This document shows, in pieces, positions 1 through 64,000 of a DNA stretch of 64,000 nucleotides; position 1 is the first letter of the stretch, and each line of letters starts with the position of its first letter. A program made the position numbers and the translations under genes. The stretch lies in assembly GCA_002269645.1 (NCBI GenBank), contig NIVC01003928.1, positions 1 to 64,000 of the forward strand, written 5' to 3'. The DNA is from Macrostomum lignano. Lineage: Eukaryota. The notes beneath the pieces are model-generated. The model did no database searches. It was not told where the DNA came from and was given only the letters and a program-made list of their open reading frames with translations.

Positions 1-14
1 GCGCAAAATTTTAG

Positions 15-3000
15 TGGAAGAGGAGCGCAGGCTGAACCGAGTCAGCCAGGACCCCATCGAAGCTGCCGCCTTCGTGAAGGAGCACCGGCGCAGGACCCGG
101 AACAAGGAGCTGCAGTATGAGTACAAGGTGAGTAGCGGCTGGTTGTGGAGCTGCAGTATGAGTACAAGGTGAGTAGCGGCTGGTTGTGGAGCTGCAGTAT
201 GAGTACAAGGTGAGTAGCGGCTGGTTGTGGAGCTGCAGTATGAGTACAAGGTGAGTAGCGGCTGTTGTGGAGCTGCAGTATGAGTACATGCACTGGCAGA
301 CACGTAGCATGCACGTGCAGACATGGTACACGCACTCACAAGACACGGACATGCACTGCAGACATGGACATGCACTGCAGACACGGACACGCACTGCAGA
401 CACGGACACGCACTGCAGACATGGACATGCACTGCAGACATGGACATGCACTGCAGACATGGACATGCACTGCAGACACGGACACGCACTGCAGACACGG
501 ACATGCAGACACGGACATGCAGACATGGACATGCAGACATGGACATGCAGACATGGACATGCAGACACGGACATGCAGACATGGACATGCAGACATGGAC
601 ATGCAGACACGGACATGCACTGCAGACATGGACATGCACTGCAGACATGGACATGCACTGCAGACATGGACATGCACTGCAGACATGGACATGCACTGCA
701 GACATGGACATGCACTGCAGACACGGACACTCACTGCAGACACGGACATGCAGACACGGACATGCAGACATGGACATGCAGACATGTACATGCAGACACG
801 GACATGCAGACATGGACATGCACTGCAGACACGGACATGCAGACATGGACATGCAGACATGGACATGCAGACACGGACATGCACTGCAGACACGGACACG
901 CGCTGCAGACACGGACACGCACTGCAGACACGGACATGCACTGCAGACACGGACATGCAGACACGGACATGCAGACATGGACATGCACTGCAAACACGGA
1001 CATGCAGACACGGACATGCAGACACGGACATGCAGACACGGACATGCACTGCAGACGCGGACCTCAGGGTATTATCGCGGGAAGACACTCGTGTCGTAGG
1101 GACTCCACAGTATGCAGTCAGTCAATGGCTAATTCATTCAAGCTGAGATTCAAGCTTGAAGATTCTCGACGCATTTTTCTCGAAAGTCGCCTTACCAGAG
1201 TGAAACGGCTTGACTTGAGGCGCTGCTCTGTCTCCAAGCGGGAAATTTCTACTTTGATGAAAAATTAATCTCTGCTTGCCTGACAGGGTAGAGAGAACAA
1301 CTGGCTCCACAAGCCGCCGGCTCAAAGCATTTATCGATTGCACCAGGGCTCCCATCATGGCTTGGGTCTGTATCATCGCTCTCTCACGCGTCTTCAGTGG
1401 CAGCTGCCACAATTGCTTTTTTTCCTGTTTCTGCGCAAAGCTGGCAAGCTGAGTTTTGAGCACAGACTCAGGCAGACTCAGGGCTGCTGCAATTTTCTGA
1501 AGCTGATTCCATTATTTAGCAAAGCTCCACACAGTCTGAAGAGTTCAATAAGTTCAACGTTGTCTTTAGCCGTATCGGATTTCGCTGGATTAATGAGATT
1601 ATGAAAAATGAGCTTTTCGATCTCAATTGTCCTTTTCAGGCTATCGAGCAAATCTCTGTGGGCGAGAAGCAGTCGGTGAGGAAATCAAAAATGAAATTTA
1701 ATCGAGAAAGACTCGTCAATAATTGAAATCCCCAGGGGCCACAAAGCAAACTTCCCAAAGTTTGCCACCTCAGCTCCCCAGGGTCTGCCAGCTCAGCTCC
1801 TCAGGGTCTGCCAGCTCAGCTCCTCAGGGTCTGCCACCTCAGCTCCTCAGGGTCTGCCAGCTCAGCTCCTCAGGGTCTGCCAGCTCAGCTCCTCAGGGTC
1901 CGCCACCTCAGCTCCTCAGGGTCCGCCACCTCAGCTCCTCAGGGCCCGCCACCTCAGCTCCTCAGGGCCCGCCACCTCAGCTCCTCAGGGCCCGCCACCT
2001 CAGCTCCTCAGGGCCCGCAAACACACCTCTATTAAAGCGCCATCCCTGAATCCCCGAATCCACAGGCCAGCATCAGAAGCGAAGGTCAGCACAAGGTTGC
2101 TGAGGCCGCCAAGCTGCCGTGCAATAAAGAGAAAAACCTCAGTGAACGAGTCCTGCCGTGTGAGTGCCGCACCAACAGGTTGCATTCGTAAAGATTAATT
2201 GGGATCGGTGCCCTCATTCATGTCATCTTCCGATCTCCATTCACCAACCGCTCCTCATTCACGCGATCTCCCCGACTCCCCATTCACCAACCGCTCCTCA
2301 TTCACCGATCTCCCCGACTCCCCATTCACCAACTAAACCTCATTCACCGATCTCCTCGACTCCCATTCACCAACCCCGCACCTCATTCACCGATCTCCCC
2401 GACTCCCCTTTCACCAACTAAACCTCATTCACCGATCTCCCCGACTCCCCATTCAACAACTAAACCTCATTCACCGATCTCCCCGACTCCCCTTTCACCA
2501 ACCGCACCTCATTCACCGATCTCCCCGACTCCCCATTCACCAACCGCACCTCATTCACCGATCTCCCCGACTCCCCTTTCACCAACCGCTCCTCATTCAC
2601 CGATCTCCCCGACTCCCATTCACCAACCGCACCTCATTCACCGATCTCCTCGACTCCCCATTCACCAACCGCACCTCATTCACCGATCTCCTCGACTCCC
2701 CATTCACCAACCGCACCTCATTCACCGATCTCCCCGACTCCCCTTTCACCAACCGCTCCTCATTCACCGATCTCCCCGACTCCCCATTCACCAACCGCAC
2801 CTCATTCACCGATCTCCTCGACTCCCCATTCACCAACCGCACCTCATTCACCGATCTCCTCGACTCCCCATTCACCAACTAAACCTCATTCACCAAGCTT
2901 CCGGTTTCCCATTTACCGACTAAACCTCATTCACCGATCTCCCTAATCCCCATTCACTAACTCCACCTCATTCACGGATCTCCTAGATTCTATTCACCAA

Positions 3001-6000
3001 CTAAACGTCATTCACCAATTTCCCTTATCCCCATTCACCGACTAAACCTCATTCACCGATCTCCCCTCTCCCCAGACGAACGCAACATAGTCCGCCTGGA
3101 GCCGGGTCTGGGCGAGCCCGACGTGGCTGAGGGCGGCGGCTACATGAACGCCAGCTGGATTGATGTGAGAAAAAGTTTTAATGGCTTCTGCTCAATTTTT
3201 TATCACGAGCATCCGATAGTTTACGATCTCTTAATCCCCAATTATCGGCAGGGCTACAACCAGCCCAAGAAGTTCATTGCCGCCCAGGGCCCCCTGGCGG
3301 CTACTAAAAATGACTTCTGGCGAATGGTGTGGCAGTACCGCTGCTGCTGCATCGTCATGACTACGAATCTGTTTGAGCACGCCAGGGTGAGTCGAGAGTC
3401 TTAAGCCTCCCTGGCTTAATCCCCTTATACCGGATTAGCTACTCCAAACTGATTCAGAAATTTTGCTGGTCCAAACTTATAGCAACAGTGCGACAAGTAC
3501 TGCACAATGTCTATGCCAGGTTTGGCGACATTGACGTGTGGCTTGACGACCTGTACTCAACTGCCGAGTACGAGAGCCGGCTGTTCAAGGTTAAAAAGGT
3601 GAGTGGCTTTGTCTAGATTAGTGCCTAGATTAGTGCCTAGATCAGTGCATAGATCAGTGCATAGATCAGTGCATAGATCAGTGCATAGATCAGTGCATAG
3701 ATCAGTGTATAGATCAGTGCATAGATCAGTGCATAGATCAGTGTATAGATCAGTGCATAGATCAGTGTATAGATCAGTGCATAGATCAGTGCATAGATCA
3801 GTGTATAGATCAGTGCATAGATCAGTGTATAGATCAGTGCATAGATCAGTGCATAGATCAGTGCATAGATCAGTGCATAGATCAGTGCATAGATCAGTGC
3901 ATAGATCAGTGCATAGATCAGTGCATAGATCAGTGTATAGATCAGTGCATGTCTTCACCTCCGCCTCGCCAGGCCGGCTGCGAGACGCGGCTGGTCCGGC
4001 AGTTCCAGTTCAAGAACTGGAGCCACTTCGACACGCCGCTACCAACCACGGTGATCGAAATTCGACGCAAAGTCAACGACTGGTGCGCGGCAAATGCGCA
4101 CCAATCATCGTGCACTGCAGGTTGGTCACGTGACAGCCTGTGACGTTGTGACGCTGTTTATTTAAAGTTCTTATCGAAAAGTACGAATTGTTTTTATTGC
4201 GCTCCCGTTACCAATGTGGCGCCCCAGATGCCAAAGTGGCGCCCCAGATGCCAAAGTGGCGCCCCAGATACCAAGGTGGCGCCCCAGATGCCAAAGTGGC
4301 GCCCAGATACCAAAGTGGCGCCCCAGATACCAAAGTGGCGCCCCAGATACCAAAGTGGCGCCCCAGATACCAAAGTGGCGCCCCAGATACCAAAGTGCCG
4401 CCCCCGATACCAAAGTGGCGCCCCCGATACCAAAGTGCCGCCCCCGATACCAAAGTGGCGCCCTTTGGCATGCACGAGTCGAATGCGGATTGTGAAATAA
4501 CTACAATATTAAAATTAATATCTTAAACGGAAAATCTCGCACAAGATATTCTTACCCAGCGTCTGGTCCCACTGACATTGCCTGTCCTTGGCTCTCTTCC
4601 GGTTTAAAAAAAACTTTTTTTGCAACGCCACACCAGAAGAAGCGAGCCTGAGTAGCAATGGCCCAACCCCACGACAGCAGGAAGCGGAGCATCCAGATCC
4701 CTCTACACGGCACAATGCCTCCTGGCTCTTTTAGTCCATTCAATTTCCTGATTTTGAAACTCAAATCTTTGCCGATCTCTTTTTAACCCCCCCCCTGAGT
4801 CCGGCACTGCCGGAACCTCCGCTGTCCGCGTTCAGGGACAGAATTAATATCCCATTTTTTACTTTTAACTGACTGCACCTCCGCATCCTGGAACTGGGTG
4901 GGCATTGTGCCAACTTATTTGAATGATGCTTCTAAGATAAAATACTGCGCAGCACAATCTATAAAGCTTGAATGCGTACTTTTCTAAATTTTAAAGACCA
5001 GACTAATAAATGATCGGCCCCTAGTACCTGAACTTGGCGCCCCTAGTACCTGAACTTGGCGCCCCTAGTACCTGAACTTGGCGCCCCCTAGTACCTGAAC
5101 TTGGCGCCCCCTAGTACCTGAATTTGGCGCCCCTAGTACCTGAACTTGGCGCCCCCTAGTACCTGAACTTGGCGCCCCTAGTACTCTTGATTGTACCGTC
5201 GACATTTACCTAAACAAAGTCCTCATAAAATCCGAAAAGTCCTGAAAATCTTCCGAAACCGCTCCCTGACCCAGCGACGGGGCGGGCCGCACCGGTACGT
5301 ACATCTGCATTGACATCGAAGTCAGCAAGGCGGAGGACGGCCGGCCCATTGACATTCTTCAGCAGACGCTGGCGCTGCGCAAAGCCCGGCCAGGCCTGGT
5401 GGGCAACCTCAGCCAGTACCGGTTCGTGTACGAGACTGTGGCCACGGCGCTGGCCTGCCGACCGACCACCGTGAAGGTGTTCGACTTCGCTAAGCTGACC
5501 GCTAGGATGGCCCAGCGCGACCCGTCGGGTGGCAGCCAGGCGACCGGCTTCTCGGCGGAGTTCACCTGCCTGGCCGGCCTGGTGAAGCCGCTCAGCGTCG
5601 GCGAGTGCGCGGGCGGGCATCGGGCGGAGAATCGATGGAAAAGTCGAGACGTCATGGTGCAGCCGCGTGAGTCCCTGGCTAGCAGCTGGACTACCAAGAG
5701 CGGGGTGCAGGAGCACTGACTGGGCTGACTCCACTGCCCGTTGCAAACGTTAGCGTAGATGAGAATCGCTAAAAAATTCGTTTGTCTTTTTAACGACTCA
5801 AACTCGTTGTGCTGACGCTTAACTTTCGCTAGAGATGTGACTCAACTTCATCAAGCGACGAAAATGCGCTTCAAACACAACTCAGTGACTCTACAGCGAC
5901 TCAAGCACGCCTCAAATACGACTCTACCGCCCAGAGTAGCTATACTGTCAAGCCAGAGTCACTTGCGTCTACCGCCCAGAGTAGTTTTACTGTCAAGCCA

Positions 6001-9000
6001 GAGTCACTTGCGTCGACCGCCCCAGAGTAGCTATACTGTCAAGCTAGAGTCACTTGCGTCGACCGCCCCAGAGTAGCTATACTTTCAAGCCAGAGTCACT
6101 TGCGTCGACCGCCCCAGAGTCGTTTCAGAGTCGCAGACAATAAAACGCTTCAAAGTGACTTTTGGGCGAATCTTTGATGACTTTTTTGGCGGCTTTAAAC
6201 GTGAAATCTCGTCGTTTTAGAGTTTAGTCCCACGTCACTTCTTTCTTATTTTACCTGTACCACCTGCAACGACTCTAAAACGACTCTGGGGCGACACAAG
6301 TGACTCTGAGACGCTTCTTGGCCCAGGTACCGTTTTCATCGGGCTGATGCTAGAATCTCAGAAATTCAGTAGCTCACCCAATCAAGGTGTCAGGTGCAAG
6401 TCGCAATTAGCTATCTGATGATATTTCGTCTATTGAAAGTGCATGGATTACGGAATGGTAGACTCGCTGAGGGTGCTCAGAGTGTCTGCAGCATCAGCAG
6501 CACCCTGTGAGCAGTAGGACTCGACGCGGATGATGTGGCCTACCGCCTGGAGTCTCCGACGACGAGGCAGATCCTGGGGCAGGTTCTTGACTTGGCCCTG
6601 TTAAAAACCTTCTTACAACCTGGATCATCGCCTGAAACAACGTTGCCCTCTGTCCGACAGAAGATGCAAGGCAGCCAAGACGAAATCCTTGATCCATCCC
6701 AGGTTAATTAATCACTGTCAAACCGTCCAGCTGACTTTACACGTCGGGCTTCATTTATCAAATATGATTTTTAATCTTTTTGTTTGTCAGAGCTGTCAAT
6801 GAAGTACAAGCTGCTCATTAAGTTTGCTAGATCGTTGGTTCCGTGTTCTTGAATTTAAAATTATCACCTGATTTCCGCGCCACCTTCAGCCGAGCGAGCC
6901 AGGCCCTACCTGCTGACGCAGGACAGCGCGTCCAGCACGGACTTCATCAATGCTGTCTATGTTGATGTGAGTAAATTGTAGGGCTCGGTGGCAGCTCCCT
7001 AAATTTCTAGACATACCCCGTTAAATTATACGAATAGCCCAGTGTTCATACTCTGAAATGCTCTATGAGCATTGTGCCCACTAAAAGTATATTATCTAAA
7101 ATACCACTGGCAGGGGCATAGTCGGACCAATCAGTACATTGTGACCAGTGGCCGCTGAAGAATACTGTCTGCGACTTCTGGAAGTTAATCCACGATCACC
7201 ACGTGTCAGTGGTGGTGCTGCTGTCCGACTCCAGCCGTGGCGGCACCGGCTCGCAGCCGAGATTCTGGCCAGCTGAGACCGGCTCGGAGCAGGGATTCGG
7301 CTCAGTGTTTGCCATCAAGCAGGACGAGTTGAGAGTCACCGAGAGTGTGCTCTGCAGGATGCACGCCGTTACAAAGGTCAGGAATTCTGATAGAATATTT
7401 CTAGCACTTAAAAAAAAACTTTTATTCCTTCTAGCATATGGATGGCTACTTAGACTAACTTGTTAGTCCTAAATTCGACTAACATCAGAAACGCAATAGT
7501 CCTCATCCATCTCACGAGAGCGTCAATAAAGATTCGTCAGCTAACAGACCTGATCTTGGCTGCTGTGTACACGAGTATCGGGCGGGGTAGGAAAACTGCG
7601 GCTGGGGTGGGTGCCGAGTGTATAAGCATTAATCGATAAACTTCACCCACCCCACTCCCCGCTGGGGTTAACGTAAGTCGCTTAGCAGACAGATCTAATT
7701 AAGGGGGGTTGCGGACGTGGGGATAGGAAAATTGGGGTGTTGGGGGTTGGGGTCCTTTGCCGGAAAATCGATAAGACCTACTCCCCACTCGATATGGTAG
7801 CGCAGTTAAAAATATTACTTTTATTAATATACACTACATGTGAGAATTATGCTCGTAGATTGATCTTATAGCTCGTAAGCGATAAAAAAGCCACTATCTC
7901 TAACCAAAAACAATGTCTCTTTGAAGGACAAATTATTTTCCTACGAATTAGCTATCAAGGTCGGCTGGTCCAACAGTTCAGTTTCTATGAAATATCGGTG
8001 GCCTGTACAATCTCTCTCGATGCGGGGAGCGTGAGTGTGCCCTTAGTTCCACGAAATCAACTTCCCAATTCATCACCAGGTCCAGTGTTTGGGCCTGGAG
8101 AAGTGGAGGTTAGAGAGAGAGAGGGCGGTCGGGCTCAAACCTGTCTTTAATCCCTCCAGCTTCCCCATCTAACAGGCGGGCGGCACGCCAGCCTGTCAAA
8201 GGAGGATCTCGGGGTGCAAGAGTGGACTTTATGGCGGCCTGGCAGGCTGGAGGGCAAAAGGGGAAAGGTGCTGAGCTGGAAAGTGAGAGCATAGAGAGGG
8301 AGAGAGAGCAGAGAATTGAGGGTAAGAAGGCGCTGCCATGGTCTACAACCACCCTGCAGACCAAACTGAAGGGGATTTTTTCAAAAAAGCCCAACCCATG
8401 AAAAGCCTGATGAATTGTTTCCCAAGAGCAGCGGCCGCCCTGCATCCCGCGCGATATTGGGCCTCGACACGCAGATTGACTTGCACTGCACTGATAGGGA
8501 CGAGCCAACCCGACTGCAAGGGAAGCCGGCTCGGAGATGTTGGGAATAAAGTAGCATTATTAAGTGGAAGAGGAGTTGAAATTTACCCCCTCTGCAGCTC
8601 AGAGCAGACGTCTCTCTTCAGCCAGCTTAGCAGCGTTCCAGCAATCGGGGTGGTTGGAAATATGTTCCATGAAAACGTCTTTGCTGAGAACTTCAATAAT
8701 ATAATTGCACTGGGCCACCCGGCCGTCAATCCGGCTCCCATGACTTGGGCCTATCTGCCTATGCCAGTGTTTGCTTATCTCCTCACTTCAACCGGCCCAC
8801 CCCAGCTTCATTCCTGAGTATTTGGGGCTCAGCGCGTCACAGAGTGGCTTATATGGTTAACCTGCTCCCCTTGGCGACAATCGCTTCTCTTCCCCGACGG
8901 TTCTCGCAGCCCCGGACGGAATGCTGTCTGGGGCTTCTGTACTCTTCTTCTCTCAAGCCTCACACGGCTTCATTTCACACAGAGCTGCCTGCCTCCATCC

Positions 9001-10977
9001 TGCATTTCCTAGCACGGTTTGTTGCATATCTGGTACACAATTATTGCCAGCAGCATCGCAATTCTGCTCATCCAAAATACCACTCAGTCGGAAATTCTGA
9101 CAGCTACAATTTTGCACAGCAGTAATTTCTTTCTGTTATAATTTTCACTCTGTCACTATGTCACTCACGTAAAGGTCAGATACTAGATAACTACATAATG
9201 TCACTTAAATCATAGTCACTCGATCACAATGTCACTCGATCACAATGTCACTCGATCACAATGTCACTCGATCACAATATCACTCGATCACAATGTCCCT
9301 CGATCACAATTTCACTCAAACACAATGTCACTCGATCACAATGTCACTCGATCACAATATCACTCGATCACAATGTCCCTCGATCACAATTTCACTCAAA
9401 CACAATGTCACTCGATCACAATGTCACTCGATCACAATGTCCCTCGATCACAATGTCACTCGATCACAATGTCCCTCGATCACAATTTCACTCAAACACA
9501 ATGTCACTCGATTACAATGTCACTCGATCACAATGTCACTCGATCACAATGTCACTCGATCACAATGTCCCTCGATCACAATGTCACTCGATCACAATGT
9601 CCCTCGATCACAATTTCACTCAAACACAATGTCACTCGATTACAATGTCACTCGATCACAATGTCACTCGATCACAATGTCACTCGATCACAATGTCCCT
9701 CGATCACAATGTCACTCGATCACAATGTCCCTCGATCACAATTTCACTCAAACACAATGTCACTCGATTACAATGTCACTCGATCACAATGTCACTCGAT
9801 CACAATGTCACTCGATCACAATGTCACTCGATCACAATGTCACTCGATCACAATGTCACTCGATCACAATGTCACTCGATCACAATGTCCCTCGATCCCA
9901 ATGTCACTCGATCACAATTTCACTCAAACACAATGTCACTCGGTCGGCATTGTTACTCTTAATCTGAACCTCGCAACTCCAACAGATCGGCAGCGGGGGC
10001 CCCTCTGGTTTCTCCCAGGACGTCCGTCACGTGGCCTTCCTCTGCTTGGCCTCGCCCTGGCCAACCTCCAGCCGAAGTCGCGGCAGTCACGGCCTCCTCG
10101 AGCTCGCCTGTCTGGCCGAGTCAACCAATCAGAATCTGGAGGAGACCCCGGGTTCGAGTCCTCTACTAGTCGTTAGCAGGTTAGTTTGATTTATCAACGC
10201 AACGATAATTTCATCACTAGGAAGATTTTGTCCCTAAGTAAATTTGTTCCCGCCATTGCGCAGCGACGGAGTGACCAAGTGCGGAGTCTTCTGCGTTCTG
10301 CACATGACCATGGACAAGATGCGCTACGAGGGCGAGGTGGACATCTTCCGGGCAGTCGAAAAGGTGAAGCGCAATCGGCCGCAGCTGGTTGGCAGCCAGG
10401 TGAGTTTTGGTTTCCGAGATTGGGCACCATCTGCCCAATTTATTACTCTCTGATCGTAGTGCAGTATGAAAATTGTGGCCTTTCATGGGGTGTGCTAATG
10501 ATGAAGCCTTCCGCGGGACAACCATGGCCAGCAGAGAAGTTGCTTCTGGCGCCTTCGATTTTCGCTAAAAACTCCTTTATTAGCGCGTCTGAAAGTGACT
10601 GACCTCCTCTGATAATAGCTCTTTCTGCTGCTTCCTGGGCGCTGGTTTTTGGGCTTCAAGCGTCCAAATTCATTCGCCACTGTTCACTCGCATTGCAGCA
10701 GGAGTATGAGCAGTGCTACTCCCTGGCGGAGCTGCTAGTCGAGTATTTCTTCTCTGGCCGGGTGTCCATCCAGGACAGTCAGAGCCTGCGGTTTCAGGAC
10801 CTCGACCGAGTGCCTCCCGTCACCGGCCGGCCGGCCGCAATCGCGGATTTTCGATTTCCAACGTCGCAACCCGACGCCGGCGGGATGGGGCGCCGTACCC
10901 TGGACGCTCTGCTGCTGCCCTGCGCCAGGCGGCGCCGGCGGGAGAGGCAGCTGCGATTGGCCGCCGCGATAGTGTGA
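15..10977 (+). CDS. Receptor-type protein tyrosine phosphatase, tandem D1-D2 cytoplasmic region (5'-partial; predicted pseudophosphatase; three 1-bp deletions in the assembled sequence)
   Basis: Exons with GT-AG boundaries and consistent phases: 15-127, 2066-2159, 3076-3164, 3252-3386, 3483-3598, 3973-4120, 5275-5666, 6890-6966, 7114-7376, 9986-10179, 10264-10399, 10699-10977. PTP motifs: [58 protein letters not shown]; D2 DFINAVYVD, DFWKLIHD, VDIFRAV, EYEQCY. The frame is restored only by adding one base near 3502, ~4086 and ~7146. Confidence 0.9.
106..290. repeat. 41-bp tandem repeat spanning an exon end and 5' splice site
   Basis: Unit GGAGCTGCAGTATGAGTACAAGGTGAGTAGCGGCTGGTTGT at 106, 147, 188, 229 plus a partial copy. 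Confidence 0.95.
330..1056. repeat. Intronic minisatellite GCAGACAYGGACAT(GCACT), 14/19-bp variants
   Basis: Direct inspection; the source of the long spurious ORFs at 265-1268. Confidence 0.95.
1765..2015. repeat. 23-bp intronic minisatellite CTCAGCTCCTCAGGGTCYGCCA(S)
   Basis: Direct inspection. Confidence 0.9.
2235..3062. repeat. ~42-bp intronic minisatellite CTCATTCACCGATCTCCCCGACTCCCCATTCACCAACCGCAC
   Basis: Direct inspection; runs up to the acceptor at 3075. Confidence 0.93.
3613..3949. repeat. 12-bp intronic repeat TAGATCAGTGYA
   Basis: Direct inspection; fills almost the whole intron 3599-3972. Confidence 0.95.
4216..4462. repeat. 20-bp intronic repeat CCAAAGTGGCGCCCCAGATA
   Basis: Direct inspection. 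Confidence 0.93.
5026..5183. repeat. 22-23-bp intronic repeat CCTAGTACCTGAACTTGGCGCC(C)
   Basis: Direct inspection. Confidence 0.93.
5925..6120. repeat. ~46-bp repeat CGACCGCCCCAGAGTAGCTATACTGTCAAGCCAGAGTCACTTGCGT (~4 copies)
   Basis: Direct inspection. Confidence 0.85.
9215..9942. repeat. 16-bp intronic repeat CACAATGTCACTCGAT with higher-order variants
   Basis: Direct inspection. Confidence 0.95.
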
Positions 10978-13033
10978 TGTGACGTCATCACTATTATGTG
11001 AGAGCAGTAAAATGTTGGCATTTTGCTCAATGTACTGCTGCTTTGAATTATTCAGTAGTATACAGCGAAAAATTGCCCGATTGCCACTTTATACTGCTGG
11101 TATAACAATGATAACTCTTAGTTCCTACATTGAGTTTAAGCGAATTGCAAATAAGCATATGCCAGCCATCGTGAATAAAGATCCGAAGATAAACTGACTG
11201 CCTAGAAATTATTTTATTGTTTTTTATAAGCGCACAAAGTATCTATGATAAGCATGCACCTCTGTGAATGATTTTCTGAATGAATGAGATTTTGCATTCT
11301 TAGAGTTTTTTTCCTCTCAGTCTCCACTCTGTGTTCAAAGCCATCGTATCCAGGTCTCGTCTTATTTAGAGTTTCGAAAATATTTTCAGATTTCATGTAA
11401 ACCATCCGTTACAAAAGTATTTTTGGAACAAATCCTCGACCTTCAATTTTAATTTTCCTTTTGAAAAAAATTGTTAAATATATCAAATAAAATTTTGAAA
11501 ACCTTACACGGTGTAAAAGTAAAATATCCGGAGATTTAAATTTTATACCAGACGTTTTATTACCAGAAATCAACTGAATTAATTATCATCTATACAGCAA
11601 TCTGTTTTTAGCATTAAAAAGGGTACTGAGAAACTGGTGGCAACGGAAGTGCAATTCTATTGTATTAAAAGACTCATAGTCGCACATGTATAAACATATC
11701 CTAGTACATGCATGTATGGCTGTAGTCCTTGTGTTCTTGAGCAAGGCACTACAAGTGAAATTTCTGATATTCAGCAGAAGTGACCAATTTATTTGTCCTT
11801 TGTAGAAAGAATCTTCACTCTGATAATTAAAGGGTATACAGTGTTGTTTATGGGTCCGGTTAAAAGTTTGATAGAGCTGACCTAGACAATTACAAGTAAC
11901 TTATAATAAACAGCGTGTACTTTAGCAGAGTATTATTAGTTGATGCTACATGTGGCGCCCGATTTTCTACATGCGGAGTGCATCTTACAACGATTAAGTG
12001 AGTTAGTGCAGTAAAATTCAGTCGGTGATCCGATGCCTACTGGCGATCCGCCGCAGCATTTATGATATCCTTATTGCTCATGAAAGCGAAGCAGTGTGTC
12101 CCCAGAAGAAAAGCGGGAAAAATACGAAATAATAGGACCGTTCGTAAAAGCGTTTTAGCTTCCGAGAAACGTTCCCGTCAATTCAAAATATCCAAAATGC
12201 AAGAAACCGCGCGGCACGAGCGTACGTGCATATATTTAATTTTTTGTCCCCAGTCGTAGCTACTGCTTGATTGGTGGCAATATTTAGTTACTTACTTTTT
12301 ACTTGAAGGTAAACAAGCCACGAGTAGTCCTACTTTTGTGTAATTAAATCTACGGAAACAATTGTTCTTTGTTAATTGCCCATTCGATTCTTAATCTTGT
12401 GCTTAATTTTAAAATTCTTAATTTTAATGTCATCACAAATTCTTGGAATACTTTATTTATTTGATTTAAAGACAAATCTTTAAAAGCATATTTTATTAAG
12501 TCATATAAAGACCTTAATAGTTGAAATTAAGAGTTTACATAAATTCTGATATTTTCAGTGGGTCAGATTATTGTTTTCTTGGCTTTGATTAATTTCATTC
12601 TATTAAATAAGGCCATTTTACCAATATTAATAACTATACAAGGTGTAAGCTGAACTCCAAGGACTATACTAAGCTCTGCAAAGTGAAATAAAAAACAAAT
12701 TTATAATTAGCACAAAGTATTTTACCTATATTTTTGGCTTTAATGTTCACAAAAAAGTTTAAAAATATATCTATGCTTCACTTTGAAAATCTTTTTTATG
12801 CTTGTAGCTATTTATTCTAACAAATTCTTAGGAGTTTAAATTTTGGCATTATCTTTCGCCTCAGAAATTTTAATTTAGCAATAGCATTTAAACATTTTAA
12901 TTTTTTATTTACTTCCATATTTCAGTTTTTAAACTCTTGTAGTTTTGAATTGTTGATTCTTATTTTTAGCTGAATTTTTGGCTGATAGTCCTATCAAATG
13001 AGAATAAAATTTGCAGCAAATTAGACACAGAAA

Positions 13034-16000
13034 ATGCTTGTCACTGAAAGCACAGCTGAAGTGCTCCATGCAGACCTGTCCAGGTGGTCGGCCATCGACC
13101 CACCAGAGATTCCACTGTCTCCGATTGACTCCGTGATGCCGCCCTGTTACATCACCGCCATCTACGTGTTCAAGAATGCCAATGGGTTGGCAGACTTCAT
13201 GCCGTTCGACTTGCTGTCCGAGGGCTTGAAGCTGGCCATGGCCGACTTCCCGGATCTCAACTACCGGCTGAAGCGAAACTGCACCGGTGACTGCGTACTG
13301 GTGACCGAGAACTGCGGGGTCCGGCTGGTCACCGCCAACGCCGACTTCTCGGCTGCCGACCTCGAGGCCATCAATTTCGACCCAGTCAGACTGCCGGCCA
13401 GCCTGCTGGATGGCAGCCCCGCTGACTGCGGACAGTTCGTGTGCAAGGTGCTGCTATGGGGGAGATGGGATTGGGGGTGGGGAAGATGGGATTGGGGGTG
13501 GGGAAGATGGGATTGAGGGTGGGGAAGATGGGATTGGGGTGGGGAAGATGGGATTGAGGGTGGGGAAGATGGGATTGAGGGTGGGAAGATGGGATTGAGG
13601 GTGGGGAAGATGGGATTGAGGGTGGGAAGATGGGATTGAGGGTGGGGAAGATGGGATTGAGGGTGGGATGATGGGATTGAGGGTAAGGGAAGATGGGATT
13701 GAGGGTGGGGAAGATGGGATTGAGGGTTGGAAGATGGGATTGAGGGTGGGGAAGATGGGATTGAGGGTGGGGAATGGAATTGAGGGTGGGGAAGATGGGG
13801 TTTTGGGTGGGGGAGATGGAATTGAGGGTGGGGGAGATGGAATTGAGGGTGGGGGAGATGGAATTGAGGGTGGGGTGAGATGGGCTCGGTTAGGGTCATG
13901 GTAGCGGAGATGGGATAATTGAGTTGGGATCGTAATGTAAAATCGCACGCACCCGCAGTTCAAGCTGACCCGCCTGTCCGACAACTCTGTGGCGCTGGGC
14001 GTCCTGCTGCACCATAACGTGATGGACGGAGACGGCGCCTTCGGCTTTATCAACAGGTGCGCTTGGAGAAGTTACTCCGTGCGAAGCTAACAAGCACACG
14101 AACCACTGAAGGAGCAGATGGTACGCTTGCAAGGTATCAAAATCCAACTTGTAAATTGTGAAATCTATCAAAAACGCCAGGTGGGCCGGCATCTGCCGGG
14201 AGCTGCGACAGCGGGGAGGTCGGCCCGCCGAACCGGAGCTGCAGCGGCCGCCGGTGTCCCGCGACCGGTCGGTGCTGAAGCCCGACGGCGTCCCGTCAAG
14301 TGTCGACCACCAAGGTCGCGAGTACGCCTACGTGGAGCCGCAGCCGGCGCCCGAGCCCGAGGTCAAGCCGACGCTGCCAGTAACCCAGGCGCCGCAATTC
14401 ACGGCCCGTCTGTTCCACCTGAGCGCGGATTTTCTGGCCCGACTGAAGAACAGTGTTAATAGCGAGCCGGGCGAGCAGGTCAGGGAGAGGGGCTCGGTGC
14501 GAGATCCCAGCAGATAGCGGGACTTTAATTGTTTGGGTGGCAGAAGCTCGTCGCTGGAGGGATTTAGTAGGCAAGTTGGTTGTTGTGGACGCCAAGTTTG
14601 TTGTCAGGGACGCCAAGTTGGTTGTCAGGGACGCCAAAGTTTGTTGTCAAAGACGCCAAGTTTGTTGTCAGGGACGCCAAGTTTGTTGTCAGGGACGCCA
14701 AGTTGGTTGTCAGGGACGCCAAGTTGGTTGTCAGGGACGCCAAGTTGGTTGTCAGGGACGCCAAGTTGGTTGTCAGGGACGCCAAGTTGGTTGTCAGGGA
14801 CGCCAAGTTGGTTGTCAGGGACGCCAAATTAGTGGTCAGGGACGCCAAGTTGGTTGTCAGGAACGCCAAGTTGGTTGTCAGGGACGCCAAGTTGGTTGTC
14901 AGGGACGCCAAAGTTTGTTGTCAGGGACGCCAAATTGGTTGTCAGGGACGCCAAAGTTTGTTGTCAAAGACGCCAAGTTTGTTGTCAGGGACGCCAAGTT
15001 TGTTGTCGGGGACGCCAAGTTGGTTGTCAGGGACGCCAAGTTGGTTGTCAGGGACGCCAAGTTGGTTTTCAGGGACGCCAAAGTTTGTTGTCAGGGACGC
15101 CAAGTTGGTTGTCAGGGACGCCAAAGTTTGTTGTCAAAGACGCCAAGTTTGTTGTCAGGGACGCCAAGTTGGTTGTCAGGGACGCCAAGTTGGTTGTCAG
15201 GGACGCCAAGTTGGTTGTCAGGGACGCCAAATTAGTGGTCAGGGACGCCAAGTTGGTTGTCAGGAACGCCAAGTTGGTTGTCAGGGACGCCAAGTTGGTT
15301 GTCAGGGACGCCAAAGTTTGTTGTCAGGGACGCCAAGTTGGTTGTCAGGGACGCCAAAGTTTGTTGTCAAAGACGCCAAGTTTGTTGTCAGGGACGCCAA
15401 GTTGGTTGTCAGGGACGCCAAGTTGGTTGTCAGGGACGCCAAGTTGGTTTTCAGGGACGCCAAAGTTTGTTGTCAGGGACGCCAAGTTGGTTGTCAGGGA
15501 CGCCAAAGTTTGTTGTCAAAGACGCCAAGTTTGTTGTCAGGGACGCCAAGTTTGTTGTCGGGGACGCCAAGTTGGTTGTCAGGGACGCCAAGTTGGTTGT
15601 CAGGGACGCCAAAGTTTGTTGTCAGGGACGCCAAATTGGTTGTCAGGGACGCCAAAGTTTGTTGTCAAAGACGCCAAGTTTGTTGTCAGGGACGCCAAGT
15701 TTGTTGTCGGGGACGCCAAGTTGGTTGTCAGGGACGCCAAGTTGGTTGTCAGGGACGCCAAGTTGGTTGTCAGGGACGCCAATTTGGTTGTCAGGGACGC
15801 CAAGTTGGTTGTCAGGAACGCCAAGTTTGTTGTCAGGGACGCCAAATTGGTTGTCAGGGACGCCAAATTTGTTGTCAGGGACACCGAGCTATGGTTATCA
15901 GGGTTGCTAAGTTGGTTGTCAGGGTCGTCCCTCAAGTTTGAGGTCAGACACTCAAGCTTTGCCTTTCATGTCTTTTAAGCTCAAAATCTTTTGCCTGAGT

Positions 16001-17836
16001 GACAATACTTTTAGCAAACGCTTTCACAACATTTTCGCTTTACACTCCTTTCTTGTTACTCGCCTAGTGTCGAGCGTTCTTTATTATTTGTTATTCATAA
16101 GTGATCTAGCCACGTCGGGTTTCAGTTGGCACTCCTTACGTTAGCGAGGAACAAGTTCTTATTCTGACTTTATTTCAGTTTTTTATCTTATCAAGACGCC
16201 GGTCTGCCAGAAACGGTAGAGGGCTGCATGAGACCCAATTTTTAATTTGTTTTATCTTCTCCAGCTCAACTAGTACGTGGGGTCATAGCTAGCAATGTGT
16301 GTGACAGTTTCTGAGTAGGGAGGAACAAAATTCTTTTCGACTTAATTTTATGCTACTCGTTAGTAAGCGATGTCTGTTCTGTTTAAAGAGGTTCAACAGC
16401 CTTAACTAATATCTCCCAGAGATTATGAATTTGAGCGTCAAGTTTGGTGTGTCAGTGGCTTTAAGTTGGGGTGTCAGTGGCTTAAGTTGTGTGTCAGTGG
16501 CTTCAAGTTGGGGTGGGGTGTCAGTGGCTTCAAGTTGTGTGTCAGTGGCTTCAAATTGTGTGTCAGTGGCTTCAAGTTGTGTGTCAGTGGCTTCAAGTTG
16601 TGTGTCAGTGGCTTCAAGTTGGGGTGTCAGTGGCTTAAGTTGTGTGTCAGTGGCTTAAGTTGTGTGTCAGTGGCTTCAAGTTGGGGTGTCAGTGGCTTCA
16701 AGTTGGGGTGTCAGTGGCTTAAGTTGTGTGTCAGTGGCTTCAAGTTGGGGTGTCAGTGGCTTCAAGTTGTGTGTCAGTTGTTGCTATTGAAGTGCTTGTT
16801 AGAAAGTCCTTATGGGGTGTCAGGATGGCGCCAGTTCAGTGGGTGTCAGGATGGCGCCAGTTCAGTGGGTGTCAGGATGTCGCCAGTTCAGTGGGTGTCA
16901 GAATGGCGCCAGTGCAGTGGGTGTCAGGATGTCGCCAGTTCAGTGGGTGTCAGGATGGCGCCAGTGCAGTGGGTGTCAGGATGTCGCCAGTTCAGTGGGT
17001 GTCAGGATGGCGCCAGTGCAGTGGGTGTCAGGATGTCGCCAGTTCAGTGGGTGTCAGGATGGCGCCAGTGCAGTGGGTGTCAGGATGGCGCCAGTGCAGT
17101 GGGTGTCAGGATGGCGCCAGTGCAGTGGGTGTCAGGATGGCGCCAGTGCAGTGGGTGTCAGGATGGCGCCAGTTCAGTGGGTGTCAGGATGGCGCCAGTT
17201 CAGTGGGTGTCAGGATGTCGCCAGTTCCTACCAGTGTGAATTACCAGCAGCTCCTGCCCGCCCCTGCAGCCCGCGGTCCAGTGCACCACCAACGACTGCT
17301 TGGTGGCGCTGCTGTGGCGCTGCGTCACGAAGGCAAAGCGGCTGCCCGCCGACGCGCCAACGAAATTCGCCATGGCCTGCAACGCCCGCCAGCGCCTGTC
17401 GCTGCCGGCCGGCTACGCTGGCAACGCGAATTTCTACATCGCCGACCAGCTGACGACTGGCGAGGTGGCCGACGGCCTCAGCCTGGCCAGCCTGGCTCGC
17501 CGGGTTCGCGCCGCGGTGTCGCACGGCACGGCGCCGGACTACCTGCGCTCCATCCTGCGCTGGCTGGCCGAGCGGCCCGACCGGTCGCGCATCCTGCCGG
17601 GCTTCCGGATGTTCGCCAACGACCTGGCCTTCACTTCCTGGGTGCACTTTCCCGTCTACGAGGCCGACTTCGGCTGGGGCCGGCCGTTGCGATTCGCCGT
17701 GCCGAGCGCCGGATTCGACGGCCTCGCCGTCCTGATGCCGAGGTTCGACGGCGACGGCTACGATGTGCTGACCGGCTGCGAGGTGGACGCGATGGACCGG
17801 CTGGCGGCCATGCCGGAGCTGGCGAGACCGACTTAG
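13034..17836 (+). CDS. BAHD-family (HXXXD / transferase PF02458-like) acyl-CoA acyltransferase, ~458 aa
   Basis: Exons 13034-13447, 13959-14056, 14181-14478 and 17270-17836 join in frame (1377 nt). Contains the catalytic motif HHNVMDG, then TTNDCLVALLWRCV, ARQRL..LPAGYAGN and the C-terminal YEADFGWGRP. Confidence 0.92.
13458..13880. repeat. ~21-bp G-rich intronic repeat GGGTGGGGAAGATGGGATTGA
   Basis: Direct inspection; BAHD intron 1. Confidence 0.93.
14572..15925. repeat. 21/22-bp intronic repeat GGGACGCCAAGTTGGTTGTCA
   Basis: Direct inspection; BAHD intron 3. Confidence 0.95.
16445..16778. repeat. ~21-bp repeat GTGTCAGTGGCTTCAAGTTGT
   Basis: Direct inspection. Confidence 0.92.
16814..17225. 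repeat. 26-bp repeat GGGTGTCAGGATGKCGCCAGTKCAGT
   Basis: Direct inspection; ends ~45 nt before the acceptor at 17269. Confidence 0.95.
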
Positions 17837-18639
17837 GGCCTTCGGATCTGTGCCCTGTCTACCGAATATGCTTAGGTGGAGTTTTAGGTTTTACCCACAG
17901 AGATTTTTACTGCAATAGTATAGTGCTCAATGAATTGACAGCATAATTGACAGGGACCTAATTATTGACTAATTATCGCAGAGTGAACCGTCTCGCTTGC
18001 GGAATCGCGCAATTATCTCCTACTTAAAGTCCCCCCCAATAGAGCCAGAAAATTGTCACCAATTACCCAGAAGTTTCGTCAGTTTTTATGGAGTTTATTG
18101 CGTCTGATTTTGTTGATTTTCAGTCCAATCAAAAGAATTCAAAATTTTCTAAACAAATAAATCAGAACTCTCGCTCTAATTCCAAGTAAATATGCTCCCC
18201 ATTTCTCCCTTGCAAATTTATTTCTTTTATTTTAGGCTTCAACAATGACAGGGTGCTAACTACTTAACAAAATCCAAGCTTTATTTCGCTAGAAGCAATC
18301 AAATCAATAATTTTACTAAATTTATAACACAGAGACGGTACAGCGCGGCAGACACTGGCAAAGCTACAGCTAATTAATCCACAATGGCTTGCTGTGATGG
18401 GGTTTGTGACCAAAGGAACTGCTGTAAGTGCTGTTGGCTTGCTCAAACTTATAGGCATGTAGGATTTGGTCTCTCAGTGACTGTGAGAACTGGGAAATTT
18501 GACGCAAAAAATAACTAGCTGATGCATGGGTTTGTACTGTCTGCATTCATGAGACGGACGAGAAGAAAGGAGCGAGACGCTGGAGAGACGTGAGACTGAT
18601 ATGATGGGACTGAGAAGGCTGACAGGTCAGAGTGGAGAA

Positions 18640-19150
18640 AGACAGAAGAGACAGGTGACAGGTGAGAAGATGAGGGGAGAGAGACGGACATGCTAGGAGA
18701 GACAGGTGACAGGTGAGAAGATGAGGGGAGAGAGACGGTCATGCAAGGAGAGACAGGGGACAGGTGAGAAGATGGACATGCTAGGAGAGACATGACAGGT
18801 GAGAAGATGAGGGGAGAGAGACGGTCATGCAAGGAGAGACAGGTGACAGGTGAGAAGATGAGGGGAGAGAGACGGTCATGCAAGGAGAGACAGGTGACAG
18901 GTGAGAAGATGAGGGGAGAGAGACGGGCATGCAAGGAGCGACAGGTGACAGGTGAGAAGATGAGGGGAGAGAGACGGTCATGCAAGGAGAGACAGCTGAC
19001 AGGTGAGAAGATGAGGGGAGAGAGACTGTCATGCAAGGAGAGACAGCTGACAGGTGAGAAGATGAGGGGAGAGAGACTGTCATGCAAGGAGAGACAGCTG
19101 ACAGGTGAGAAGATGAGGGGAGAGAGACTGTCATGCAAGGGAGACAGATG
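18640..19150. repeat. 51-bp intergenic minisatellite
   Basis: Unit GACAGGTGAGAAGATGAGGGGAGAGAGACGGTCATGCAAGGAGAGACAGGT. Confidence 0.93.
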
Positions 19151-19824
19151 ACATGCAAGGAGGGGCCCCACAACATCAGCAAATTAAAAGACACGCAACA
19201 ACAGTCTAACAAACAAATTAGGTCAAAAGCTCAGTTCGCGACCCTACAGTAAGTTTCAACAGAGGCAAACAGTACAAATCAAGGTAGAAGGGGTGGGTGA
19301 TAACGCAGGTGCATTGAATGCGGCTAATATGGGTGTGACAGGTGTACCTTGTATGGATTATCAGTGAGACACCGCTAAAACTGATGAATGACACAAACTA
19401 CACACGCAGTCATAAATAAATATATGGATATATTGATAGCAGATCGATGTGTACAGAGGAGCATGCGCTTATAAAAAAAATTAATATTCATAATCGATTG
19501 CAAATAGTCAAATAAGTTGGTTTAAATTTAATGATAAAATCTGGTTTAGGGTGGCTGAGACTGGTACAGACAATCTACGCATGTAATGTATCGCAATTCT
19601 GAACAAGGAACAAAGTAAAAGACAAAGATTTACACACAGAGAGAACAGAGTCTGGCAGAATCTATGCAGGCTTAAAAGGTGCATGAAATATTTGGTTGAG
19701 GACTGTAATTGTAAAGAAATTTGCTTTTAAAACACAAATCCGACCTTAACAAAACTTAACCAAAGCAATCCTTCGGACCTCTACTGATGATCACCTGGTT
19801 GGGCTGTCCATGAGGTCAGCTGTG

Positions 19825-20625
19825 TCTCAGTTATCAAAAGATGGGATCTCGGTTATCAAAAGATGGGATCTCGGTTATCATAAGATGGGATCTAAGTTAT
19901 CAAAATATGGGATCTCAGTTTTCAAAAGATGGGATCTCAGTTATCAAAAGATGGGATCTCAGTTATCATAAGATGGGATCTCAGTTATCAAAAGATGGGA
20001 TCTCAGTTTCAAAATATGGGATCTCAGTTATCAAAAGATGGGATCTCAGTTATCATAAGATGGGATCTCAGTTATCAAAAGATGGGATCTCAGTTATCAA
20101 AAGATGGGATCTCAGTTATCAAAAGATGGGATCTCAGTTATCAAAAGATGGGATCTCAGTTATCAAAAGATGGGATCTCAGTTATCAAAAGATGGGATCT
20201 CAGTTATCAAAAGATGGGATCTCAGTTATCAAAAGATGGGATCTCAGTTATCATAAGATGGGATCTCAGTTATCAAAAGATGGGATCTCAGTTATCAAAA
20301 GATGGGATCTCAGTTATCAAAAGATGGGATCTCAGTTATCAAAAGATGGGATCTCAGTTATCAAAAGATGGGATCTCAGTTATCATAAGATGGGATCTCA
20401 GTTATCAAAAGATGGGATCTCAGTTATCATAAGATGGGATCTCAGTTATCAAAAGATGGGATCTCAGTTATCAAAAGATGGGATCTCAGTTATCAAAAGA
20501 TGGGATCTCAGTTATCATAAGATGGGATCTCAGTTATCAAAAGATGGGATCTCAGTTATCAAAAGATGGGATCTCAGTTATCAAAAGATGGGATCTCAGT
20601 TATCATAAGATGGGATCTCAGTTTT
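19825..20625. repeat. 22-bp intergenic minisatellite GATGGGATCTCAGTTATCAWAA
   Basis: Direct inspection. Confidence 0.95.
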
Positions 20626-20848
20626 AGAGGGTGAAGTATACAGGCAATCTCAGTATCGAAGGAAAGGATTTAAGCAAGCATCTACAGATGACATTCCAAT
20701 ATCAGAGATCAGTGGATGATATCTCAGCACGAGAGACTGCGATATCAGTTTAACAACATGTCGGTAATTAATAATTAATCTAATAAAATCAAAGAAATAA
20801 AACTGGGGAAATCTTTTGCAGCTACAAGAGACCATCTCGGACTTCGGC

Positions 20849-22571
20849 CTAGAAGGACGCCGCCGCCGCTCCGCTGCCTGTCGTAGCGGCGGCGGTGGCG
20901 GCGGCTGCGGCGCCAACCTGCCTGAAGATATGGCCGGCCGGCTTGACAAAGTGGAAGTCCTGCGCCCGGCAGTGGGCGCACGCGGCCGCCTGGCTGAAGT
21001 GGGAGAAGGCGCTGGGCAGCTCGGCGGAGTCCTTCACGGCTGGCCGGCGGCAGTGGGCGCACATCAGGCGGTCCGGGCAGCACGGGCAGCAGGCGAACAC
21101 ATCAAACAGGTAGACACCGCCAATCAGCAGGTGGGAGCCGTCCCAGACTCGCTGGCAGAACCGGCAGCGGCTGTGCAGGGTGGACACGCAGGCGCAGTGC
21201 ATGCAGACAGCGTGCAGGTAGCCTTTGCCGCAGGCTGGGCTGTCCTTGTTGTGGCGCAGCGGGCTGAGGAAGAAGGTGCCGTCCACCAGGGGGAAGTGGT
21301 CGTAGACGGGCATCTGGCGGGAGCAGAGGACGCAGGCGACGGTCGGGCAGCGGCAGGCAGTCAGGGTGGTGAGCACCAGAGACTTGAGCTCGTCATTCTC
21401 TGTTGAGCTGTCGTCCTCGGTGACAATGTGGAACTTGTTCTGCTTCCAGCGGGGCAGCGCCTTCAGACTGTCGTAGTTGTCGCTGCGCCTCTGGAAGATG
21501 TTGCCCCGGCTGTGGCCGCCGCCGCTGGCCGAAGCCGCGGCCGCGGCAGTGTAGACAGGCGAGGAGAAGGGCAGCGGGGCGCCGGGCGCGTTGCCGTCGG
21601 TCTGCGGCGGGCTCAGGCTGAAGTTGCCGCTCTGGTTGGACGAGTTGCTGAGGTGCCGGAACCGTCTGCTGATCATGTCGGTCGGGCTGTAGGAGGAGCC
21701 GCCGGCCACCAGGCCGTTGGTCTGGCGCTTGCGGACCCCGGCGGCGATGAGCTGCGGCGGCGACTGCCGGGTGTCCCGGCTGACCTGGCCGCGGCCGCAG
21801 GGGCACCGGATCTTTCCCATGGTGCCAGGGGCGCGCAGTTTGGAGGCGTTGAGCAGGACGCGCTCCCAGCGGCCAAAACAGTCAGCATGGGCCCACAGGC
21901 CTGGTTGGGAGAGATCATGTTTGTGACACGACAAGTAAACGGCGGGAGTAACTATATCCCCTCGGCCTCGTCATATTATTAGTCTCTAATGATGAGTGGA
22001 AATTTTCAAGTCAATACTAATTGCAAGGACTACTCAATTAATCCTTGAGTAGTCCTTGGTCTGTTGAAATGGGTGGCATTAAGAAACACAAAATACAATT
22101 AGAAACGTTTCAATTTTAGCACAGGGGATCTGTACTGTGTTTGCGCAATTCACTAAGTACATGCATGCTTGTAAGTTTCTGGCTTTTTAGCGTAATATAA
22201 TCCTTGCCAAAGGGAGCCAGAGAATGCTTCACAGTTTTGAACAATTCATCACTTCGGTTTTCTCTACTTTCACCTTTGTCAATCGATTTTTTGGTGCTAA
22301 GTTGCTTTGCACTTTAAATAAACAGCCGAGCTGCTTGCTGATTGACTGACTCACTGTGACTGCAGTGCGCGTTGGAGCAGACCAGCTTGACAGCGTCGCC
22401 TGGCTCGTCGGGATCAATCATGAGATCGCCGGGGTCCAGGCAGCCGTTCAGCGCGTGGCCCGGCTTGCTGGGGTCCGGCTCGGCGTGCAGGCAGCAGGGA
22501 ACACCCGGCGACACGGCGATGCCGTTCTCCACGGGTGACTCGGAAGCTTTGCGCACTCGACTGCTGGACAT
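20849..22571 (-). CDS. HECA: Headcase (HECA) homolog, ~422 aa
   Basis: Exons 22571-22355 and 21900-20849 (phase 1). N-terminal PCC..DAVKLVCSNAHC..HADCFGRWE..CPCGRG; C-terminal headcase domain NIFQRR, FHIVTEDD, CVLC..MPVYDHFPLVDGTFFLSP, HAVCMHC, WDGSHLLIGGVYLFDVFA..PCC, HFVKP. Confidence 0.92.
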
Positions 22572-23114
22572 TGTTGACTTGCCCTGTGCCCGGCTGACTG
22601 CTCCGCTTAAAACAAGAGGAATCGTTTGAAATGGCGGCGACGGGCGAGGATCAAGAAAGGAAAAGTAAAGGATGGCGATAGAGACTATGACGCGATGAGG
22701 AGATGACGGGGCGAGGAGATGGGAGAAAGGAATGACAGGGTGCGAGGCCTCGCTTAGGTTCAATTTGCTAAAAATGAGAGAGGAGAAAACAGGCAATGTC
22801 TGGCTTAGCAGTGCGCTTTTCTATCTGCGCAACTAAATGTACGCGAATACACGCCTGCCTCTCCCAACATGCTTTCCTGTCTTTCTGATCTCGGAAAGCG
22901 CTTGCCGGGGCCTGTGAATGGAGAAGCGGGCGGACGGCTCTCTGACCCTCTCAGAGAGCGTGAATGTACATTCAGCCTTTCCCTCAAGAGTGTACAATCA
23001 AACCTCCCCCTCAAAACAGTGTACATTCCTATCTTTCCAGAACTTTCTAGCTAGCTGGCATTAGTTCTTCCCCCTTATTTTAGACAGCGTACACTGGAAC
23101 ACAAGTTTTTCTCT

Positions 23115-23141
23115 CCAATGGCCCGGCCGGGGAGGGCGGGG
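23115..23141. promoter_or_regulatory. Possible CCAAT box and GC box upstream of headcase
   Basis: CCAAT at 23115 and GGGCGGGG at 23134 in CpG-rich DNA ~550 bp upstream of the ATG. Motif match only. Confidence 0.3.
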
Positions 23142-23281
23142 TCTATTTGCAAGGAAACGCGACTTGCACTTTAAAACCGCCGCATCTAGTGTCTGTACTT
23201 AGCCAAGTCTATGCTATGCGGAGCTGAGGGTGAGAGGCTCTAGCAAGCGGTCGGGTGAGACAGTTGGCAATGCGGAGTACG

Positions 23282-23342
<61 letters not shown>

Positions 23343-23955
23343 TGCACGAGGCACTTATTGGCCAAGTGTGCAAAAGCTTGCACATATTGGGACTGCTCCG
23401 ACACACGAAAAATCACACACACACACGTCCCCACACAGGCAATTTTCAACCCACCAAATCGATTTTTATTGACAACATGCTTTTGGCTTACTGAAAACAG
23501 TTGGAAAGCATTTTTCGAGGTGCATTGAACTCACAACAGATTGTACATGTATACTTGTCTAAAACAGAATTAAAAAACCCTGGTGTCTTGCTGAATTCCA
23601 CTTAAGGCAATAATATCAGCGCGTCAAATTTCACCGGATAATTTCAGCGATCATAGATTATAGAAGACAGGATGGTAAATGGCAAGGGACTTTAAGGTTA
23701 TCGAAAACAAACGACATTGACACATATCAAAAAAATTTTACGATCTGAATAAACAAAATTTGCTACATTTAGTGCCACTGGGAAAAAACAATTCTGTAGC
23801 GAAACTCCACTGTTCATAAAAATGTACTTTATTGATTATGACACAATCACTAGAATTACTCAAAAGGTACATGTCAGCTATTCGGACCCACAGAATGCTA
23901 CGAAAGGATGCGGAAATGAACCACACTATAGCAGAAGCCAGCACACACTATAGTA

Positions 23956-24212
23956 TAGGGCTGTCCCAACAATTCCAGCATAGCCAGTGTGGATAGGGCT
24001 GTCCCAACAAATCCAGCATAGCCAGTGTGGATAGGGCTGTCCCAACAATTCCAGCATAGCCAGTGTGGATAGGGCTGTCCCAACAATTCCAGCATAGCCA
24101 GTGTGGATAGGGCTGTCCCAACAATTCCAGCATAGCCAGTGTGGATAGGGCTGTCCCAACAATTCCACCATAGCCAGTGTGGATAGGGCTGTCCCAACAA
24201 TTCCAGCATAGC
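23956..24212. repeat. 38-bp minisatellite (~7 copies) containing GTCCCAACA
   Basis: Unit TAGGGCTGTCCCAACAATTCCAGCATAGCCAGTGTGGA, inside element A. Confidence 0.95.
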
Positions 24213-24410
24213 TTGAAAAAGAATATACACAAATACTATAAAAAGCAAATGCTAGAGCTCTACCGCGGTCATTGCACCGGATTTTAATAGAAACAGACTG
24301 CAAAAAATGCATCCTCTAAATAATATTCCAGTGAAGCACACAACAGTTAATCGGCTTCTCAATTCAGAAAATTAAAAAATATCCAGCTCCGCCAGAAAAC
24401 TCATGAATTA

Positions 24411-24431
24411 ACTGACTGCTGCACAGATAGC

Positions 24432-24482
<51 letters not shown>

Positions 24483-25091
24483 GGCTTGTGAGCAGCAAGT
24501 GAGCCAAATGACGGATGCAGCGGCGAGATCAGAATGCTCGCTGCTGATCGTTAAAGCGCATTCTTGTCTCTTAGGCATGTCGCTGGCGTGGCTGACTTCA
24601 GAATCTGCGAGGAAAAGAAATCAATTAAGATAGGCTTGCCTTAGTAATCGTTAATAGGCTATAAAGGAACCCTTTAATAGAACGTGTTCAACTAATGCTG
24701 GGTCTGTTTTGAAAAGTCAGAACTCAGAAGTAGTCGCGATTAGAATCAGTATTGTCCCAATAAGTGCGACCCAACAAATGCTGTTCAAAAAATAGGCCTG
24801 GCTGCAATGTCCCAATAAATGCCCAACAAATTACTAGCCTTGAGCTAGGCTGGGCTGTGTTTACTATTCATTGCGTTTGTAGCTTGTGTCCCAACAATGC
24901 CACTGAGATTGTTGCATTGCTTTTGAATTGTGCTCTACCAAGTAACACAAGTACTCTGGTGTACAATACTTCTACAGCAGATAATACTCACCCAAAACAG
25001 ATCGTCTCTTTCTCTTTAATCCTGTGCCGGACGGGTTTTCTTCAGATCGACCAGAAAATTCACAAATAGACTGACTGCCTGCACGGATAGC

Positions 25092-25139
<48 letters not shown>

Positions 25140-26460
25140 GGCTTGTGAGCAGCAAGTGAACCAAATGACGGATGCAGCGGCGAGATCAGAATGCTCGCTG
25201 CTGATCGTTAAAGCGCATTCTTGTCTCTTAGGCATGTCGCTGGCGTGGCTGACTTCAGAATCTGCGAGGAAAAGAAATCAATTAAGATAGGCTTGCCTTA
25301 GTAATCATTAATAGGCTATAAAGGAACCCTTTAATAGAAAGTGTTCAACTAATGCTGGGTCTGTTTTGAAAAGTCAGAACTCAGAAGTAGTCGCGATTAG
25401 AATCAGTATTGTCCCAATAAGTGCGACCCAACAAATGCTGTTCAAAAAATAGGCCTGGCTGCAATGTCCCAATAAATGCCCAACAAATTACTAGCCTTGA
25501 GCTAGGCTGGGCTGTGTTTACTATTCATTGCGTTTGTAGCTTGTGTCCCAACAATGCCACTGAGATTGTTGCATTGCTTTTGAATTGTGCTCTACCAAGT
25601 AACACAAGTACTCTGGTGTACAATACTTCTACAGCAGATAATACTCACCCAAAACAGATCGTCTCTTTCTCTTTAATCCTGTGCCGGACGGGTTTTCTTC
25701 AGATCGACCAGAAAATTCACAAATAGACTGACTGCCTGCACGGATAGCGGCTGCTGCTGCTGCTGCTGCTGCTGCTGCGGCTTGTGAGCAGCAAGTGAAC
25801 CAAATGACGGATGCAGCGGCGAGATCAGAATGCTCGCTGCTGATCGTTAAAGCGCATTCTTGTCTCTTAGGCATGTCGCTGGCGTGGCTGACTTCAGAAT
25901 CTGCGAGGAAAAGAAATCAATTAAGATAGGCTTGCCTTAGTAATCATTAATAGGCTATAAAGGAACCCTTTAATAGAAAGTGTTCAACTAATGCTGGGTC
26001 TGTTTTGAAAAGTCAGAACTCAGAAGTAGTCGCGATTAGAATCAGTATTGTCCCAATAAGTGCGACCCAACAAATGCTGTTCAAAAAATAGGCCTGGCTG
26101 CAATGTCCCAATAAATGCCCAACAAATTACTAGCCTTGAGCTAGGCTGGGCTGTGTTTACTATTCATTGCGTTTGTAGCTTGTGTCCCAACAATGCCACT
26201 GAGATTGTTGCATTGCTTTTGAATTGTGCTCTACCAAGTAACACAAGTACTCTGGTGTACAATACTTCTACAGCAGATAATACTCACCCAAAACAGATCG
26301 TCTCTTTCTCTTTAATCCTGTGCCGGACGGGTTTTCTTCAGATCCACCAGAAAATTCACAAATAGACTGACTGCCTGCACGGATAGCGGCTGCTGCTGCG
26401 GCTGCTGCTGCTGCGGCTTGTGAGCAGCAAGTGAAATAAATGACGGATGCAGCGGCGAGT
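24411..26460. repeat. ~640-657-bp tandem array (about 3.1 units) with variable (GCT)n tract
   Basis: Near-identical units (periods 657 and 639, seen from the repeated ORFs at 24764, 25421, 26060). GCT runs of 16, 15, 9 and an interrupted 3+4. Confidence 0.95.
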
Positions 26461-28939
26461 TTGAATGCGGACGAACCTGTGCGTGAGCGCACAAAAGAAA
26501 AATCACTTATTGAGAAATCTGTTTGATTTGTTTGAAAACAGATTTAAATGTCGCTGTTCTAATAAATGCTTCATTGTCAATGAAATTTTACTGTACAATT
26601 AAAATACTCGTAGTTTGTCCCAACGGTGCTGCTTGTGTCAGTTAGATGGAGTATGTACAAATTTCACTTTCTCGATAGTGCCGCAGCAACTTACTTTGCC
26701 CTTAGCTGACTGCAGGCAGGCTTGCTTGTTTTAATAATGCCCTAGAAAACAAAACACTTATTGCAATTAAGTTTCAGTTACTGGGAGTTGCAATTTTCTG
26801 AGATCCTATCTCTTTGCTGACCGCCCATCTTCCCAATCAGATGAGCTTCTTTTTTGTTGCTGACTCTGCCCTGCTTTTCTTTCGGCGTTTGCCTTTGCAG
26901 TAAGCTTTGTTTCTCGTTCTAGAATGCTGTCATTTTATACTGTTCTTTAGTTATGTAATAATACTGCTTTGAGTAGAAAAATAATTTGACTATCGAATTA
27001 TAACAGTAATATATTATATTAGTTGCCCAGCAAACTCACATGGTATTTCTCCAAGTCTCTAGTACTGTGGGCGATGTGTCATGCGAGATTTCTTTCCTAA
27101 ATGTTTTGATTGAAACTTTTAGTAAAATTTGTTCTTCCTAGAAGTGTAAATTTTGCCTACTTATGAGTGCTGTGTAGTGCTGTTGTAAATTAATTGATAA
27201 ATAAGGTGATCGTGCCGCCTCTCTTATATTTCACTGAGCTCAGAGTATTACTAGGCTGCTAATTATTTTTTTCAACGTACAAAAATACGACATATACGAG
27301 TACGAGACAAGACTTACTTGACAATGAAGGCAAATCTGTTTGTTATAGAAGAAAACGGTAGCTTATCGATATCAACGTATCTGGAATTTTAGAAAAGTAC
27401 ATATGTAAATTCCAGTTAAGTTTTTATTTAATCATAAAATTTTAAAAAGAATTTTAAATTCTACTTACATATGTGTAATGGTTCCTAGCCAAGTCTTTTC
27501 ATGCCAGGTCATGCATGGAAACTCTTGTGACGTGGCACATTTTGTCTGTGTAGTGCAGGTCTCGTAAATGAATTATATTCGTTTGAACATATGCAGTACC
27601 GCCAGTACGCCTTTTGTCAAAGGGAACTTCTACATGTACCTTTCCGTTAGAATTGGCTCTTCCTCTTGTAGGCCTCAACTTCAGTGTAAACTTTATCCCG
27701 ACTCCCTTGCGCCCGCCTCTCCTCCCCGCTTCCCCCCGCCGCGATAGGAATGTACGCGTGGCCTGGGTAAGGGATTGCCTGGGTCTTGTACACGCTTGTC
27801 CTAACACTTCTGCACTGTACGTGGGTTTATCTTTACGATCCAAGATAAGCAAAATTGTTTTCCAGGAAGGCCTAGTAGTTAGTTTTGGGCCAACTAGTCA
27901 TCGATTTCGACTTTACAGTGACAGTGACACTCAAACATGTGCTAGCAGTCCATGCAGTCATCTTAAGTTTCTTCGTATCTCAGTACATTTCAGTATACCA
28001 GACGATAATTATCATAATTCTAGGAAAAATTTTGCTACATAGTATAGCTGCCCAAACCCAGGCCAATAAGGAAGTCATTTAAAGCCTTAGAGATTAAACG
28101 TTTCCCTCTAATACTCGTCCTCGGTTTTCTCGGGAAATGCAAAGTTTTTCTTTGCCCTTTATTTCTTTGCTCTAAAAGCGCTTCATAAGACTGTGAGAAT
28201 TTCCACCGGAAAACTACCTCACTCAAAGTGTCACTTTACGTTAATGGCCTCCAGTCACTAACTTGAGTCAGTTAATACCCATTCACATATGACAAATAGA
28301 TTAATGCAGCTGACTGAAAACGAGAATTTCAGTTAAAATGGCCGAGGGCACAGGCGGATGTAACCTTAATTTGTTATGTTTCGTGTATAAGTGAAATTGG
28401 AAGCTAATGAATTTAGATGCTAGCTGTTTCTATGCAAAAATCTAAATATACTAAATCTATAAGGTTTGTATGCTTGATTGTAATATTCTAAATCCTTATT
28501 AAATTATTTCATATTTTATAGTAAACACGATGCCAAATGTCAGGATCCTTTCAAGTGTCGATTGGCAGCCCTGTGGAGAACCTCTATCTGTTACTTGTAG
28601 TAGACTTTCTTGATATTGTAAGAAATATTGTAATAAAACGAGAATACCGATTTGAGACCCAATTGTTCTGTTGGATCAGACCATCAGTTCGCATAATTTT
28701 TTAAACTTCTTAGGACACTGCAAATCATTAGATTCCCCGTGTTTGATTAAAAATATGAAAAAATGACATTGATTTTTGAAAGGAGAATCGAAAGACGGTT
28801 CCAATGAATATTTTTTCATTTCAATAGAATTCATTTTTGGAAGTGTCGGGACGCACTTATTGGGCCTGGCCCAACACATTTTTGGTCCTAATAGCACGGG
28901 TCAGTTTATACACGCTTGTCCCAAGAAATGCCTAATGCA

Positions 28940-28992
<53 letters not shown>

Positions 28993-29804
28993 TCAGTAAG
29001 AGGCCCGACAAGGCTAATTCGGCTAAAGAAAAGTAGGAAGGGCCGGCAGCCCCCCCCCTGGTCAGGTGACCAAGGGAAGCTAGTGAACAATGATGCACTT
29101 CTTTCGTTCATTTGCTAATGTACAAGGCCGCCTGCACAGCAATGCTAACTTCAACTGCATTAGGCGATTAACATTATTTTGCATGTAGTAAAGAGTCCTC
29201 AGACTCCTCTAAAGAGTCATAAGACTGCCGGCCACAAATATTGTGAAATTCAGAAGTATCTTAATAGCTTTTAGAGAAGAGTCAATTCTTTTTTAAATCA
29301 AGTTTAGATGTACAAAATAAGAGGCTGGCCGTATGTATGGTTTTATTACAATTAAACTATATATAATTTAATATGATTGCCATGTTTATATATATATATT
29401 TTAATTTAAAATATACTCAGCCGCAGGAGACAACTTAAGGTTGGTTTAATCAATGAGCGGAGCGGCATGCGATCAATAATATTTATAGATCAATCGAAAG
29501 AAAACGTGAGCAAACTACTCGTGCACTAAACACTAACTGGAAGCAATAAACGGTGACAAGAGCCGCTAAATGATCACATCCACATTGTCTATAGAGACTG
29601 AATTTACTGTGAACTATGCCTATTGTGCTGCTATGTTGGAAATAAAGTCTGCGTTCGCAATCAAAACGGGGTTTGCATTGTATAAAATCTTCAAGTATAA
29701 GGGTTAAAACACATCCTCCTCGAATACTAACAATGGGAGAAATGAATGATGACGAGCATAAGACTGATTGGTTAAAAGGCAAGTCTCAAGGCTTGAGTGC
29801 TGGG

Positions 29805-29965
29805 GTCGGGCAGATGAGGGTGCACTGAAGGGCTGGGACAGCTGAGGGCGCACTGAAGGGCTGGGACAGTTGAGGGTGCACTGAAGGGCTGGGACAGCTA
29901 AGGGTGCACTGAAGGGCTGGGTCAGCTGAGGGTGCACTGAAGGGCTGGGTCAGCTAAGGGTGCAC
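29805..29965. repeat. 28-bp repeat CAGCTGAGGGTGCACTGAAGGGCTGGGA
   Basis: Direct inspection. Confidence 0.9.
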
Positions 29966-30344
29966 TGAAGGGCTGGGGCAGCTGATGGCGCACTGAAGGG
30001 CTGGGACAGCTGAGGGTGCACTGAAGGATACAAGAATAAAAATCGTATAAAACTACTGAATAACAGATGAATAAATGTGAAGCCAGATTAGGAAACCAGC
30101 CCAGTCACAGTAACAAGTGTACATGCTGTTAATAATTAATGAGATTAAATATGCACACATGGATAAAAACGAGTACTGTTGACACCGAATCTGAGAATGA
30201 CGCTTGCCCGAGTCATCGTTAGAATATTGATGACAATTTAGAATTGTAATGAGCAAACATAAGCCAGGAAAATTCAAGAGATGCATGGCAGATCTACAGA
30301 ACTGAGAGAATAGAAAGTTTGTCAAAAAAAAACAAAAATTTGTT

Positions 30345-30625
30345 TCTAATCCAGATTCTACTATACACATCTTGCTAGTTTAGAAGTCTCGGGGCGCAGT
30401 TTCCAATCCAGATTCTACTATACACATCTTGCTAGTTTAGAAGTCTCGGGGCGCAGTTTCCAATCCAGATTCTACTATACACATCTTGCTAGTTTAGAAG
30501 TCTCGGGGGCGCAGTTTCCAATCCAGATTCTACTATACACATCTCGCTAGTTTAGAAGTCTCGGGGGCGCAGTTTCCAATCCAGATTCTACTATACACAT
30601 CTTGCTAGCTTAGAAGTCCCGGGCA
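30345..30625. repeat. 57-58-bp repeat (~5 copies) just 3' of the p85-like stop codon
   Basis: Unit TCCAATCCAGATTCTACTATACACATCTTGCTAGTTTAGAAGTCTCGGGGCGCAGTT. Confidence 0.93.
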
Positions 30626-30635
30626 GAAGCCGCGG

Positions 30636-33600
30636 TCAAACGTAGGTATTGTTAGTCCGCTCGGCGGCATTCATCTGGGCCAGCTGCTTCAGCGGCAGCA
30701 GTAGAAAGGTGTCCATGTCGCGGTTGTGCTTGCCCAGCGAGTTCACCCGGTAGTGCGCGACCAGCTCCTCCAGGCTGGGGAACGAGGTCGGACTGACGTA
30801 GTCGAAGCCGCACCGGCCGGTCTGCTGCTGGCCGGCGCCCAGCTCCATGAAGATCTTGCAGAAGCGGACACCGCACGGACTGCGGACGGACAGCACTAGG
30901 CTCTCCTCGCCACCTGAGCGAGACGCGTGAATCAGGAAGGTGCCGATTGGCGCATTGTCCAGATGGCGCAGCAGCGGGTCGGCCTTGGTGATCTGCCTGT
31001 CCAGCCAGTCGGCGGGGTCCCACGGCGCCGCGGAGGTCGAACCCACCGGGTCCTCGGCCAGCGACAGTCGCTCGAAGCTGTCGGCGCAGCCGGGGAAGTA
31101 GCCGCCGAGATTGGCGGCGTCCTCGGCGTCCACCGTCTCGCGCAGCACGCCGTACAGGGTCATCAGGATGGCCTTGAGGCGGATGCGCTTCTCCTGGATT
31201 GCGCGAACGTCTCCGCGCATCGTGCGCACCTCGGCCTGCATCACCTGGCTATCGTGCCGGATCCGCTGCGCCTCCTTCTCGGCCGCTTCCTGCCTGGACC
31301 GGTACATCTGCATGCGGCTCACCTGCGGAATGGGCGGCGGGGGTGGCTTTATGGGTTGCCAGCGGTATGCTGCTTGCGGGATCAGGTAGAAACAGGTGAG
31401 GAGAAGGGAGCATAGGGAGAATCCAGATGGGAGCATAGGGAGAATCCAGATGGGATCATAGGGAGAATCCAGATGGGAGCATAGGGAGAATCCAGATGGG
31501 GATCGAGGGAACCCATATGGGGATCAGGGGAGAATCAATATGGGGATTAAGGGAAAATTCCGAGAATACCGATACTCACGATTCCACTCCAATAAACTTA
31601 TCACTCACCTGCGAGTCCCGATTGGTCTTCATGAGCTGTTCCAGAGCACTGCGCCGCTCAATGAGTCTGTCCATCTTGGCGATATTGTTGGTAAGGGTGA
31701 GCACGACCTGCGAGTAGCACTTAGCGCCGCGCTCCGCCTCCAGCTGCTGATCCTTTAGCGTTCCCATAGTAACAATGTTCTCGTCCATCTTTGTAAACAC
31801 GTCGGAGATTTCGCGACCCATTTCTTGGTAGAGGGTCAGCAGCTCCTGCCTCATCTGGGCGGGAAAACCAATTCGAGATGGGATCAATACGACTCATACG
31901 AGCCTCATGCGCCCCATCACTCGATTCTTCCCATCTCCACAATCTTCCCCCTTTCCGTCACTCCAATTCTTCCCCTTTCTCGTCACTCCAATTCTACCCC
32001 TTTCTCGTCATTCCAATTCTTCCCATTCCCGTTACTTCAATTCTTCCTCTTTCCTGTCACCCCCAATTCTTCTCCTTTCTCGTCACTCCAATTCTTCCCC
32101 ATTCTCAAAAAAATAATCTTCCCCCTTTCTCGTCACTCCCAATTCTTCCTCTTTATCGTCACTCCCATTTTTCCCCTTTCTCGACCCTCCAATTCTTCCC
32201 CTTTCCTGTCACTCAAATTCTTCCCTTTTCTCGTCACCCCAATGCTTCCTCTTTCTCGTCACCCCAATTCTTCCCCATTCTCGTCACTCCTAATTCTTCC
32301 CCTTTCTCGTCACCACAATTCTTCCCCTTTCCTGTCACTCAAATTCTTCCCTTTTCTCGTCACCTTAATTCTTCCCCTTTCTCGTAAATCGAATTCTCCC
32401 CTTTCCTGTCACTCAAATTCTTCCCCCTTTCTCGTCCCTACCAAATCTCTCTTTTCTCGTCACTCTAATTTTTCCCCTTTCTCTTAAATGCAATTCTTCC
32501 GCATTCTCTGACTCTAATTCTTCCCCACACCCTGCAACCCAAATTCCTCCCCTACGAGTGAACAGCAAAACACAGATCCCCAGCTCACTTCTTCGCTGTT
32601 CCCCTTGGAGGCAGATTCAGCTGGGCAGCCTGCAAACTTGCTAATGGGATAGAGGAGCAACACGTCCAGGTTGTTATTGTACTCGCGCAGCGAATTGTAG
32701 GTGTAGTGATTGATGACCTGGGCTACCGTGTAGAACTCGGTGGCCCGCTCGGAGAAGCCGTACGTGACCCGGTCGCCGGTCTTGTAGCGCGGATAGATTC
32801 TAATCAGCTTGTTCTCGCCGTCCTTCTTCAGAGTCAGCGTGTAGCCGCCGCTCATGTTGGCGGCGTTGCGCACTAGGAATGAGCCGTCCGGCCGGTTGGC
32901 CAGCACGGCTTGAACCTCCGACTTGGAGATGTCGCCCCAGTACCACGGTTGCTCGGGCAGGGAGATGTGATCCACCTGCGGGATGGCGCAGCGGTTGCTT
33001 TTAGTTGTCAAGCCGGTTTCACTTATGAGCTAGTTGCTAGGCAGTTCTGGGGATTGGATATAATTGGGGTTGGGGTTTGAGATCGGGAATCGGGATAGTG
33101 ATGGGATTTGAGATTGGAAATCAGGACACTGATGGGATTTGAGATTGGGAATCGGGACAGCGATGGGATTTGAGATTGGGAATCGGGACAGTGATGGGAT
33201 TTGAGATTGGGAATCGGGACAGTGATGGGATTTGAGATTGAGAATGTGGATGGGATTTGAGATTGGGAATCTGGATGGGATTTGAGATTGGGAATCATGA
33301 TGGGATTTGAGATTGGGAATCATGATGGGATTTGAGATTGGGAATCTGGACAGTGATGGGATTTGAGATTGAGAATCGGGATGGGATTTGAGATTGGGAA
33401 TCGGGATGGGATTTAAGATTGAGAATCTGGATGGGATTTGAGATTGGGAATCAGGATGGCATTTGAGATTGGAAATCGGGATGGGATTTGAGATTGAGAA
33501 TCTGGATGGGATTTGAGATTGGGAATCATGATGGGATTTGAGATTGGGAATCTGGATGGGATTTGAGATTGGGAATCATGATGGGATTTGAGATTGGGAA

Positions 33601-36600
33601 TCTGGATGGGATTTGAGATTGGGAATCATGATGGGATTTGAGATTGGGAATCAAGATGGGATTTGAGATTGGGAATCTGGATGGGATTTGAGATTGAGAA
33701 TCTGGATGGGATTTGAGATTGGGAATCATGATGGGATTTGAGATTGGGAATCTGGATGGGATTTGAGATTGGGAATCATGATGGGATTTGAGAATGGGAA
33801 TCATGATGGGATTTGAGATTGGGAATCTGGATGGGATTTGAGATTGGGAATCTGGATGGGATTTGAGATTGGGAATCTGGATGGGATTTGAGATTGGGAA
33901 TCTGGATGGGATTTGAGATTGGGAATCTGGATGGGATTTGAGATTGGGAATCTGGATGGGATTTGAGATCAGAAATCTGGATGGGATTTGAGATTGGGAA
34001 TCGGGATGGGATTTGAGATTGGGAATCTGGATGGGATTTGAGATCAGAAATCTGGATGGGATTTGAGATTGGAAATCAGGACACTGATGGGATTTGAGAT
34101 TGGGAATCGGGATGGGATTTGAGATTGGGAATCTGGATGGGATTTGAGATTGGGAATCTAGATGGGATTTGAGATTGGGAATCTGGATGGGATTTGAGAT
34201 TGGGAATCCGGATGGGATTTGAGATTGGGAATCTGGATGGGATTTGAGATCAGAAATCTGGATGGGATTTGAGATTGGGAATCGGGATGGGATTTGAGAT
34301 TGGGAATCTGGATGGGATTTGAGATCAGAAATCTGGATGGGATTTGAGATTGGGAATCATGATGGGATTTGAGATTGGGAATCGGGATGGGATTTGAGAT
34401 TGGGAATCGGGATGGAATTTGAGATTGGGAATTGGGACAGTGATGGGATTTGAGATTGGGAATCGGGATGGGATTTGAGATTGGGAATCGGGATGGGATT
34501 TGAGATTGGGAATCGGGATGGGATTTAGGATTGGGAATCTGGATGGGATTTGGGATTGGGAATCTAGATGGGATTTGGGATTGGGAATCTGGATGGGATT
34601 TGAGATTGGGAATCGGGATGGGATTTGAGATTGGGAATCGGGACAGTGATACGATACGATACAGTAACTGTAGGGTATAGGACCAAGGAAGGCTCACAAC
34701 CACCCCAGGGAGACAGCAGCCAGACTGAGGAACGAACCTGAGACGGGTCGTTAAGCACCAGAAATGAAGGCAGCACGCAGCCCCAGCGGCCGTGGGACAG
34801 CACCCCCTTGGCAACGTCGTGCAATGGCACAACACAAGGCCGACTGTGCTCGCCGGCCACCATCCCGGTCACTCGGGACCAGGCCGGACGGAGCAGCAGC
34901 TGGCCGAAAACGCGCGACCACGAAATGAAATACTGACGGTCGGCGTTTCGAACCCGCCTGAAGATCTGCACAAAGTGGCACATGAGGTGCTGCAGAGTAG
35001 CCCTATGATGGTCGGGGGCCTCCGACAGCAGACGGCGGAGCTCCACGGCCTGCTGATGCAGCTGGCTGGCAGGCAGGTCCATGAGGCGGACGAATCTGCG
35101 CGGGAGGCGAGTGACAGATTCGCTGGGGTGAGAGGGCGACTCTCTGGGATGAGAGGGCGACTCTCTGGGATGAGAGGGCGACTCTCTGGGATGAGAGGGC
35201 GACTCTCTGGGATGAGAGGGCGACTCTCTGGGATGAGAGGGCGACTCTCTGGGATGAGAGGGCGACTCTCTAGGGTAAGAGGGCGAATCTCTAGAATGAG
35301 AGGGCGACTCTCTGGGATGAGAGGGCGACTCTCTGGGATGAGAGGGCGACTCTCTGGGATGAGAGGGCGACTCTCTGGGATGAGAGGGCGACTCGTTGGT
35401 ATGAGAGGGCGACTCTCTGACAGGTAGGAAGCGATTCTCAGACTTGGAACTCTCTGATGCGCCAATGCCAGCCTTCAGTCTCACTTGTCGTAGTGCTGGC
35501 AGGGCAGCAGTGAGGTCGGCAGCTCCTGCAGCCACAGTTTGAGCAGCTGGGCCGCCAACTTGCCGTCCAGTTTATTAAACGCGGCCGGCCCAACTCCGCA
35601 GCCGAAGTCGGCGCGAAGGGCTTCAACGTCGGCGGCGGTCCGCCTGAAACGGTAGAACTGCAGCAGGTCGCCTGGATAAGTGAGGCTCTCCCGCTCCACT
35701 GTGTAAGTGCACAGCCGGACAATATAGGGCACCAGGTGCGAGGCCGCCTCCGGTGCCATGGAGTCGGGCGCGTCGGACAGAGCCGGCTGGTCAGAGTGGG
35801 CCAGGCTGTCGTACACGTTGGTGGAGTCGGCGTAGTTGTCCAGCTTGCGGCGAAAGCTCTCGTCTGGCAGCTGCTGCTCGCCTGCGGCTACCTGCTCATC
35901 AATGGACGCGCCGAACACGATGGACGGCACCATAGGCGGCACGGTGGGTCGGCAGGATTCGTCACCTTCAGCACCGGTTGCCCCCCACCGGTGAAACCTG
36001 GCGCAGTGCCGATGCGCGACCCGGCCGCAGACGGTGCACTGCAGGCCCTGCTGGTAGATGCCCAGCAGCCGGAGCCCGCAAGCTGCGCACTCAGTCTGGT
36101 GTCCGGCAAAGCTGGCCAGCCGCATCCGATGCCCGGCCGGACTGTCCGGATGTCCGAGCCGCCACTCGGTTCCGGCTTTGTCCGCCTCTGGCCAGTCGCG
36201 GTAGCCGGCCAGCAGTTGCTCCAAGGCGGCCGAGATCGCCCGCCGGTGCGGTACATCCTGCATCCGCCAGTCCTTCTCCAGCACCTGGTCCGTGAGACCG
36301 CGGAGGCACGCGCCGCCTGTTCGGAGTTGAAAGGGGCGGCGATGAGGAATCGAGAGTTTGGATTCCGAATTTACAAATCCCAAAAGTGTGGGAATGGTTT
36401 TCAACCCACATGAACTGCAGATTACACCAGATACAGATCCCAAAACAGTAAAGCCATAGATCCCAAAACAGTAAAGCCACAGATCCCGATGAATAAAAGC
36501 CAATCAACAGCAGCCATCAGTTACCCGGGAAGCCCCGCTGGCCGAGATATTTGCAGCAAGAGTCCAAGAACCGGCTGAGGTTGGCAACGCACAGCCACTC

Positions 36601-38076
36601 CAGCACCATGCGGCTGGTCCAGGCTTCCACCAGCACGGGTTCCCAGTGCAAATACAGGTAGTGAGAATCGTCCGGCGGCGGGGCGAAGCCGTCGCAACCG
36701 ACCAGAAGCTGCGACCCGGCGCCCGCCTCGGAGTCAGCAACGTCGCCGTATTTGTCGTCGACATCGCCGGAAGCCGCCGCCACAGCAGCGGCTGTACAGG
36801 ACAGGTGAAAGACGCGCTTGCAGACGGCGCACTGCGCGGCGCCGCAGTTCCACAGATAGTCCTGGCACAGGGTGCAATAGCGCGGGCCGGACACGAACAC
36901 GGTCGGGCCGCCAGGCAGGGCGTGCCGCCGTCGCTCCCGACTGCTGCTGGCCGCGGAGTCGCCACTGCTGCTGTCCGAGAGCTGAGGGCCTGACAAGCCT
37001 GGCATATTGGGATATGGGATCAAAATTGGGGACGTTGCAAACTGGGAAACAGTGGGAATAGGATGGGGATCACAGTGCGAATAGGGTGGGGATCACAGTG
37101 CGAATAGGATGGGGATCACAGTGGGAATAGAATGGGGATCACAGTGCGAATAGGGTGGGGATCACAGTGCGAATAGGATGGGGATCACAGTGGGAATAGG
37201 GTGGGGATCAGTGGGAATTGGGTGGGGATCACAGTGCGAATAGGGTGGGGATCACAGTGGGAATATGGTGGGGATCAGTGGGAATTGGGTGGGGATCACA
37301 GTGCGAATAGGGTGGGGATCACAGTGCGAATAGGATAGGGATCACAGTGGGAATAGGGTGGGGATCACAGTGGGAATAGGGTGGGGATCACAGTGGGAAT
37401 AGGGTGGGGATCACAGTGGGAATATGGTGGGGATCAGTGGGAATAGGGTGGGGATTACAGTGGAAATAGGGTGGGGATTACAGTGGAAATAGGGTCGAGA
37501 TCACAGTGGGAATTGGGTGGGGATCAGAGTGGGAATTGGGTGGGGATCGCACAGTGGGAATTGGGTGGGGATCGCACAGTGGGAATTGGGTGGGGATCGC
37601 ACAGTGGGAATTGGGTGGGGATCGCACAGTGGGAATTGGGTGGGGATCACAGTGGGAATAGTTTGGGGATTACAGTGGAAATAGGATTGGGTTACTGAGT
37701 AAGAGTATTCTGAGTAGCCAGGGTATCTTCAACCAATCAAAACAAGCAAAGAGCACAAAGCAAGGTCTGGAGAGTTGCCAGGATCAAGGAGAGAGAGAGC
37801 ACTCCCGCCCTTACCAGCGTCAGTGGAGGGGTCATCCGCCTGCACCAGCTGCAGATACTTGGTGGGCACCAGGCCCTCCCGATTCTGATAGCGCACCCGG
37901 CAGGTGCCAGGCAGGACTGCGGTGGACACCGAAGACTCCGCAGGTGCCAAGCCAATCAGCTGAGCCCCAGCCTCCAGCACAGAGATGAAGCCAGCGGCCA
38001 CTTCCTCATCGCTAGGAATAAATGGCTGCAGACAGCGATAGACAATGGCTAATGGTTTTGGTGGCTCTGTGGCCAT
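30636..38076 (-). CDS. Class IA PI3-kinase regulatory subunit (p85/PIK3R-like), SH3-C1-SAM-C1-RhoGAP-nSH2-iSH2-cSH2, ~1081 aa
   Basis: Exons 38076-37815, 36998-36525, 36316-35485, 35095-34738, 32975-32589, 31854-31609 and 31322-30636 join in frame. nSH2 PWYWGDISKSEV..PDGSFLVRNA..YTLTLKKDGENKLIRI; coiled-coil iSH2; cSH2 with the SL..HN..MDT.L..P tail typical of p85; two Cys/His C1 motifs; RhoGAP FG.SI..PYIV..C..VE, LLKLWLQELP. Confidence 0.9.
31408..31500. repeat. 23-bp intronic repeat GCATAGGGAGAATCCAGATGGGA
   Basis: Direct inspection. Confidence 0.88.
31925..32490. repeat. Degenerate ~25-bp pyrimidine-rich intronic repeat AATTCTTCCCCTTTCTCGTCACTCC
   Basis: Direct inspection. Confidence 0.85.
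33065..34650. repeat. 25-bp intronic minisatellite GATGGGATTTGAGATTGGGAATCTG
   Basis: Direct inspection; ~1.6 kb. Confidence 0.95.
35128..35420. repeat. 21-bp intronic repeat GGGATGAGAGGGCGACTCTCT
   Basis: Direct inspection; within intron 35096-35484. Confidence 0.93.
37063..37685. repeat. ~23-bp intronic repeat GGGATCACAGTGGGAATAGGGTG
   Basis: Direct inspection. Confidence 0.92.
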
Positions 38077-40348
38077 CAGTTGGCCACAGTTGAAGCTGCA
38101 ATCATGGGATTGTTGGAATGATATTTTCTGAAATCAATCACATACCTAGATAGATACAGACAAATCAGTTTTAGCATTGTGGATTTGTTGTCTCATTGCA
38201 AAAGTAACAAATATTGGCAGGAAGGCTGCAGACACCCTGGCGCAATGCCTTTGGTAGCATTGGTCTTAGCTAGTCTTGGGATAATTCTGCCCATTCCACT
38301 GACTTGTAAGGACATAAAAGCATATACCAATATTTAAGCAGGCACATACTCATATGCACGCTTGCACAGGGTGTACTGCAGAAAACTTTTTAATTGTTAG
38401 ACATAGGCAAATTCTGCACCTTAGTGGTTGGCCATTATAGGTGAGAGGCAATTTAATCCTTAGCAAATTTTGTACACAAGCCCTAAATGAATATGGCTAT
38501 GCACAGAATCAAACTAGAGGTTCCCATTTTTCAATTCTTAACCAACATTTTGTATTTCATATATTTGACATTTTGATAAATTTCCAAATTTCACTTTTTT
38601 AGCATATTTGATTTCTTGCCCCTAGTTGGGAAACAACTTTTAATATATAGAATTATTTTTATAATAAGAAAAAATCAAACATTGGCAATAGTGAATGATA
38701 ATAAAAACAATAATTTTCCTAGAGTCTCCTTTAGAATTCTAGGCTGAGACAAATGTTTATAGATCTTAAAGCAAATCTTTTTGCTATTTTGATTATATTA
38801 ATAGTCTATTAAATATATCAATACTATAAAAAAAGGCTTAGACTAGCCTAATATTTTTTGTTATAAACAAAAAATGATTAAATACAGATACTTATAAATT
38901 TACTTTTAGGCAAAAAAGCTTATATAGGCAAAGTGCATTAAAAAAGTAGTTTGATTATTAAAAAATTAAGATAGAAATATTTTTATTACTTGACTAATAT
39001 CAAAAAAGCTTTTAATTTAGGCAAGCAAAATTTATCAGTCACCAAAAACAACTTTTAAAATCTCATTGGAGCACTTATTAAAACTAAATAAACAATGTTA
39101 ATAATAGACAAAATGGCTATATAAAACAAGTGTTGCAAGTTGACTTGTTCTATTAATATATATTCTTAATATTGTATAATAAACACAGCCTCTACTATAC
39201 TATAAATATTCTAAACCATTATTATAGTAATAAATTTGTACTACTGAGTATACTTAGTGTTTTTAACTATTTTTAGCTTTGGTACTTACATCATTTGCAT
39301 CAAAACAACAAAATGCAAAAGAAGTAAATATATTGAGATATCATAATATTTATATAGGCAATATGCATCCAAAAAAGAAGCACAAAAGAAGTAAAAACAA
39401 AATTGTATTTTATAGAACAACAACAAACAATTATACAAATTTAAAAAAATGCTAAAAAGGTTATGTAAAATAGTTTAAAAAACCCTAAAAAGGTTTACAA
39501 AATATCACAAAGTAAAATTTACCACAAAATTTAAATTGATCATAAAAGTAGAAAGTAGCTCCACCCCTTTTTGTTAATTATAAACTTCAATTAGGGGGCC
39601 TAAGCATTTTCAACTTCTATTACAAATTATTACATCTTTTGTCCAAATAGTACAAAATGCAATAGACCTACAACACTTTTTGTTTTATGTGGCCATTTTG
39701 ATGGTGTGACTGTTTTGTTGTGTGGCACATTTTGATAGCACCCCATTTTGATATTGTTTGTTAGTTTTATTGTTAAAAATCATAAATCTTCATTAACAAT
39801 TTATTTAAAAAAATAATTTAACAAATGAAACTAAAGACAAAGTTATGTTGTCATTTGATATCTATTGGTAGCCTTAAGCTATCAAATTTATTGTGTAGGC
39901 TAGGCTCTATACATGTTATGTTATTGTTATATAAGTAAAAGAAAAACAAGAAAACTTAGAAAACTAGCATGCTTGGGTGCAACCTTGGGATTCACTCGGC
40001 CGTTTCTATTGGCAATTTTAAACTAGGGCCTATTGAAAATATATATTATTTAAGCCTAGTTTTAAAATAGTATATAATTTAAAGTTTAAAAGTTTAAAGT
40101 TTAGTATAAACTTTATAAAGTTTTATAAAGTTTAAAATAGTATAATATAAAGTGCATCTTGTTGCACTATTTATCCCATAGTCCTTAAGCCCTAACCATA
40201 GCCCAAGGCCTAAAACCCTCCATTCCCAATCCCAATACATTATTGGTTGGCTTTACCTATAACATTACATAACACATAGTTGGGTTTTGAAGCTACCAAC
40301 CAACCAACACAGTGAAGCTTGAATTTGAAATAAGCACCATGCATTAAA

Positions 40349-41114
40349 GGGTGCTGGTCACTTCGTCAACTGGCGTTTCGTCAAATGGTTGACGAAGTGA
40401 CTATTTGGCAGGGGTAGGGGTATTTGCTATTGACGAAGTGACCAAAGTCTAGTGGGTGGTCTTACTGATTGGTCAGTTAACGAAGGGACCGAGATCAACG
40501 AACCCCAGTTGACAAAACGAAACAAAAAACTTTGAATAAGTTTACTCGATGGAAGTGGGTTGGCTATTATTTTTTCTTTTCTTTCTTTCCTCGTTCGAAG
40601 TGCATGCCATGTCGAATGCGTTACTCGACGATGCCAAATGCGTATAAATTATTAAGCATTTGTTCAGAAGTCTTAATTGTAGTTCTTAAGGTTAATTTTT
40701 ATTAATTAATTTTAATTACTCAACTGTTTATCATTGTTAATTGTTCTTTTTGAAATAGCTTTTCCTTTGTTGTAATGCAATGAATTTTAATATCGCAAAA
40801 ATTCAAATGTAGAGAATGTAATTAGAAATTTGGACCGACTGCAGCAGCAGTGTTGGTGTGGTACACGATTTAAAATTAATTAGCCTGCTTAATCCGCTTC
40901 ATTCATGTGAGAGTTTACCAGAAAAATTCTTGGCACAGATGCAGTCATGAACATATATACATACTACTGCATTGTATAATACGAGTATGTACGTAATGCA
41001 CAGTTGACGAAGTGACCACGTTTAGAGGTCCACTGATTGGCCAGTTGACGAAGTGACCCGAGGGCAATAGCTTCCCAGTTGAAGAAACGCCAGTTGACGA
41101 TTTGACTAGGATCC
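40349..41114. mobile_element. Non-autonomous MITE (~766 bp), 8-bp TSD GCATTAAA, TIRs starting GG (Merlin-like by TIR/TSD)
   Basis: GCATTAAA at 40341-40348 and 41115-41122. TIR GGGTGCTGGTCACTTCGTCAACTGGCGTTTCGTCAA vs reverse complement GGATCCTAGTCAAATCGTCAACTGGCGTTTCTTCAA. Repeated subterminal GTTGACGAAGTGAC. Confidence 0.8.
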
Positions 41115-42714
41115 GCATTAAAAACCCCTTATATTAGTGGCAAAACTATGAATTTGATCCTATCAAAATGGCAACTATTTATATAAGCATCAAAGTTCAA
41201 GAAGTCTCAAAATTTAAGTAACTTTCAATGTGAGTTGGGTTGTAATTTGAGAGCTATGAAACTGGGGCTGCTTAATCACAGTTAGAAAATGTCAGCTGGT
41301 AAATAGCGGCCACAAAAAGTCGGCAAACTAAAACCTGAACTGACAAAAGTCGGCTAATGGGTTTCACAATTGCTCTGAAATTTCAGACCGATTACATTCA
41401 AAACGAATCGTCTATAATTTTTAACAAAAATTGACCTGCTTCAACCATCTTTGTAGCAAGTATTAAGCAATTGCTTGGCATCTAATTAGCTCTATGAAGT
41501 GACGATTTTCTGAAGTGAAAAAATTAAGATACATCGATTCATAGTTTGCTTAGCAATGCTCTGATTATTTTTTTGCCCAAAAATAATTGAGGGAGACATT
41601 ACATATTTTGATGTGTATTGCCTTTCTTATGGCTCTAATTGATATTCATAAAGCTTTACGTGCAGAAAGTTAGTATTCTATGTTAATTCTCAGTGTTCTA
41701 AATCTACCATTCATACTAATGCTATAAGTGCTAGGATCTATGGTTATTAAGACGTCCCAGTTATTAGTCTATGGAAGAGAGCGACATTAACACGCGCTGT
41801 ATCATGTTGACCGTATTAACCCGATAAGAGGAGAAAGAGAGCTAGCTAAAGAGGAAATGGAGGCATTGAATGTACTGCTTCTCTTAATTTTACATCTATT
41901 ATGAAATTAGCCATGGCTGACGCTGAGAGGCAGTATCTAAAATGTTGTCTCATACTGAACTATAAGGAGCTTTGCCTAGGGATGAAATATCCGGAGTAAC
42001 CTTGATCACGGAGCTGCATGAACGGAGACGGAATGCAAACGGAGCTGAATGCAAGGATCTAATTTTGGTGACTTCATGACGTATCTGGATGCTGAAACTG
42101 ATGAGAATGCAGTCGACATGTTGCATGGAATGCCTGAAAGTTCAGAGGCAAATGATGGCCGACTTCGGTAATAAGTTTGTTATCTTTCTTCGCGCAAAAA
42201 ACCTACAGGCGTAGCGACTTGGCTGACATGGATGATGATGGAACGCTATTAAACCAGTATCGGAGAAAATTCTGAGGCATAGCAGTTTTTTTCTGCCCTA
42301 TTTTGGAATGCGAGCTATCATTACAACGCTCGCGCTGTAATAACACTAGCCTTCAAAAATAGTGCAGAAATTATATCATTACGGCTGAACCAATTAGCAA
42401 GTTGTTTACGTCGCAAGCTTGTCTTTATTTTTTATAGCTTATACATCCTCCGGCCTTCTTTGCTACTGAACTGGAAGTAGAAGGGCTGTTTCACTAAGTA
42501 TTGAATACCTAAGTGAACCAGTCTAGTTATTTCAGTATCTGTAGTATGCGAGTGCAGAAATATGCTATTTTAACGCACTGTTTCCACTAACTGGCACGTG
42601 GCGGTTATATACTTATAAGTTGTTTTACGAGTGTATATTTTAAATTTTTATTCAAAAAACTAGTTGCGGCATGCGAGTGTTAAGTAAGTGCGACAGTTTC
42701 ATAATATAAAATAT

Positions 42715-43674
42715 TCAATGATTAGTGTTTATCATATAATGCTCATAGCAACAAGTCCTCTGCACTTTGAGCGATGCTACTGATGGGAAAAACACTGAGA
42801 GAGGATTCTTGTGCCACTTCCAAGTGCGAAAGCCAAGCTTAAATAGGCCTCGCCAAATCCGAATCAAGCGCGCATAGTCGCTCTTCTTTTTCACGAGTTC
42901 ACTAGTGCGCGATTTGAAGATAAGCTGCTTCACATTCTTCAGGCACCCTTCGTTAAAAGCCTTTTCAAAGCTGGCCCACTCCCAGTGCTCAACGTCGATT
43001 TTCAGTATGTCGATCTTTTTGTTCTCGTAGCCCAGCTCGTAAAACAGCGTGCATAGAGTTCGCATTTTCCAGCCATTGCTGTCCACCTTAGTCTCAGAAG
43101 AAATGCCAATTCGATAGAACCTCGATGTCTTCTTCCTCTGATGGTCGTTCACATTAACCTTGCTTGGATCGAACATGTACACGTTGCAATGATACTTTTC
43201 GGCGAGAGTGTCGTCGTACTCCCAAGCATTGTCGATTCCCAGTGAGAAGGCGACGCACGGCTTGCTCTCCGTGATGTTGAAGGGCCGGATGAAACAGACA
43301 TCCCAGCCTCCATCGTCGGAATTCCCGATGCGGATGCTGTAGGGGCAGCGGACGTGCTGCTGCTCCAAAATGCCAAAGTACATGACCTCAAGCTGAGCGG
43401 GAGTTAGCGAGGCCAGATTCGTCTTGAGAACAGCAGCCGCTCGGTTGAAATCTTTCGCTTCGCGGACATCCAGCCAGGAAGAGTGACTTGCCCACCGCTT
43501 TGAGGCATCTGTTCCTACTTCAGTTCTTTCAACATCATCTGTGGCATCGGCCTTAACTGCGCTGCAGCTCAGGCCGAGTCTTCGATGAATAGTGACAATC
43601 ACGATCAGTGAAGTGATGAATAATGTAACAGAGAGAAATGCACTGGGCAGAGAGACCGTATTGGAGACCCTCAT
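42715..43674 (-). CDS. METTL24-like class I SAM-dependent methyltransferase (Methyltransf_22 type) with N-terminal membrane anchor, 319 aa, intronless
   Basis: Uninterrupted ORF; hydrophobic N-terminal helix; motifs RIGNSDDGGWDVC, CVAFSLGI..WEYD, CNVYMFDP, IDILKIDVEHWEW, VKQL. Confidence 0.85.
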   Translation of the reverse strand: MRVSNTVSLPSAFLSVTLFITSLIVIVTIHRRLGLSCSAVKADATDDVERTEVGTDASKRWASHSSWLDVREAKDFNRAAAVLKTNLASLTPAQLEVMYFGILEQQHVRCPYSIRIGNSDDGGWDVCFIRPFNITESKPCVAFSLGIDNAWEYDDTLAEKYHCNVYMFDPSKVNVNDHQRKKTSRFYRIGISSETKVDSNGWKMRTLCTLFYELGYENKKIDILKIDVEHWEWASFEKAFNEGCLKNVKQLIFKSRTSELVKKKSDYARLIRIWRGLFKLGFRTWKWHKNPLSVFFPSVASLKVQRTCCYEHYMINTNH

Positions 43675-44391
43675 GTTTACTAAAAATCGGTGCCTGTAAC
43701 TATTTAAGCTTTTTAAAACATGCTTTATTGCTTGCCGTCGTCTTTTTGTATTCGTTCAGGATAAAAATTGACTTTAATAACACACGAGTGGAATTCTACT
43801 TGCTTGGAATGGAATCTCAAGAGTCATACATGTACGTAAGCACTGGTGTGAGTAGGCTTGTATCAAAAAAATGTTTAACCATGACTTTATCGATTATACA
43901 GAAACATAATTCAAAACTTAGTTGCTACAGGAGTTCGGTTGATACCAACTGCCTCGCATTTTTGCGCAGGTTTCAGGAATGCAACTTTCATGCCTCTGAC
44001 CCGGTTGACTGCTTTGATTGAGAGTTCGATGTAAAAAGTACTTGTGCTTGTATGCTGAACCTATCTTACATGATCTATGAAAGTAAGATGCTGATTAATA
44101 CCCGTACAGGAACTGTGAAAACAAATATTCCCTGAGATCACTGATTGCTTCTATACCTTCTTTGAGGCCTTTTTCCTTCTTTCAAGTTAAGATCGACTTG
44201 GTCGGGCAACCAAATCCCCCACTTTGTGTATAAATTATTACAAATATCAAATAAACTCAATGCAAGAAGGAAATAGATGTAAACTGATGCCAATCATAGC
44301 AGCAGTAATGGAACCTGCAGTTGTATTTATTTTCAATATGAATTTCTATATGAAATGCAATTTTGTGGTCGGATTGGATTATCTCCCTTCC

Positions 44392-46021
44392 TTACGCTTC
44401 TTCTAGAAGAATTGGTTCTCCGGTGTCTGGACTGGCCAGCAGAAAGTCGGGACTGTCAGCTGGGCGCTGCAGGCCCCAATGTACCCGCGGGACGCTACAG
44501 ATGCGACTCTCCAGCGCCTGCAGCAGTCGCGCATCGTCTGAGAGCGCACTGAAGATGGGCAAGATTGGCTCTGCTGGGCTTCTATCAGCGGTAGAACTGA
44601 ACTCTCGCGCTCGCTTCGACAGCAGACGATAGAGTGCCAGCGCCGCGCCTATGGCCACCAGAAGGCAGCCAAGTGTGGCGGCGACTGGAGCCAACCAGAC
44701 TCGAACTCCGTTGGAAGCCTCGCTGACGCTCTTCCGGCGTTTATCGCAGAGCTGCCGCCGCAGTGTGGTAAAGTTTGCCGGATCCACCAGATCGGGTCGG
44801 CACCTCAGCTTGTTGATTTGCAGTTGGCGCCAACCAGAGCAGCCTTTCTGCCTGCCGACTGTCATTCATTAGGGCAGTAGGTTCGAGTAGTAAGTAAAAG
44901 TTCACTTTTTGGACTGCAGCAGTGTGGATATGGTTTTAGTTGCTATGGCCAACCTGGTCTCTGCTTAAATATGGAATATGGCCGTGGTTGCTATGGGGAA
45001 TCCAATTTTGGTTCCCAGGGCGTACTGGAACTCACTTGCAATTTCGCACTCCTGCTCTGGAGTTTCAGCATCACAATTCCCAGTTGCCGATGATGAGCCA
45101 CTATGGTTTGACAGTTGTTCAACCTGCAGACGAAATCGCGCATATTAGAGTTAAACGGGTGACATATTTAATTTTATTGTAGTACAGATTCGATGTAAAA
45201 GCAGCTTATAGTTAGCATACCTTCCATCGGTACGGGTACTGACACTTCAAGTACTCCGATGGTACCCTGAAGACCAACTGACGCAGCACTGGTTGACCAT
45301 GCGATGAAACTAGTCGCGTCTGGAAACAGAACGAGTAGACATTCAGATCTTATATCTATATACTTTTAGTTGGTTTGCAGGGGCTTCTCGGCACTGGTAA
45401 GGTGACAGCGACGCTTTCAAAAGCTCGAGCTTCATGAGAGCTCAAGTTAGAAAAACAACAAAATTTCTAGCACTACTTCCAGAGATTGTGAGGTGACCGA
45501 CATGTTTACAGTTTTCGACAATGGGAAAAGTTCGAGCTTGTGCAGTTTCGAGTTTTTTGAGGGGAATCAGCAAGACCCTTCGACGACTTGAAGTTTTTAG
45601 CTGGTAACATTATTTTCTCTTTCGTAATGAGATTCTGTAATGCAGGTAAAAGTTCACCTTGGTTGTATTTCCCAGCACAATCCTCATCCAGTGGCTGTCG
45701 TAGCTGTTGTAAAACTCGAGGCAAACTTGCCAACTCGATGCTGTTGAATTGCTGTTGCTGCTGTCACTGGCAGTTCTTGCTGGCATGAGGATGTGCAGAA
45801 ATTCTCTTTGGTTGCAGACCATCGCCAGCGGAAGCAGCGACTCTGCAAGCCGATGCGATGCAAAAGCAATTTGTTTTTAGTCTATACTGAAAAAGACTGC
45901 ATGCTTTGCAGTCTTGGAAATTGAACTGCTCACCTTGCAGACCGTTGGCATTCAATGACAGAGCCGTTAGTAGCAGCAGGCATGGCAGTTGCAGGTCTCT
46001 GAGTCCGACTGCTGCCGTCAT
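44392..46021 (-). CDS. Uncharacterised type I transmembrane protein, ~275 aa
   Basis: Predicted exons 46021-45934 (signal peptide MTAAVGLRDLQLPCLLLLTALSLNA), 45842-45658, 45123-45036 and 44858-44392. All are GT-AG with matching phases (828 nt). Cys-containing ectodomain, TM helix VWLAPVAATLGCLLVAIGAALALY, then RLLSKR. Confidence 0.6.
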
Positions 46022-46409
46022 ATTGTGCAGAGCAGGCAATACACGAGCAAGCCCTTAGCCAAATGCAAATGCCTCTTTCGGTGTGCGCTATCTTCTATTT
46101 TTATAACCACCAGGCGACACAATTGCGCCGCACTTGCTTTCTTTTTTCAAGCCTGAGCCGCCAGTACAAACAAATATGTTGAGTTTGCTTGCCTCTCTCT
46201 TTCTCTTCTTCTACCTCTTAATTGTGCTCAAGACGCCGCACATTGTCAGTCAAACTCTGCAGCAGTTTTATTGGCAGGAGGCATTGACCCGCTGCATCTG
46301 GCATCCACACACGCTCAGAAATTCAAACTCCACAGCTTTCTACATGGTTTGGATAAAATCTCTCTCTAATCTCCCCTGTCTCTCTCCCTCATCTTTCCAT
46401 CTCTGATCC

Positions 46410-46760
46410 CTCTAATCTCTCTGTGTCTCTCCCACATCTCTCAGTCTCTCTCTTTCTCTCATCTCTCCGTCTCTCTCTTTCTCACATCTCTCCGTCTCTC
46501 TCTTTCTCTCATCTCTCCGTCTCTCTCCCTCATCTCTCCGTCTCTCTCTCTTTCTCTCATCTCTCCGTCTCTCTACCTCATCTCTGCGTCTCTCTCCCAC
46601 ATCTCTCCGTCTCTCTCTCACATCTCTCCGTCTCTCTACCTCATCTTTCCCACCTCTCCCTCATCTCTCAGTCTCTCACCTTCATCTCTCAGTCTCTCTC
46701 CCTCACCTCTCAGTCTCTCTCCCACATCTCTCAAGTCTCTCTCTCATCTCTCCTTCTCTC
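46410..46760. repeat. CT-rich degenerate repeat
   Basis: Direct inspection. Confidence 0.85.
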
Positions 46761-47223
46761 TCCCACCTCAATCTACAACAATGCAAACGTCAAATCAATA
46801 ATCGCGGCGCACACCCAGTCCCTCCACTTCCTTCCCTCTGTACAATATAATACAACAGGCCCCCAAATGGCGCACGAACCAATCTGCCATCAAATTTTAG
46901 TCAAGCTGCAGGTGCGGTCCCGTGCAGACACACTGAGCCAATCTCTTTCCACCTGTCAGGCCACTCCCCAATTGCGGAAGACGCTTCCCAAACGGCCCGC
47001 CAAGCAATATTAGGCTGGAGGTACACAAGAGCCACGGATATATGCGCGCACACGTCTGACTCTTGCGGCTTCCGGACTTGAGACGCCATCGCTGCTGCAG
47101 AGTCTGAAGTATTTGCCAAATTCAGTTTTCATCATCCTGGAGTGCTTCTATCCATCGTGTAAGCAACGTCCTTAATAATTGCAGTGGCTGAGCAGTAGGA
47201 AGATGAGAACAGTACTGCAGCGT

Positions 47224-47985
47224 CCCCCTCTCTCCCTGTCTCCGTCTCATCCTGTCTCCCTCTCACCCTGTCTCCCTCTCACCCTGTCTCCCTCTCACCC
47301 TGTCTGCCTCTCACCCTGTCTCCCTCTCACCCTGTCTCCCTCCAACCCTGTCTCCCTCTCACCCTGTCTCCCTCTCACCGTGTCTCCCTCTCACCCTGTC
47401 TCCTTCTCACCGTGTCTCCTTCTCACCGTGTCTCCTTCTCACCGTGTCTCCCTCTCACCCTGTCTCCGTCTCATCCTGTCTCCCTCTCATCCCGTCTCTC
47501 TCTCACCCTGTCTCCCTCTCACCCTGTCTCCCTCTCACCCTGTCTCCGTCTCACCCTGTCTCCCTCTCACCGTGTCTCCTTCTCACCGTGTCTCCTTCTC
47601 ACCGTGTCTCCCTCTCACCGTGTCTCCCTCTCACCGTGTCTCCCTCTCACCCTGTCTCCCTCTCACCCTGTCTCCCTCTCACCCTGTCTCCCTCTCACCC
47701 TGTCTCCCTCTCATCCTGTCTCCCTCTCATCCCGTCCCCTCTCACCCTGTCTCCCTCTCACCCTGTCTCCCTCTCACCCTGTCTCCCTCTCACCCTGTCT
47801 CCCTCTCATCCTGTCTCCCTCTCATCCCGTCCCCTCTCACCCTGTCTCCCTCTCACCCTGTCTCCCTCTCACCCTGTCTCCCTCTCACCCTGTCTCCCTC
47901 TCATCCTGTCTCCCTCTCATCCCGTCCCCTCTCACCCTGTCTCCCTCTCACCCTGTCTCCCTCTCACCCTGTCTCCCTCTCAGCT
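47224..47985. repeat. 16-bp repeat CCCTCTCACCCTGTCT
   Basis: Direct inspection. Confidence 0.95.
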
Positions 47986-48487
47986 CTGTCTCTTAAGCGC
48001 CATTGCACCAAAAAGCCATCAGCTTGAATAGAATCAGTTCAACCGAATTCATTATGAGCTCTGCAAAAGCAGAAAAGCTGCTGGTTGGCAATTTCTATCT
48101 GAAGGCCTTTTCCGCATGGCTAATTGAGATTGCCATTGGAAATGATTTATGCTATTCGGATATATTTAGCAAAAATATTGCAGAGCTAGTTTAAAATCAA
48201 TGATGAGCCTGGATTGCTTGCCTTTTCATTGCAGATAAAATTGATGATATTTTTAATGAAAGCGGCTCTGGGAAGAGAGATTAGAGAGAGATCAATATAC
48301 TGGCATGTATTGCACAGTATGAAAAAGTAAAATGATTGCTAGTCTAACCAATTGGTGGATAATTTATCATTAGATGCCGTCAAGTATGACGTCATTTTCA
48401 TAGGCAATCAAATGAGATATGCGCTGCAAAACTCATATGGGTCTTTGGTGGGGTTGGCGTCACCACAAAGATTGCACATGCCTGGCG

Positions 48488-49459
48488 ATGGAAAGTCAGA
48501 CCCGCTGTACACCCTGTGTGCGTGTCGATTATCGCCTTGCTTTCCGGCAGTGGCTAAGCTGCCCCCCACTGCGAGCTCATCAAGTCCCAGAGCAGATTGA
48601 TCAAAGCAATTTTGCCTCCTCCTTTCCGAAACACCCAGCGGTCCTCCCGGATCCGGTCAGCCAGCTGAGCTCTCGGCGCCGCCTGCAGCAGCGGCCGCTG
48701 TCGCCCAACAGCCACCGGCTGGCGCAGATCGCTCGCGATGTCGATATCCTGCGCCGGCGCCGAGGCCGCAGCCCGCCAGCCGTCGGCTGCGTTCGCGGCC
48801 GTGGCCTCGCCTCCGCGCCCGCCGCCGCGCCCTCAGCAGCCGGGCCGAGCCGCTGCGCTGCGCCGGTTCGCTCGGCGAACTCCAACCCGACAGTCGCACG
48901 CGAATCGTCAAGTGGTGCCGAACTCGCGCCCCAATCGACGGCGCTGATCTTCGCTGACGGCTTCGCCGGTCCTGCCGATGTCGATCGGTTGCGCGAGCGG
49001 GGGTCTCGACGGCAGGCGCCTCAGAGACCGCTGCGGAAGTCGCCTCTCCCGCCGCCACAGCCGCTGCCGCTGGTGGTCCCGGAGCTGCTGGTTGAGTCCG
49101 CGGCTTCCAGCAGTGGCTACAGCCATCGCCGGACGGTTTCGGCTGTCGCCTTCGAGGCCTCCAGCTCTGCCGCCTTCATTCGCCGGGAGCCGCTGCTCGG
49201 CGTCAGGAGGAGTCGAACTGCTTTCAGTTGCCGACGAGGCGCTGCCGCCGCTCCGGCTGCGACGACACCGCCAGCCTGGCCGACTTCGCCGCAAGGCACC
49301 TCAGCCGGCGACTGCCTGCGAGTGTCCGCCGCGCTGCCGCCGCGTTATCGACGCTGCGCATCGCAGCCATCGGCGGCGGCGGTACTGTGCGAGCTGGCCG
49401 AGGACACCTGGGCGCAGCCGAGGAATCCCGTGAATTCGCCTGAGCCTCCAGCCTACTGA
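48488..49459 (+). CDS. Uncharacterised Ser/Arg/Ala/Pro-rich protein (~323 aa from ATG 48488; ORF open from 48419)
   Basis: ~1-kb GC/CpG-rich non-repetitive ORF with exon-like composition in AT-rich surroundings. No recognisable domain; 5' structure uncertain. Confidence 0.5.
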   Translation: MESQTRCTPCVRVDYRLAFRQWLSCPPLRAHQVPEQIDQSNFASSFPKHPAVLPDPVSQLSSRRRLQQRPLSPNSHRLAQIARDVDILRRRRGRSPPAVGCVRGRGLASAPAAAPSAAGPSRCAAPVRSANSNPTVARESSSGAELAPQSTALIFADGFAGPADVDRLRERGSRRQAPQRPLRKSPLPPPQPLPLVVPELLVESAASSSGYSHRRTVSAVAFEASSSAAFIRREPLLGVRRSRTAFSCRRGAAAAPAATTPPAWPTSPQGTSAGDCLRVSAALPPRYRRCASQPSAAAVLCELAEDTWAQPRNPVNSPEPPAY

Positions 49460-50813
49460 AACGCTTTTCATGCTACTTATAAAGCATAAGTAGTGTGTAA
49501 GGAGTTTTTTGATACTTAAATTTAACGAAGAAATGCATATAAACCTAAACCTAAACATGCGTACATATGTGAAATATTAAAATAAGCTTTATTTAATATG
49601 TATTATAATTACTAATTAATAATCACCAATTACTGTAAGAAAAAAATCTTTGGCAATATATTTCCCAGACGTACCTCAAATTGTGTATTTTTAATTATCA
49701 TGTATTTTTAATTGTACATAAAAATGAACTTTTAAGTCTTTAAATATTTGTTTTTTTAAACTCGAGAGAAGATTCGTTTTATTCGTATTGAACTTATTTC
49801 AAAAGGCATTTCTTCATAGATTTCATAGAAAACTTGTTTACATCTTTTTTTCATCAGTCCATTATGAAACGTTGTATTTTTTCGATGACAGCTCAAGTGA
49901 GCACACTGCACCCAATAACTATCTCCAGCCATTTCTGGGGGCCTCGCAACTGTTCGAGGCATTCTTTCTCGGATTAAACAGGATTAGAAGTTACAAGCTA
50001 TTCAAGAGACCACAGCTGGGCTCGCGGGGCCACTCAACCGAGACGGGGCCATCAAAAGTGGCTTTGTGAGGCTGGGCTGCACTGCTGCATTGGTCTGGCG
50101 ACTTTTGTGTCTGTATTATGCAAAATTTCTATTCAATATGACAGTTGAGCTGGCTGCTCCGCCATTGGCCCGGCAGGGCTGGGCTGGCACAGAATATGAG
50201 AAGGTGGGAGCGCCGGCGTCTCAGCCCAGCGGGGGGTTTAAATTCAAGCAAGGCGCCCCAAAGCTCATTAGCGGCCAACTTGCAGCAAAGCATTCGATAG
50301 ACAGAGAGGCTCTTTCCCTCTCGTACCCAGTTGAAGTGCCGCGCGCTTTACTCGTAATTGACTCAACAGAGCTGCTCAGCTTAATCCCTTGACAACCTAC
50401 TTCACACTCTGGTACAGCCTGGGCCCCATTCGGTACTGCCGGAACTCCAGCAAGCGTTGGCTTAACCAGCTCAGAAGGATAAGAAGAAACAACGAAGGGA
50501 TCCAACAGCTTTACGAAGGCAGGTAGGAAACTTCCGGTTCTGTGCACCCCGAGTCCTTTCCGAAGTATTCTCTCTCGAAGACATTCCAAATCTGCATCAG
50601 GCGGCTGGCCGGTTTCGCAATGGCAGCCTCAAACTGGCCAATTCTCATTTTCCCAGCTCTCAATGGAGCGGCCAAACAACACGCACAGGTAGAGGCAGTG
50701 AGTAAATGAGAGGCGCTGGAATTTCTGCCAGGCAGCCGCCCCACCCCAAGTTTGCCAACTGAGTCCGCACTGTTTGTTTGGCCTGCTTGCCAAATGGAAG
50801 AAGTTGAAGAGGC

Positions 50814-50846
<33 letters not shown>

Positions 50847-53800
50847 ACGCACCGGGCACTTGTTGGTACGGTATACAATGGTGGGCACTTATTTTGCAAT
50901 TTTTTTTGACACACGAAAACACGCACATACACACAGTGCAATGACCTATTAAGTATTTTTAGCATTTAAATGATGAAAAAAAGCATACATTGAAATAAAA
51001 AAGCACGTCCCATACTAATAGTATGATCTATTGAAAGTGAAGGAATAGCATATCATCGTGTAACTATATTGTCCTCAGTCGAGCGAATTCAGCATTACTT
51101 GAAATACAAGTCTTCGTTGAAGCCAATCCACATGAAGGAAAAACTAGTTACAAGCAGTCTATTTACCTTTACCTTTACTAATACGCTATAATGCTGTACG
51201 CAATATGCCTGACTAATATGAATAAAAAATTCAATTACACTTGCGCTTAGGAAAAAACCTAAAATTGACAGTGAAACTGAAAAACTGAAACGCAAAGATT
51301 AGTTAAGCAGATTAAACAAAAAATTCCGGTCGAGCGAGAAAACAGGAGTCTCGTTATTTAGAGCACTCTGGCATCCAGCATTACGCTTGCAGATTATAAA
51401 TTAGCTGCTCTCCTGAGTTCGAAGCTGACAGGTCCGTTGCAGTCGGCATCGATTGAGTCGACTGCCAATTTAGTCAATGGGTTTCGTTTCTTCTTTTCAC
51501 TGGAACCTGTGGTGGGATTAGCAAAAGATCGATTTCGCATATCTGTTTAGTGATTTCAAGGACGACAAAATCATTCTTCTCTGCATGTCAGCTCCAGAAG
51601 ATGCTAGTTTGCTTGCAGCTTTCTGTAGGAGCATTCTACTTTAGTAAAGTGTACCCATTCTAAAATAAGCTGTTTTTAATATGTCCCAACAAGTCTCTGT
51701 GCAGTGTGTCATCCGTTTGCCCATCAATTTGTTCTGGAGCCCTTTATTAATTGAGTTCTTTAGGTGACTTAACAAATGCGGAAAAAACTAGACACACACA
51801 CACAGTGGCCCAACACTTCGTGTCCCAATAATTGCTAGGAAAAATGCACTGCAGTGTTTAAGCATCTCCTCTGAGGGGCCCTTGCATGCATAGCTATAGA
51901 ATCTGCTAAGACCCGATCTGAGAGTTAAAAGTACAAAAAGTTATAACGCTTCTAGACACGAAAACGAATGCAGCCACAGCATGAACTAACCTTTTATTGA
52001 AGCTTCTGCTTTAAATACTTTGATGCTGTGAAGCATTCTGGCATCTAGCATTACTCTCGTAGACTATTAGCTGCTCTCCTGAGTTCGAAGCTGACAGGTC
52101 CGTTGCAGTCGGCATCGATTGAGTCGACTGCCAATTTAGTCAATGGGTTTCGTTTCTTCTTTTCACTGGAACCTGTGGTGGGATTAGCAAAAGATCGATT
52201 TCGCATATCTGTTTAGTGATTTCAAGGACGACAAAATCATTCTTCTCTGCATGTCAGCTCCAGAAGATGCTAGTTTGCTTGCAGCTTTCTGTAGGAGCAT
52301 TCTACTTTAGTAAAGTGTACCCATTCTAAAATAAGCTGTTTTTAATATGTCCCAACAAGTCTCTGTGCAGTGTGTCATCCGTTTGCCCATCAATTTGTTC
52401 TGGAGCCCTTTATTAATTGAGTTCTTTAGGTGACTTAACAAATGCGGAAAAAACTAGACACACACACACAGTGGCCCAACACTTCGTGTCCCAATAATTG
52501 CTAGGAAAAATGCACTGCAGTGTTTAAGCATCTCCTCTGAGGGGCCCTTGCATGCATAGCTATAGAATCTGCTAAGACCCGATCTGAGAGTTAAAAGTAC
52601 AAAAAGTTATAACGCTTCTAGACACGAAAACGAATGCAGCCACAGCATGAACTAACCTTTTATTGAAGCTTCTGCTTTAAATACTTTGATGCTGTGAAGC
52701 ATTCTGGCATCTAGCATTACTCTCGTAGACTATTAGCTGCTCTCCTGAGTTCGAAGCTGACAGGTCCGTTGCAGTCGGCATCGATTGAGTCGACTGCCAA
52801 TTTAGTCAATGGGTTTCGTTTCTTCTTTTCACTGGAACCTGTGGTGGGATTAGCAAAAGATCGATTTCGCATATCTGTTTAGTGATTTCAAGGACGACAA
52901 AATCATTCTTCTCTGCATGTCAGCTCCAGAAGATGCTAGTTTGCTTGCAGCTTTCTGTAGGAGCATTCTACTTTAGTAAAGTGTACCCATTCTAAAATAA
53001 GCTGTTTTTAATATGTCCCAACAAGTCTCTGTGCAGTGTGTCATCCGTTTGCCCATCAATTTGTTCTGGAGCCCTTTATTAATTGAGTTCTTTAGGTGAC
53101 TTAACAAATGCGGAAAAAACTAGACACACACACACAGTGGCCCAACACTTCGTGTCCCAATAATTGCTAGGAAAAATGCACTGCAGTGTTTAAGCATCTC
53201 CTCTGAGGGGCCCTTGCATGCATAGCTATAGAATCTGCTAAGACCCGATCTGAGAGTTAAAAGTACAAAAAGTTATAACGCTTCTAGACACGAAAACGAA
53301 TGCAGCCACAGCATGAACTAACCTTTTATTGAAGCTTCTGCTTTAAATACTTTGATGCTGTGAAGCATTCTGGCATCTAGCATTACTCTCGTAGACTATT
53401 AGCTGCTCTCCTGAGTTCGAAGCTGACAGGTCCGTTGCAGTCGGCATCGATTGAGTCGACTGCCAATTTAGTCAATGGGTTTCGTTTCTTCTTTTCACTG
53501 GAACCTGTGGTGGGATTAGCAAAAGATCGATTTCGCATATCTGTTTAGTGATTTCAAGGACGACAAAATCATTCTTCTCTGCATGTCAGCTCCAGAAGAT
53601 GCTAGTTTGCTTGCAGCTTTCTGTAGGAGCATTCTACTTTAGTAAAGTGTACCCATTCTAAAATAAGCTGTTTTTAATATGTCCCAACAAGTCTCTGTGC
53701 AGTGTGTCATCCGTTTGCCCATCAATTTGTTCTGGAGCCCTTTATTAATTGAGTTCTTTAGGTGACTTAACAAATGCGGAAAAAACTAGACACACACACA

Positions 53801-56800
53801 CAGTGGCCCAACACTTCGTGTCCCAATAATTGCTAGGAAAAATGCACTGCAGTGTTTAAGCATCTCCTCTGAGGGGCCCTTGCATGCATAGCTATAGAAT
53901 CTGCTAAGACCCGATCTGAGAGTTAAAAGTACAAAAAGTTATAACGCTTCTAGACACGAAAACGAATGCAGCCACAGCATGAACTAACCTTTTATTGAAG
54001 CTTCTGCTTTAAAGACTTTGATGCTGTGAAGCATTCTGGCATCTAGCATTACTCTCGTAGACTATTAGCTGCTCTCCTGAGTTCGAAGCTGACAGGTCCG
54101 TTGCAGTCGGCATCGATTGAGTCGACTGCCAATTTAGTCAATGGGTTTCGTTTCTTCTTTTCACTGGAACCTGTGGTGGGATTAGCAAAAGATCGATTTC
54201 GCATATCTGTTTAGTGATTTCAAGGACGACAAAATCATTCTTCTCTGCATGTCAGCTCCAGAAGATGCTAGTTTGCTTGCAGCTTTCTGTAGGAGCATTC
54301 TACTTTAGTAAAGTGTACCCATTCTAAAATAAGCTGTTTTTAATATGTCCCAACAAGTCTCTGTGCAGTGTGTCATCCGTTTGCCCATCAATTTGTTCTG
54401 GAGCCCTTTATTAATTGAGTTCTTTAGGTGACTTAACAAATGCGGAAAAAACTAGACACACACACACAGTGGCCCAACACTTCGTGTCCCAATAATTGCT
54501 AGGAAAAATGCACTGCAGTGTTTAAGCATCTCCTCTGAGGGGCCCTTGCATGCATAGCTATAGAATCTGCTAAGACCCGATCTGAGAGTTAAAAGTACAA
54601 AAAGTTATAACGCTTCTAGACACGAAAACGAATGCAGCCACAGCATGAACTAACCTTTTATTGAAGCTTCTGCTTTAAATACTTTGATGCTGTGAAGCAT
54701 TCTGGCATCTAGCATTACTCTCGTAGACTATTAGCTGCTCTCCTGAGTTCGAAGCTGACAGGTCCGTTGCAGTCGGCATCGATTGAGTCGACTGCCAATT
54801 TAGTCAATGGGTTTCGTTTCTTCTTTTCACTGGAACCTGTGGTGGGATTAGCAAAAGATCGATTTCGCATATCTGTTTAGTGATTTCAAGGACGACAAAA
54901 TCATTCTTCTCTGCATGTCAGCTCCAGAAGATGCTAGTTTGCTTGCAGCTTTCTGTAGGAGCATTCTACTTTAGTAAAGTGTACCCATTCTAAAATAAGC
55001 TGTTTTTAATATGTCCCAACAAGTCTCTGTGCAGTGTGTCATCCGTTTGCCCATCAATTTGTTCTGGAGCCCTTTATTAATTGAGTTCTTTAGGTGACTT
55101 AACAAATGCGGAAAAAACTAGACACACACACACACAGTGGCCCAACACTTCGTGTCCCAATAATTGCTAGGAAAAATGCACTGCAGTGTTTAAGCATCTC
55201 CTCTGAGGGGCCCTTGCATGCATAGCTATAGAATCTGCTAAGACCCGATCTGAGAGTTAAAAGTACAAAAAGTTATAACGCTTCTAGACACGAAAACGAA
55301 TGCAGCCACAGCATGAACTAACCTTTTATTGAAGCTTCTGCTTTAAAGACTTTGATGCTGTGAAGCATTCTGGCATCTAGCATTACTCTCGTAGACTATT
55401 AGCTGCTCTCCTGAGTTCGAAGCTGACAGGTCCGTTGCAGTCGGCATCGATTGAGTCGACTGCCAATTTAGTCAATGGGTTTCGTTTCTTCTTTTCACTG
55501 GAACCTGTGGTGGGATTAGCAAAAGATCGATTTCGCATATCTGTTTAGTGATTTCAAGGACGACAAAATCATTCTTCTCTGCATGTCAGCTCCAGAAGAT
55601 GCTAGTTTGCTTGCAGCTTTCTGTAGGAGCATTCTACTTTAGTAAAGTGTACCATTCTAAAATAAGCTGTTTTTAATATGTCCCAACAAGTCTCTGTGCA
55701 GTGTGTCATCCGTTTGCCCATCAATTTGTTCTGGAGCCCTTTATTAATTGAGTTCTTTAGGTGACTTAACAAATGCGGAAAAAACTAGACACACACACAC
55801 AGTGGCCCAACACTTCGTGTCCCAATAATTGCTAGGAAAAATGCACTGCAGTGTTTAAGCATCTCCTCTGAGGGGCCCTTGCATGCATAGCTATAGAATC
55901 TGCTAAGACCCGATCTGAGAGTTAAAAGTACAAAAAGTTATAACGCTTCTAGACACGAAAACGAATGCAGCCACAGCATGAACTAACCTTTTATTGAAGC
56001 TTCTGCTTTAAAGACTTTGATGCTGTGAAGCATTCTGGCATCTAGCATTACTCTCGTAGACTATTAGCTGCTCTCCTGAGTTCGAAGCTGACAGGTCCGT
56101 TGCAGTCGGCATCGATTGAGTCGACTGCCAATTTAGTCAATGGGTTTCGTTTCTTCTTTTCACTGGAACCTGTGGTGGGATTAGCAAAAGATCGATTTCG
56201 CATATCTGTTTAGTGATTTCAAGGACGACAAAATCATTCTTCTCTGCATGTCAGCTCCAGAAGATGCTAGTTTGCTTGCAGCTTTCTGTAGGAGCATTCT
56301 ACTTTAGTAAAGTGTACCATTCTAAAATAAGCTGTTTTTAATATGTCCCAACAAGTCTCTGTGCAGTGTGTCATCCGTTTGCCCATCAATTTGTTCTGGA
56401 GCCCTTTATTAATTGAGTTCTTTAGGTGACTTAACAAATGCGGAAAAAACTAGACACACACACACAGTGGCCCAACACTTCGTGTCCCAATAATTGCTAG
56501 GAAAAATGCACTGCAGTGTTTAAGCATCTCCTCTGAGGGGCCCTTGCATGCATAGCTATAGAATCTGCTAAGACCCGATCTGAGAGTTAAAAGTACAAAA
56601 AGTTATAACGCTTCTAGACACGAAAACGAATGCAGCCACAGCATGAACTAACCTTTTATTGAAGCTTCTGCTTTAAATACTTTGATGCTGTGAAGCATTC
56701 TGGCATCTAGCATTACTCTCGTAGACTATTAGCTGCTCTCCTGAGTTCGAAGCTGACAGGTCCGTTGCAGTCGGCATCGATTGAGTCGACTGCCAATTTA

Positions 56801-58460
56801 GTCAATGGGTTTCGTTTCTTCTTTTCACTGGAACCTGTGGTGGGATTAGCAAAAGATCGATTTCGCATATCTGTTTAGTGATTTCAAGGACGACAAAATC
56901 ATTCTTCTCTGCATGTCAGCTCCAGAAGATGCTAGTTTGCTTGCAGCTTTCTGTAGGAGCATTCTACTTTAGTAAAGTGTACCCATTCTAAAATAAGCTG
57001 TTTTTAATATGTCCCAACAAGTCTCTGTGCAGTGTGTCATCCGTTTGCCCATCAATTTGTTCTGGAGCCCTTTATTAATTGAGTTCTTTAGGTGACTTAA
57101 CAAATGCGGAAAAAACTAGACACACACACACAGTGGCCCAACACTTCGTGTCCCAATAATTGCTAGGAAAAATGCACTGCAGTGTTTAAGCATCTCCTCT
57201 GAGGGGCCCTTGCATGCATAGCTATAGAATCTGCTAAGACCCGATCTGAGAGTTAAAAGTACAAAACTTATAATTTTTGTGGTTGGACACGTAGGCTATT
57301 GAGTGTCAATGGATTCAGACGAAATGTCAAGTTTTACTCAAAGCTTTTACAGCTTACTGGTTAAAGTCGACGGATCCTTTGGCAATTGCGCCACATGGCA
57401 GTTGATCAAAGGTGATATACCTGAAGTAAAGGTAGGTACTGCTTAGCAGGAGCAGTATTTTTATAGCATTTAAATATAAATGCTTCTTGTTTCCGACAAA
57501 GTTTTTTAATACCACTTACATGTTTCTCGCTGTGCCATTCCATGCTGTTCTTTCCATACCATGGTGACTCGGGTGCCATGGCAGAGGCAGAGTTGACCAT
57601 TGATTTCAGCATAGCGAGTACATGCCAATTTAGTTTTACCGTACGTTTGCGGGGTGGCGTCAATAATAGACCAAAATAAAAGTACACTTAACTAGCAAGG
57701 GGACTCTGGTAAATTGGAGCCATGTACACAGGGGGTAGGGCTTAGTCCTAACATGTACGGGGTAAGTCCTAATATGAGTGGGCTTTTGTAAACGACACTC
57801 TAGCACACAGCCCCAACAATTTATAGAATATCGAATGCGCGCAGCAGTCAATAGCATGAGTCCTAACAAGAGTGGGCTGTTGTATTCAACACTGCAACAC
57901 TGTCCTAACAATTTAGTTCGTGTAGAGTACTGATGCCCATCACAGTCAGAAGTACATGTAAGCCCTTGTCATTTCTTTAGGTTTATCTCCATCCAGAACC
58001 ATCCTTTGACAATAAAATACCCTTAAAAGTGTTTTGCTATGCTTTGCTTTGTATGTATTTTAATGTATGCTATGTATTTACGTCTTGTAACAAAGACTGC
58101 AGCAAATGAATGCGCTTGAAATCTACTATTAGTAAAAATATGAGAAAAAACCAATAAAAATATGCGGGAGCAGATTAGCCATTTCAGTGTCCCAATAGTG
58201 ATTTGGTCGAATTTTGTATCATTTTTCCTTATTGGGACGCCAGTTTTTGCTTAATTATGGACTCAGAAAGTAAAATTATTAAAAATGAGTTGCACCATCA
58301 AAAAGAGGCTGTCGAGCTGAATCCATAGAGTATTTTTTTGAGCTGCTATTGTAAGTTTTTTGGAAGTGTTGGACGGACTTGATGGGACAGTCCCAACATT
58401 TTTTTTGGCCCAACAGTGCGGGTCCCGTTGTACGCGTATGGCCCAACAAATGCCCCGTGC

Positions 58461-58462
<2 letters not shown>
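50847..58462 (-). mobile_element. TIR DNA transposon-like element B (~7.6 kb) inserted in (CA)n, with internal ~666-bp array
   Basis: Left end ACGCACCGGGCACTTGTTGG; right end (reverse complement) GCGCACGGGGCATTTGTTGG. (CA)n on both sides (50815-50843, 58465-58492). The last ~105 bp align with those of element A. Confidence 0.75.
51362..57268. repeat. ~666-bp tandem array, ~8.9 near-identical copies
   Basis: Anchor GAGTTCGAAGCTGACAGG at 51415, 52081, 52747, 53413, 54079, 54745, 55413, 56078, 56743. Confidence 0.97.
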
Positions 58463-58495
<33 letters not shown>

Positions 58496-58898
58496 GGGTG
58501 GGGACGGAGCAGAAGAGAAAAGCTCAAACTGTCACGGTCCAGTCCGCTCAGGTTGCGAGACTCTCCGACCCCAGCCCACCCCATCTGCACACAGCGGAGA
58601 GCGGAGGCCCGGTGTGTGCGGATTCCTGCAGCCTCTGAGCGATACCCAAACTCACAAGGCAAGCACGTAGCCGCCATCAATCAGGGAGCGGCAGCCGGTG
58701 CGCACCACCGTCTACTGCTGAAGAGCCCAATGCATTTTATTTCTTCTTTCCTCTGCTGCTCCGCTGCTTTCGGTGCGGACCTGAGGCAGTAATTTTTTAT
58801 TGAATTCTCCTACGCCCTCAGTAGTGAGCGGCTAGCTGAAAATACAGATGGATTTAGAAATTCTCCATTTTGTCGGAAATGCTCATCCTGCAGCTTCC

Positions 58899-60239
58899 AT
58901 GGCGTCGCGGCAGGCGCACTGGGAGGCGGCACCGGCCCGACGCGCCGTCCCTTCCTCCAGTTGGCAACAGCCAGCGATGTCGGCCTCCGAGCAGCTGCAG
59001 AGCTACATCGACAGGTTCGAGAAGTCGCAAGCAGCGGAGTCGGCTCCGCCAGTTCATAACGGCTTCAGTGCGCATCAGCAGCAAGGCGCAGCAAAAAATG
59101 ACGACAAGGACGCGTGGGACTTGCTGTGCGGCCGGCACGGAGCCAGCGACGGTCACGTGAGCGTCAAGACGCGCTGCATACTGCGAGACGTCGAACGAAA
59201 ACTGGGCTACACGGAGCCCTGCTACTCTGCACAGGACAGACGTGAGTGAAACTCCAATGCTCATATGAACTTTCTGAAATCCAGCACGTCCTCAGCATGA
59301 CACACCGCAAACAATCCGCTTGCAGTGGACCTGCGCAGCATCTGGCCCAGCATGCACGAGCATCTGGAGCGGCGCTGGCGTCGTCAGCTGCGCGAACGCT
59401 ACGAAGCTCAGCAGCGCGCCGAGGCTGCAGCTGCGGCAACCGCGGCTGAGGCTTCCGCCCGCGCCGACCTGTACAGGTATAGTCGGAAGACCTCAGGCGG
59501 TACACGGCGCAGCCGCTTGCCGACGTCGCTAACTCCGCAATCAGAGGCGCCACCGGCTCGGGTGCAAGCTTCAGCAGACAGCGACGATGAGGACAAGACC
59601 GTGGAATGCAGCGACTCGGGGAGGGACGGCGGCGGCGGCGGCTCCTCGCTGGCCGTGGGTGCAACAGACGCCGCTCGGTGCAGCAAAGAGCGGCTGTGGG
59701 GCAGCGACTCCGGCATCGAGCAGTCCTGCAGCGGCGCCGCGGCCGTGACTGCCGCCACCGCCACAGCTGCAGCTGCCACCTGGCAGAGCGATAATAAAGT
59801 ATCCAGCGAGGCCGAGGCGACGGACGACCCAAGCGAAGTCGGCGGCTCCTTCGAAGAGCGGATGCGCTCCTACCGCTGCGTCCTGGAGGCTCACGAGTTG
59901 AGCTCGCGACTCCGTCAGCACCTGGAGGCCGCGTGCGCCACAACGGGCAACGGCGGCAAGAAAGTGCTCAGCGTAGAGGAGAAGGGCCGCATCCGGGACC
60001 GGCTGGCTCGGCTGCAAGGGCCGCTGCGAGGCGGCTTCATTCCGTCGGACGATGGCGAGGCAGATCGCGAGCAGCCGCCGCAGCCGGAGCCTGAGCGAAT
60101 CACCACCGAGCGGCTGGCTCAGCTGATGAGCTTGGCGCGAGGCCTCTTGCCGAGTCGAGTTGAGGAAGCTGAAGAGGACAGGCGATGGCCTGTGCTTGAT
60201 GATGCAGCTGTGGAGGCTGGTCAAGAACCCGGACAGTGA
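58899..60239 (+). CDS. Uncharacterised protein, ~418 aa, two exons
   Basis: Exons 58899-59241 and 59326-60239 joined by an 84-nt GT-AG intron (GAC AGA C/gtgagt ... ttgcag/TG GAC). GC-rich, with helical segments (HLERRWRRQLRERYEAQQ; FEERMRSYRCVLEAHEL). Confidence 0.7.
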
Positions 60240-61079
60240 GGACGTACCAAGCACCTTTTTTAGGAGCTGCGAGATATCCTTCAAGTATTTTTTTGCATTG
60301 AACATTCACGCATATTACTTGCACCAACGTATAATGCCTCACGCATCAGGTATAATAAATCAAATATAAATGTTGGAAAGGCGAACTGATGCAGCTAAAA
60401 AGTCCAAGATGCTACTGCTAGTAGGCAAGTACAAGTTTATTCTTGTTATTTTAAATCTCCATCGCGTCAAAAAAGCTATTAAAAGTATTTTGCTACTTTG
60501 TTTAAGACGATGAACAGTGTGCGTGAAGTACAGGATTCAATGAGCTACTACTGCTTGTGCACAATGGACTCAACTACGGTGAAATAGATAAGAGCCATAA
60601 ACAGGCCCCTCAACTGAAGGCTTGTCGTTGGATTTCATGCCTTATTTTGAATGCGGCCTAGTTCGAAACTTTATCGACATTAAGATAAAAGTACAAGCTA
60701 AAAAGCTAGGTTTAATAACAAATTATACAGCATACTGCTGGATTGGGGTTTTCAGCCATGTTGTGCCATTTCAAGGACACTGTAAGGCATGTACAGTGCG
60801 GCATCACTTGGACTAGGACTAGTGATGCGTTTCGTTATTGACACAAATAACTGGCAACAAGCAAAAGGGAATCACGTTGTATAGGTGAAGGCCTGAGTGC
60901 GCAGGTCCATGCTACGGTTAGTACAAGTTAATACGAGCATAAATACATGAAGCTAGTGAAAGTGCTGGATTGTATTTACAACGCCCTTGCTTGCCATGAT
61001 ATGTGGACTACATGATGAGTACCTGATACCAGTGTATTAAATTAGTCAGCAAGAGAGCATGAGATCATATTATCGCGGG

Positions 61080-61545
61080 CGTTGTCAGGGGTGCCATTGT
61101 GGGTGTTGTCAGTGGAGCTACAGTGGGTGTTGTCAGTGGAGCTACAGTGGGTGTTGTCGGGGGTGCCACAGTGGGTGTTGTCAGTGGAGCTACAGTGGGT
61201 GTTGTCAGTGGAGCTACAGTGGGTGTTGTCAGTGGAGCTACAGTGGGTGTTGTCGGGGGTGCCACAGTGGGTGTTGTCAGTGGAGCTACAGTGGGTGTTG
61301 TCAGTGGAGCCACAGTGGGTGTTGTCAGTGGAGCTACAGTGGGTGTTGTCAGTGGAGCTACAGTGGGTGTTGTCAGTGGAGCTACAGTGGGTGTTTTCGG
61401 GGGTGCCACAGTGGGTGTTGTCAGTGGAGCTACAGTGGGTGTTGTCGGGGAGCTACAGTGGGTGTTGTCAGTGGAGCTACAGTGGGTGTTGTCAGTGGAG
61501 CTACAGTGGGTGTTGTCGGGGGTGTCACAGTGGGTGTTGTCGGGG
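61080..61545. repeat. 24-bp repeat GGGTGTTGTCAGTGGAGCTACAGT just 3' of the MDH-like stop codon
   Basis: Direct inspection. Confidence 0.93.
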
Positions 61546-61604
61546 GCGCAAAGATCTTTATTTGACACTCTGTAAGCCAACAATCGAAGTCCTTCCATTG
61601 ATTC

Positions 61605-62886
61605 TCACTCAGCCGACGGCTTCCAGGCTCGAGCGAACCGCCTGCCCTGGTCGATCTGCTCGCCGAGCTCCTGAGCCGCCTCGCTCAGCAGCTGCGCCTC
61701 CGACTCGGACAGCCGGCCGACGCCCATGTTCTGCTCGACTCCCTCCTGGCCGAGCAGCAGCGGGTTTGAGCAGAACGCCGGTCCGTCCGTCGCGTCCGAC
61801 TCAACGTAGGCGGACTCGACAACATTCTGCCTGCCGTCCATGGCACACAGCAGCGAGTGCAGGAAGCCGTGGGCCGCGGCCGCCACGGACAACGAGGCGG
61901 AGCCGGCGCCGGCCTTGGCTTGCAGCACGGTGTCAGCTGCGCCGCGGACAGCCCGCGTCATGGCAAGCAGCTCGCTGGCTGGCAGGCGGCAGTGCGGCTC
62001 CGCACGGCTCAGCACCGGCACCAGAGTCGAGCTGCTGTGGCCGCCGACCACCGGCACGCTGACTTGGTCCAACGGTGCGCCTGCGATCGGTGCACAGGGG
62101 TGTTGGATCGGTGCACAGTGGTATTGGATCGGTGCACACAGGTGTTGAATCGGTGCACAGAGGTGTTGGATCGGTGCACAGGGGTGTTGGATCGGTGCAC
62201 ACAGGTGTTGGATCGGTGCACAGGGGTGTTGGATCTGTGCACAGGGGTGTTGGATCGGTGCACACAGGTGTTGGATCGGTGCACAGTTTGCAATCAGCTG
62301 ATGCAGACACTGACACGACGCAACACTCACCTGTCTTCTGAGCCATGAGAATGTTGGCCCGAACCGAGTTGATGGCCGTGACACCGAACAGCCGGCGCGG
62401 ATTGTACACCCCGTAGCGCCGCAGGACCTCAGCAGCCAGAGGCACACTGCTATTCAGCGGGCTGGTGAGCAGGCAGAGCAGCGCCTCCGGGCAGTGCCGG
62501 GCCACCGCTGAGGTCAGCTCGGCCACTGTGCCGGCGTTCTGTTCGAACAGATCGGACAGCTGCATGCCGAGCTGCCTGGGCCGGCCGGCCAGCATCACCA
62601 CCAGGCTGCAGTGGCGCAGACAGTCGGCCAGCTGCTGCCGCCCGCCCTGATAGCCGCTGACGCGGGCCTTGGTGGCGATGTGGCCTAGGTCGGCGCACAG
62701 GCCTCGGGTGTCCAGCGTATCGTAGAGAGCCAGCTCGGACACGAATGCCGACCGCTTCAGCATGAGGGCCAGCGGTTGGCCGACAGCTCCGCAGGCGCCC
62801 AGGATGGCCACCCGGTTCTGCGGCAGGTCCGGCACGCCGTGCAGACGGCGCCGACCGAGAGCGCGGACCAGCTGACTAGAAGCCAT
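61605..62886 (-). CDS. Mitochondrial-type malate dehydrogenase-like protein (divergent active site), ~343 aa
   Basis: Exons 62886-62331 and 62080-61605 (phase 1). Arg-rich presequence, RVAILGACGAVGQPLALMLK, ELALYD, ADLGHI, YNPRRLFGVT, VPVVGGHS, VLQAKAGAGSASLS, LLLGQEGVE. Confidence 0.9.
62085..62285. repeat. 21-bp intronic repeat GGATCGGTGCACAGGGGTGTT
   Basis: Direct inspection; fills the MDH-like intron 62081-62330. Confidence 0.93.
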
Positions 62887-64000
62887 GCGGTTTGTCTGAC
62901 TAGAAATTAATTCAAGCATGTGGGGACTCAAGCACTACGGGTATAGCTGCGGTGATATATCGGTATTATACAGTAATGCGCCTGAATTGCTGGACTCGAC
63001 AGCTGATTGGCTCGCGCCCCAGCCCTCGCCAGTCCCGAACGGTGGATGCAGAATGAATTTCAAAGGGGAATTTCAAGGTCACCACCTCCTCAGCTTCCCA
63101 ATCCGAAACTCCGCCGGGCTCAAGAAACCATCGGAGCGGGGAAAATTTATGAACTAAGCCGACTATGCGAGAGAGGGCTGGCAAAAGTACTTTTAAAAAT
63201 GCCTCTGATGCCTCTTCTTCCCCCCCCCTACTTTCAGCCACTCATCTTTTCATCTTTACTTTAAAGCGGCTTATAATGAAAAATTGAAAACCTGAGAAGG
63301 AAAGATTTAAGTAAGGAAATCAAGTTTATTGCTGGAATTTGCGGCTTACAATGCAGTTGCCAGCTGCCCGCTGGAAGGGCGAACTTCAACCGTGTGTGGC
63401 GCACGTTTGTTATGTCACAGGGACTTTAGCACTGCCGCACCAAGGGGCTTTAGCACCAAGGGGCTTTAGCACCAAGAGGCGCCAGCATCAAGGGACTAAA
63501 GAAATCGTCATTAAAACTCATTGGATAGCAACCTCTAGCTTCGTTATCCCCTGTTCCATCATCGAACCTTCTCTTATCTCATCCCTCTCGCAGGCAATCC
63601 CTCTCCTGTCGTGTTTAATCAGATCACTCGCGCGTAACGAGACGCAGGCGGATGCTCGAATAATTCGATTTTCTGTGTCCCACCCTCCTCCATCTCTGTG
63701 CGGCTGGAATAGCGGTGCTACAGTGCAGTCCGCTTCCTCATAGCCTATTATGAACTATACAGCAATATGAGCTCTGTGGGCTCCTGCGATTTCTTTATTG
63801 ATTTCGATTTTTGTCAGACAATGACTAATCCCGGGAAGCTAATGGTTAATGGCGATCTCTTCTTATCAGATGGTACAATACTACTCGTGTTTGGCATTGT
63901 AGTTAACTTAGTCTTTAGCCTAGCATTGGCGAGGCTCCATAGCAACTCCTTGTCCATTGTGGTGCTATCTCAGCTTCATCGGAAAGTGGACAAGCACTGG

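What the first reader, a model, noticed from the sequence alone, without database searches (positions are those of the whole stretch)
23342..58462. A family of large TIR transposon-like elements sitting inside (CA)n microsatellites (two related copies: 23342-28940 and 50847-58462)
Seen: four long (CA)n tracts in the window (23283-23338, 28943-28991, 50815-50843, 58465-58492) form two pairs. Each pair brackets a segment whose ends are inverted repeats (consensus RYGCAYNRGGCAYTTNTTGG). The base step outside the ends is AAAC/AAAC in A and AATC/AAAC in B. The right ends align over ~105 bp (TTTTTGGAAGTGTCGGGACGCACTTATTGGGCCTGGCCCAACA vs TTTTTGGAAGTGTTGGACGGACTTGATGGGACAGTCCCAACA), and both left ends carry GACACACGAAAA. 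Inference: two diverged members of one DNA-transposon family, in the same orientation, that target CA microsatellites with a possible 4-bp TSD. Microsatellite targeting is known for some non-LTR elements and a few DNA elements. I cannot assign these termini to a superfamily, so this may be an undescribed family.
Basis: partly seen in the sequence, partly recalled or inferred. Interest (0 to 1): 0.85.

Follow-up and report, generated by a model that had tools for sequence, protein, structure and literature searches.

The report
CA-microsatellite-targeting inverted-repeat transposons in a flatworm
Two related non-coding mobile DNA elements in the flatworm Macrostomum lignano sit inside (CA)n microsatellites, and nine more copies elsewhere in the genome do the same, always in the same orientation, which makes this a strictly microsatellite-targeting DNA transposon family of a kind I could not find described in animals.

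Summary
The window is Macrostomum lignano contig NIVC01003928.1. It has only four long (CA)n tracts, and all four abut the four ends of two elements: A (23342-28940) and B (50847-58462). The elements share a 20-bp terminal inverted repeat and about 100 bp at each end. Neither has coding capacity. Their interiors are unrelated tandem arrays.

Homologous contigs of the same assembly carry empty sites at both positions, each with one uninterrupted (CA)n. So both elements are insertions into pre-existing microsatellites.

An annotated 60-aa gene inside B's repeat unit gave access to nine further independent B-type copies. Every visible end is flanked by (CA)n, on both sides wherever both ends are in the fetched DNA. 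All lie in the same orientation relative to the CA strand (11 of 11 with A). All have the same junctions: (CA)n-ATC-[element]-AAA-(CA)n.

The proposed 4-bp duplication (AAAC) is therefore refuted. Those bases are absent from the empty sites, unequal, and constant between loci, so they belong to the element.

The superfamily and the enzyme remain unknown, because no autonomous copy was reachable. Closest analogues are the plant (TA)n-targeting Mutator-like elements and cnidarian CryptonV. I rate it a new variant of a known kind, recently active.

The parts
23283..23338 (+). Left flanking microsatellite of element A, (CA)28
   Evidence: The orthologous empty site in NIVC01000275.1 has one (CA)31.
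23339..23341 (+). Junction triplet AAC at the left end of A. It is element-borne, not a target duplication.
   Evidence: Absent from the empty sites. The analogous ATC is constant in all ten B-type sites.
23342..23361 (+). Left terminal inverted repeat of A: GTGCACGAGGCACTTATTGG
   Evidence: It matches the right repeat at 16 of 20 positions.
23362..23440 (+). Left subterminal region of A, shared with B. It holds a second GCAYWTNTTGGG motif (23380-23391), GACACACGAAAA (23400-23411) and an internal (CA)6 (23414-23425).
23955..24212 (.). 38-bp tandem array (6.8 copies) inside A
24392..26468 (.). Tandem array of about 657-bp units (about 3.2 copies) inside A. Each unit has a (GCT)n tract and three CCCAAYAANTGC motifs.
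26469..28833 (.). Non-repeated, non-coding interior of A
   Evidence: No long ORF and no Pfam match.
28834..28920 (+). Right subterminal region of A, conserved with B. It includes the inverted motif pair TTGGGCC-T-GGCCCAA.
   Evidence: The BLAST match between A and B covers 99 bp at 74.7% and runs on into the right repeat.
28921..28940 (-). Right terminal inverted repeat of A. Reverse complement: GTGCATTAGGCATTTCTTGG.
28941..28943 (+). Junction triplet AAA at the right end of A (element-borne)
   Evidence: Absent from the empty sites. The same AAA is present in every B-type copy.
28944..28991 (+). Right flanking microsatellite of A, (CA)24
50816..50843 (+). Left flanking microsatellite of element B, (CA)14
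   Evidence: The empty sites have (CA)24 (L004) and (CA)23 (L005).
50844..50846 (+). Junction triplet ATC at the left end of B (element-borne)
   Evidence: Identical at all ten independent B-type sites.
50847..50866 (+). Left terminal inverted repeat of B: ACGCACCGGGCACTTGTTGG
   Evidence: It matches the right repeat at 17 of 20 positions.
50867..50940 (+). Left subterminal region of B: a second motif copy, GACACACGAAAA (50908-50919), and a degenerate CA run
51362..57273 (.). Tandem array of about 666-bp units (about 8.9 copies) inside B. Each unit has an (AC)6 run and CCCAAYAA motifs. One unit carries an annotated spliced 60-aa gene (53383-54049, minus strand).
58357..58442 (+). Right subterminal region of B, conserved with A
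58443..58462 (-). Right terminal inverted repeat of B. Reverse complement: GCGCACGGGGCATTTGTTGG.
58463..58465 (+). Junction triplet AAA at the right end of B (element-borne)
58466..58493 (+). Right flanking microsatellite of B, (CA)14

Best explanation
A and B are non-autonomous members of one family of terminal-inverted-repeat DNA transposons of Macrostomum lignano. They keep only the cis-acting parts. These are a 20-bp terminal repeat (RYGCAY NN GGCAYTTNTTGG), distinct left and right subterminal regions of about 100 bp that hold further copies of the GCAYTTNTTGGG motif, and three extra non-inverted bases at each tip (AWC on the left, AAA on the right). The interiors are unrelated cargo that has expanded into satellite-like tandem arrays.

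An enzyme supplied in trans, not yet identified, recognises the ends and integrates the element into pre-existing (CA)n microsatellites. Integration is always in register with the CA repeat and always in the same orientation relative to the CA strand. It leaves pure CA on both sides and no duplication distinguishable from the repeat itself.

Shown here: family relationship; lack of coding capacity; insertion into pre-existing CA tracts; constant junctions; constant orientation; recent activity.

Inferred: the enzyme is most likely a cut-and-paste DDE transposase with a sequence-reading target-selection function. At the B site the occupied allele has 8-10 bp more CA than the empty ones, which would fit an 8-10-bp duplication hidden in the repeat.
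For: Family:
- Four exact matches to the terminal consensus, against 0.37 expected.
- The ends of A and B align while the interiors do not.
- A left/right difference at repeat position 13 (C on the left, T on the right) is the same in A and B.

Non-autonomous:
- No long ORFs and no Pfam hits.
- No Rfam or tRNA hits.

Insertion into pre-existing CA tracts:
- The window is NIVC01003928.1.
- At A's site, contig NIVC01000275.1 has one uninterrupted (CA)31. Its flanks are identical to the window over about 1.3 kb apart from one 1-bp indel.
- At A's site, the more diverged contig NIVC01000280.1 has (CA)10 plus decayed repeat.
- At B's site the two contigs have (CA)24 and (CA)23.

Family-wide specificity:
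- Nine further independent B-type copies were fetched through an internal annotated gene, so selection was blind to the flanks.
- All are CA-flanked, on both sides wherever both ends were visible.
- All have junctions (CA)n-ATC...AAA-(CA)m and unrelated outer flanks.
- All 11 insertions have the same orientation relative to the CA strand. The probability of that by chance is about 0.001.

Recent activity:
- Terminal regions of five B-type copies are 99.1-99.8% identical.
- A is present or absent between contigs with near-identical flanks.

Motif repeats typical of transposase-binding sites: 26 matches to GCAYWTNTTGGG against 5.4 expected, and all but one lie inside A or B.

Precedent: microsatellite-targeting inverted-repeat elements with longer CA-equivalent flanks at occupied than at empty sites are documented for plant Mutator-like elements (PMC4486113; PMC5907723).
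Against: - No transposase or any autonomous copy was found, so the enzyme class is pure inference.
- The outermost three bases of the two ends are not inverted complements (AWC against AAA). That is unusual for DDE elements, whose cleavage-site bases are normally the best-conserved part of the inverted repeat.
- Strict orientation specificity towards an asymmetric target is also unusual for DDE cut-and-paste elements. It is intrinsic to recombinase, rolling-circle or homology-driven insertion.
- At A's site the two flanking tracts total 52 units against 31 in the empty allele. No short duplication explains that.
- All data come from one assembly of one inbred line.
Confidence: 0.7

Rival explanations
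1. The elements move by site-specific recombination, by a tyrosine or serine recombinase as in Cryptons. A circular form carries the two inverted ends as recombinase-binding arms around a short crossover core. That core recombines with a CA-repeat pseudo-site.
For: - No target duplication is visible.
- The junctions are constant and in register with the repeat, and orientation is strict in 11 of 11 insertions.
- Cryptons have 4-6-bp direct repeats at both termini that are taken as recombination substrates (PMC3212892). A has AAAC at both ends.
- CryptonV families of cnidarians are reported to insert specifically in microsatellites (PMC8869645, citing a Repbase Report I could not read).
Against: - Cryptons are described as lacking terminal inverted repeats. 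These elements have 20-bp ones plus multiple subterminal motif copies.
- The 4-bp direct repeat is unequal (AATC against AAAC) in all ten B-type copies.
- (CA)n is not palindromic, so it is a poor symmetric recombinase site.
- No recombinase gene was seen.
Confidence: 0.12
2. Insertion is by homology rather than by a target-reading enzyme. The excised element circularises with a (CA)x tract between its ends, and the circle recombines with any genomic (CA)y tract. Loss happens by recombination between the two flanking tracts. This is the model proposed speculatively for the plant SaTar elements.
For: It accounts for several features at once:
- Insertion in register with the repeat.
- Strict orientation.
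- Constant junction triplets.
- CA on both sides of every copy.
- Flank sums that exceed the empty allele: 52 against 31 at A, and 28 against 23-24 at B.
- Footprint-free empty sites.

The model is discussed in PMC5907723. The lengths of left and right tracts show only a weak correlation (rho 0.59, p 0.09, n=9).
Against: - Pure homology would need no conserved inverted ends. Yet A and B share nothing except their ends, so a protein must recognise them.
- Any DNA lying between two CA tracts would be mobile under this model.
- No circular junction was observed.
- A hybrid is possible, with a transposase doing the excision and homology doing the insertion. That overlaps with the best explanation.
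Confidence: 0.1
3. They are non-autonomous rolling-circle elements related to Helentrons (HINE or DINE-1-like), which insert strand-specifically without a target duplication.
For: HINEs share several traits (PMC4067079):
- Inverted repeats set 2-4 nt in from the 5' tip.
- Strings of T at the boundaries that belong to the element.
- No target duplication.
- Tandem repeats that can fill about half of the element.

Here the repeats sit 3 nt from the tips. On the minus strand the 5' tip reads TTT. Tandem arrays make up about 42% of A and 78% of B.
Against: - In HINEs the 3' inverted repeat lies 38-60 bp from the 3' tip with a palindrome after it, and the target is TT or T-rich. Here both repeats are 3 nt from the tips and the target is CA/TG.
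- No end folds better than shuffled sequence (z from -0.7 to +1.3).
- The canonical Helitron ends, 5'-TC and CTRR-3', are absent.
Confidence: 0.05
4. The CA tracts are not targets. They are part of the element, or are generated by it, and the 'empty' sites are remnants left after loss of the element.
For: - Every copy has CA on both sides.
- Recombination between the flanking direct repeats could leave a clean single tract.
Against: - This would need ancient insertions at both sites followed by at least three or four independent clean losses in the two other contigs. The alternative is two insertions.
- B-type copies are 99.1-99.8% alike. The three homologous flanks at B's site differ by about 1%, so the insertion looks younger than the split.
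- Unoccupied CA tracts exist elsewhere, at L013 3653-3702 and L014 12043-12058.
- Tract lengths differ freely between copies.
Confidence: 0.02

Closest known systems
Plant microsatellite-targeting Mutator-like elements: Micron/rSaTar2 (rice), MuTAnT (Medicago), SaTar (guayule), TAFT (maize), Ac-mMITE (pineapple)
   Same: - Inverted-repeat, mostly non-autonomous DNA elements flanked by a dinucleotide microsatellite on both sides.
- Empty sites carry a single tract.
- Occupied sites often carry more repeats than empty ones. MuTAnT-63, for example, has 24 and 22 repeats against 11 at the empty site.
- No target duplication can be read in the repeat.
- Sources: PMC4486113, PMC5907723, PMC8449440.
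   Different: - Those are plant elements, target mainly (TA)n, and are tied to mudrA-like transposases by repeat similarity. They also show 9-10-bp duplications at non-microsatellite sites.
- Because TA is palindromic, no orientation rule can be seen for them.
- Here the host is a flatworm and the target is (CA)n, with strict orientation.
- The inverted repeats are only 20 bp, the elements are 5-12 kb with satellite arrays, and no link to any transposase is known.
CryptonV (tyrosine-recombinase transposons of cnidarians)
   Same: - Animal DNA transposons reported to insert specifically in microsatellites (PMC8869645).
- Short direct repeats at the termini instead of a true duplication (PMC3212892).
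   Different: - Cryptons lack terminal inverted repeats and encode a tyrosine recombinase.
- These elements have clear inverted repeats, and no recombinase was seen.
- The primary report, a Repbase Report, could not be read.
(TG)n-specific non-LTR retrotransposons (Togen families of fish, NeSL-related) and other microsatellite-specific non-LTR elements
   Same: Same target repeat (CA/TG) and sequence-specific, orientation-specific insertion (PMC4640811).
   Different: Those are retrotransposons with reverse transcriptase and a restriction-like endonuclease, and they have no inverted repeats. Here there are inverted repeats, intact ends at both sides of every copy, no reverse-transcriptase remnant and no 3' tail.
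Dada (target-specific DDE transposons)
   Same: A DDE superfamily showing that cut-and-paste elements can insert at one defined site and orientation in a multicopy target (PMC3706591).
   Different: Dada targets small RNA genes and makes 6-7-bp duplications. Here the target is a microsatellite and no duplication is readable.
Endogenous nimaviruses of sesarmid crabs with a Ginger2-like transposase
   Same: Inverted-terminal-repeat elements (46-bp repeats) that integrate into a dinucleotide microsatellite by a DDE enzyme in an animal (PMC10871703).
   Different: Those are giant viral genomes that target (AT/TA)n and encode their own transposase.
Helentron-associated elements (HINE, DINE-1)
   Same: Non-coding elements with inverted repeats set a few bases in from the tip, boundary bases that belong to the element, no duplication, and large internal tandem arrays (PMC4067079).
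   Different: The architecture of the 3' end and the TT target do not match. See the membership test.

Membership tests
Microsatellite-targeting Mutator-like elements (Micron/MuTAnT/SaTar type) | Element flanked on both sides by a dinucleotide microsatellite, with a single tract at empty sites | tested here: met
   Met at 11 independent insertions, on both sides wherever both ends were visible. Empty sites were found for two of them.
Microsatellite-targeting Mutator-like elements (Micron/MuTAnT/SaTar type) | Inverted repeats similar to those of an autonomous element that encodes a mudrA-like transposase | not testable with these tools
   No autonomous copy was reachable. The whole M. lignano genome cannot be searched by DNA here, and the elements contain no transposase remnant.
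Microsatellite-targeting Mutator-like elements (Micron/MuTAnT/SaTar type) | A 9-10-bp duplication in copies that lie outside microsatellites | not testable with these tools
   None of the 11 insertions lies outside a CA tract. The only hint is that B's occupied site has 8-10 bp more CA than the empty sites.
Microsatellite-targeting Mutator-like elements (Micron/MuTAnT/SaTar type) | Long inverted repeats, about 100 bp or more (144 bp in MuTAnT) | tested here: not met
   The left and right ends are inverted copies over only 20 bp. Beyond that the left and right subterminal regions differ from each other.
Crypton (CryptonV) | Short (4-6 bp) direct repeats at both termini | tested here: inconclusive
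   A has AAAC at both ends. All ten B-type copies have the unequal pair AATC and AAAC.
Crypton (CryptonV) | No terminal inverted repeats | tested here: not met
   20-bp inverted repeats, matching at 16 of 20 and 17 of 20 positions.
Crypton (CryptonV) | Encodes a tyrosine recombinase | not testable with these tools
   Only non-coding copies were seen.
Helitron / Helentron (HINE) | Helitron: 5'-TC and CTRR-3' ends, inserted between A and T. HINE: TT or T-rich target. | tested here: not met
   The ends read AWC-RYGCAC...GYGCRY-AAA, and the target is CA/TG.
Helitron / Helentron (HINE) | A palindrome or hairpin near the 3' end, with the 3' inverted repeat 38-60 bp from the tip | tested here: not met
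   Both repeats are 3 nt from the tips. The terminal 132 nt fold no better than shuffles.
Helitron / Helentron (HINE) | Inverted repeat 2-4 nt in from the 5' tip, no duplication, and internal tandem repeats | tested here: met
Microsatellite-specific non-LTR retrotransposons | Reverse transcriptase and endonuclease ORFs or their remnants, 5' truncation, a 3' tail, and no inverted repeats | tested here: not met
   There is no such ORF. Inverted repeats are present, and both ends are intact in all copies where they are visible.
Dada | 6-7-bp duplication and insertion inside tRNA or snRNA genes | tested here: not met
   The targets are CA microsatellites, and the window has no tRNA or Rfam hit.
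MITE (miniature inverted-repeat element) | Small size (a few hundred bp), non-coding, inverted repeats, many copies | tested here: not met
   The elements are non-coding with inverted repeats, but they are 4.9-12 kb long because of the internal arrays.

The most novel reading that the evidence does not exclude
The family may use a mechanism that is not classical DDE cut-and-paste. It could be a recombinase-driven or homology-guided integration that reads the CA strand. That would explain the strict orientation, the in-register junctions, the element-borne non-inverted tips and the absence of a duplication. It would define a new superfamily or a new mode of microsatellite-directed transposition in animals.
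Probability: 0.25. Interest if true: 0.85.

Novelty: new variant of a known kind. Interest (0 to 1): 0.68.

Why it matters
Strict target-sequence specificity is rare among DNA transposons (PMC3706591, PMC8869645). The known microsatellite-targeting inverted-repeat elements hit palindromic (TA)n, where insertion orientation carries no information.

Here the target is the asymmetric (CA)n, and 11 of 11 insertions share one orientation and one register. This shows that the repeat sequence or strand itself is read, not merely an unusual DNA structure. That constrains the still-debated mechanism of microsatellite targeting, which could be transposase specificity or homology with a circular intermediate.

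The family looks recently active in M. lignano, a regeneration model with working transgenesis. An autonomous partner, if found, could be a source of a site-directed integration tool.

The elements also show how mobile inverted ends can spread 660-bp satellite arrays to many loci, and why CA microsatellite markers in this species may carry large insertions.

Tried and rejected
1. Coding capacity. ORF lists, stop-to-stop fragments and Pfam scans of both elements found nothing. There are no Rfam or tRNA hits.

2. Finding more copies by protein search. The ORF across A's right end has no homologue. An exact look-up of A's 101-aa repeat ORF is not on record.

3. Metagenome scan for repeat-plus-flank: 0 hits.

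4. A paralogous headcase locus (L006) has no copy and no CA tract.

5. The 657-bp and 666-bp units of A and B are not homologous. The local alignment score is 27, against 22 +/- 2.7 for shuffles.

6. Terminal hairpins: none is significant.

7. A 4-bp duplication AAAC: rejected, because it is absent from the empty sites and constant and unequal across loci.

8. Duplication of the whole tract on insertion. I considered this because the flanks are 14|14 and 28|24. I rejected it because the interruptions in L011's and L018's right tracts are not mirrored on the left, and because B's flanks sum to only 4-5 units more than the empty alleles.

9. The sequence AACAGACAGACACGAGAGGC at the empty site in L003, read as an excision footprint because it resembles CACGAGGC of A's repeat. 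It is more simply a decayed CA repeat (CA AA CA GA CA GA CA CG AG AG).

The cluster look-up worked instead.

11. Literature searches for a described CA-targeting inverted-repeat element in Macrostomum or other animals found none.

12. A resemblance between the GGCA core of the repeat and THAP-type binding sites is only a recollection. I did not test it and did not use it.

Full report
**Identity of the window.** The ORF at 20849-21934 (minus strand) is a headcase homologue, 99% identical to Macrostomum lignano PAA86546.1. The locus fetched for its cluster mate PAA49265.1 is contig NIVC01003928.1 of assembly GCA_002269645.1. It is 100% identical to the window over the 10.4 kb compared (window 20600-31000). 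Neighbouring genes are:
- a chimaerin-like gene with SH2, C1 and RhoGAP domains;
- a gene whose product UniRef names a MADF-domain protein, which starts about 440 bp to the right of element B;
- a malate/lactate dehydrogenase.

Both elements are intergenic.

**Check of the observation.**
- The four pure CA runs are 28, 24, 14 and 14 units long. They are the only CA runs of 8 or more units in the window.
- The terminal consensus occurs exactly four times with no mismatch, against 0.37 expected. Each occurrence lies three bases from a CA run.
- A (5,599 bp) and B (7,616 bp) resemble each other only at their ends. The left and right repeats match at 16 of 20 positions within A and at 17 of 20 within B. 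The right ends align over 99 bp at 74.7% identity. The left ends share a second motif copy, GACACACGAAAA, and a short CA-rich stretch.
- At repeat position 13 the left ends of both elements have C and the right ends have T. The two ends are therefore functionally distinct, and this distinction is conserved.

**Interior of the elements.** Neither element has an ORF of note or any Pfam, Rfam or tRNA match.
- A holds a 38-bp array, about 3.2 units of 657 bp with (GCT)n tracts, and 2.4 kb of unique non-coding DNA.
- B is 78% tandem array, about 8.9 units of 666 bp.
- The two kinds of unit are unrelated. Both contain copies of the terminal motif CCCAAYAANTGC, which gives 26 matches in the window against 5.4 expected. 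All but one of those matches lie inside A or B.

**Empty sites.** The assembly holds two further copies of this chromosomal region, on NIVC01000275.1 and NIVC01000280.1.
- At A's position, contig 275 reads GGAGTACGC-(CA)31-TTCAGTAAGAGG with nothing else. Its flanks are identical to the window over about 1.3 kb apart from one 1-bp indel.
- At A's position, contig 280 is 2-3% diverged. It has (CA)10 followed by decayed repeat.
- At B's position the two contigs read GAGGCAA-(CA)24-CTGTGGG and GAGGCAA-(CA)23-GTGGG.

Both elements are therefore insertions into microsatellites that were already there. A is a presence/absence difference between two contigs with near-identical flanks, so it is either a very recent insertion or a very recent clean loss.

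**More copies.** The NCBI annotation places a spliced 60-aa gene inside one of B's units. I reconstructed its product. It belongs to a cluster of M. lignano proteins with locus tags BOX15_Mlig001640g1 to g42. The loci that encode them gave nine further independent B-type insertions, plus one homologous duplicate (L011 and L012). Because they were chosen through an internal sequence, the sample is blind to the flanks.
- The flanking unique DNA is unrelated between loci.
- Every visible end abuts a CA tract of 5 to 36 pure units, on both sides in the nine sites where both ends lie inside the fetched DNA.
- All copies lie in the same orientation relative to the CA strand.
- All have identical junctions: (CA)n-ATC-ACGCACCGGGCACTT.TTGG ... 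CCAACAAATGCCCCGTGCGC-AAA-(CA)m.
- With A, this makes 11 of 11 insertions in one orientation (chance about 0.001).
- Lengths run from 4.9 to 12 kb. This is mainly because the number of 666-bp units varies. One copy carries a nested 1.7-kb insertion.
- Five copies are 99.1-99.8% identical in their terminal regions. Four others form a second subfamily at 95.7-98.1%.
- Unoccupied CA tracts also exist.

**The proposed 4-bp duplication.** The bases next to the inverted repeats are AAC or ATC on the left and AAA on the right. Read together with one base of the CA run they give AAAC/AAAC and AATC/AAAC. They cannot be a duplication of target sequence, for two reasons. The four empty sites contain only uninterrupted CA at that place. 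The ten B-type sites all carry the same unequal pair. These bases therefore belong to the element, whose real tips are 5'-AWC-RYGCAY... and ...RTGCRY-AAA-3'.

Any true duplication would consist of CA units and cannot be read.
- At B the occupied allele has 28 units against 23-24 in the empty ones, which would fit 8-10 bp.
- At A the figures are 52 against 31, so extra repeat gain must have occurred.
- Plant MuTAnT and TAFT insertions show the same excess.
- Duplication of the entire tract is unlikely, because interruptions in the right tracts of L011 and L018 are not mirrored on the left.

**Mechanism.** Two elements with unrelated interiors have kept the same ends, so a protein must recognise those ends. 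The repeated subterminal motif looks like the binding-site arrays of cut-and-paste transposons.

My best reading is therefore a non-autonomous inverted-repeat family mobilised in trans, most likely by a DDE transposase coupled to a function that reads the CA repeat.

Three features are atypical for such enzymes: the non-inverted tips, the strict orientation and the in-register junctions. They keep three rivals alive:
- a Crypton-like site-specific recombinase;
- a circular intermediate that enters by homology through a CA filler, which is the SaTar model and also explains the excess flank length;
- less likely, a Helentron-like rolling-circle element.

None of these can be decided without an autonomous copy or a circular junction. 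The tools gave no DNA-level access to the whole genome.

**Comparison with known systems.**
- Microsatellite-targeting inverted-repeat elements are known in plants (Micron, MuTAnT, SaTar, TAFT, Ac-mMITE). All are Mutator-like and target (TA)n.
- In animals, the papers I could search report microsatellite specificity for non-LTR retrotransposons, including (TG)n-specific Togen. They also report it for cnidarian CryptonV and for crab endogenous nimaviruses with a Ginger2-like transposase in (TA)n.
- I found no description of a (CA)n-specific inverted-repeat element, nor of this family in Macrostomum. Repbase and Dfam could not be checked.

I therefore rate it a new variant of a known kind.

Noticed in passing
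window 53383-54049 (minus strand); L009-L018: Each 666-bp unit of B can encode a spliced 60-aa 'hypothetical protein' with a GT-AG intron of 484 nt. NCBI annotates it as a multi-copy family, BOX15_Mlig001640 g1 to g42. It is probably an annotation of transcribed satellite rather than a real gene. The numbering suggests dozens of B-type arrays in the genome.
   Followed up: partly
L013 14024-15747 (positions 134-1857 of that B-type copy): A 1.7-kb insertion with TG...CA ends and a 5-bp duplication (GAAAA) interrupts the left subterminal region of one B-type copy. It looks like a solo LTR or other nested element.
   Followed up: partly
L013 3637-3835: About 100 bp from the occupied tract there is an unoccupied (CA)25 in the opposite orientation. 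The 104 bp between them has inverted ends (CGCACCCAGGCGTAT / ATACGCCTGAGGGTGCG). The structure is therefore (CA)n-[small palindromic unit]-(TG)n, possibly a different CA-associated repeat.
   Followed up: no
L013 and L016, about 110 bp of unique flank next to the left CA tract: The outer flanks of two independent insertion sites are about 80% alike (...TTCAGTCCAAGGAA...GGGTCGC-(CA)n). Some target microsatellites therefore belong to another dispersed repeat that ends in a CA tract.
   Followed up: partly
window 22683-29700 compared with 50200-59200, against contigs NIVC01000275.1 and NIVC01000280.1: At A's site the window and contig 275 have near-identical flanks, while contig 280 differs by 2-3%. 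At B's site, 27 kb away, the three copies are about equally distant (about 1%). This suggests recombination or gene conversion between the copies, or a mosaic assembly.
   Followed up: no
L003 8470-8524: The homologous microsatellite at A's site in contig 280 is short and decayed: (CA)10 AA CA GA CA GA CA CG AG AG. It contains a natural CAAAC, which shows that such interruptions arise on their own.
   Followed up: partly
whole window, e.g. 14572-15924, 33131-34643, 47222-47992: The window is extraordinarily rich in minisatellites. TRF returned 64 rows, some overlapping, with periods of 12-58 bp and up to 64 copies. Many lie in introns and create long spurious ORFs in all frames.
   Followed up: no
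window 38000-46000; ORF 42715-43674 (minus strand): This is an AT-rich island (GC 0.29-0.44, against about 0.5 elsewhere) holding an intronless 319-aa ORF with a Methyltransf_22/FkbM-type domain (Pfam E = 1e-13).
   Followed up: partly
window 23354, 28928, 50859, 58450: Position 13 of the terminal repeat is C at both left ends and T at both right ends, in A-type and in all B-type copies. It is a conserved mark that distinguishes the left end from the right.
   Followed up: partly
window 23414-23425, 50919-50935, and one (AC)6-7 per 666-bp unit of B: All the short CA runs inside the elements are on the same strand as the flanking (CA)n. I do not know whether they play a part in targeting or are relics of earlier insertions.
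   Followed up: no

What the first reader, a model, noticed from the sequence alone, without database searches (positions are those of the whole stretch)
27040..57600. Both elements carry homologous spliced minus-strand exons of an unrecognised protein
Seen in element A: exon 27545-27469 (TKCATSQEFPCMTWHEKTWLGTITH, gtaagt donor), then a 63-nt phase 2-2 exon 27380-27318 (IYVDIDKLPFSSITNRFAFIV). Seen in element B: an exon ending at 57520 (..HHGMERTAWNGTARN, gtaagt donor), then a 63-nt phase 2-2 exon 57420-57358 (MYITFDQLPCGAIAKGSVDFN). The second exon has the same length and phases in both, and the two exons share the pattern E[KR]T.W.GT...[IM]Y[VI]..D.LP, although the DNA is not obviously alignable. 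Element A also has another clean open exon near 27137-27040 (EEQILLKVSIKTFRKEISHDTSPTVLETWRNT). Inference: the family encodes an intron-containing protein (transposase fragment or TnpA-like accessory DNA-binding protein) that the ORF track misses.
Basis: partly seen in the sequence, partly recalled or inferred. Interest (0 to 1): 0.7.

Follow-up and report, generated by a model that had tools for sequence, protein, structure and literature searches.

The report
Shared mini-exons in two transposon-like elements
Two old, related transposon-like DNA elements in this animal genome window keep the same pair of short spliced coding exons near one end, most likely the leftover start of the element family's own gene, but the protein matches nothing known and neither copy holds a complete gene.

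Summary
Among all exon-like candidates in the window, this pair is the only one of 2,512 same-phase pairs with an in-register score of at least 35 (it scores 49). None of 263,728 simulated pairs exceeds 40. Similarity is limited to the exons and sits in codon positions 1 and 2; the intron and flanks do not align.

The two loci are diverged copies of one TIR-like element family: A at 23339-28937 and B at 50853-58461. Both have related left and right ends. A terminal motif (GGCAYTTNTTGG / CAWTTNTTGGGAC) occurs nowhere else in the 64 kb and is amplified in their internal tandem arrays. All four ends abut the window's only long (CA)n runs.

Only about 28-35 codons are shared. No further shared exon, transposase or DNA-binding domain was found, and no database relative. 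A's third "exon" is out of frame as drawn.

Best reading: these are internally rearranged, non-autonomous elements that retain the first two coding exons of an unidentified family gene. The "transposase / TnpA-like" label is unsupported. Interest is modest.

The parts
23283..23338 (+). Left flanking (CA)28 of element A
   Evidence: One of only four long (CA)n runs in the window, all at element ends.
23339..23440 (+). L terminus of element A (…GTGCACGA GGCACTTATTGG…), related to the L end of B
   Evidence: It is 65-72% identical to 50853-50950, with the terminal motif on the + strand at 23350.
23955..24212 (-). 38-bp minisatellite inside element A; each unit carries the terminal motif (GAATTGTTGGGAC) on the minus strand
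24384..26468 (-). Long-period tandem array of element A (units of 657 and 639 nt, about 3.2 copies); three terminal-motif copies per unit on the minus strand
27040..27137 (-). Open and donor-closed (gtgagt), but out of frame with exon 2 unless the weak acceptor at 27097 is used. No counterpart in B. Doubtful.
27318..27380 (-). A exon 2: 63 nt, phase 2-2, (I)YVDIDKLPFSSITNRFAFIV, bounded by ccag| and |gtaagt
27381..27468 (-). A intron 1: 88 nt, gtaagt…ttccag, GC 0.18 against 0.43 and 0.33 in the flanking exons; branch-point-like cttaac
27469..27596 (-). First in-frame ATG at 27512-27510: MTWHEKTWLGTITH
28740..28937 (+). R terminus of element A, related to the R end of B. Terminal motif on the minus strand at 28921, an internal + copy at 28852, and a hairpin at 28860-28874.
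28938..28991 (+). Right flanking (CA)n of element A
50812..50852 (+). Left flanking (CA)n of element B
50853..50950 (+). L terminus of element B (…ACGCACCG GGCACTTGTTGG…)
51400..57282 (-). 666-bp tandem array of element B (about 8.8 units, most copies 100% identical over the compared 300-nt stretches); one terminal-motif copy (CAATTATTGGGAC) and one (CA)6 per unit
57358..57420 (-). B exon 2: 63 nt, phase 2-2, (M)YITFDQLPCGAIAKGSVDFN, bounded by tcag| and |gtaagc
57421..57519 (-). B intron 1: 99 nt, gtaagt…cttcag, GC 0.32 against 0.49 and 0.46 in the flanking exons
57520..57606 (-). B exon 1 open frame. First in-frame ATG at 57557-57555: MERTAWNGTARN
58262..58461 (+). R terminus of element B; terminal motif on the minus strand at 58443
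58462..58493 (+). Right flanking (CA)n of element B

Best explanation
A (23339-28937) and B (50853-58461) are two old, diverged copies of one TIR-type mobile-element family. Both are structurally non-autonomous.

Each copy has imperfect terminal inverted repeats (RYGCAY..GGCAYTTNTTGG). The same roughly 13-nt motif is amplified many times in internal tandem arrays, and each copy has a (CA)n run at both ends. This fits either insertion into (CA)n targets or (CA)n as an intrinsic part of the ends.

Both copies keep the same small coding segment about 0.85-1.4 kb inside the R end (distance from the R end to exon 1), transcribed inward. It consists of a start codon, about 12-14 codons, a phase-2 GT-AG intron of 88 or 99 nt, and a 63-nt exon. 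I read this as the retained 5' end (first two coding exons) of the family's own gene. That gene was kept under protein-level selection in the autonomous masters while the two lineages diverged. In these copies the rest of the gene has been lost or displaced by the arrays.

Shown here: homology of the loci, exclusivity of the motif, consensus splice signals, and amino-acid-level conservation.

Inferred: mobility, transcription and splicing, that the ATG is the true start, and that a full-length gene exists elsewhere in the genome.
For: The loci are related:
- R ends align over 138-195 nt at 64-79% identity, E = 2e-15 to 1.8e-29.
- L ends are 65-72% identical.
- R and L occur nowhere else in the window.
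- Homology stops at the (CA)n on both sides.

The termini are element-like:
- GGCAYTTNTTGG occurs 14 times against 3.5 expected (0 of 100 shuffles reach 14). All copies are inside A or B: + strand at both left ends, - strand at both right ends.
- CAWTTNTTGGGAC occurs 27 times against 1 expected. All copies are in A or B and all are on the minus strand, including every array unit.
- The four termini align at the same offset from the (CA)n.
- All four (CA)n runs of 14 or more units in the window lie at the four ends.

The exons are homologous and coding-like:
- In-register score 49, unique among 2,512 real pairs and above all 263,728 null pairs.
- BLASTP E = 2e-5.
- Codon-position identity 11/14/4; the other two frames give 2 and 0 identical residues.
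- pN 0.41 against pS 0.86.
- DNA alignability is found only in the exons (z = 2.2 and 1.5); the intron and flanks are at chance.
- The introns are strongly AT-rich relative to the exons in both copies.
- The method recovers a true paralogous exon pair, the tandem PTP domains, as a positive control.

The copies are non-autonomous: no domain in any open frame and no other shared exon.
Against: - Only two copies can be seen, so mobility and family status are inferred.
- The TIR alignment on its own is only about 3 SD above shuffles.
- No clear target-site duplication is visible: AAAC/AAAC in A, AATC/AAAC in B, both ambiguous within (CA)n.
- The shared coding stretch is very short (about 28 ungapped codons).
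- The codon-position pattern partly follows from choosing the alignment by protein score.
- There is no expression evidence, no protein or domain match, no superfamily assignment and no autonomous copy.
- All four donors are phase 2, so the TAA inside GTAAG is in frame. The tidy open-frame ends at donors are therefore partly automatic.
- The two array units (639-657 nt and 666 nt) are not alignable with each other apart from the motif.
Confidence: 0.55

Rival explanations
1. Ancient local duplication of a non-mobile host locus. In this reading a small host gene, or the 5' exons of one, was duplicated together with adjoining repeats, with breakpoints at (CA)n microsatellites. The two exon pairs would then be paralogous host exons, not transposon-borne sequence.
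For: - Only two copies are seen, both in one 64-kb window and in the same orientation.
- The shared parts are collinear.
- There is no transposase anywhere.
- Microsatellites can mediate rearrangements (general knowledge).
Against: - Inverted orientation of the terminal motif at the two ends of both copies, at the same offset from the (CA)n.
- The motif is amplified internally, as with subterminal binding sites.
- Homology ends exactly at the (CA)n on all four sides.
- Conservation is uneven: the termini and exons are kept while everything else is unalignable. That is typical of transposon subfamilies that diverged while active.
- Both copies are AT-rich islands in GC-rich surroundings.
Confidence: 0.17
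2. Chance resemblance. Two unrelated open stretches that happen to end in GTAAG share a weak peptide pattern, and the reader noticed it after scanning many possibilities.
For: - Exon 2 alone gives only 17.7 bits in tblastn and ranks among chance hits.
- The DNA local alignment is not significant, p = 0.11.
- In the looser whole-window test, 2 of 150,000 sampled junction-peptide pairs reached the same score.
- BLASTP E = 2e-5 multiplied by about 2,500 candidate pairs gives about 0.05.
- Phase-2 GTAAG donors automatically close open frames.
Against: - The in-register score of 49 exceeds all 263,728 null pairs (maximum 40) and every other real pair.
- Second-exon length and phases are identical, whereas only 5 same-length pairs exist in the whole window.
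- The pair lies at collinear positions, on the same strand, inside two loci that are independently shown to be homologous.
- Both copies show the same exon/intron GC contrast.
Confidence: 0.08
3. A captured (transduplicated) fragment of a host gene carried by the element family, for instance a piece of a ligand-gated ion-channel extracellular domain, rather than the family's own gene.
For: - A profile of the two peptides finds only 5-HT3A receptor chains in the PDB. The aligned stretch lies just after the Cys-loop (TSWLHTIQDINISLWRLPEKVKSDRSVFMN), E = 0.45-1.4.
- Non-autonomous elements are known to carry host gene fragments (general knowledge, e.g. Pack-MULEs).
Against: - The match is not significant.
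- Neither peptide alone hits these receptors.
- Pfam Neur_chan_LBD is not found even at E <= 10.
- Both Cys-loop cysteines are absent.
- No WxPD, Cys-loop, GEW or M1 motif exists elsewhere in either element.
- No parent gene is present in the window.
Confidence: 0.07
4. A complete very small gene (a micropeptide of about 35-45 residues) carried by the element. It would be translated from the conserved ATG and end soon after the 63-nt exon.
For: - The first in-frame ATG is at equivalent positions in both copies.
- If the second donor is not used, both frames stop at once (…FIVK*, …DFNQ*).
- No further conserved exon exists.
Against: - The immediate stop is an automatic consequence of a phase-2 GTAAG donor.
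- There is no expression or polyadenylation evidence.
- The C-terminal half of exon 2 is poorly conserved.
- Upstream out-of-frame ATGs are present.
Confidence: 0.06

Closest known systems
Non-autonomous class II (TIR) DNA transposons with repeated subterminal motifs, such as internally deleted Ds/dSpm-type derivatives of Ac and En/Spm (from general knowledge)
   Same: - Short imperfect terminal inverted repeats.
- The terminal motif is repeated many times inside the element.
- Copies keep the ends and the first exons of the family gene but lack the rest.
- The termini are better conserved than the interior.
   Different: - The termini do not start with CACTA or hAT-type sequences.
- No clear target-site duplication.
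- No transposase or TnpA homology was detected.
- The motif copies are organised as long-period (about 650 nt) and 38-bp tandem arrays, all in one orientation.
- The host is an animal, and no autonomous partner is known.
Microsatellite-targeting non-autonomous elements: SaTar, Micron and MuTAnT, which are Mutator-like elements of plants (PMC5907723, PMC4486113)
   Same: - The element is flanked on both sides by the same microsatellite.
- The copies are non-autonomous.
- Homology ends at the microsatellite.
   Different: - At least the MuTAnT family targets (TA)n, and these elements are short, whereas here the repeat is (CA)n.
- These elements are 5.6-7.6 kb and carry large arrays and a spliced coding remnant.
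- MULE-type long TIRs and 9-10-bp duplications were not demonstrable.
Tetris, a foldback-type transposon of Drosophila virilis whose internal tandem repeats seeded satellite DNA (PMC4079207)
   Same: - An apparently non-autonomous element with internal tandem repeats derived from its terminal regions.
- The repeats expand into kb-size arrays. B's 666-bp array has 8.8 near-identical units.
   Different: - Tetris repeats (about 220 bp) lie within long inverted terminal repeats.
- Here all the arrays have one orientation and the TIRs are short.
- The Tetris abstract describes no conserved spliced exons.

Membership tests
Class II TIR DNA transposon (non-autonomous copy) | Terminal inverted repeats at both ends | tested here: met
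   - The motif GGCAYTTNTTGG is on the + strand at both left ends and the - strand at both right ends, at the same offset from the flanks.
- Pairwise TIR alignments are only about 3 SD above shuffles, so this is met but weakly.
Class II TIR DNA transposon (non-autonomous copy) | Target-site duplication of fixed length | tested here: inconclusive
   The flanks are (CA)n on both sides. Possible 4-nt AAAC/AAAC in A and AATC/AAAC in B, which cannot be told apart from microsatellite sequence.
Class II TIR DNA transposon (non-autonomous copy) | Multiple copies with conserved ends and unrelated flanks | tested here: met
   There are two copies in the window. R and L are conserved at 64-79%, and the sequence beyond the (CA)n is unrelated. 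The genome-wide copy number could not be tested.
Class II TIR DNA transposon (non-autonomous copy) | Transposase encoded by the family (autonomous member) | tested here: not met
   No transposase or DNA-binding domain in any open frame of either element. An autonomous member elsewhere in the genome could not be searched for.
Class II TIR DNA transposon (non-autonomous copy) | Evidence of mobility (empty sites, insertion polymorphism) | not testable with these tools
   The source genome and its relatives are not in any accessible collection.
   The termini read GTGCAC…/GCGCAC…, not CACTA.
   27 motif copies, all confined to the two elements.
   No Pfam family at E <= 10, no protein sharing three 5-residue words, and no relevant PDB hit.
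Microsatellite-targeting non-autonomous MULEs (SaTar/Micron/MuTAnT) | The same microsatellite on both flanks | tested here: met
   The window's four (CA)n runs of 14 or more units lie at the four element ends. There are no (TG)n runs and no other long dinucleotide runs. The repeat here is (CA)n; MuTAnT, for one, targets (TA)n.
Microsatellite-targeting non-autonomous MULEs (SaTar/Micron/MuTAnT) | MULE-type long TIRs and 9-10-bp duplications; relation to a MuDR transposase | tested here: inconclusive
   The TIRs are only about 20-30 nt. Any duplication is hidden in the microsatellite. No transposase is available to compare.
Spliced protein-coding gene | Consensus GT-AG introns and an open frame across the junction | tested here: met
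   - gtaagt donors, pyrimidine-rich cag acceptors and branch-like sites.
- The frame is open across the junction in both copies.
Spliced protein-coding gene | Protein-level conservation between copies | tested here: met
   Met for about 28 codons only: in-register score 49, codon-position identity 11/14/4 in the 20-codon core, pN 0.41 against pS 0.86.
Spliced protein-coding gene | Complete reading frame from start to stop with plausible length | tested here: inconclusive
   There is a conserved first ATG, but no shared downstream exon. The candidate continuations differ between A and B.
Spliced protein-coding gene | Transcription and splicing observed | not testable with these tools
   No RNA data are available for this unidentified organism.
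Cys-loop ligand-gated ion channel (captured fragment) | Cys-loop signature and a match to the ligand-binding-domain profile | tested here: not met
   - The only match is a profile hit at E = 0.45.
- The cysteines are absent.
- There is no Pfam hit and no other hallmark motif.

The most novel reading that the evidence does not exclude
The two exons are the conserved N-terminus of a so far undescribed protein encoded by an animal DNA-transposon family. That family recognises the GGCAYTTNTTGGG motif and inserts specifically into (CA)n microsatellites. It would be a new transposon lineage whose autonomous copies, with a multi-exon gene, lie elsewhere in this genome.
Probability: 0.15. Interest if true: 0.6.

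Novelty: new member of a known kind. Interest (0 to 1): 0.3.

Why it matters
If this reading holds, the pair gives a handle on an unannotated mobile-element family in a poorly sampled animal lineage.

- The family has a precise terminal and subterminal motif, an apparent association with (CA)n, and a peptide tag (M..E[KR]T.W.GT...[IM]Y[VI]..D.LP, split by a phase-2 intron). These can be used to find autonomous copies and identify the protein.
- It is a clean example of terminal-motif segments of an element expanding into 0.65-kb satellite-like arrays. B's units are almost identical, so that expansion is recent.
- In method, it shows that very short homologous exons invisible to BLAST can be validated by anchoring the alignment on the splice junction.

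It does not change any general picture. Non-autonomous elements that keep terminal exons and grow internal arrays are well known.

Tried and rejected
**Database and family searches**
- Pfam on the peptides and on ten open frames of the elements: nothing.
- Word-indexed search of 5.8 billion proteins with the two-peptide alignment: no candidate.
- PDB: only a non-significant 5-HT3A profile match. I followed it up and rejected it.
- Rfam and tRNA scans of the window: nothing.
- Metagenome scan with the best-conserved R block: 0 hits. I did not use the second scan because shorter patterns would give only chance hits.

**Identifying the organism**
- Exact-ORF look-ups for three window ORFs: not on record.
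- Search with the SH2 exon: no hit at E <= 1e-5.
- The methyltransferase-like ORF gives only 35% identity to pearl-oyster proteins.
- The organism remains unidentified.

**Comparing the two elements**
- DNA alignment of the exon regions is not significant by itself.
- The two long-period array units share nothing beyond the ~13-nt motif. "Homologous arrays" is rejected, although both carry the motif.
- No further conserved exon pair was found, whether by same length and phase, by translated self-comparison, or by frame-compatible continuation.

**Controls**
- The reversed-sequence null was unusable because identical array copies dominate it. I replaced it with Markov simulations.
- I first took the codon-position pattern as strong proof of coding. 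It does exclude neutral DNA homology, but it is partly circular as evidence against chance, so I weighted it down.
Full report
**What the window is**

The 64-kb window is animal-type nuclear DNA.
- It holds SH3 and SH2 exons of a PI3K-p85-like gene on the minus strand (38076 down to 30636).
- Tandem protein-tyrosine-phosphatase domain exons lie on the plus strand.
- There is a single-exon Methyltransf_22 ORF and a malate-dehydrogenase-like exon.
- It is unusually rich in minisatellites, with about 35 arrays of period 12-58.
- The organism could not be identified. Exact-ORF look-ups failed, and the best protein relatives are pearl-oyster proteins at only 35% identity.

**Checking the observation**

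- A: open frame ending at 27469, then gtaagt. An 88-nt intron ends in ttccag. The 63-nt exon 27380-27318 follows, then gtaagt.
- B: open frame ending at 57520, then gtaagt. A 99-nt intron ends in cttcag. The 63-nt exon 57420-57358 follows, then gtaagc.

Three corrections apply.
2. A's exon-1 acceptor at 27546 is weak. That frame is open from 27596.
   - In both copies the first in-frame ATG lies just upstream of the conserved tryptophan: A at 27512-27510 (MTWHEKTW…) and B at 57557-57555 (MERTAW…).
   - These may therefore be first coding exons.
3. A's third "exon" (27137-27040) is out of frame with exon 2 and reads straight into a stop.
   - It fits only with a weak acceptor at 27097, and it has no counterpart in B.

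**Is the similarity more than chance?**

Ordinary searches do not show it.
- tblastn gives 17.7 bits for exon 2 alone, among many chance hits.
- The best DNA local alignment is just the donor consensus, p = 0.11.

Joined across the intron, the picture changes.
- The peptides score 54 against a shuffle null of 21 +/- 4.4, maximum 47 of 2,000.
- BLASTP gives E = 2e-5 for the single comparison.

- There are 139 non-repetitive candidates.
- They give 2,512 same-phase pairs and only five pairs with the same exon length.
No other pair reaches 35, and the other four same-length pairs score 8 or less.
- Twenty Markov-simulated windows gave 263,728 pairs with a maximum of 40.
- In a looser version of the test, the best pair in the window was a true paralogous exon pair, the two phosphatase domains. 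The method therefore finds real cases.

I put the window-wide chance probability between about 1e-3 (in-register test) and 5e-2 (BLASTP E-value times the number of pairs). It is much lower once the independent evidence below is added.

**The two loci are related elements**

- A 138-195-nt piece to the right of each exon pair is 64-79% identical (28740-28937 vs 58262-58461).
- An 85-120-nt piece on the far left is 65-72% identical (23339-23440 vs 50853-50950).
- Neither piece occurs elsewhere in the window. Homology stops at a (CA)n run on all four sides.
- The four ends, read from outside inward, align at the same offset from the (CA)n: …GTGCACGA·GGCACTTATTGG, …ACGCACCG·GGCACTTGTTGG, …GTGCATTA·GGCATTTCTTGGG and …GCGCACGG·GGCATTTGTTGGG.
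- The motif GGCAYTTNTTGG occurs 14 times in the window against 3.5 expected (0 of 100 shuffles reach 14). All copies are inside the two loci, on the + strand at both left ends and the - strand at both right ends.
- The extended motif CAWTTNTTGGGAC occurs 27 times against 1 expected, again only inside the two loci and always on the minus strand.
  - Seven copies lie in A's 38-bp minisatellite.
  - Three lie in each unit of A's 639-657-nt array.
  - One lies in each unit of B's 666-nt array.
- Every (CA)n run of six or more units in the window lies at or in these loci. The four long runs (28, 24, 14 and 14 units) are exactly at the four ends, and there are no (TG)n runs at all.
- Both loci are AT-rich islands in GC-rich surroundings.

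This is the architecture of a TIR-type mobile element with repeated subterminal motifs and internal arrays derived from them. Such an element either inserted into (CA)n or carries (CA)n at its ends. The pairwise TIR alignments are only about 3 SD above shuffles, and no clear target-site duplication is visible. Mobility is therefore inferred, not shown.

**The nature of the exon conservation**

- In the 20-codon core (W…I), identity by codon position is 11/14/4. The other two frames give 2 and 0 identical residues.
- Over 28 codons, pN is 0.41 and pS is 0.86, which is saturated.
- At the DNA level only the exons are even weakly alignable (z = 2.2 and 1.5). The intron, the 75 nt downstream and the 150 nt upstream are at chance.
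- Both introns are far more AT-rich than their exons: 0.18 against 0.43/0.33 in A, and 0.32 against 0.49/0.46 in B.

Together these results exclude neutral DNA homology. They fit sequence that stayed under protein-level selection while everything else except the termini diverged beyond recognition.

Two cautions apply.
- An alignment chosen by protein score will always show low third-position identity.
- Phase-2 GTAAG donors always put TAA in frame, so the neat open-frame ends are partly automatic.

**What the protein is**

Unknown.
- Pfam finds nothing, even at E <= 10.
- No protein among 5.8 billion shares even three 5-residue words with either peptide.
- The exhaustive search tool does not accept spliced peptides.
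- A PDB profile search returned only 5-HT3A receptor chains at E = 0.45-1.4, aligned just after the Cys-loop. This lead failed every follow-up:
  - neither single peptide gives a hit;
  - there is no Neur_chan_LBD match;
  - both cysteines are missing;
  - no other receptor motif occurs in the elements.
- No open frame in either element has a transposase or DNA-binding domain.
- No further exon pair is shared.

**Most likely explanation**

A and B are non-autonomous, internally rearranged copies from two diverged subfamilies of one element family. Both retain the first two coding exons of the family's own gene near the R end.
- The termini would have been conserved because transposition needs them.
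- The exons would have been conserved because the autonomous masters needed the protein.
- The interior has been replaced or expanded by motif-bearing arrays.

B's array, whose units are almost all identical, is a recent expansion. It ends only about 75 nt from exon 2.

Rivals are an ancient local duplication of a host locus, chance, a captured host-gene fragment, and a complete micropeptide gene. The repeated subterminal motifs do resemble En/Spm-type organisation, but the termini are not CACTA and no homology supports the label.

**Comparison with known systems**

Three known kinds are the nearest.
- Internally deleted class II elements that keep their ends and first exons (general knowledge).
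- Microsatellite-targeting non-autonomous Mutator-like elements of plants: SaTar, Micron and MuTAnT (PMC5907723, PMC4486113).
- Tetris, whose terminal tandem repeats seeded satellite arrays (PMC4079207).

The present elements differ in several ways.
- They are flanked by (CA)n.
- Their arrays have long periods and a single orientation.
- They carry a spliced coding remnant.

I rate this as a new member of a known kind, of modest interest. The decisive tests need the source genome (copy census, dN/dS, empty sites) and RNA data.

Noticed in passing
window 40349-41114: A separate MITE-like element in the AT-rich island at 38-42 kb. It has 40-nt inverted arms (83% complementary) and eight copies of an 18-nt motif (CCAGTTGACGAAGTGACC) clustered at both ends in opposite orientations. 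It has no ORF and is unrelated to elements A and B.
   Followed up: partly
window about 3100-10450, + strand: Receptor-type protein-tyrosine-phosphatase gene with two tandem PTP domains. The paralogous exon pairs 3165/3288 vs 6967/7149 (…NAS.ID / …DFW+M…) and 5264-5425 vs 10253-10414 have conserved intron positions. Its introns are filled with minisatellites.
   Followed up: partly
window 30636-38076, - strand: PI3K p85-like adaptor gene with few introns. It has an SH3-like exon (37729-38076), an N-SH2 exon (32631-32957), and one exon with a coiled-coil plus C-SH2 (30636-31436). It is only distantly similar to human p85 (E = 4e-9), and its introns hold 23-25-bp minisatellite arrays of 0.6-1.5 kb.
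   Followed up: partly
window 61933-62931, - strand: Malate-dehydrogenase-like open frame (VAILGACGAVGQPLALMLK…LALYD…) that runs into a 21-bp minisatellite (CTDPTP repeats). By eye, part of the substrate-binding arginine motif looks altered. It may be a divergent paralogue or a pseudogene.
   Followed up: no
whole window: Extreme density of minisatellites: about 35 arrays of period 12-58 nt, many 0.3-1.5 kb, with strong local GC and AT skew. They create many long spurious ORFs in several frames.
   Followed up: partly
window 42715-43674, - strand: Complete single-exon ORF (319 aa) with an N-terminal hydrophobic segment and a Methyltransf_22 domain (E = 1.2e-13). The best database relatives are pearl-oyster (Pinctada) proteins at 34-35% identity, so close relatives of the source organism are not in the collection.
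   Followed up: yes
window 22314-22796, - strand: Open frame with a weak Headcase N-terminal (HECA_N) match (E = 0.2; …KLVCSNAHC…). It may be the first coding exon of the gene downstream of element A.
   Followed up: no
window 55398-56362 within the 666-bp array: In two of the nine B-array units one compared 300-nt stretch is about 90% identical to the reference copy, and in one unit another stretch is 69% identical. There are also small indels (periods 668 and 665), while almost all other compared stretches are 100% identical. This suggests recent amplification or homogenisation of one variant.
   Followed up: partly
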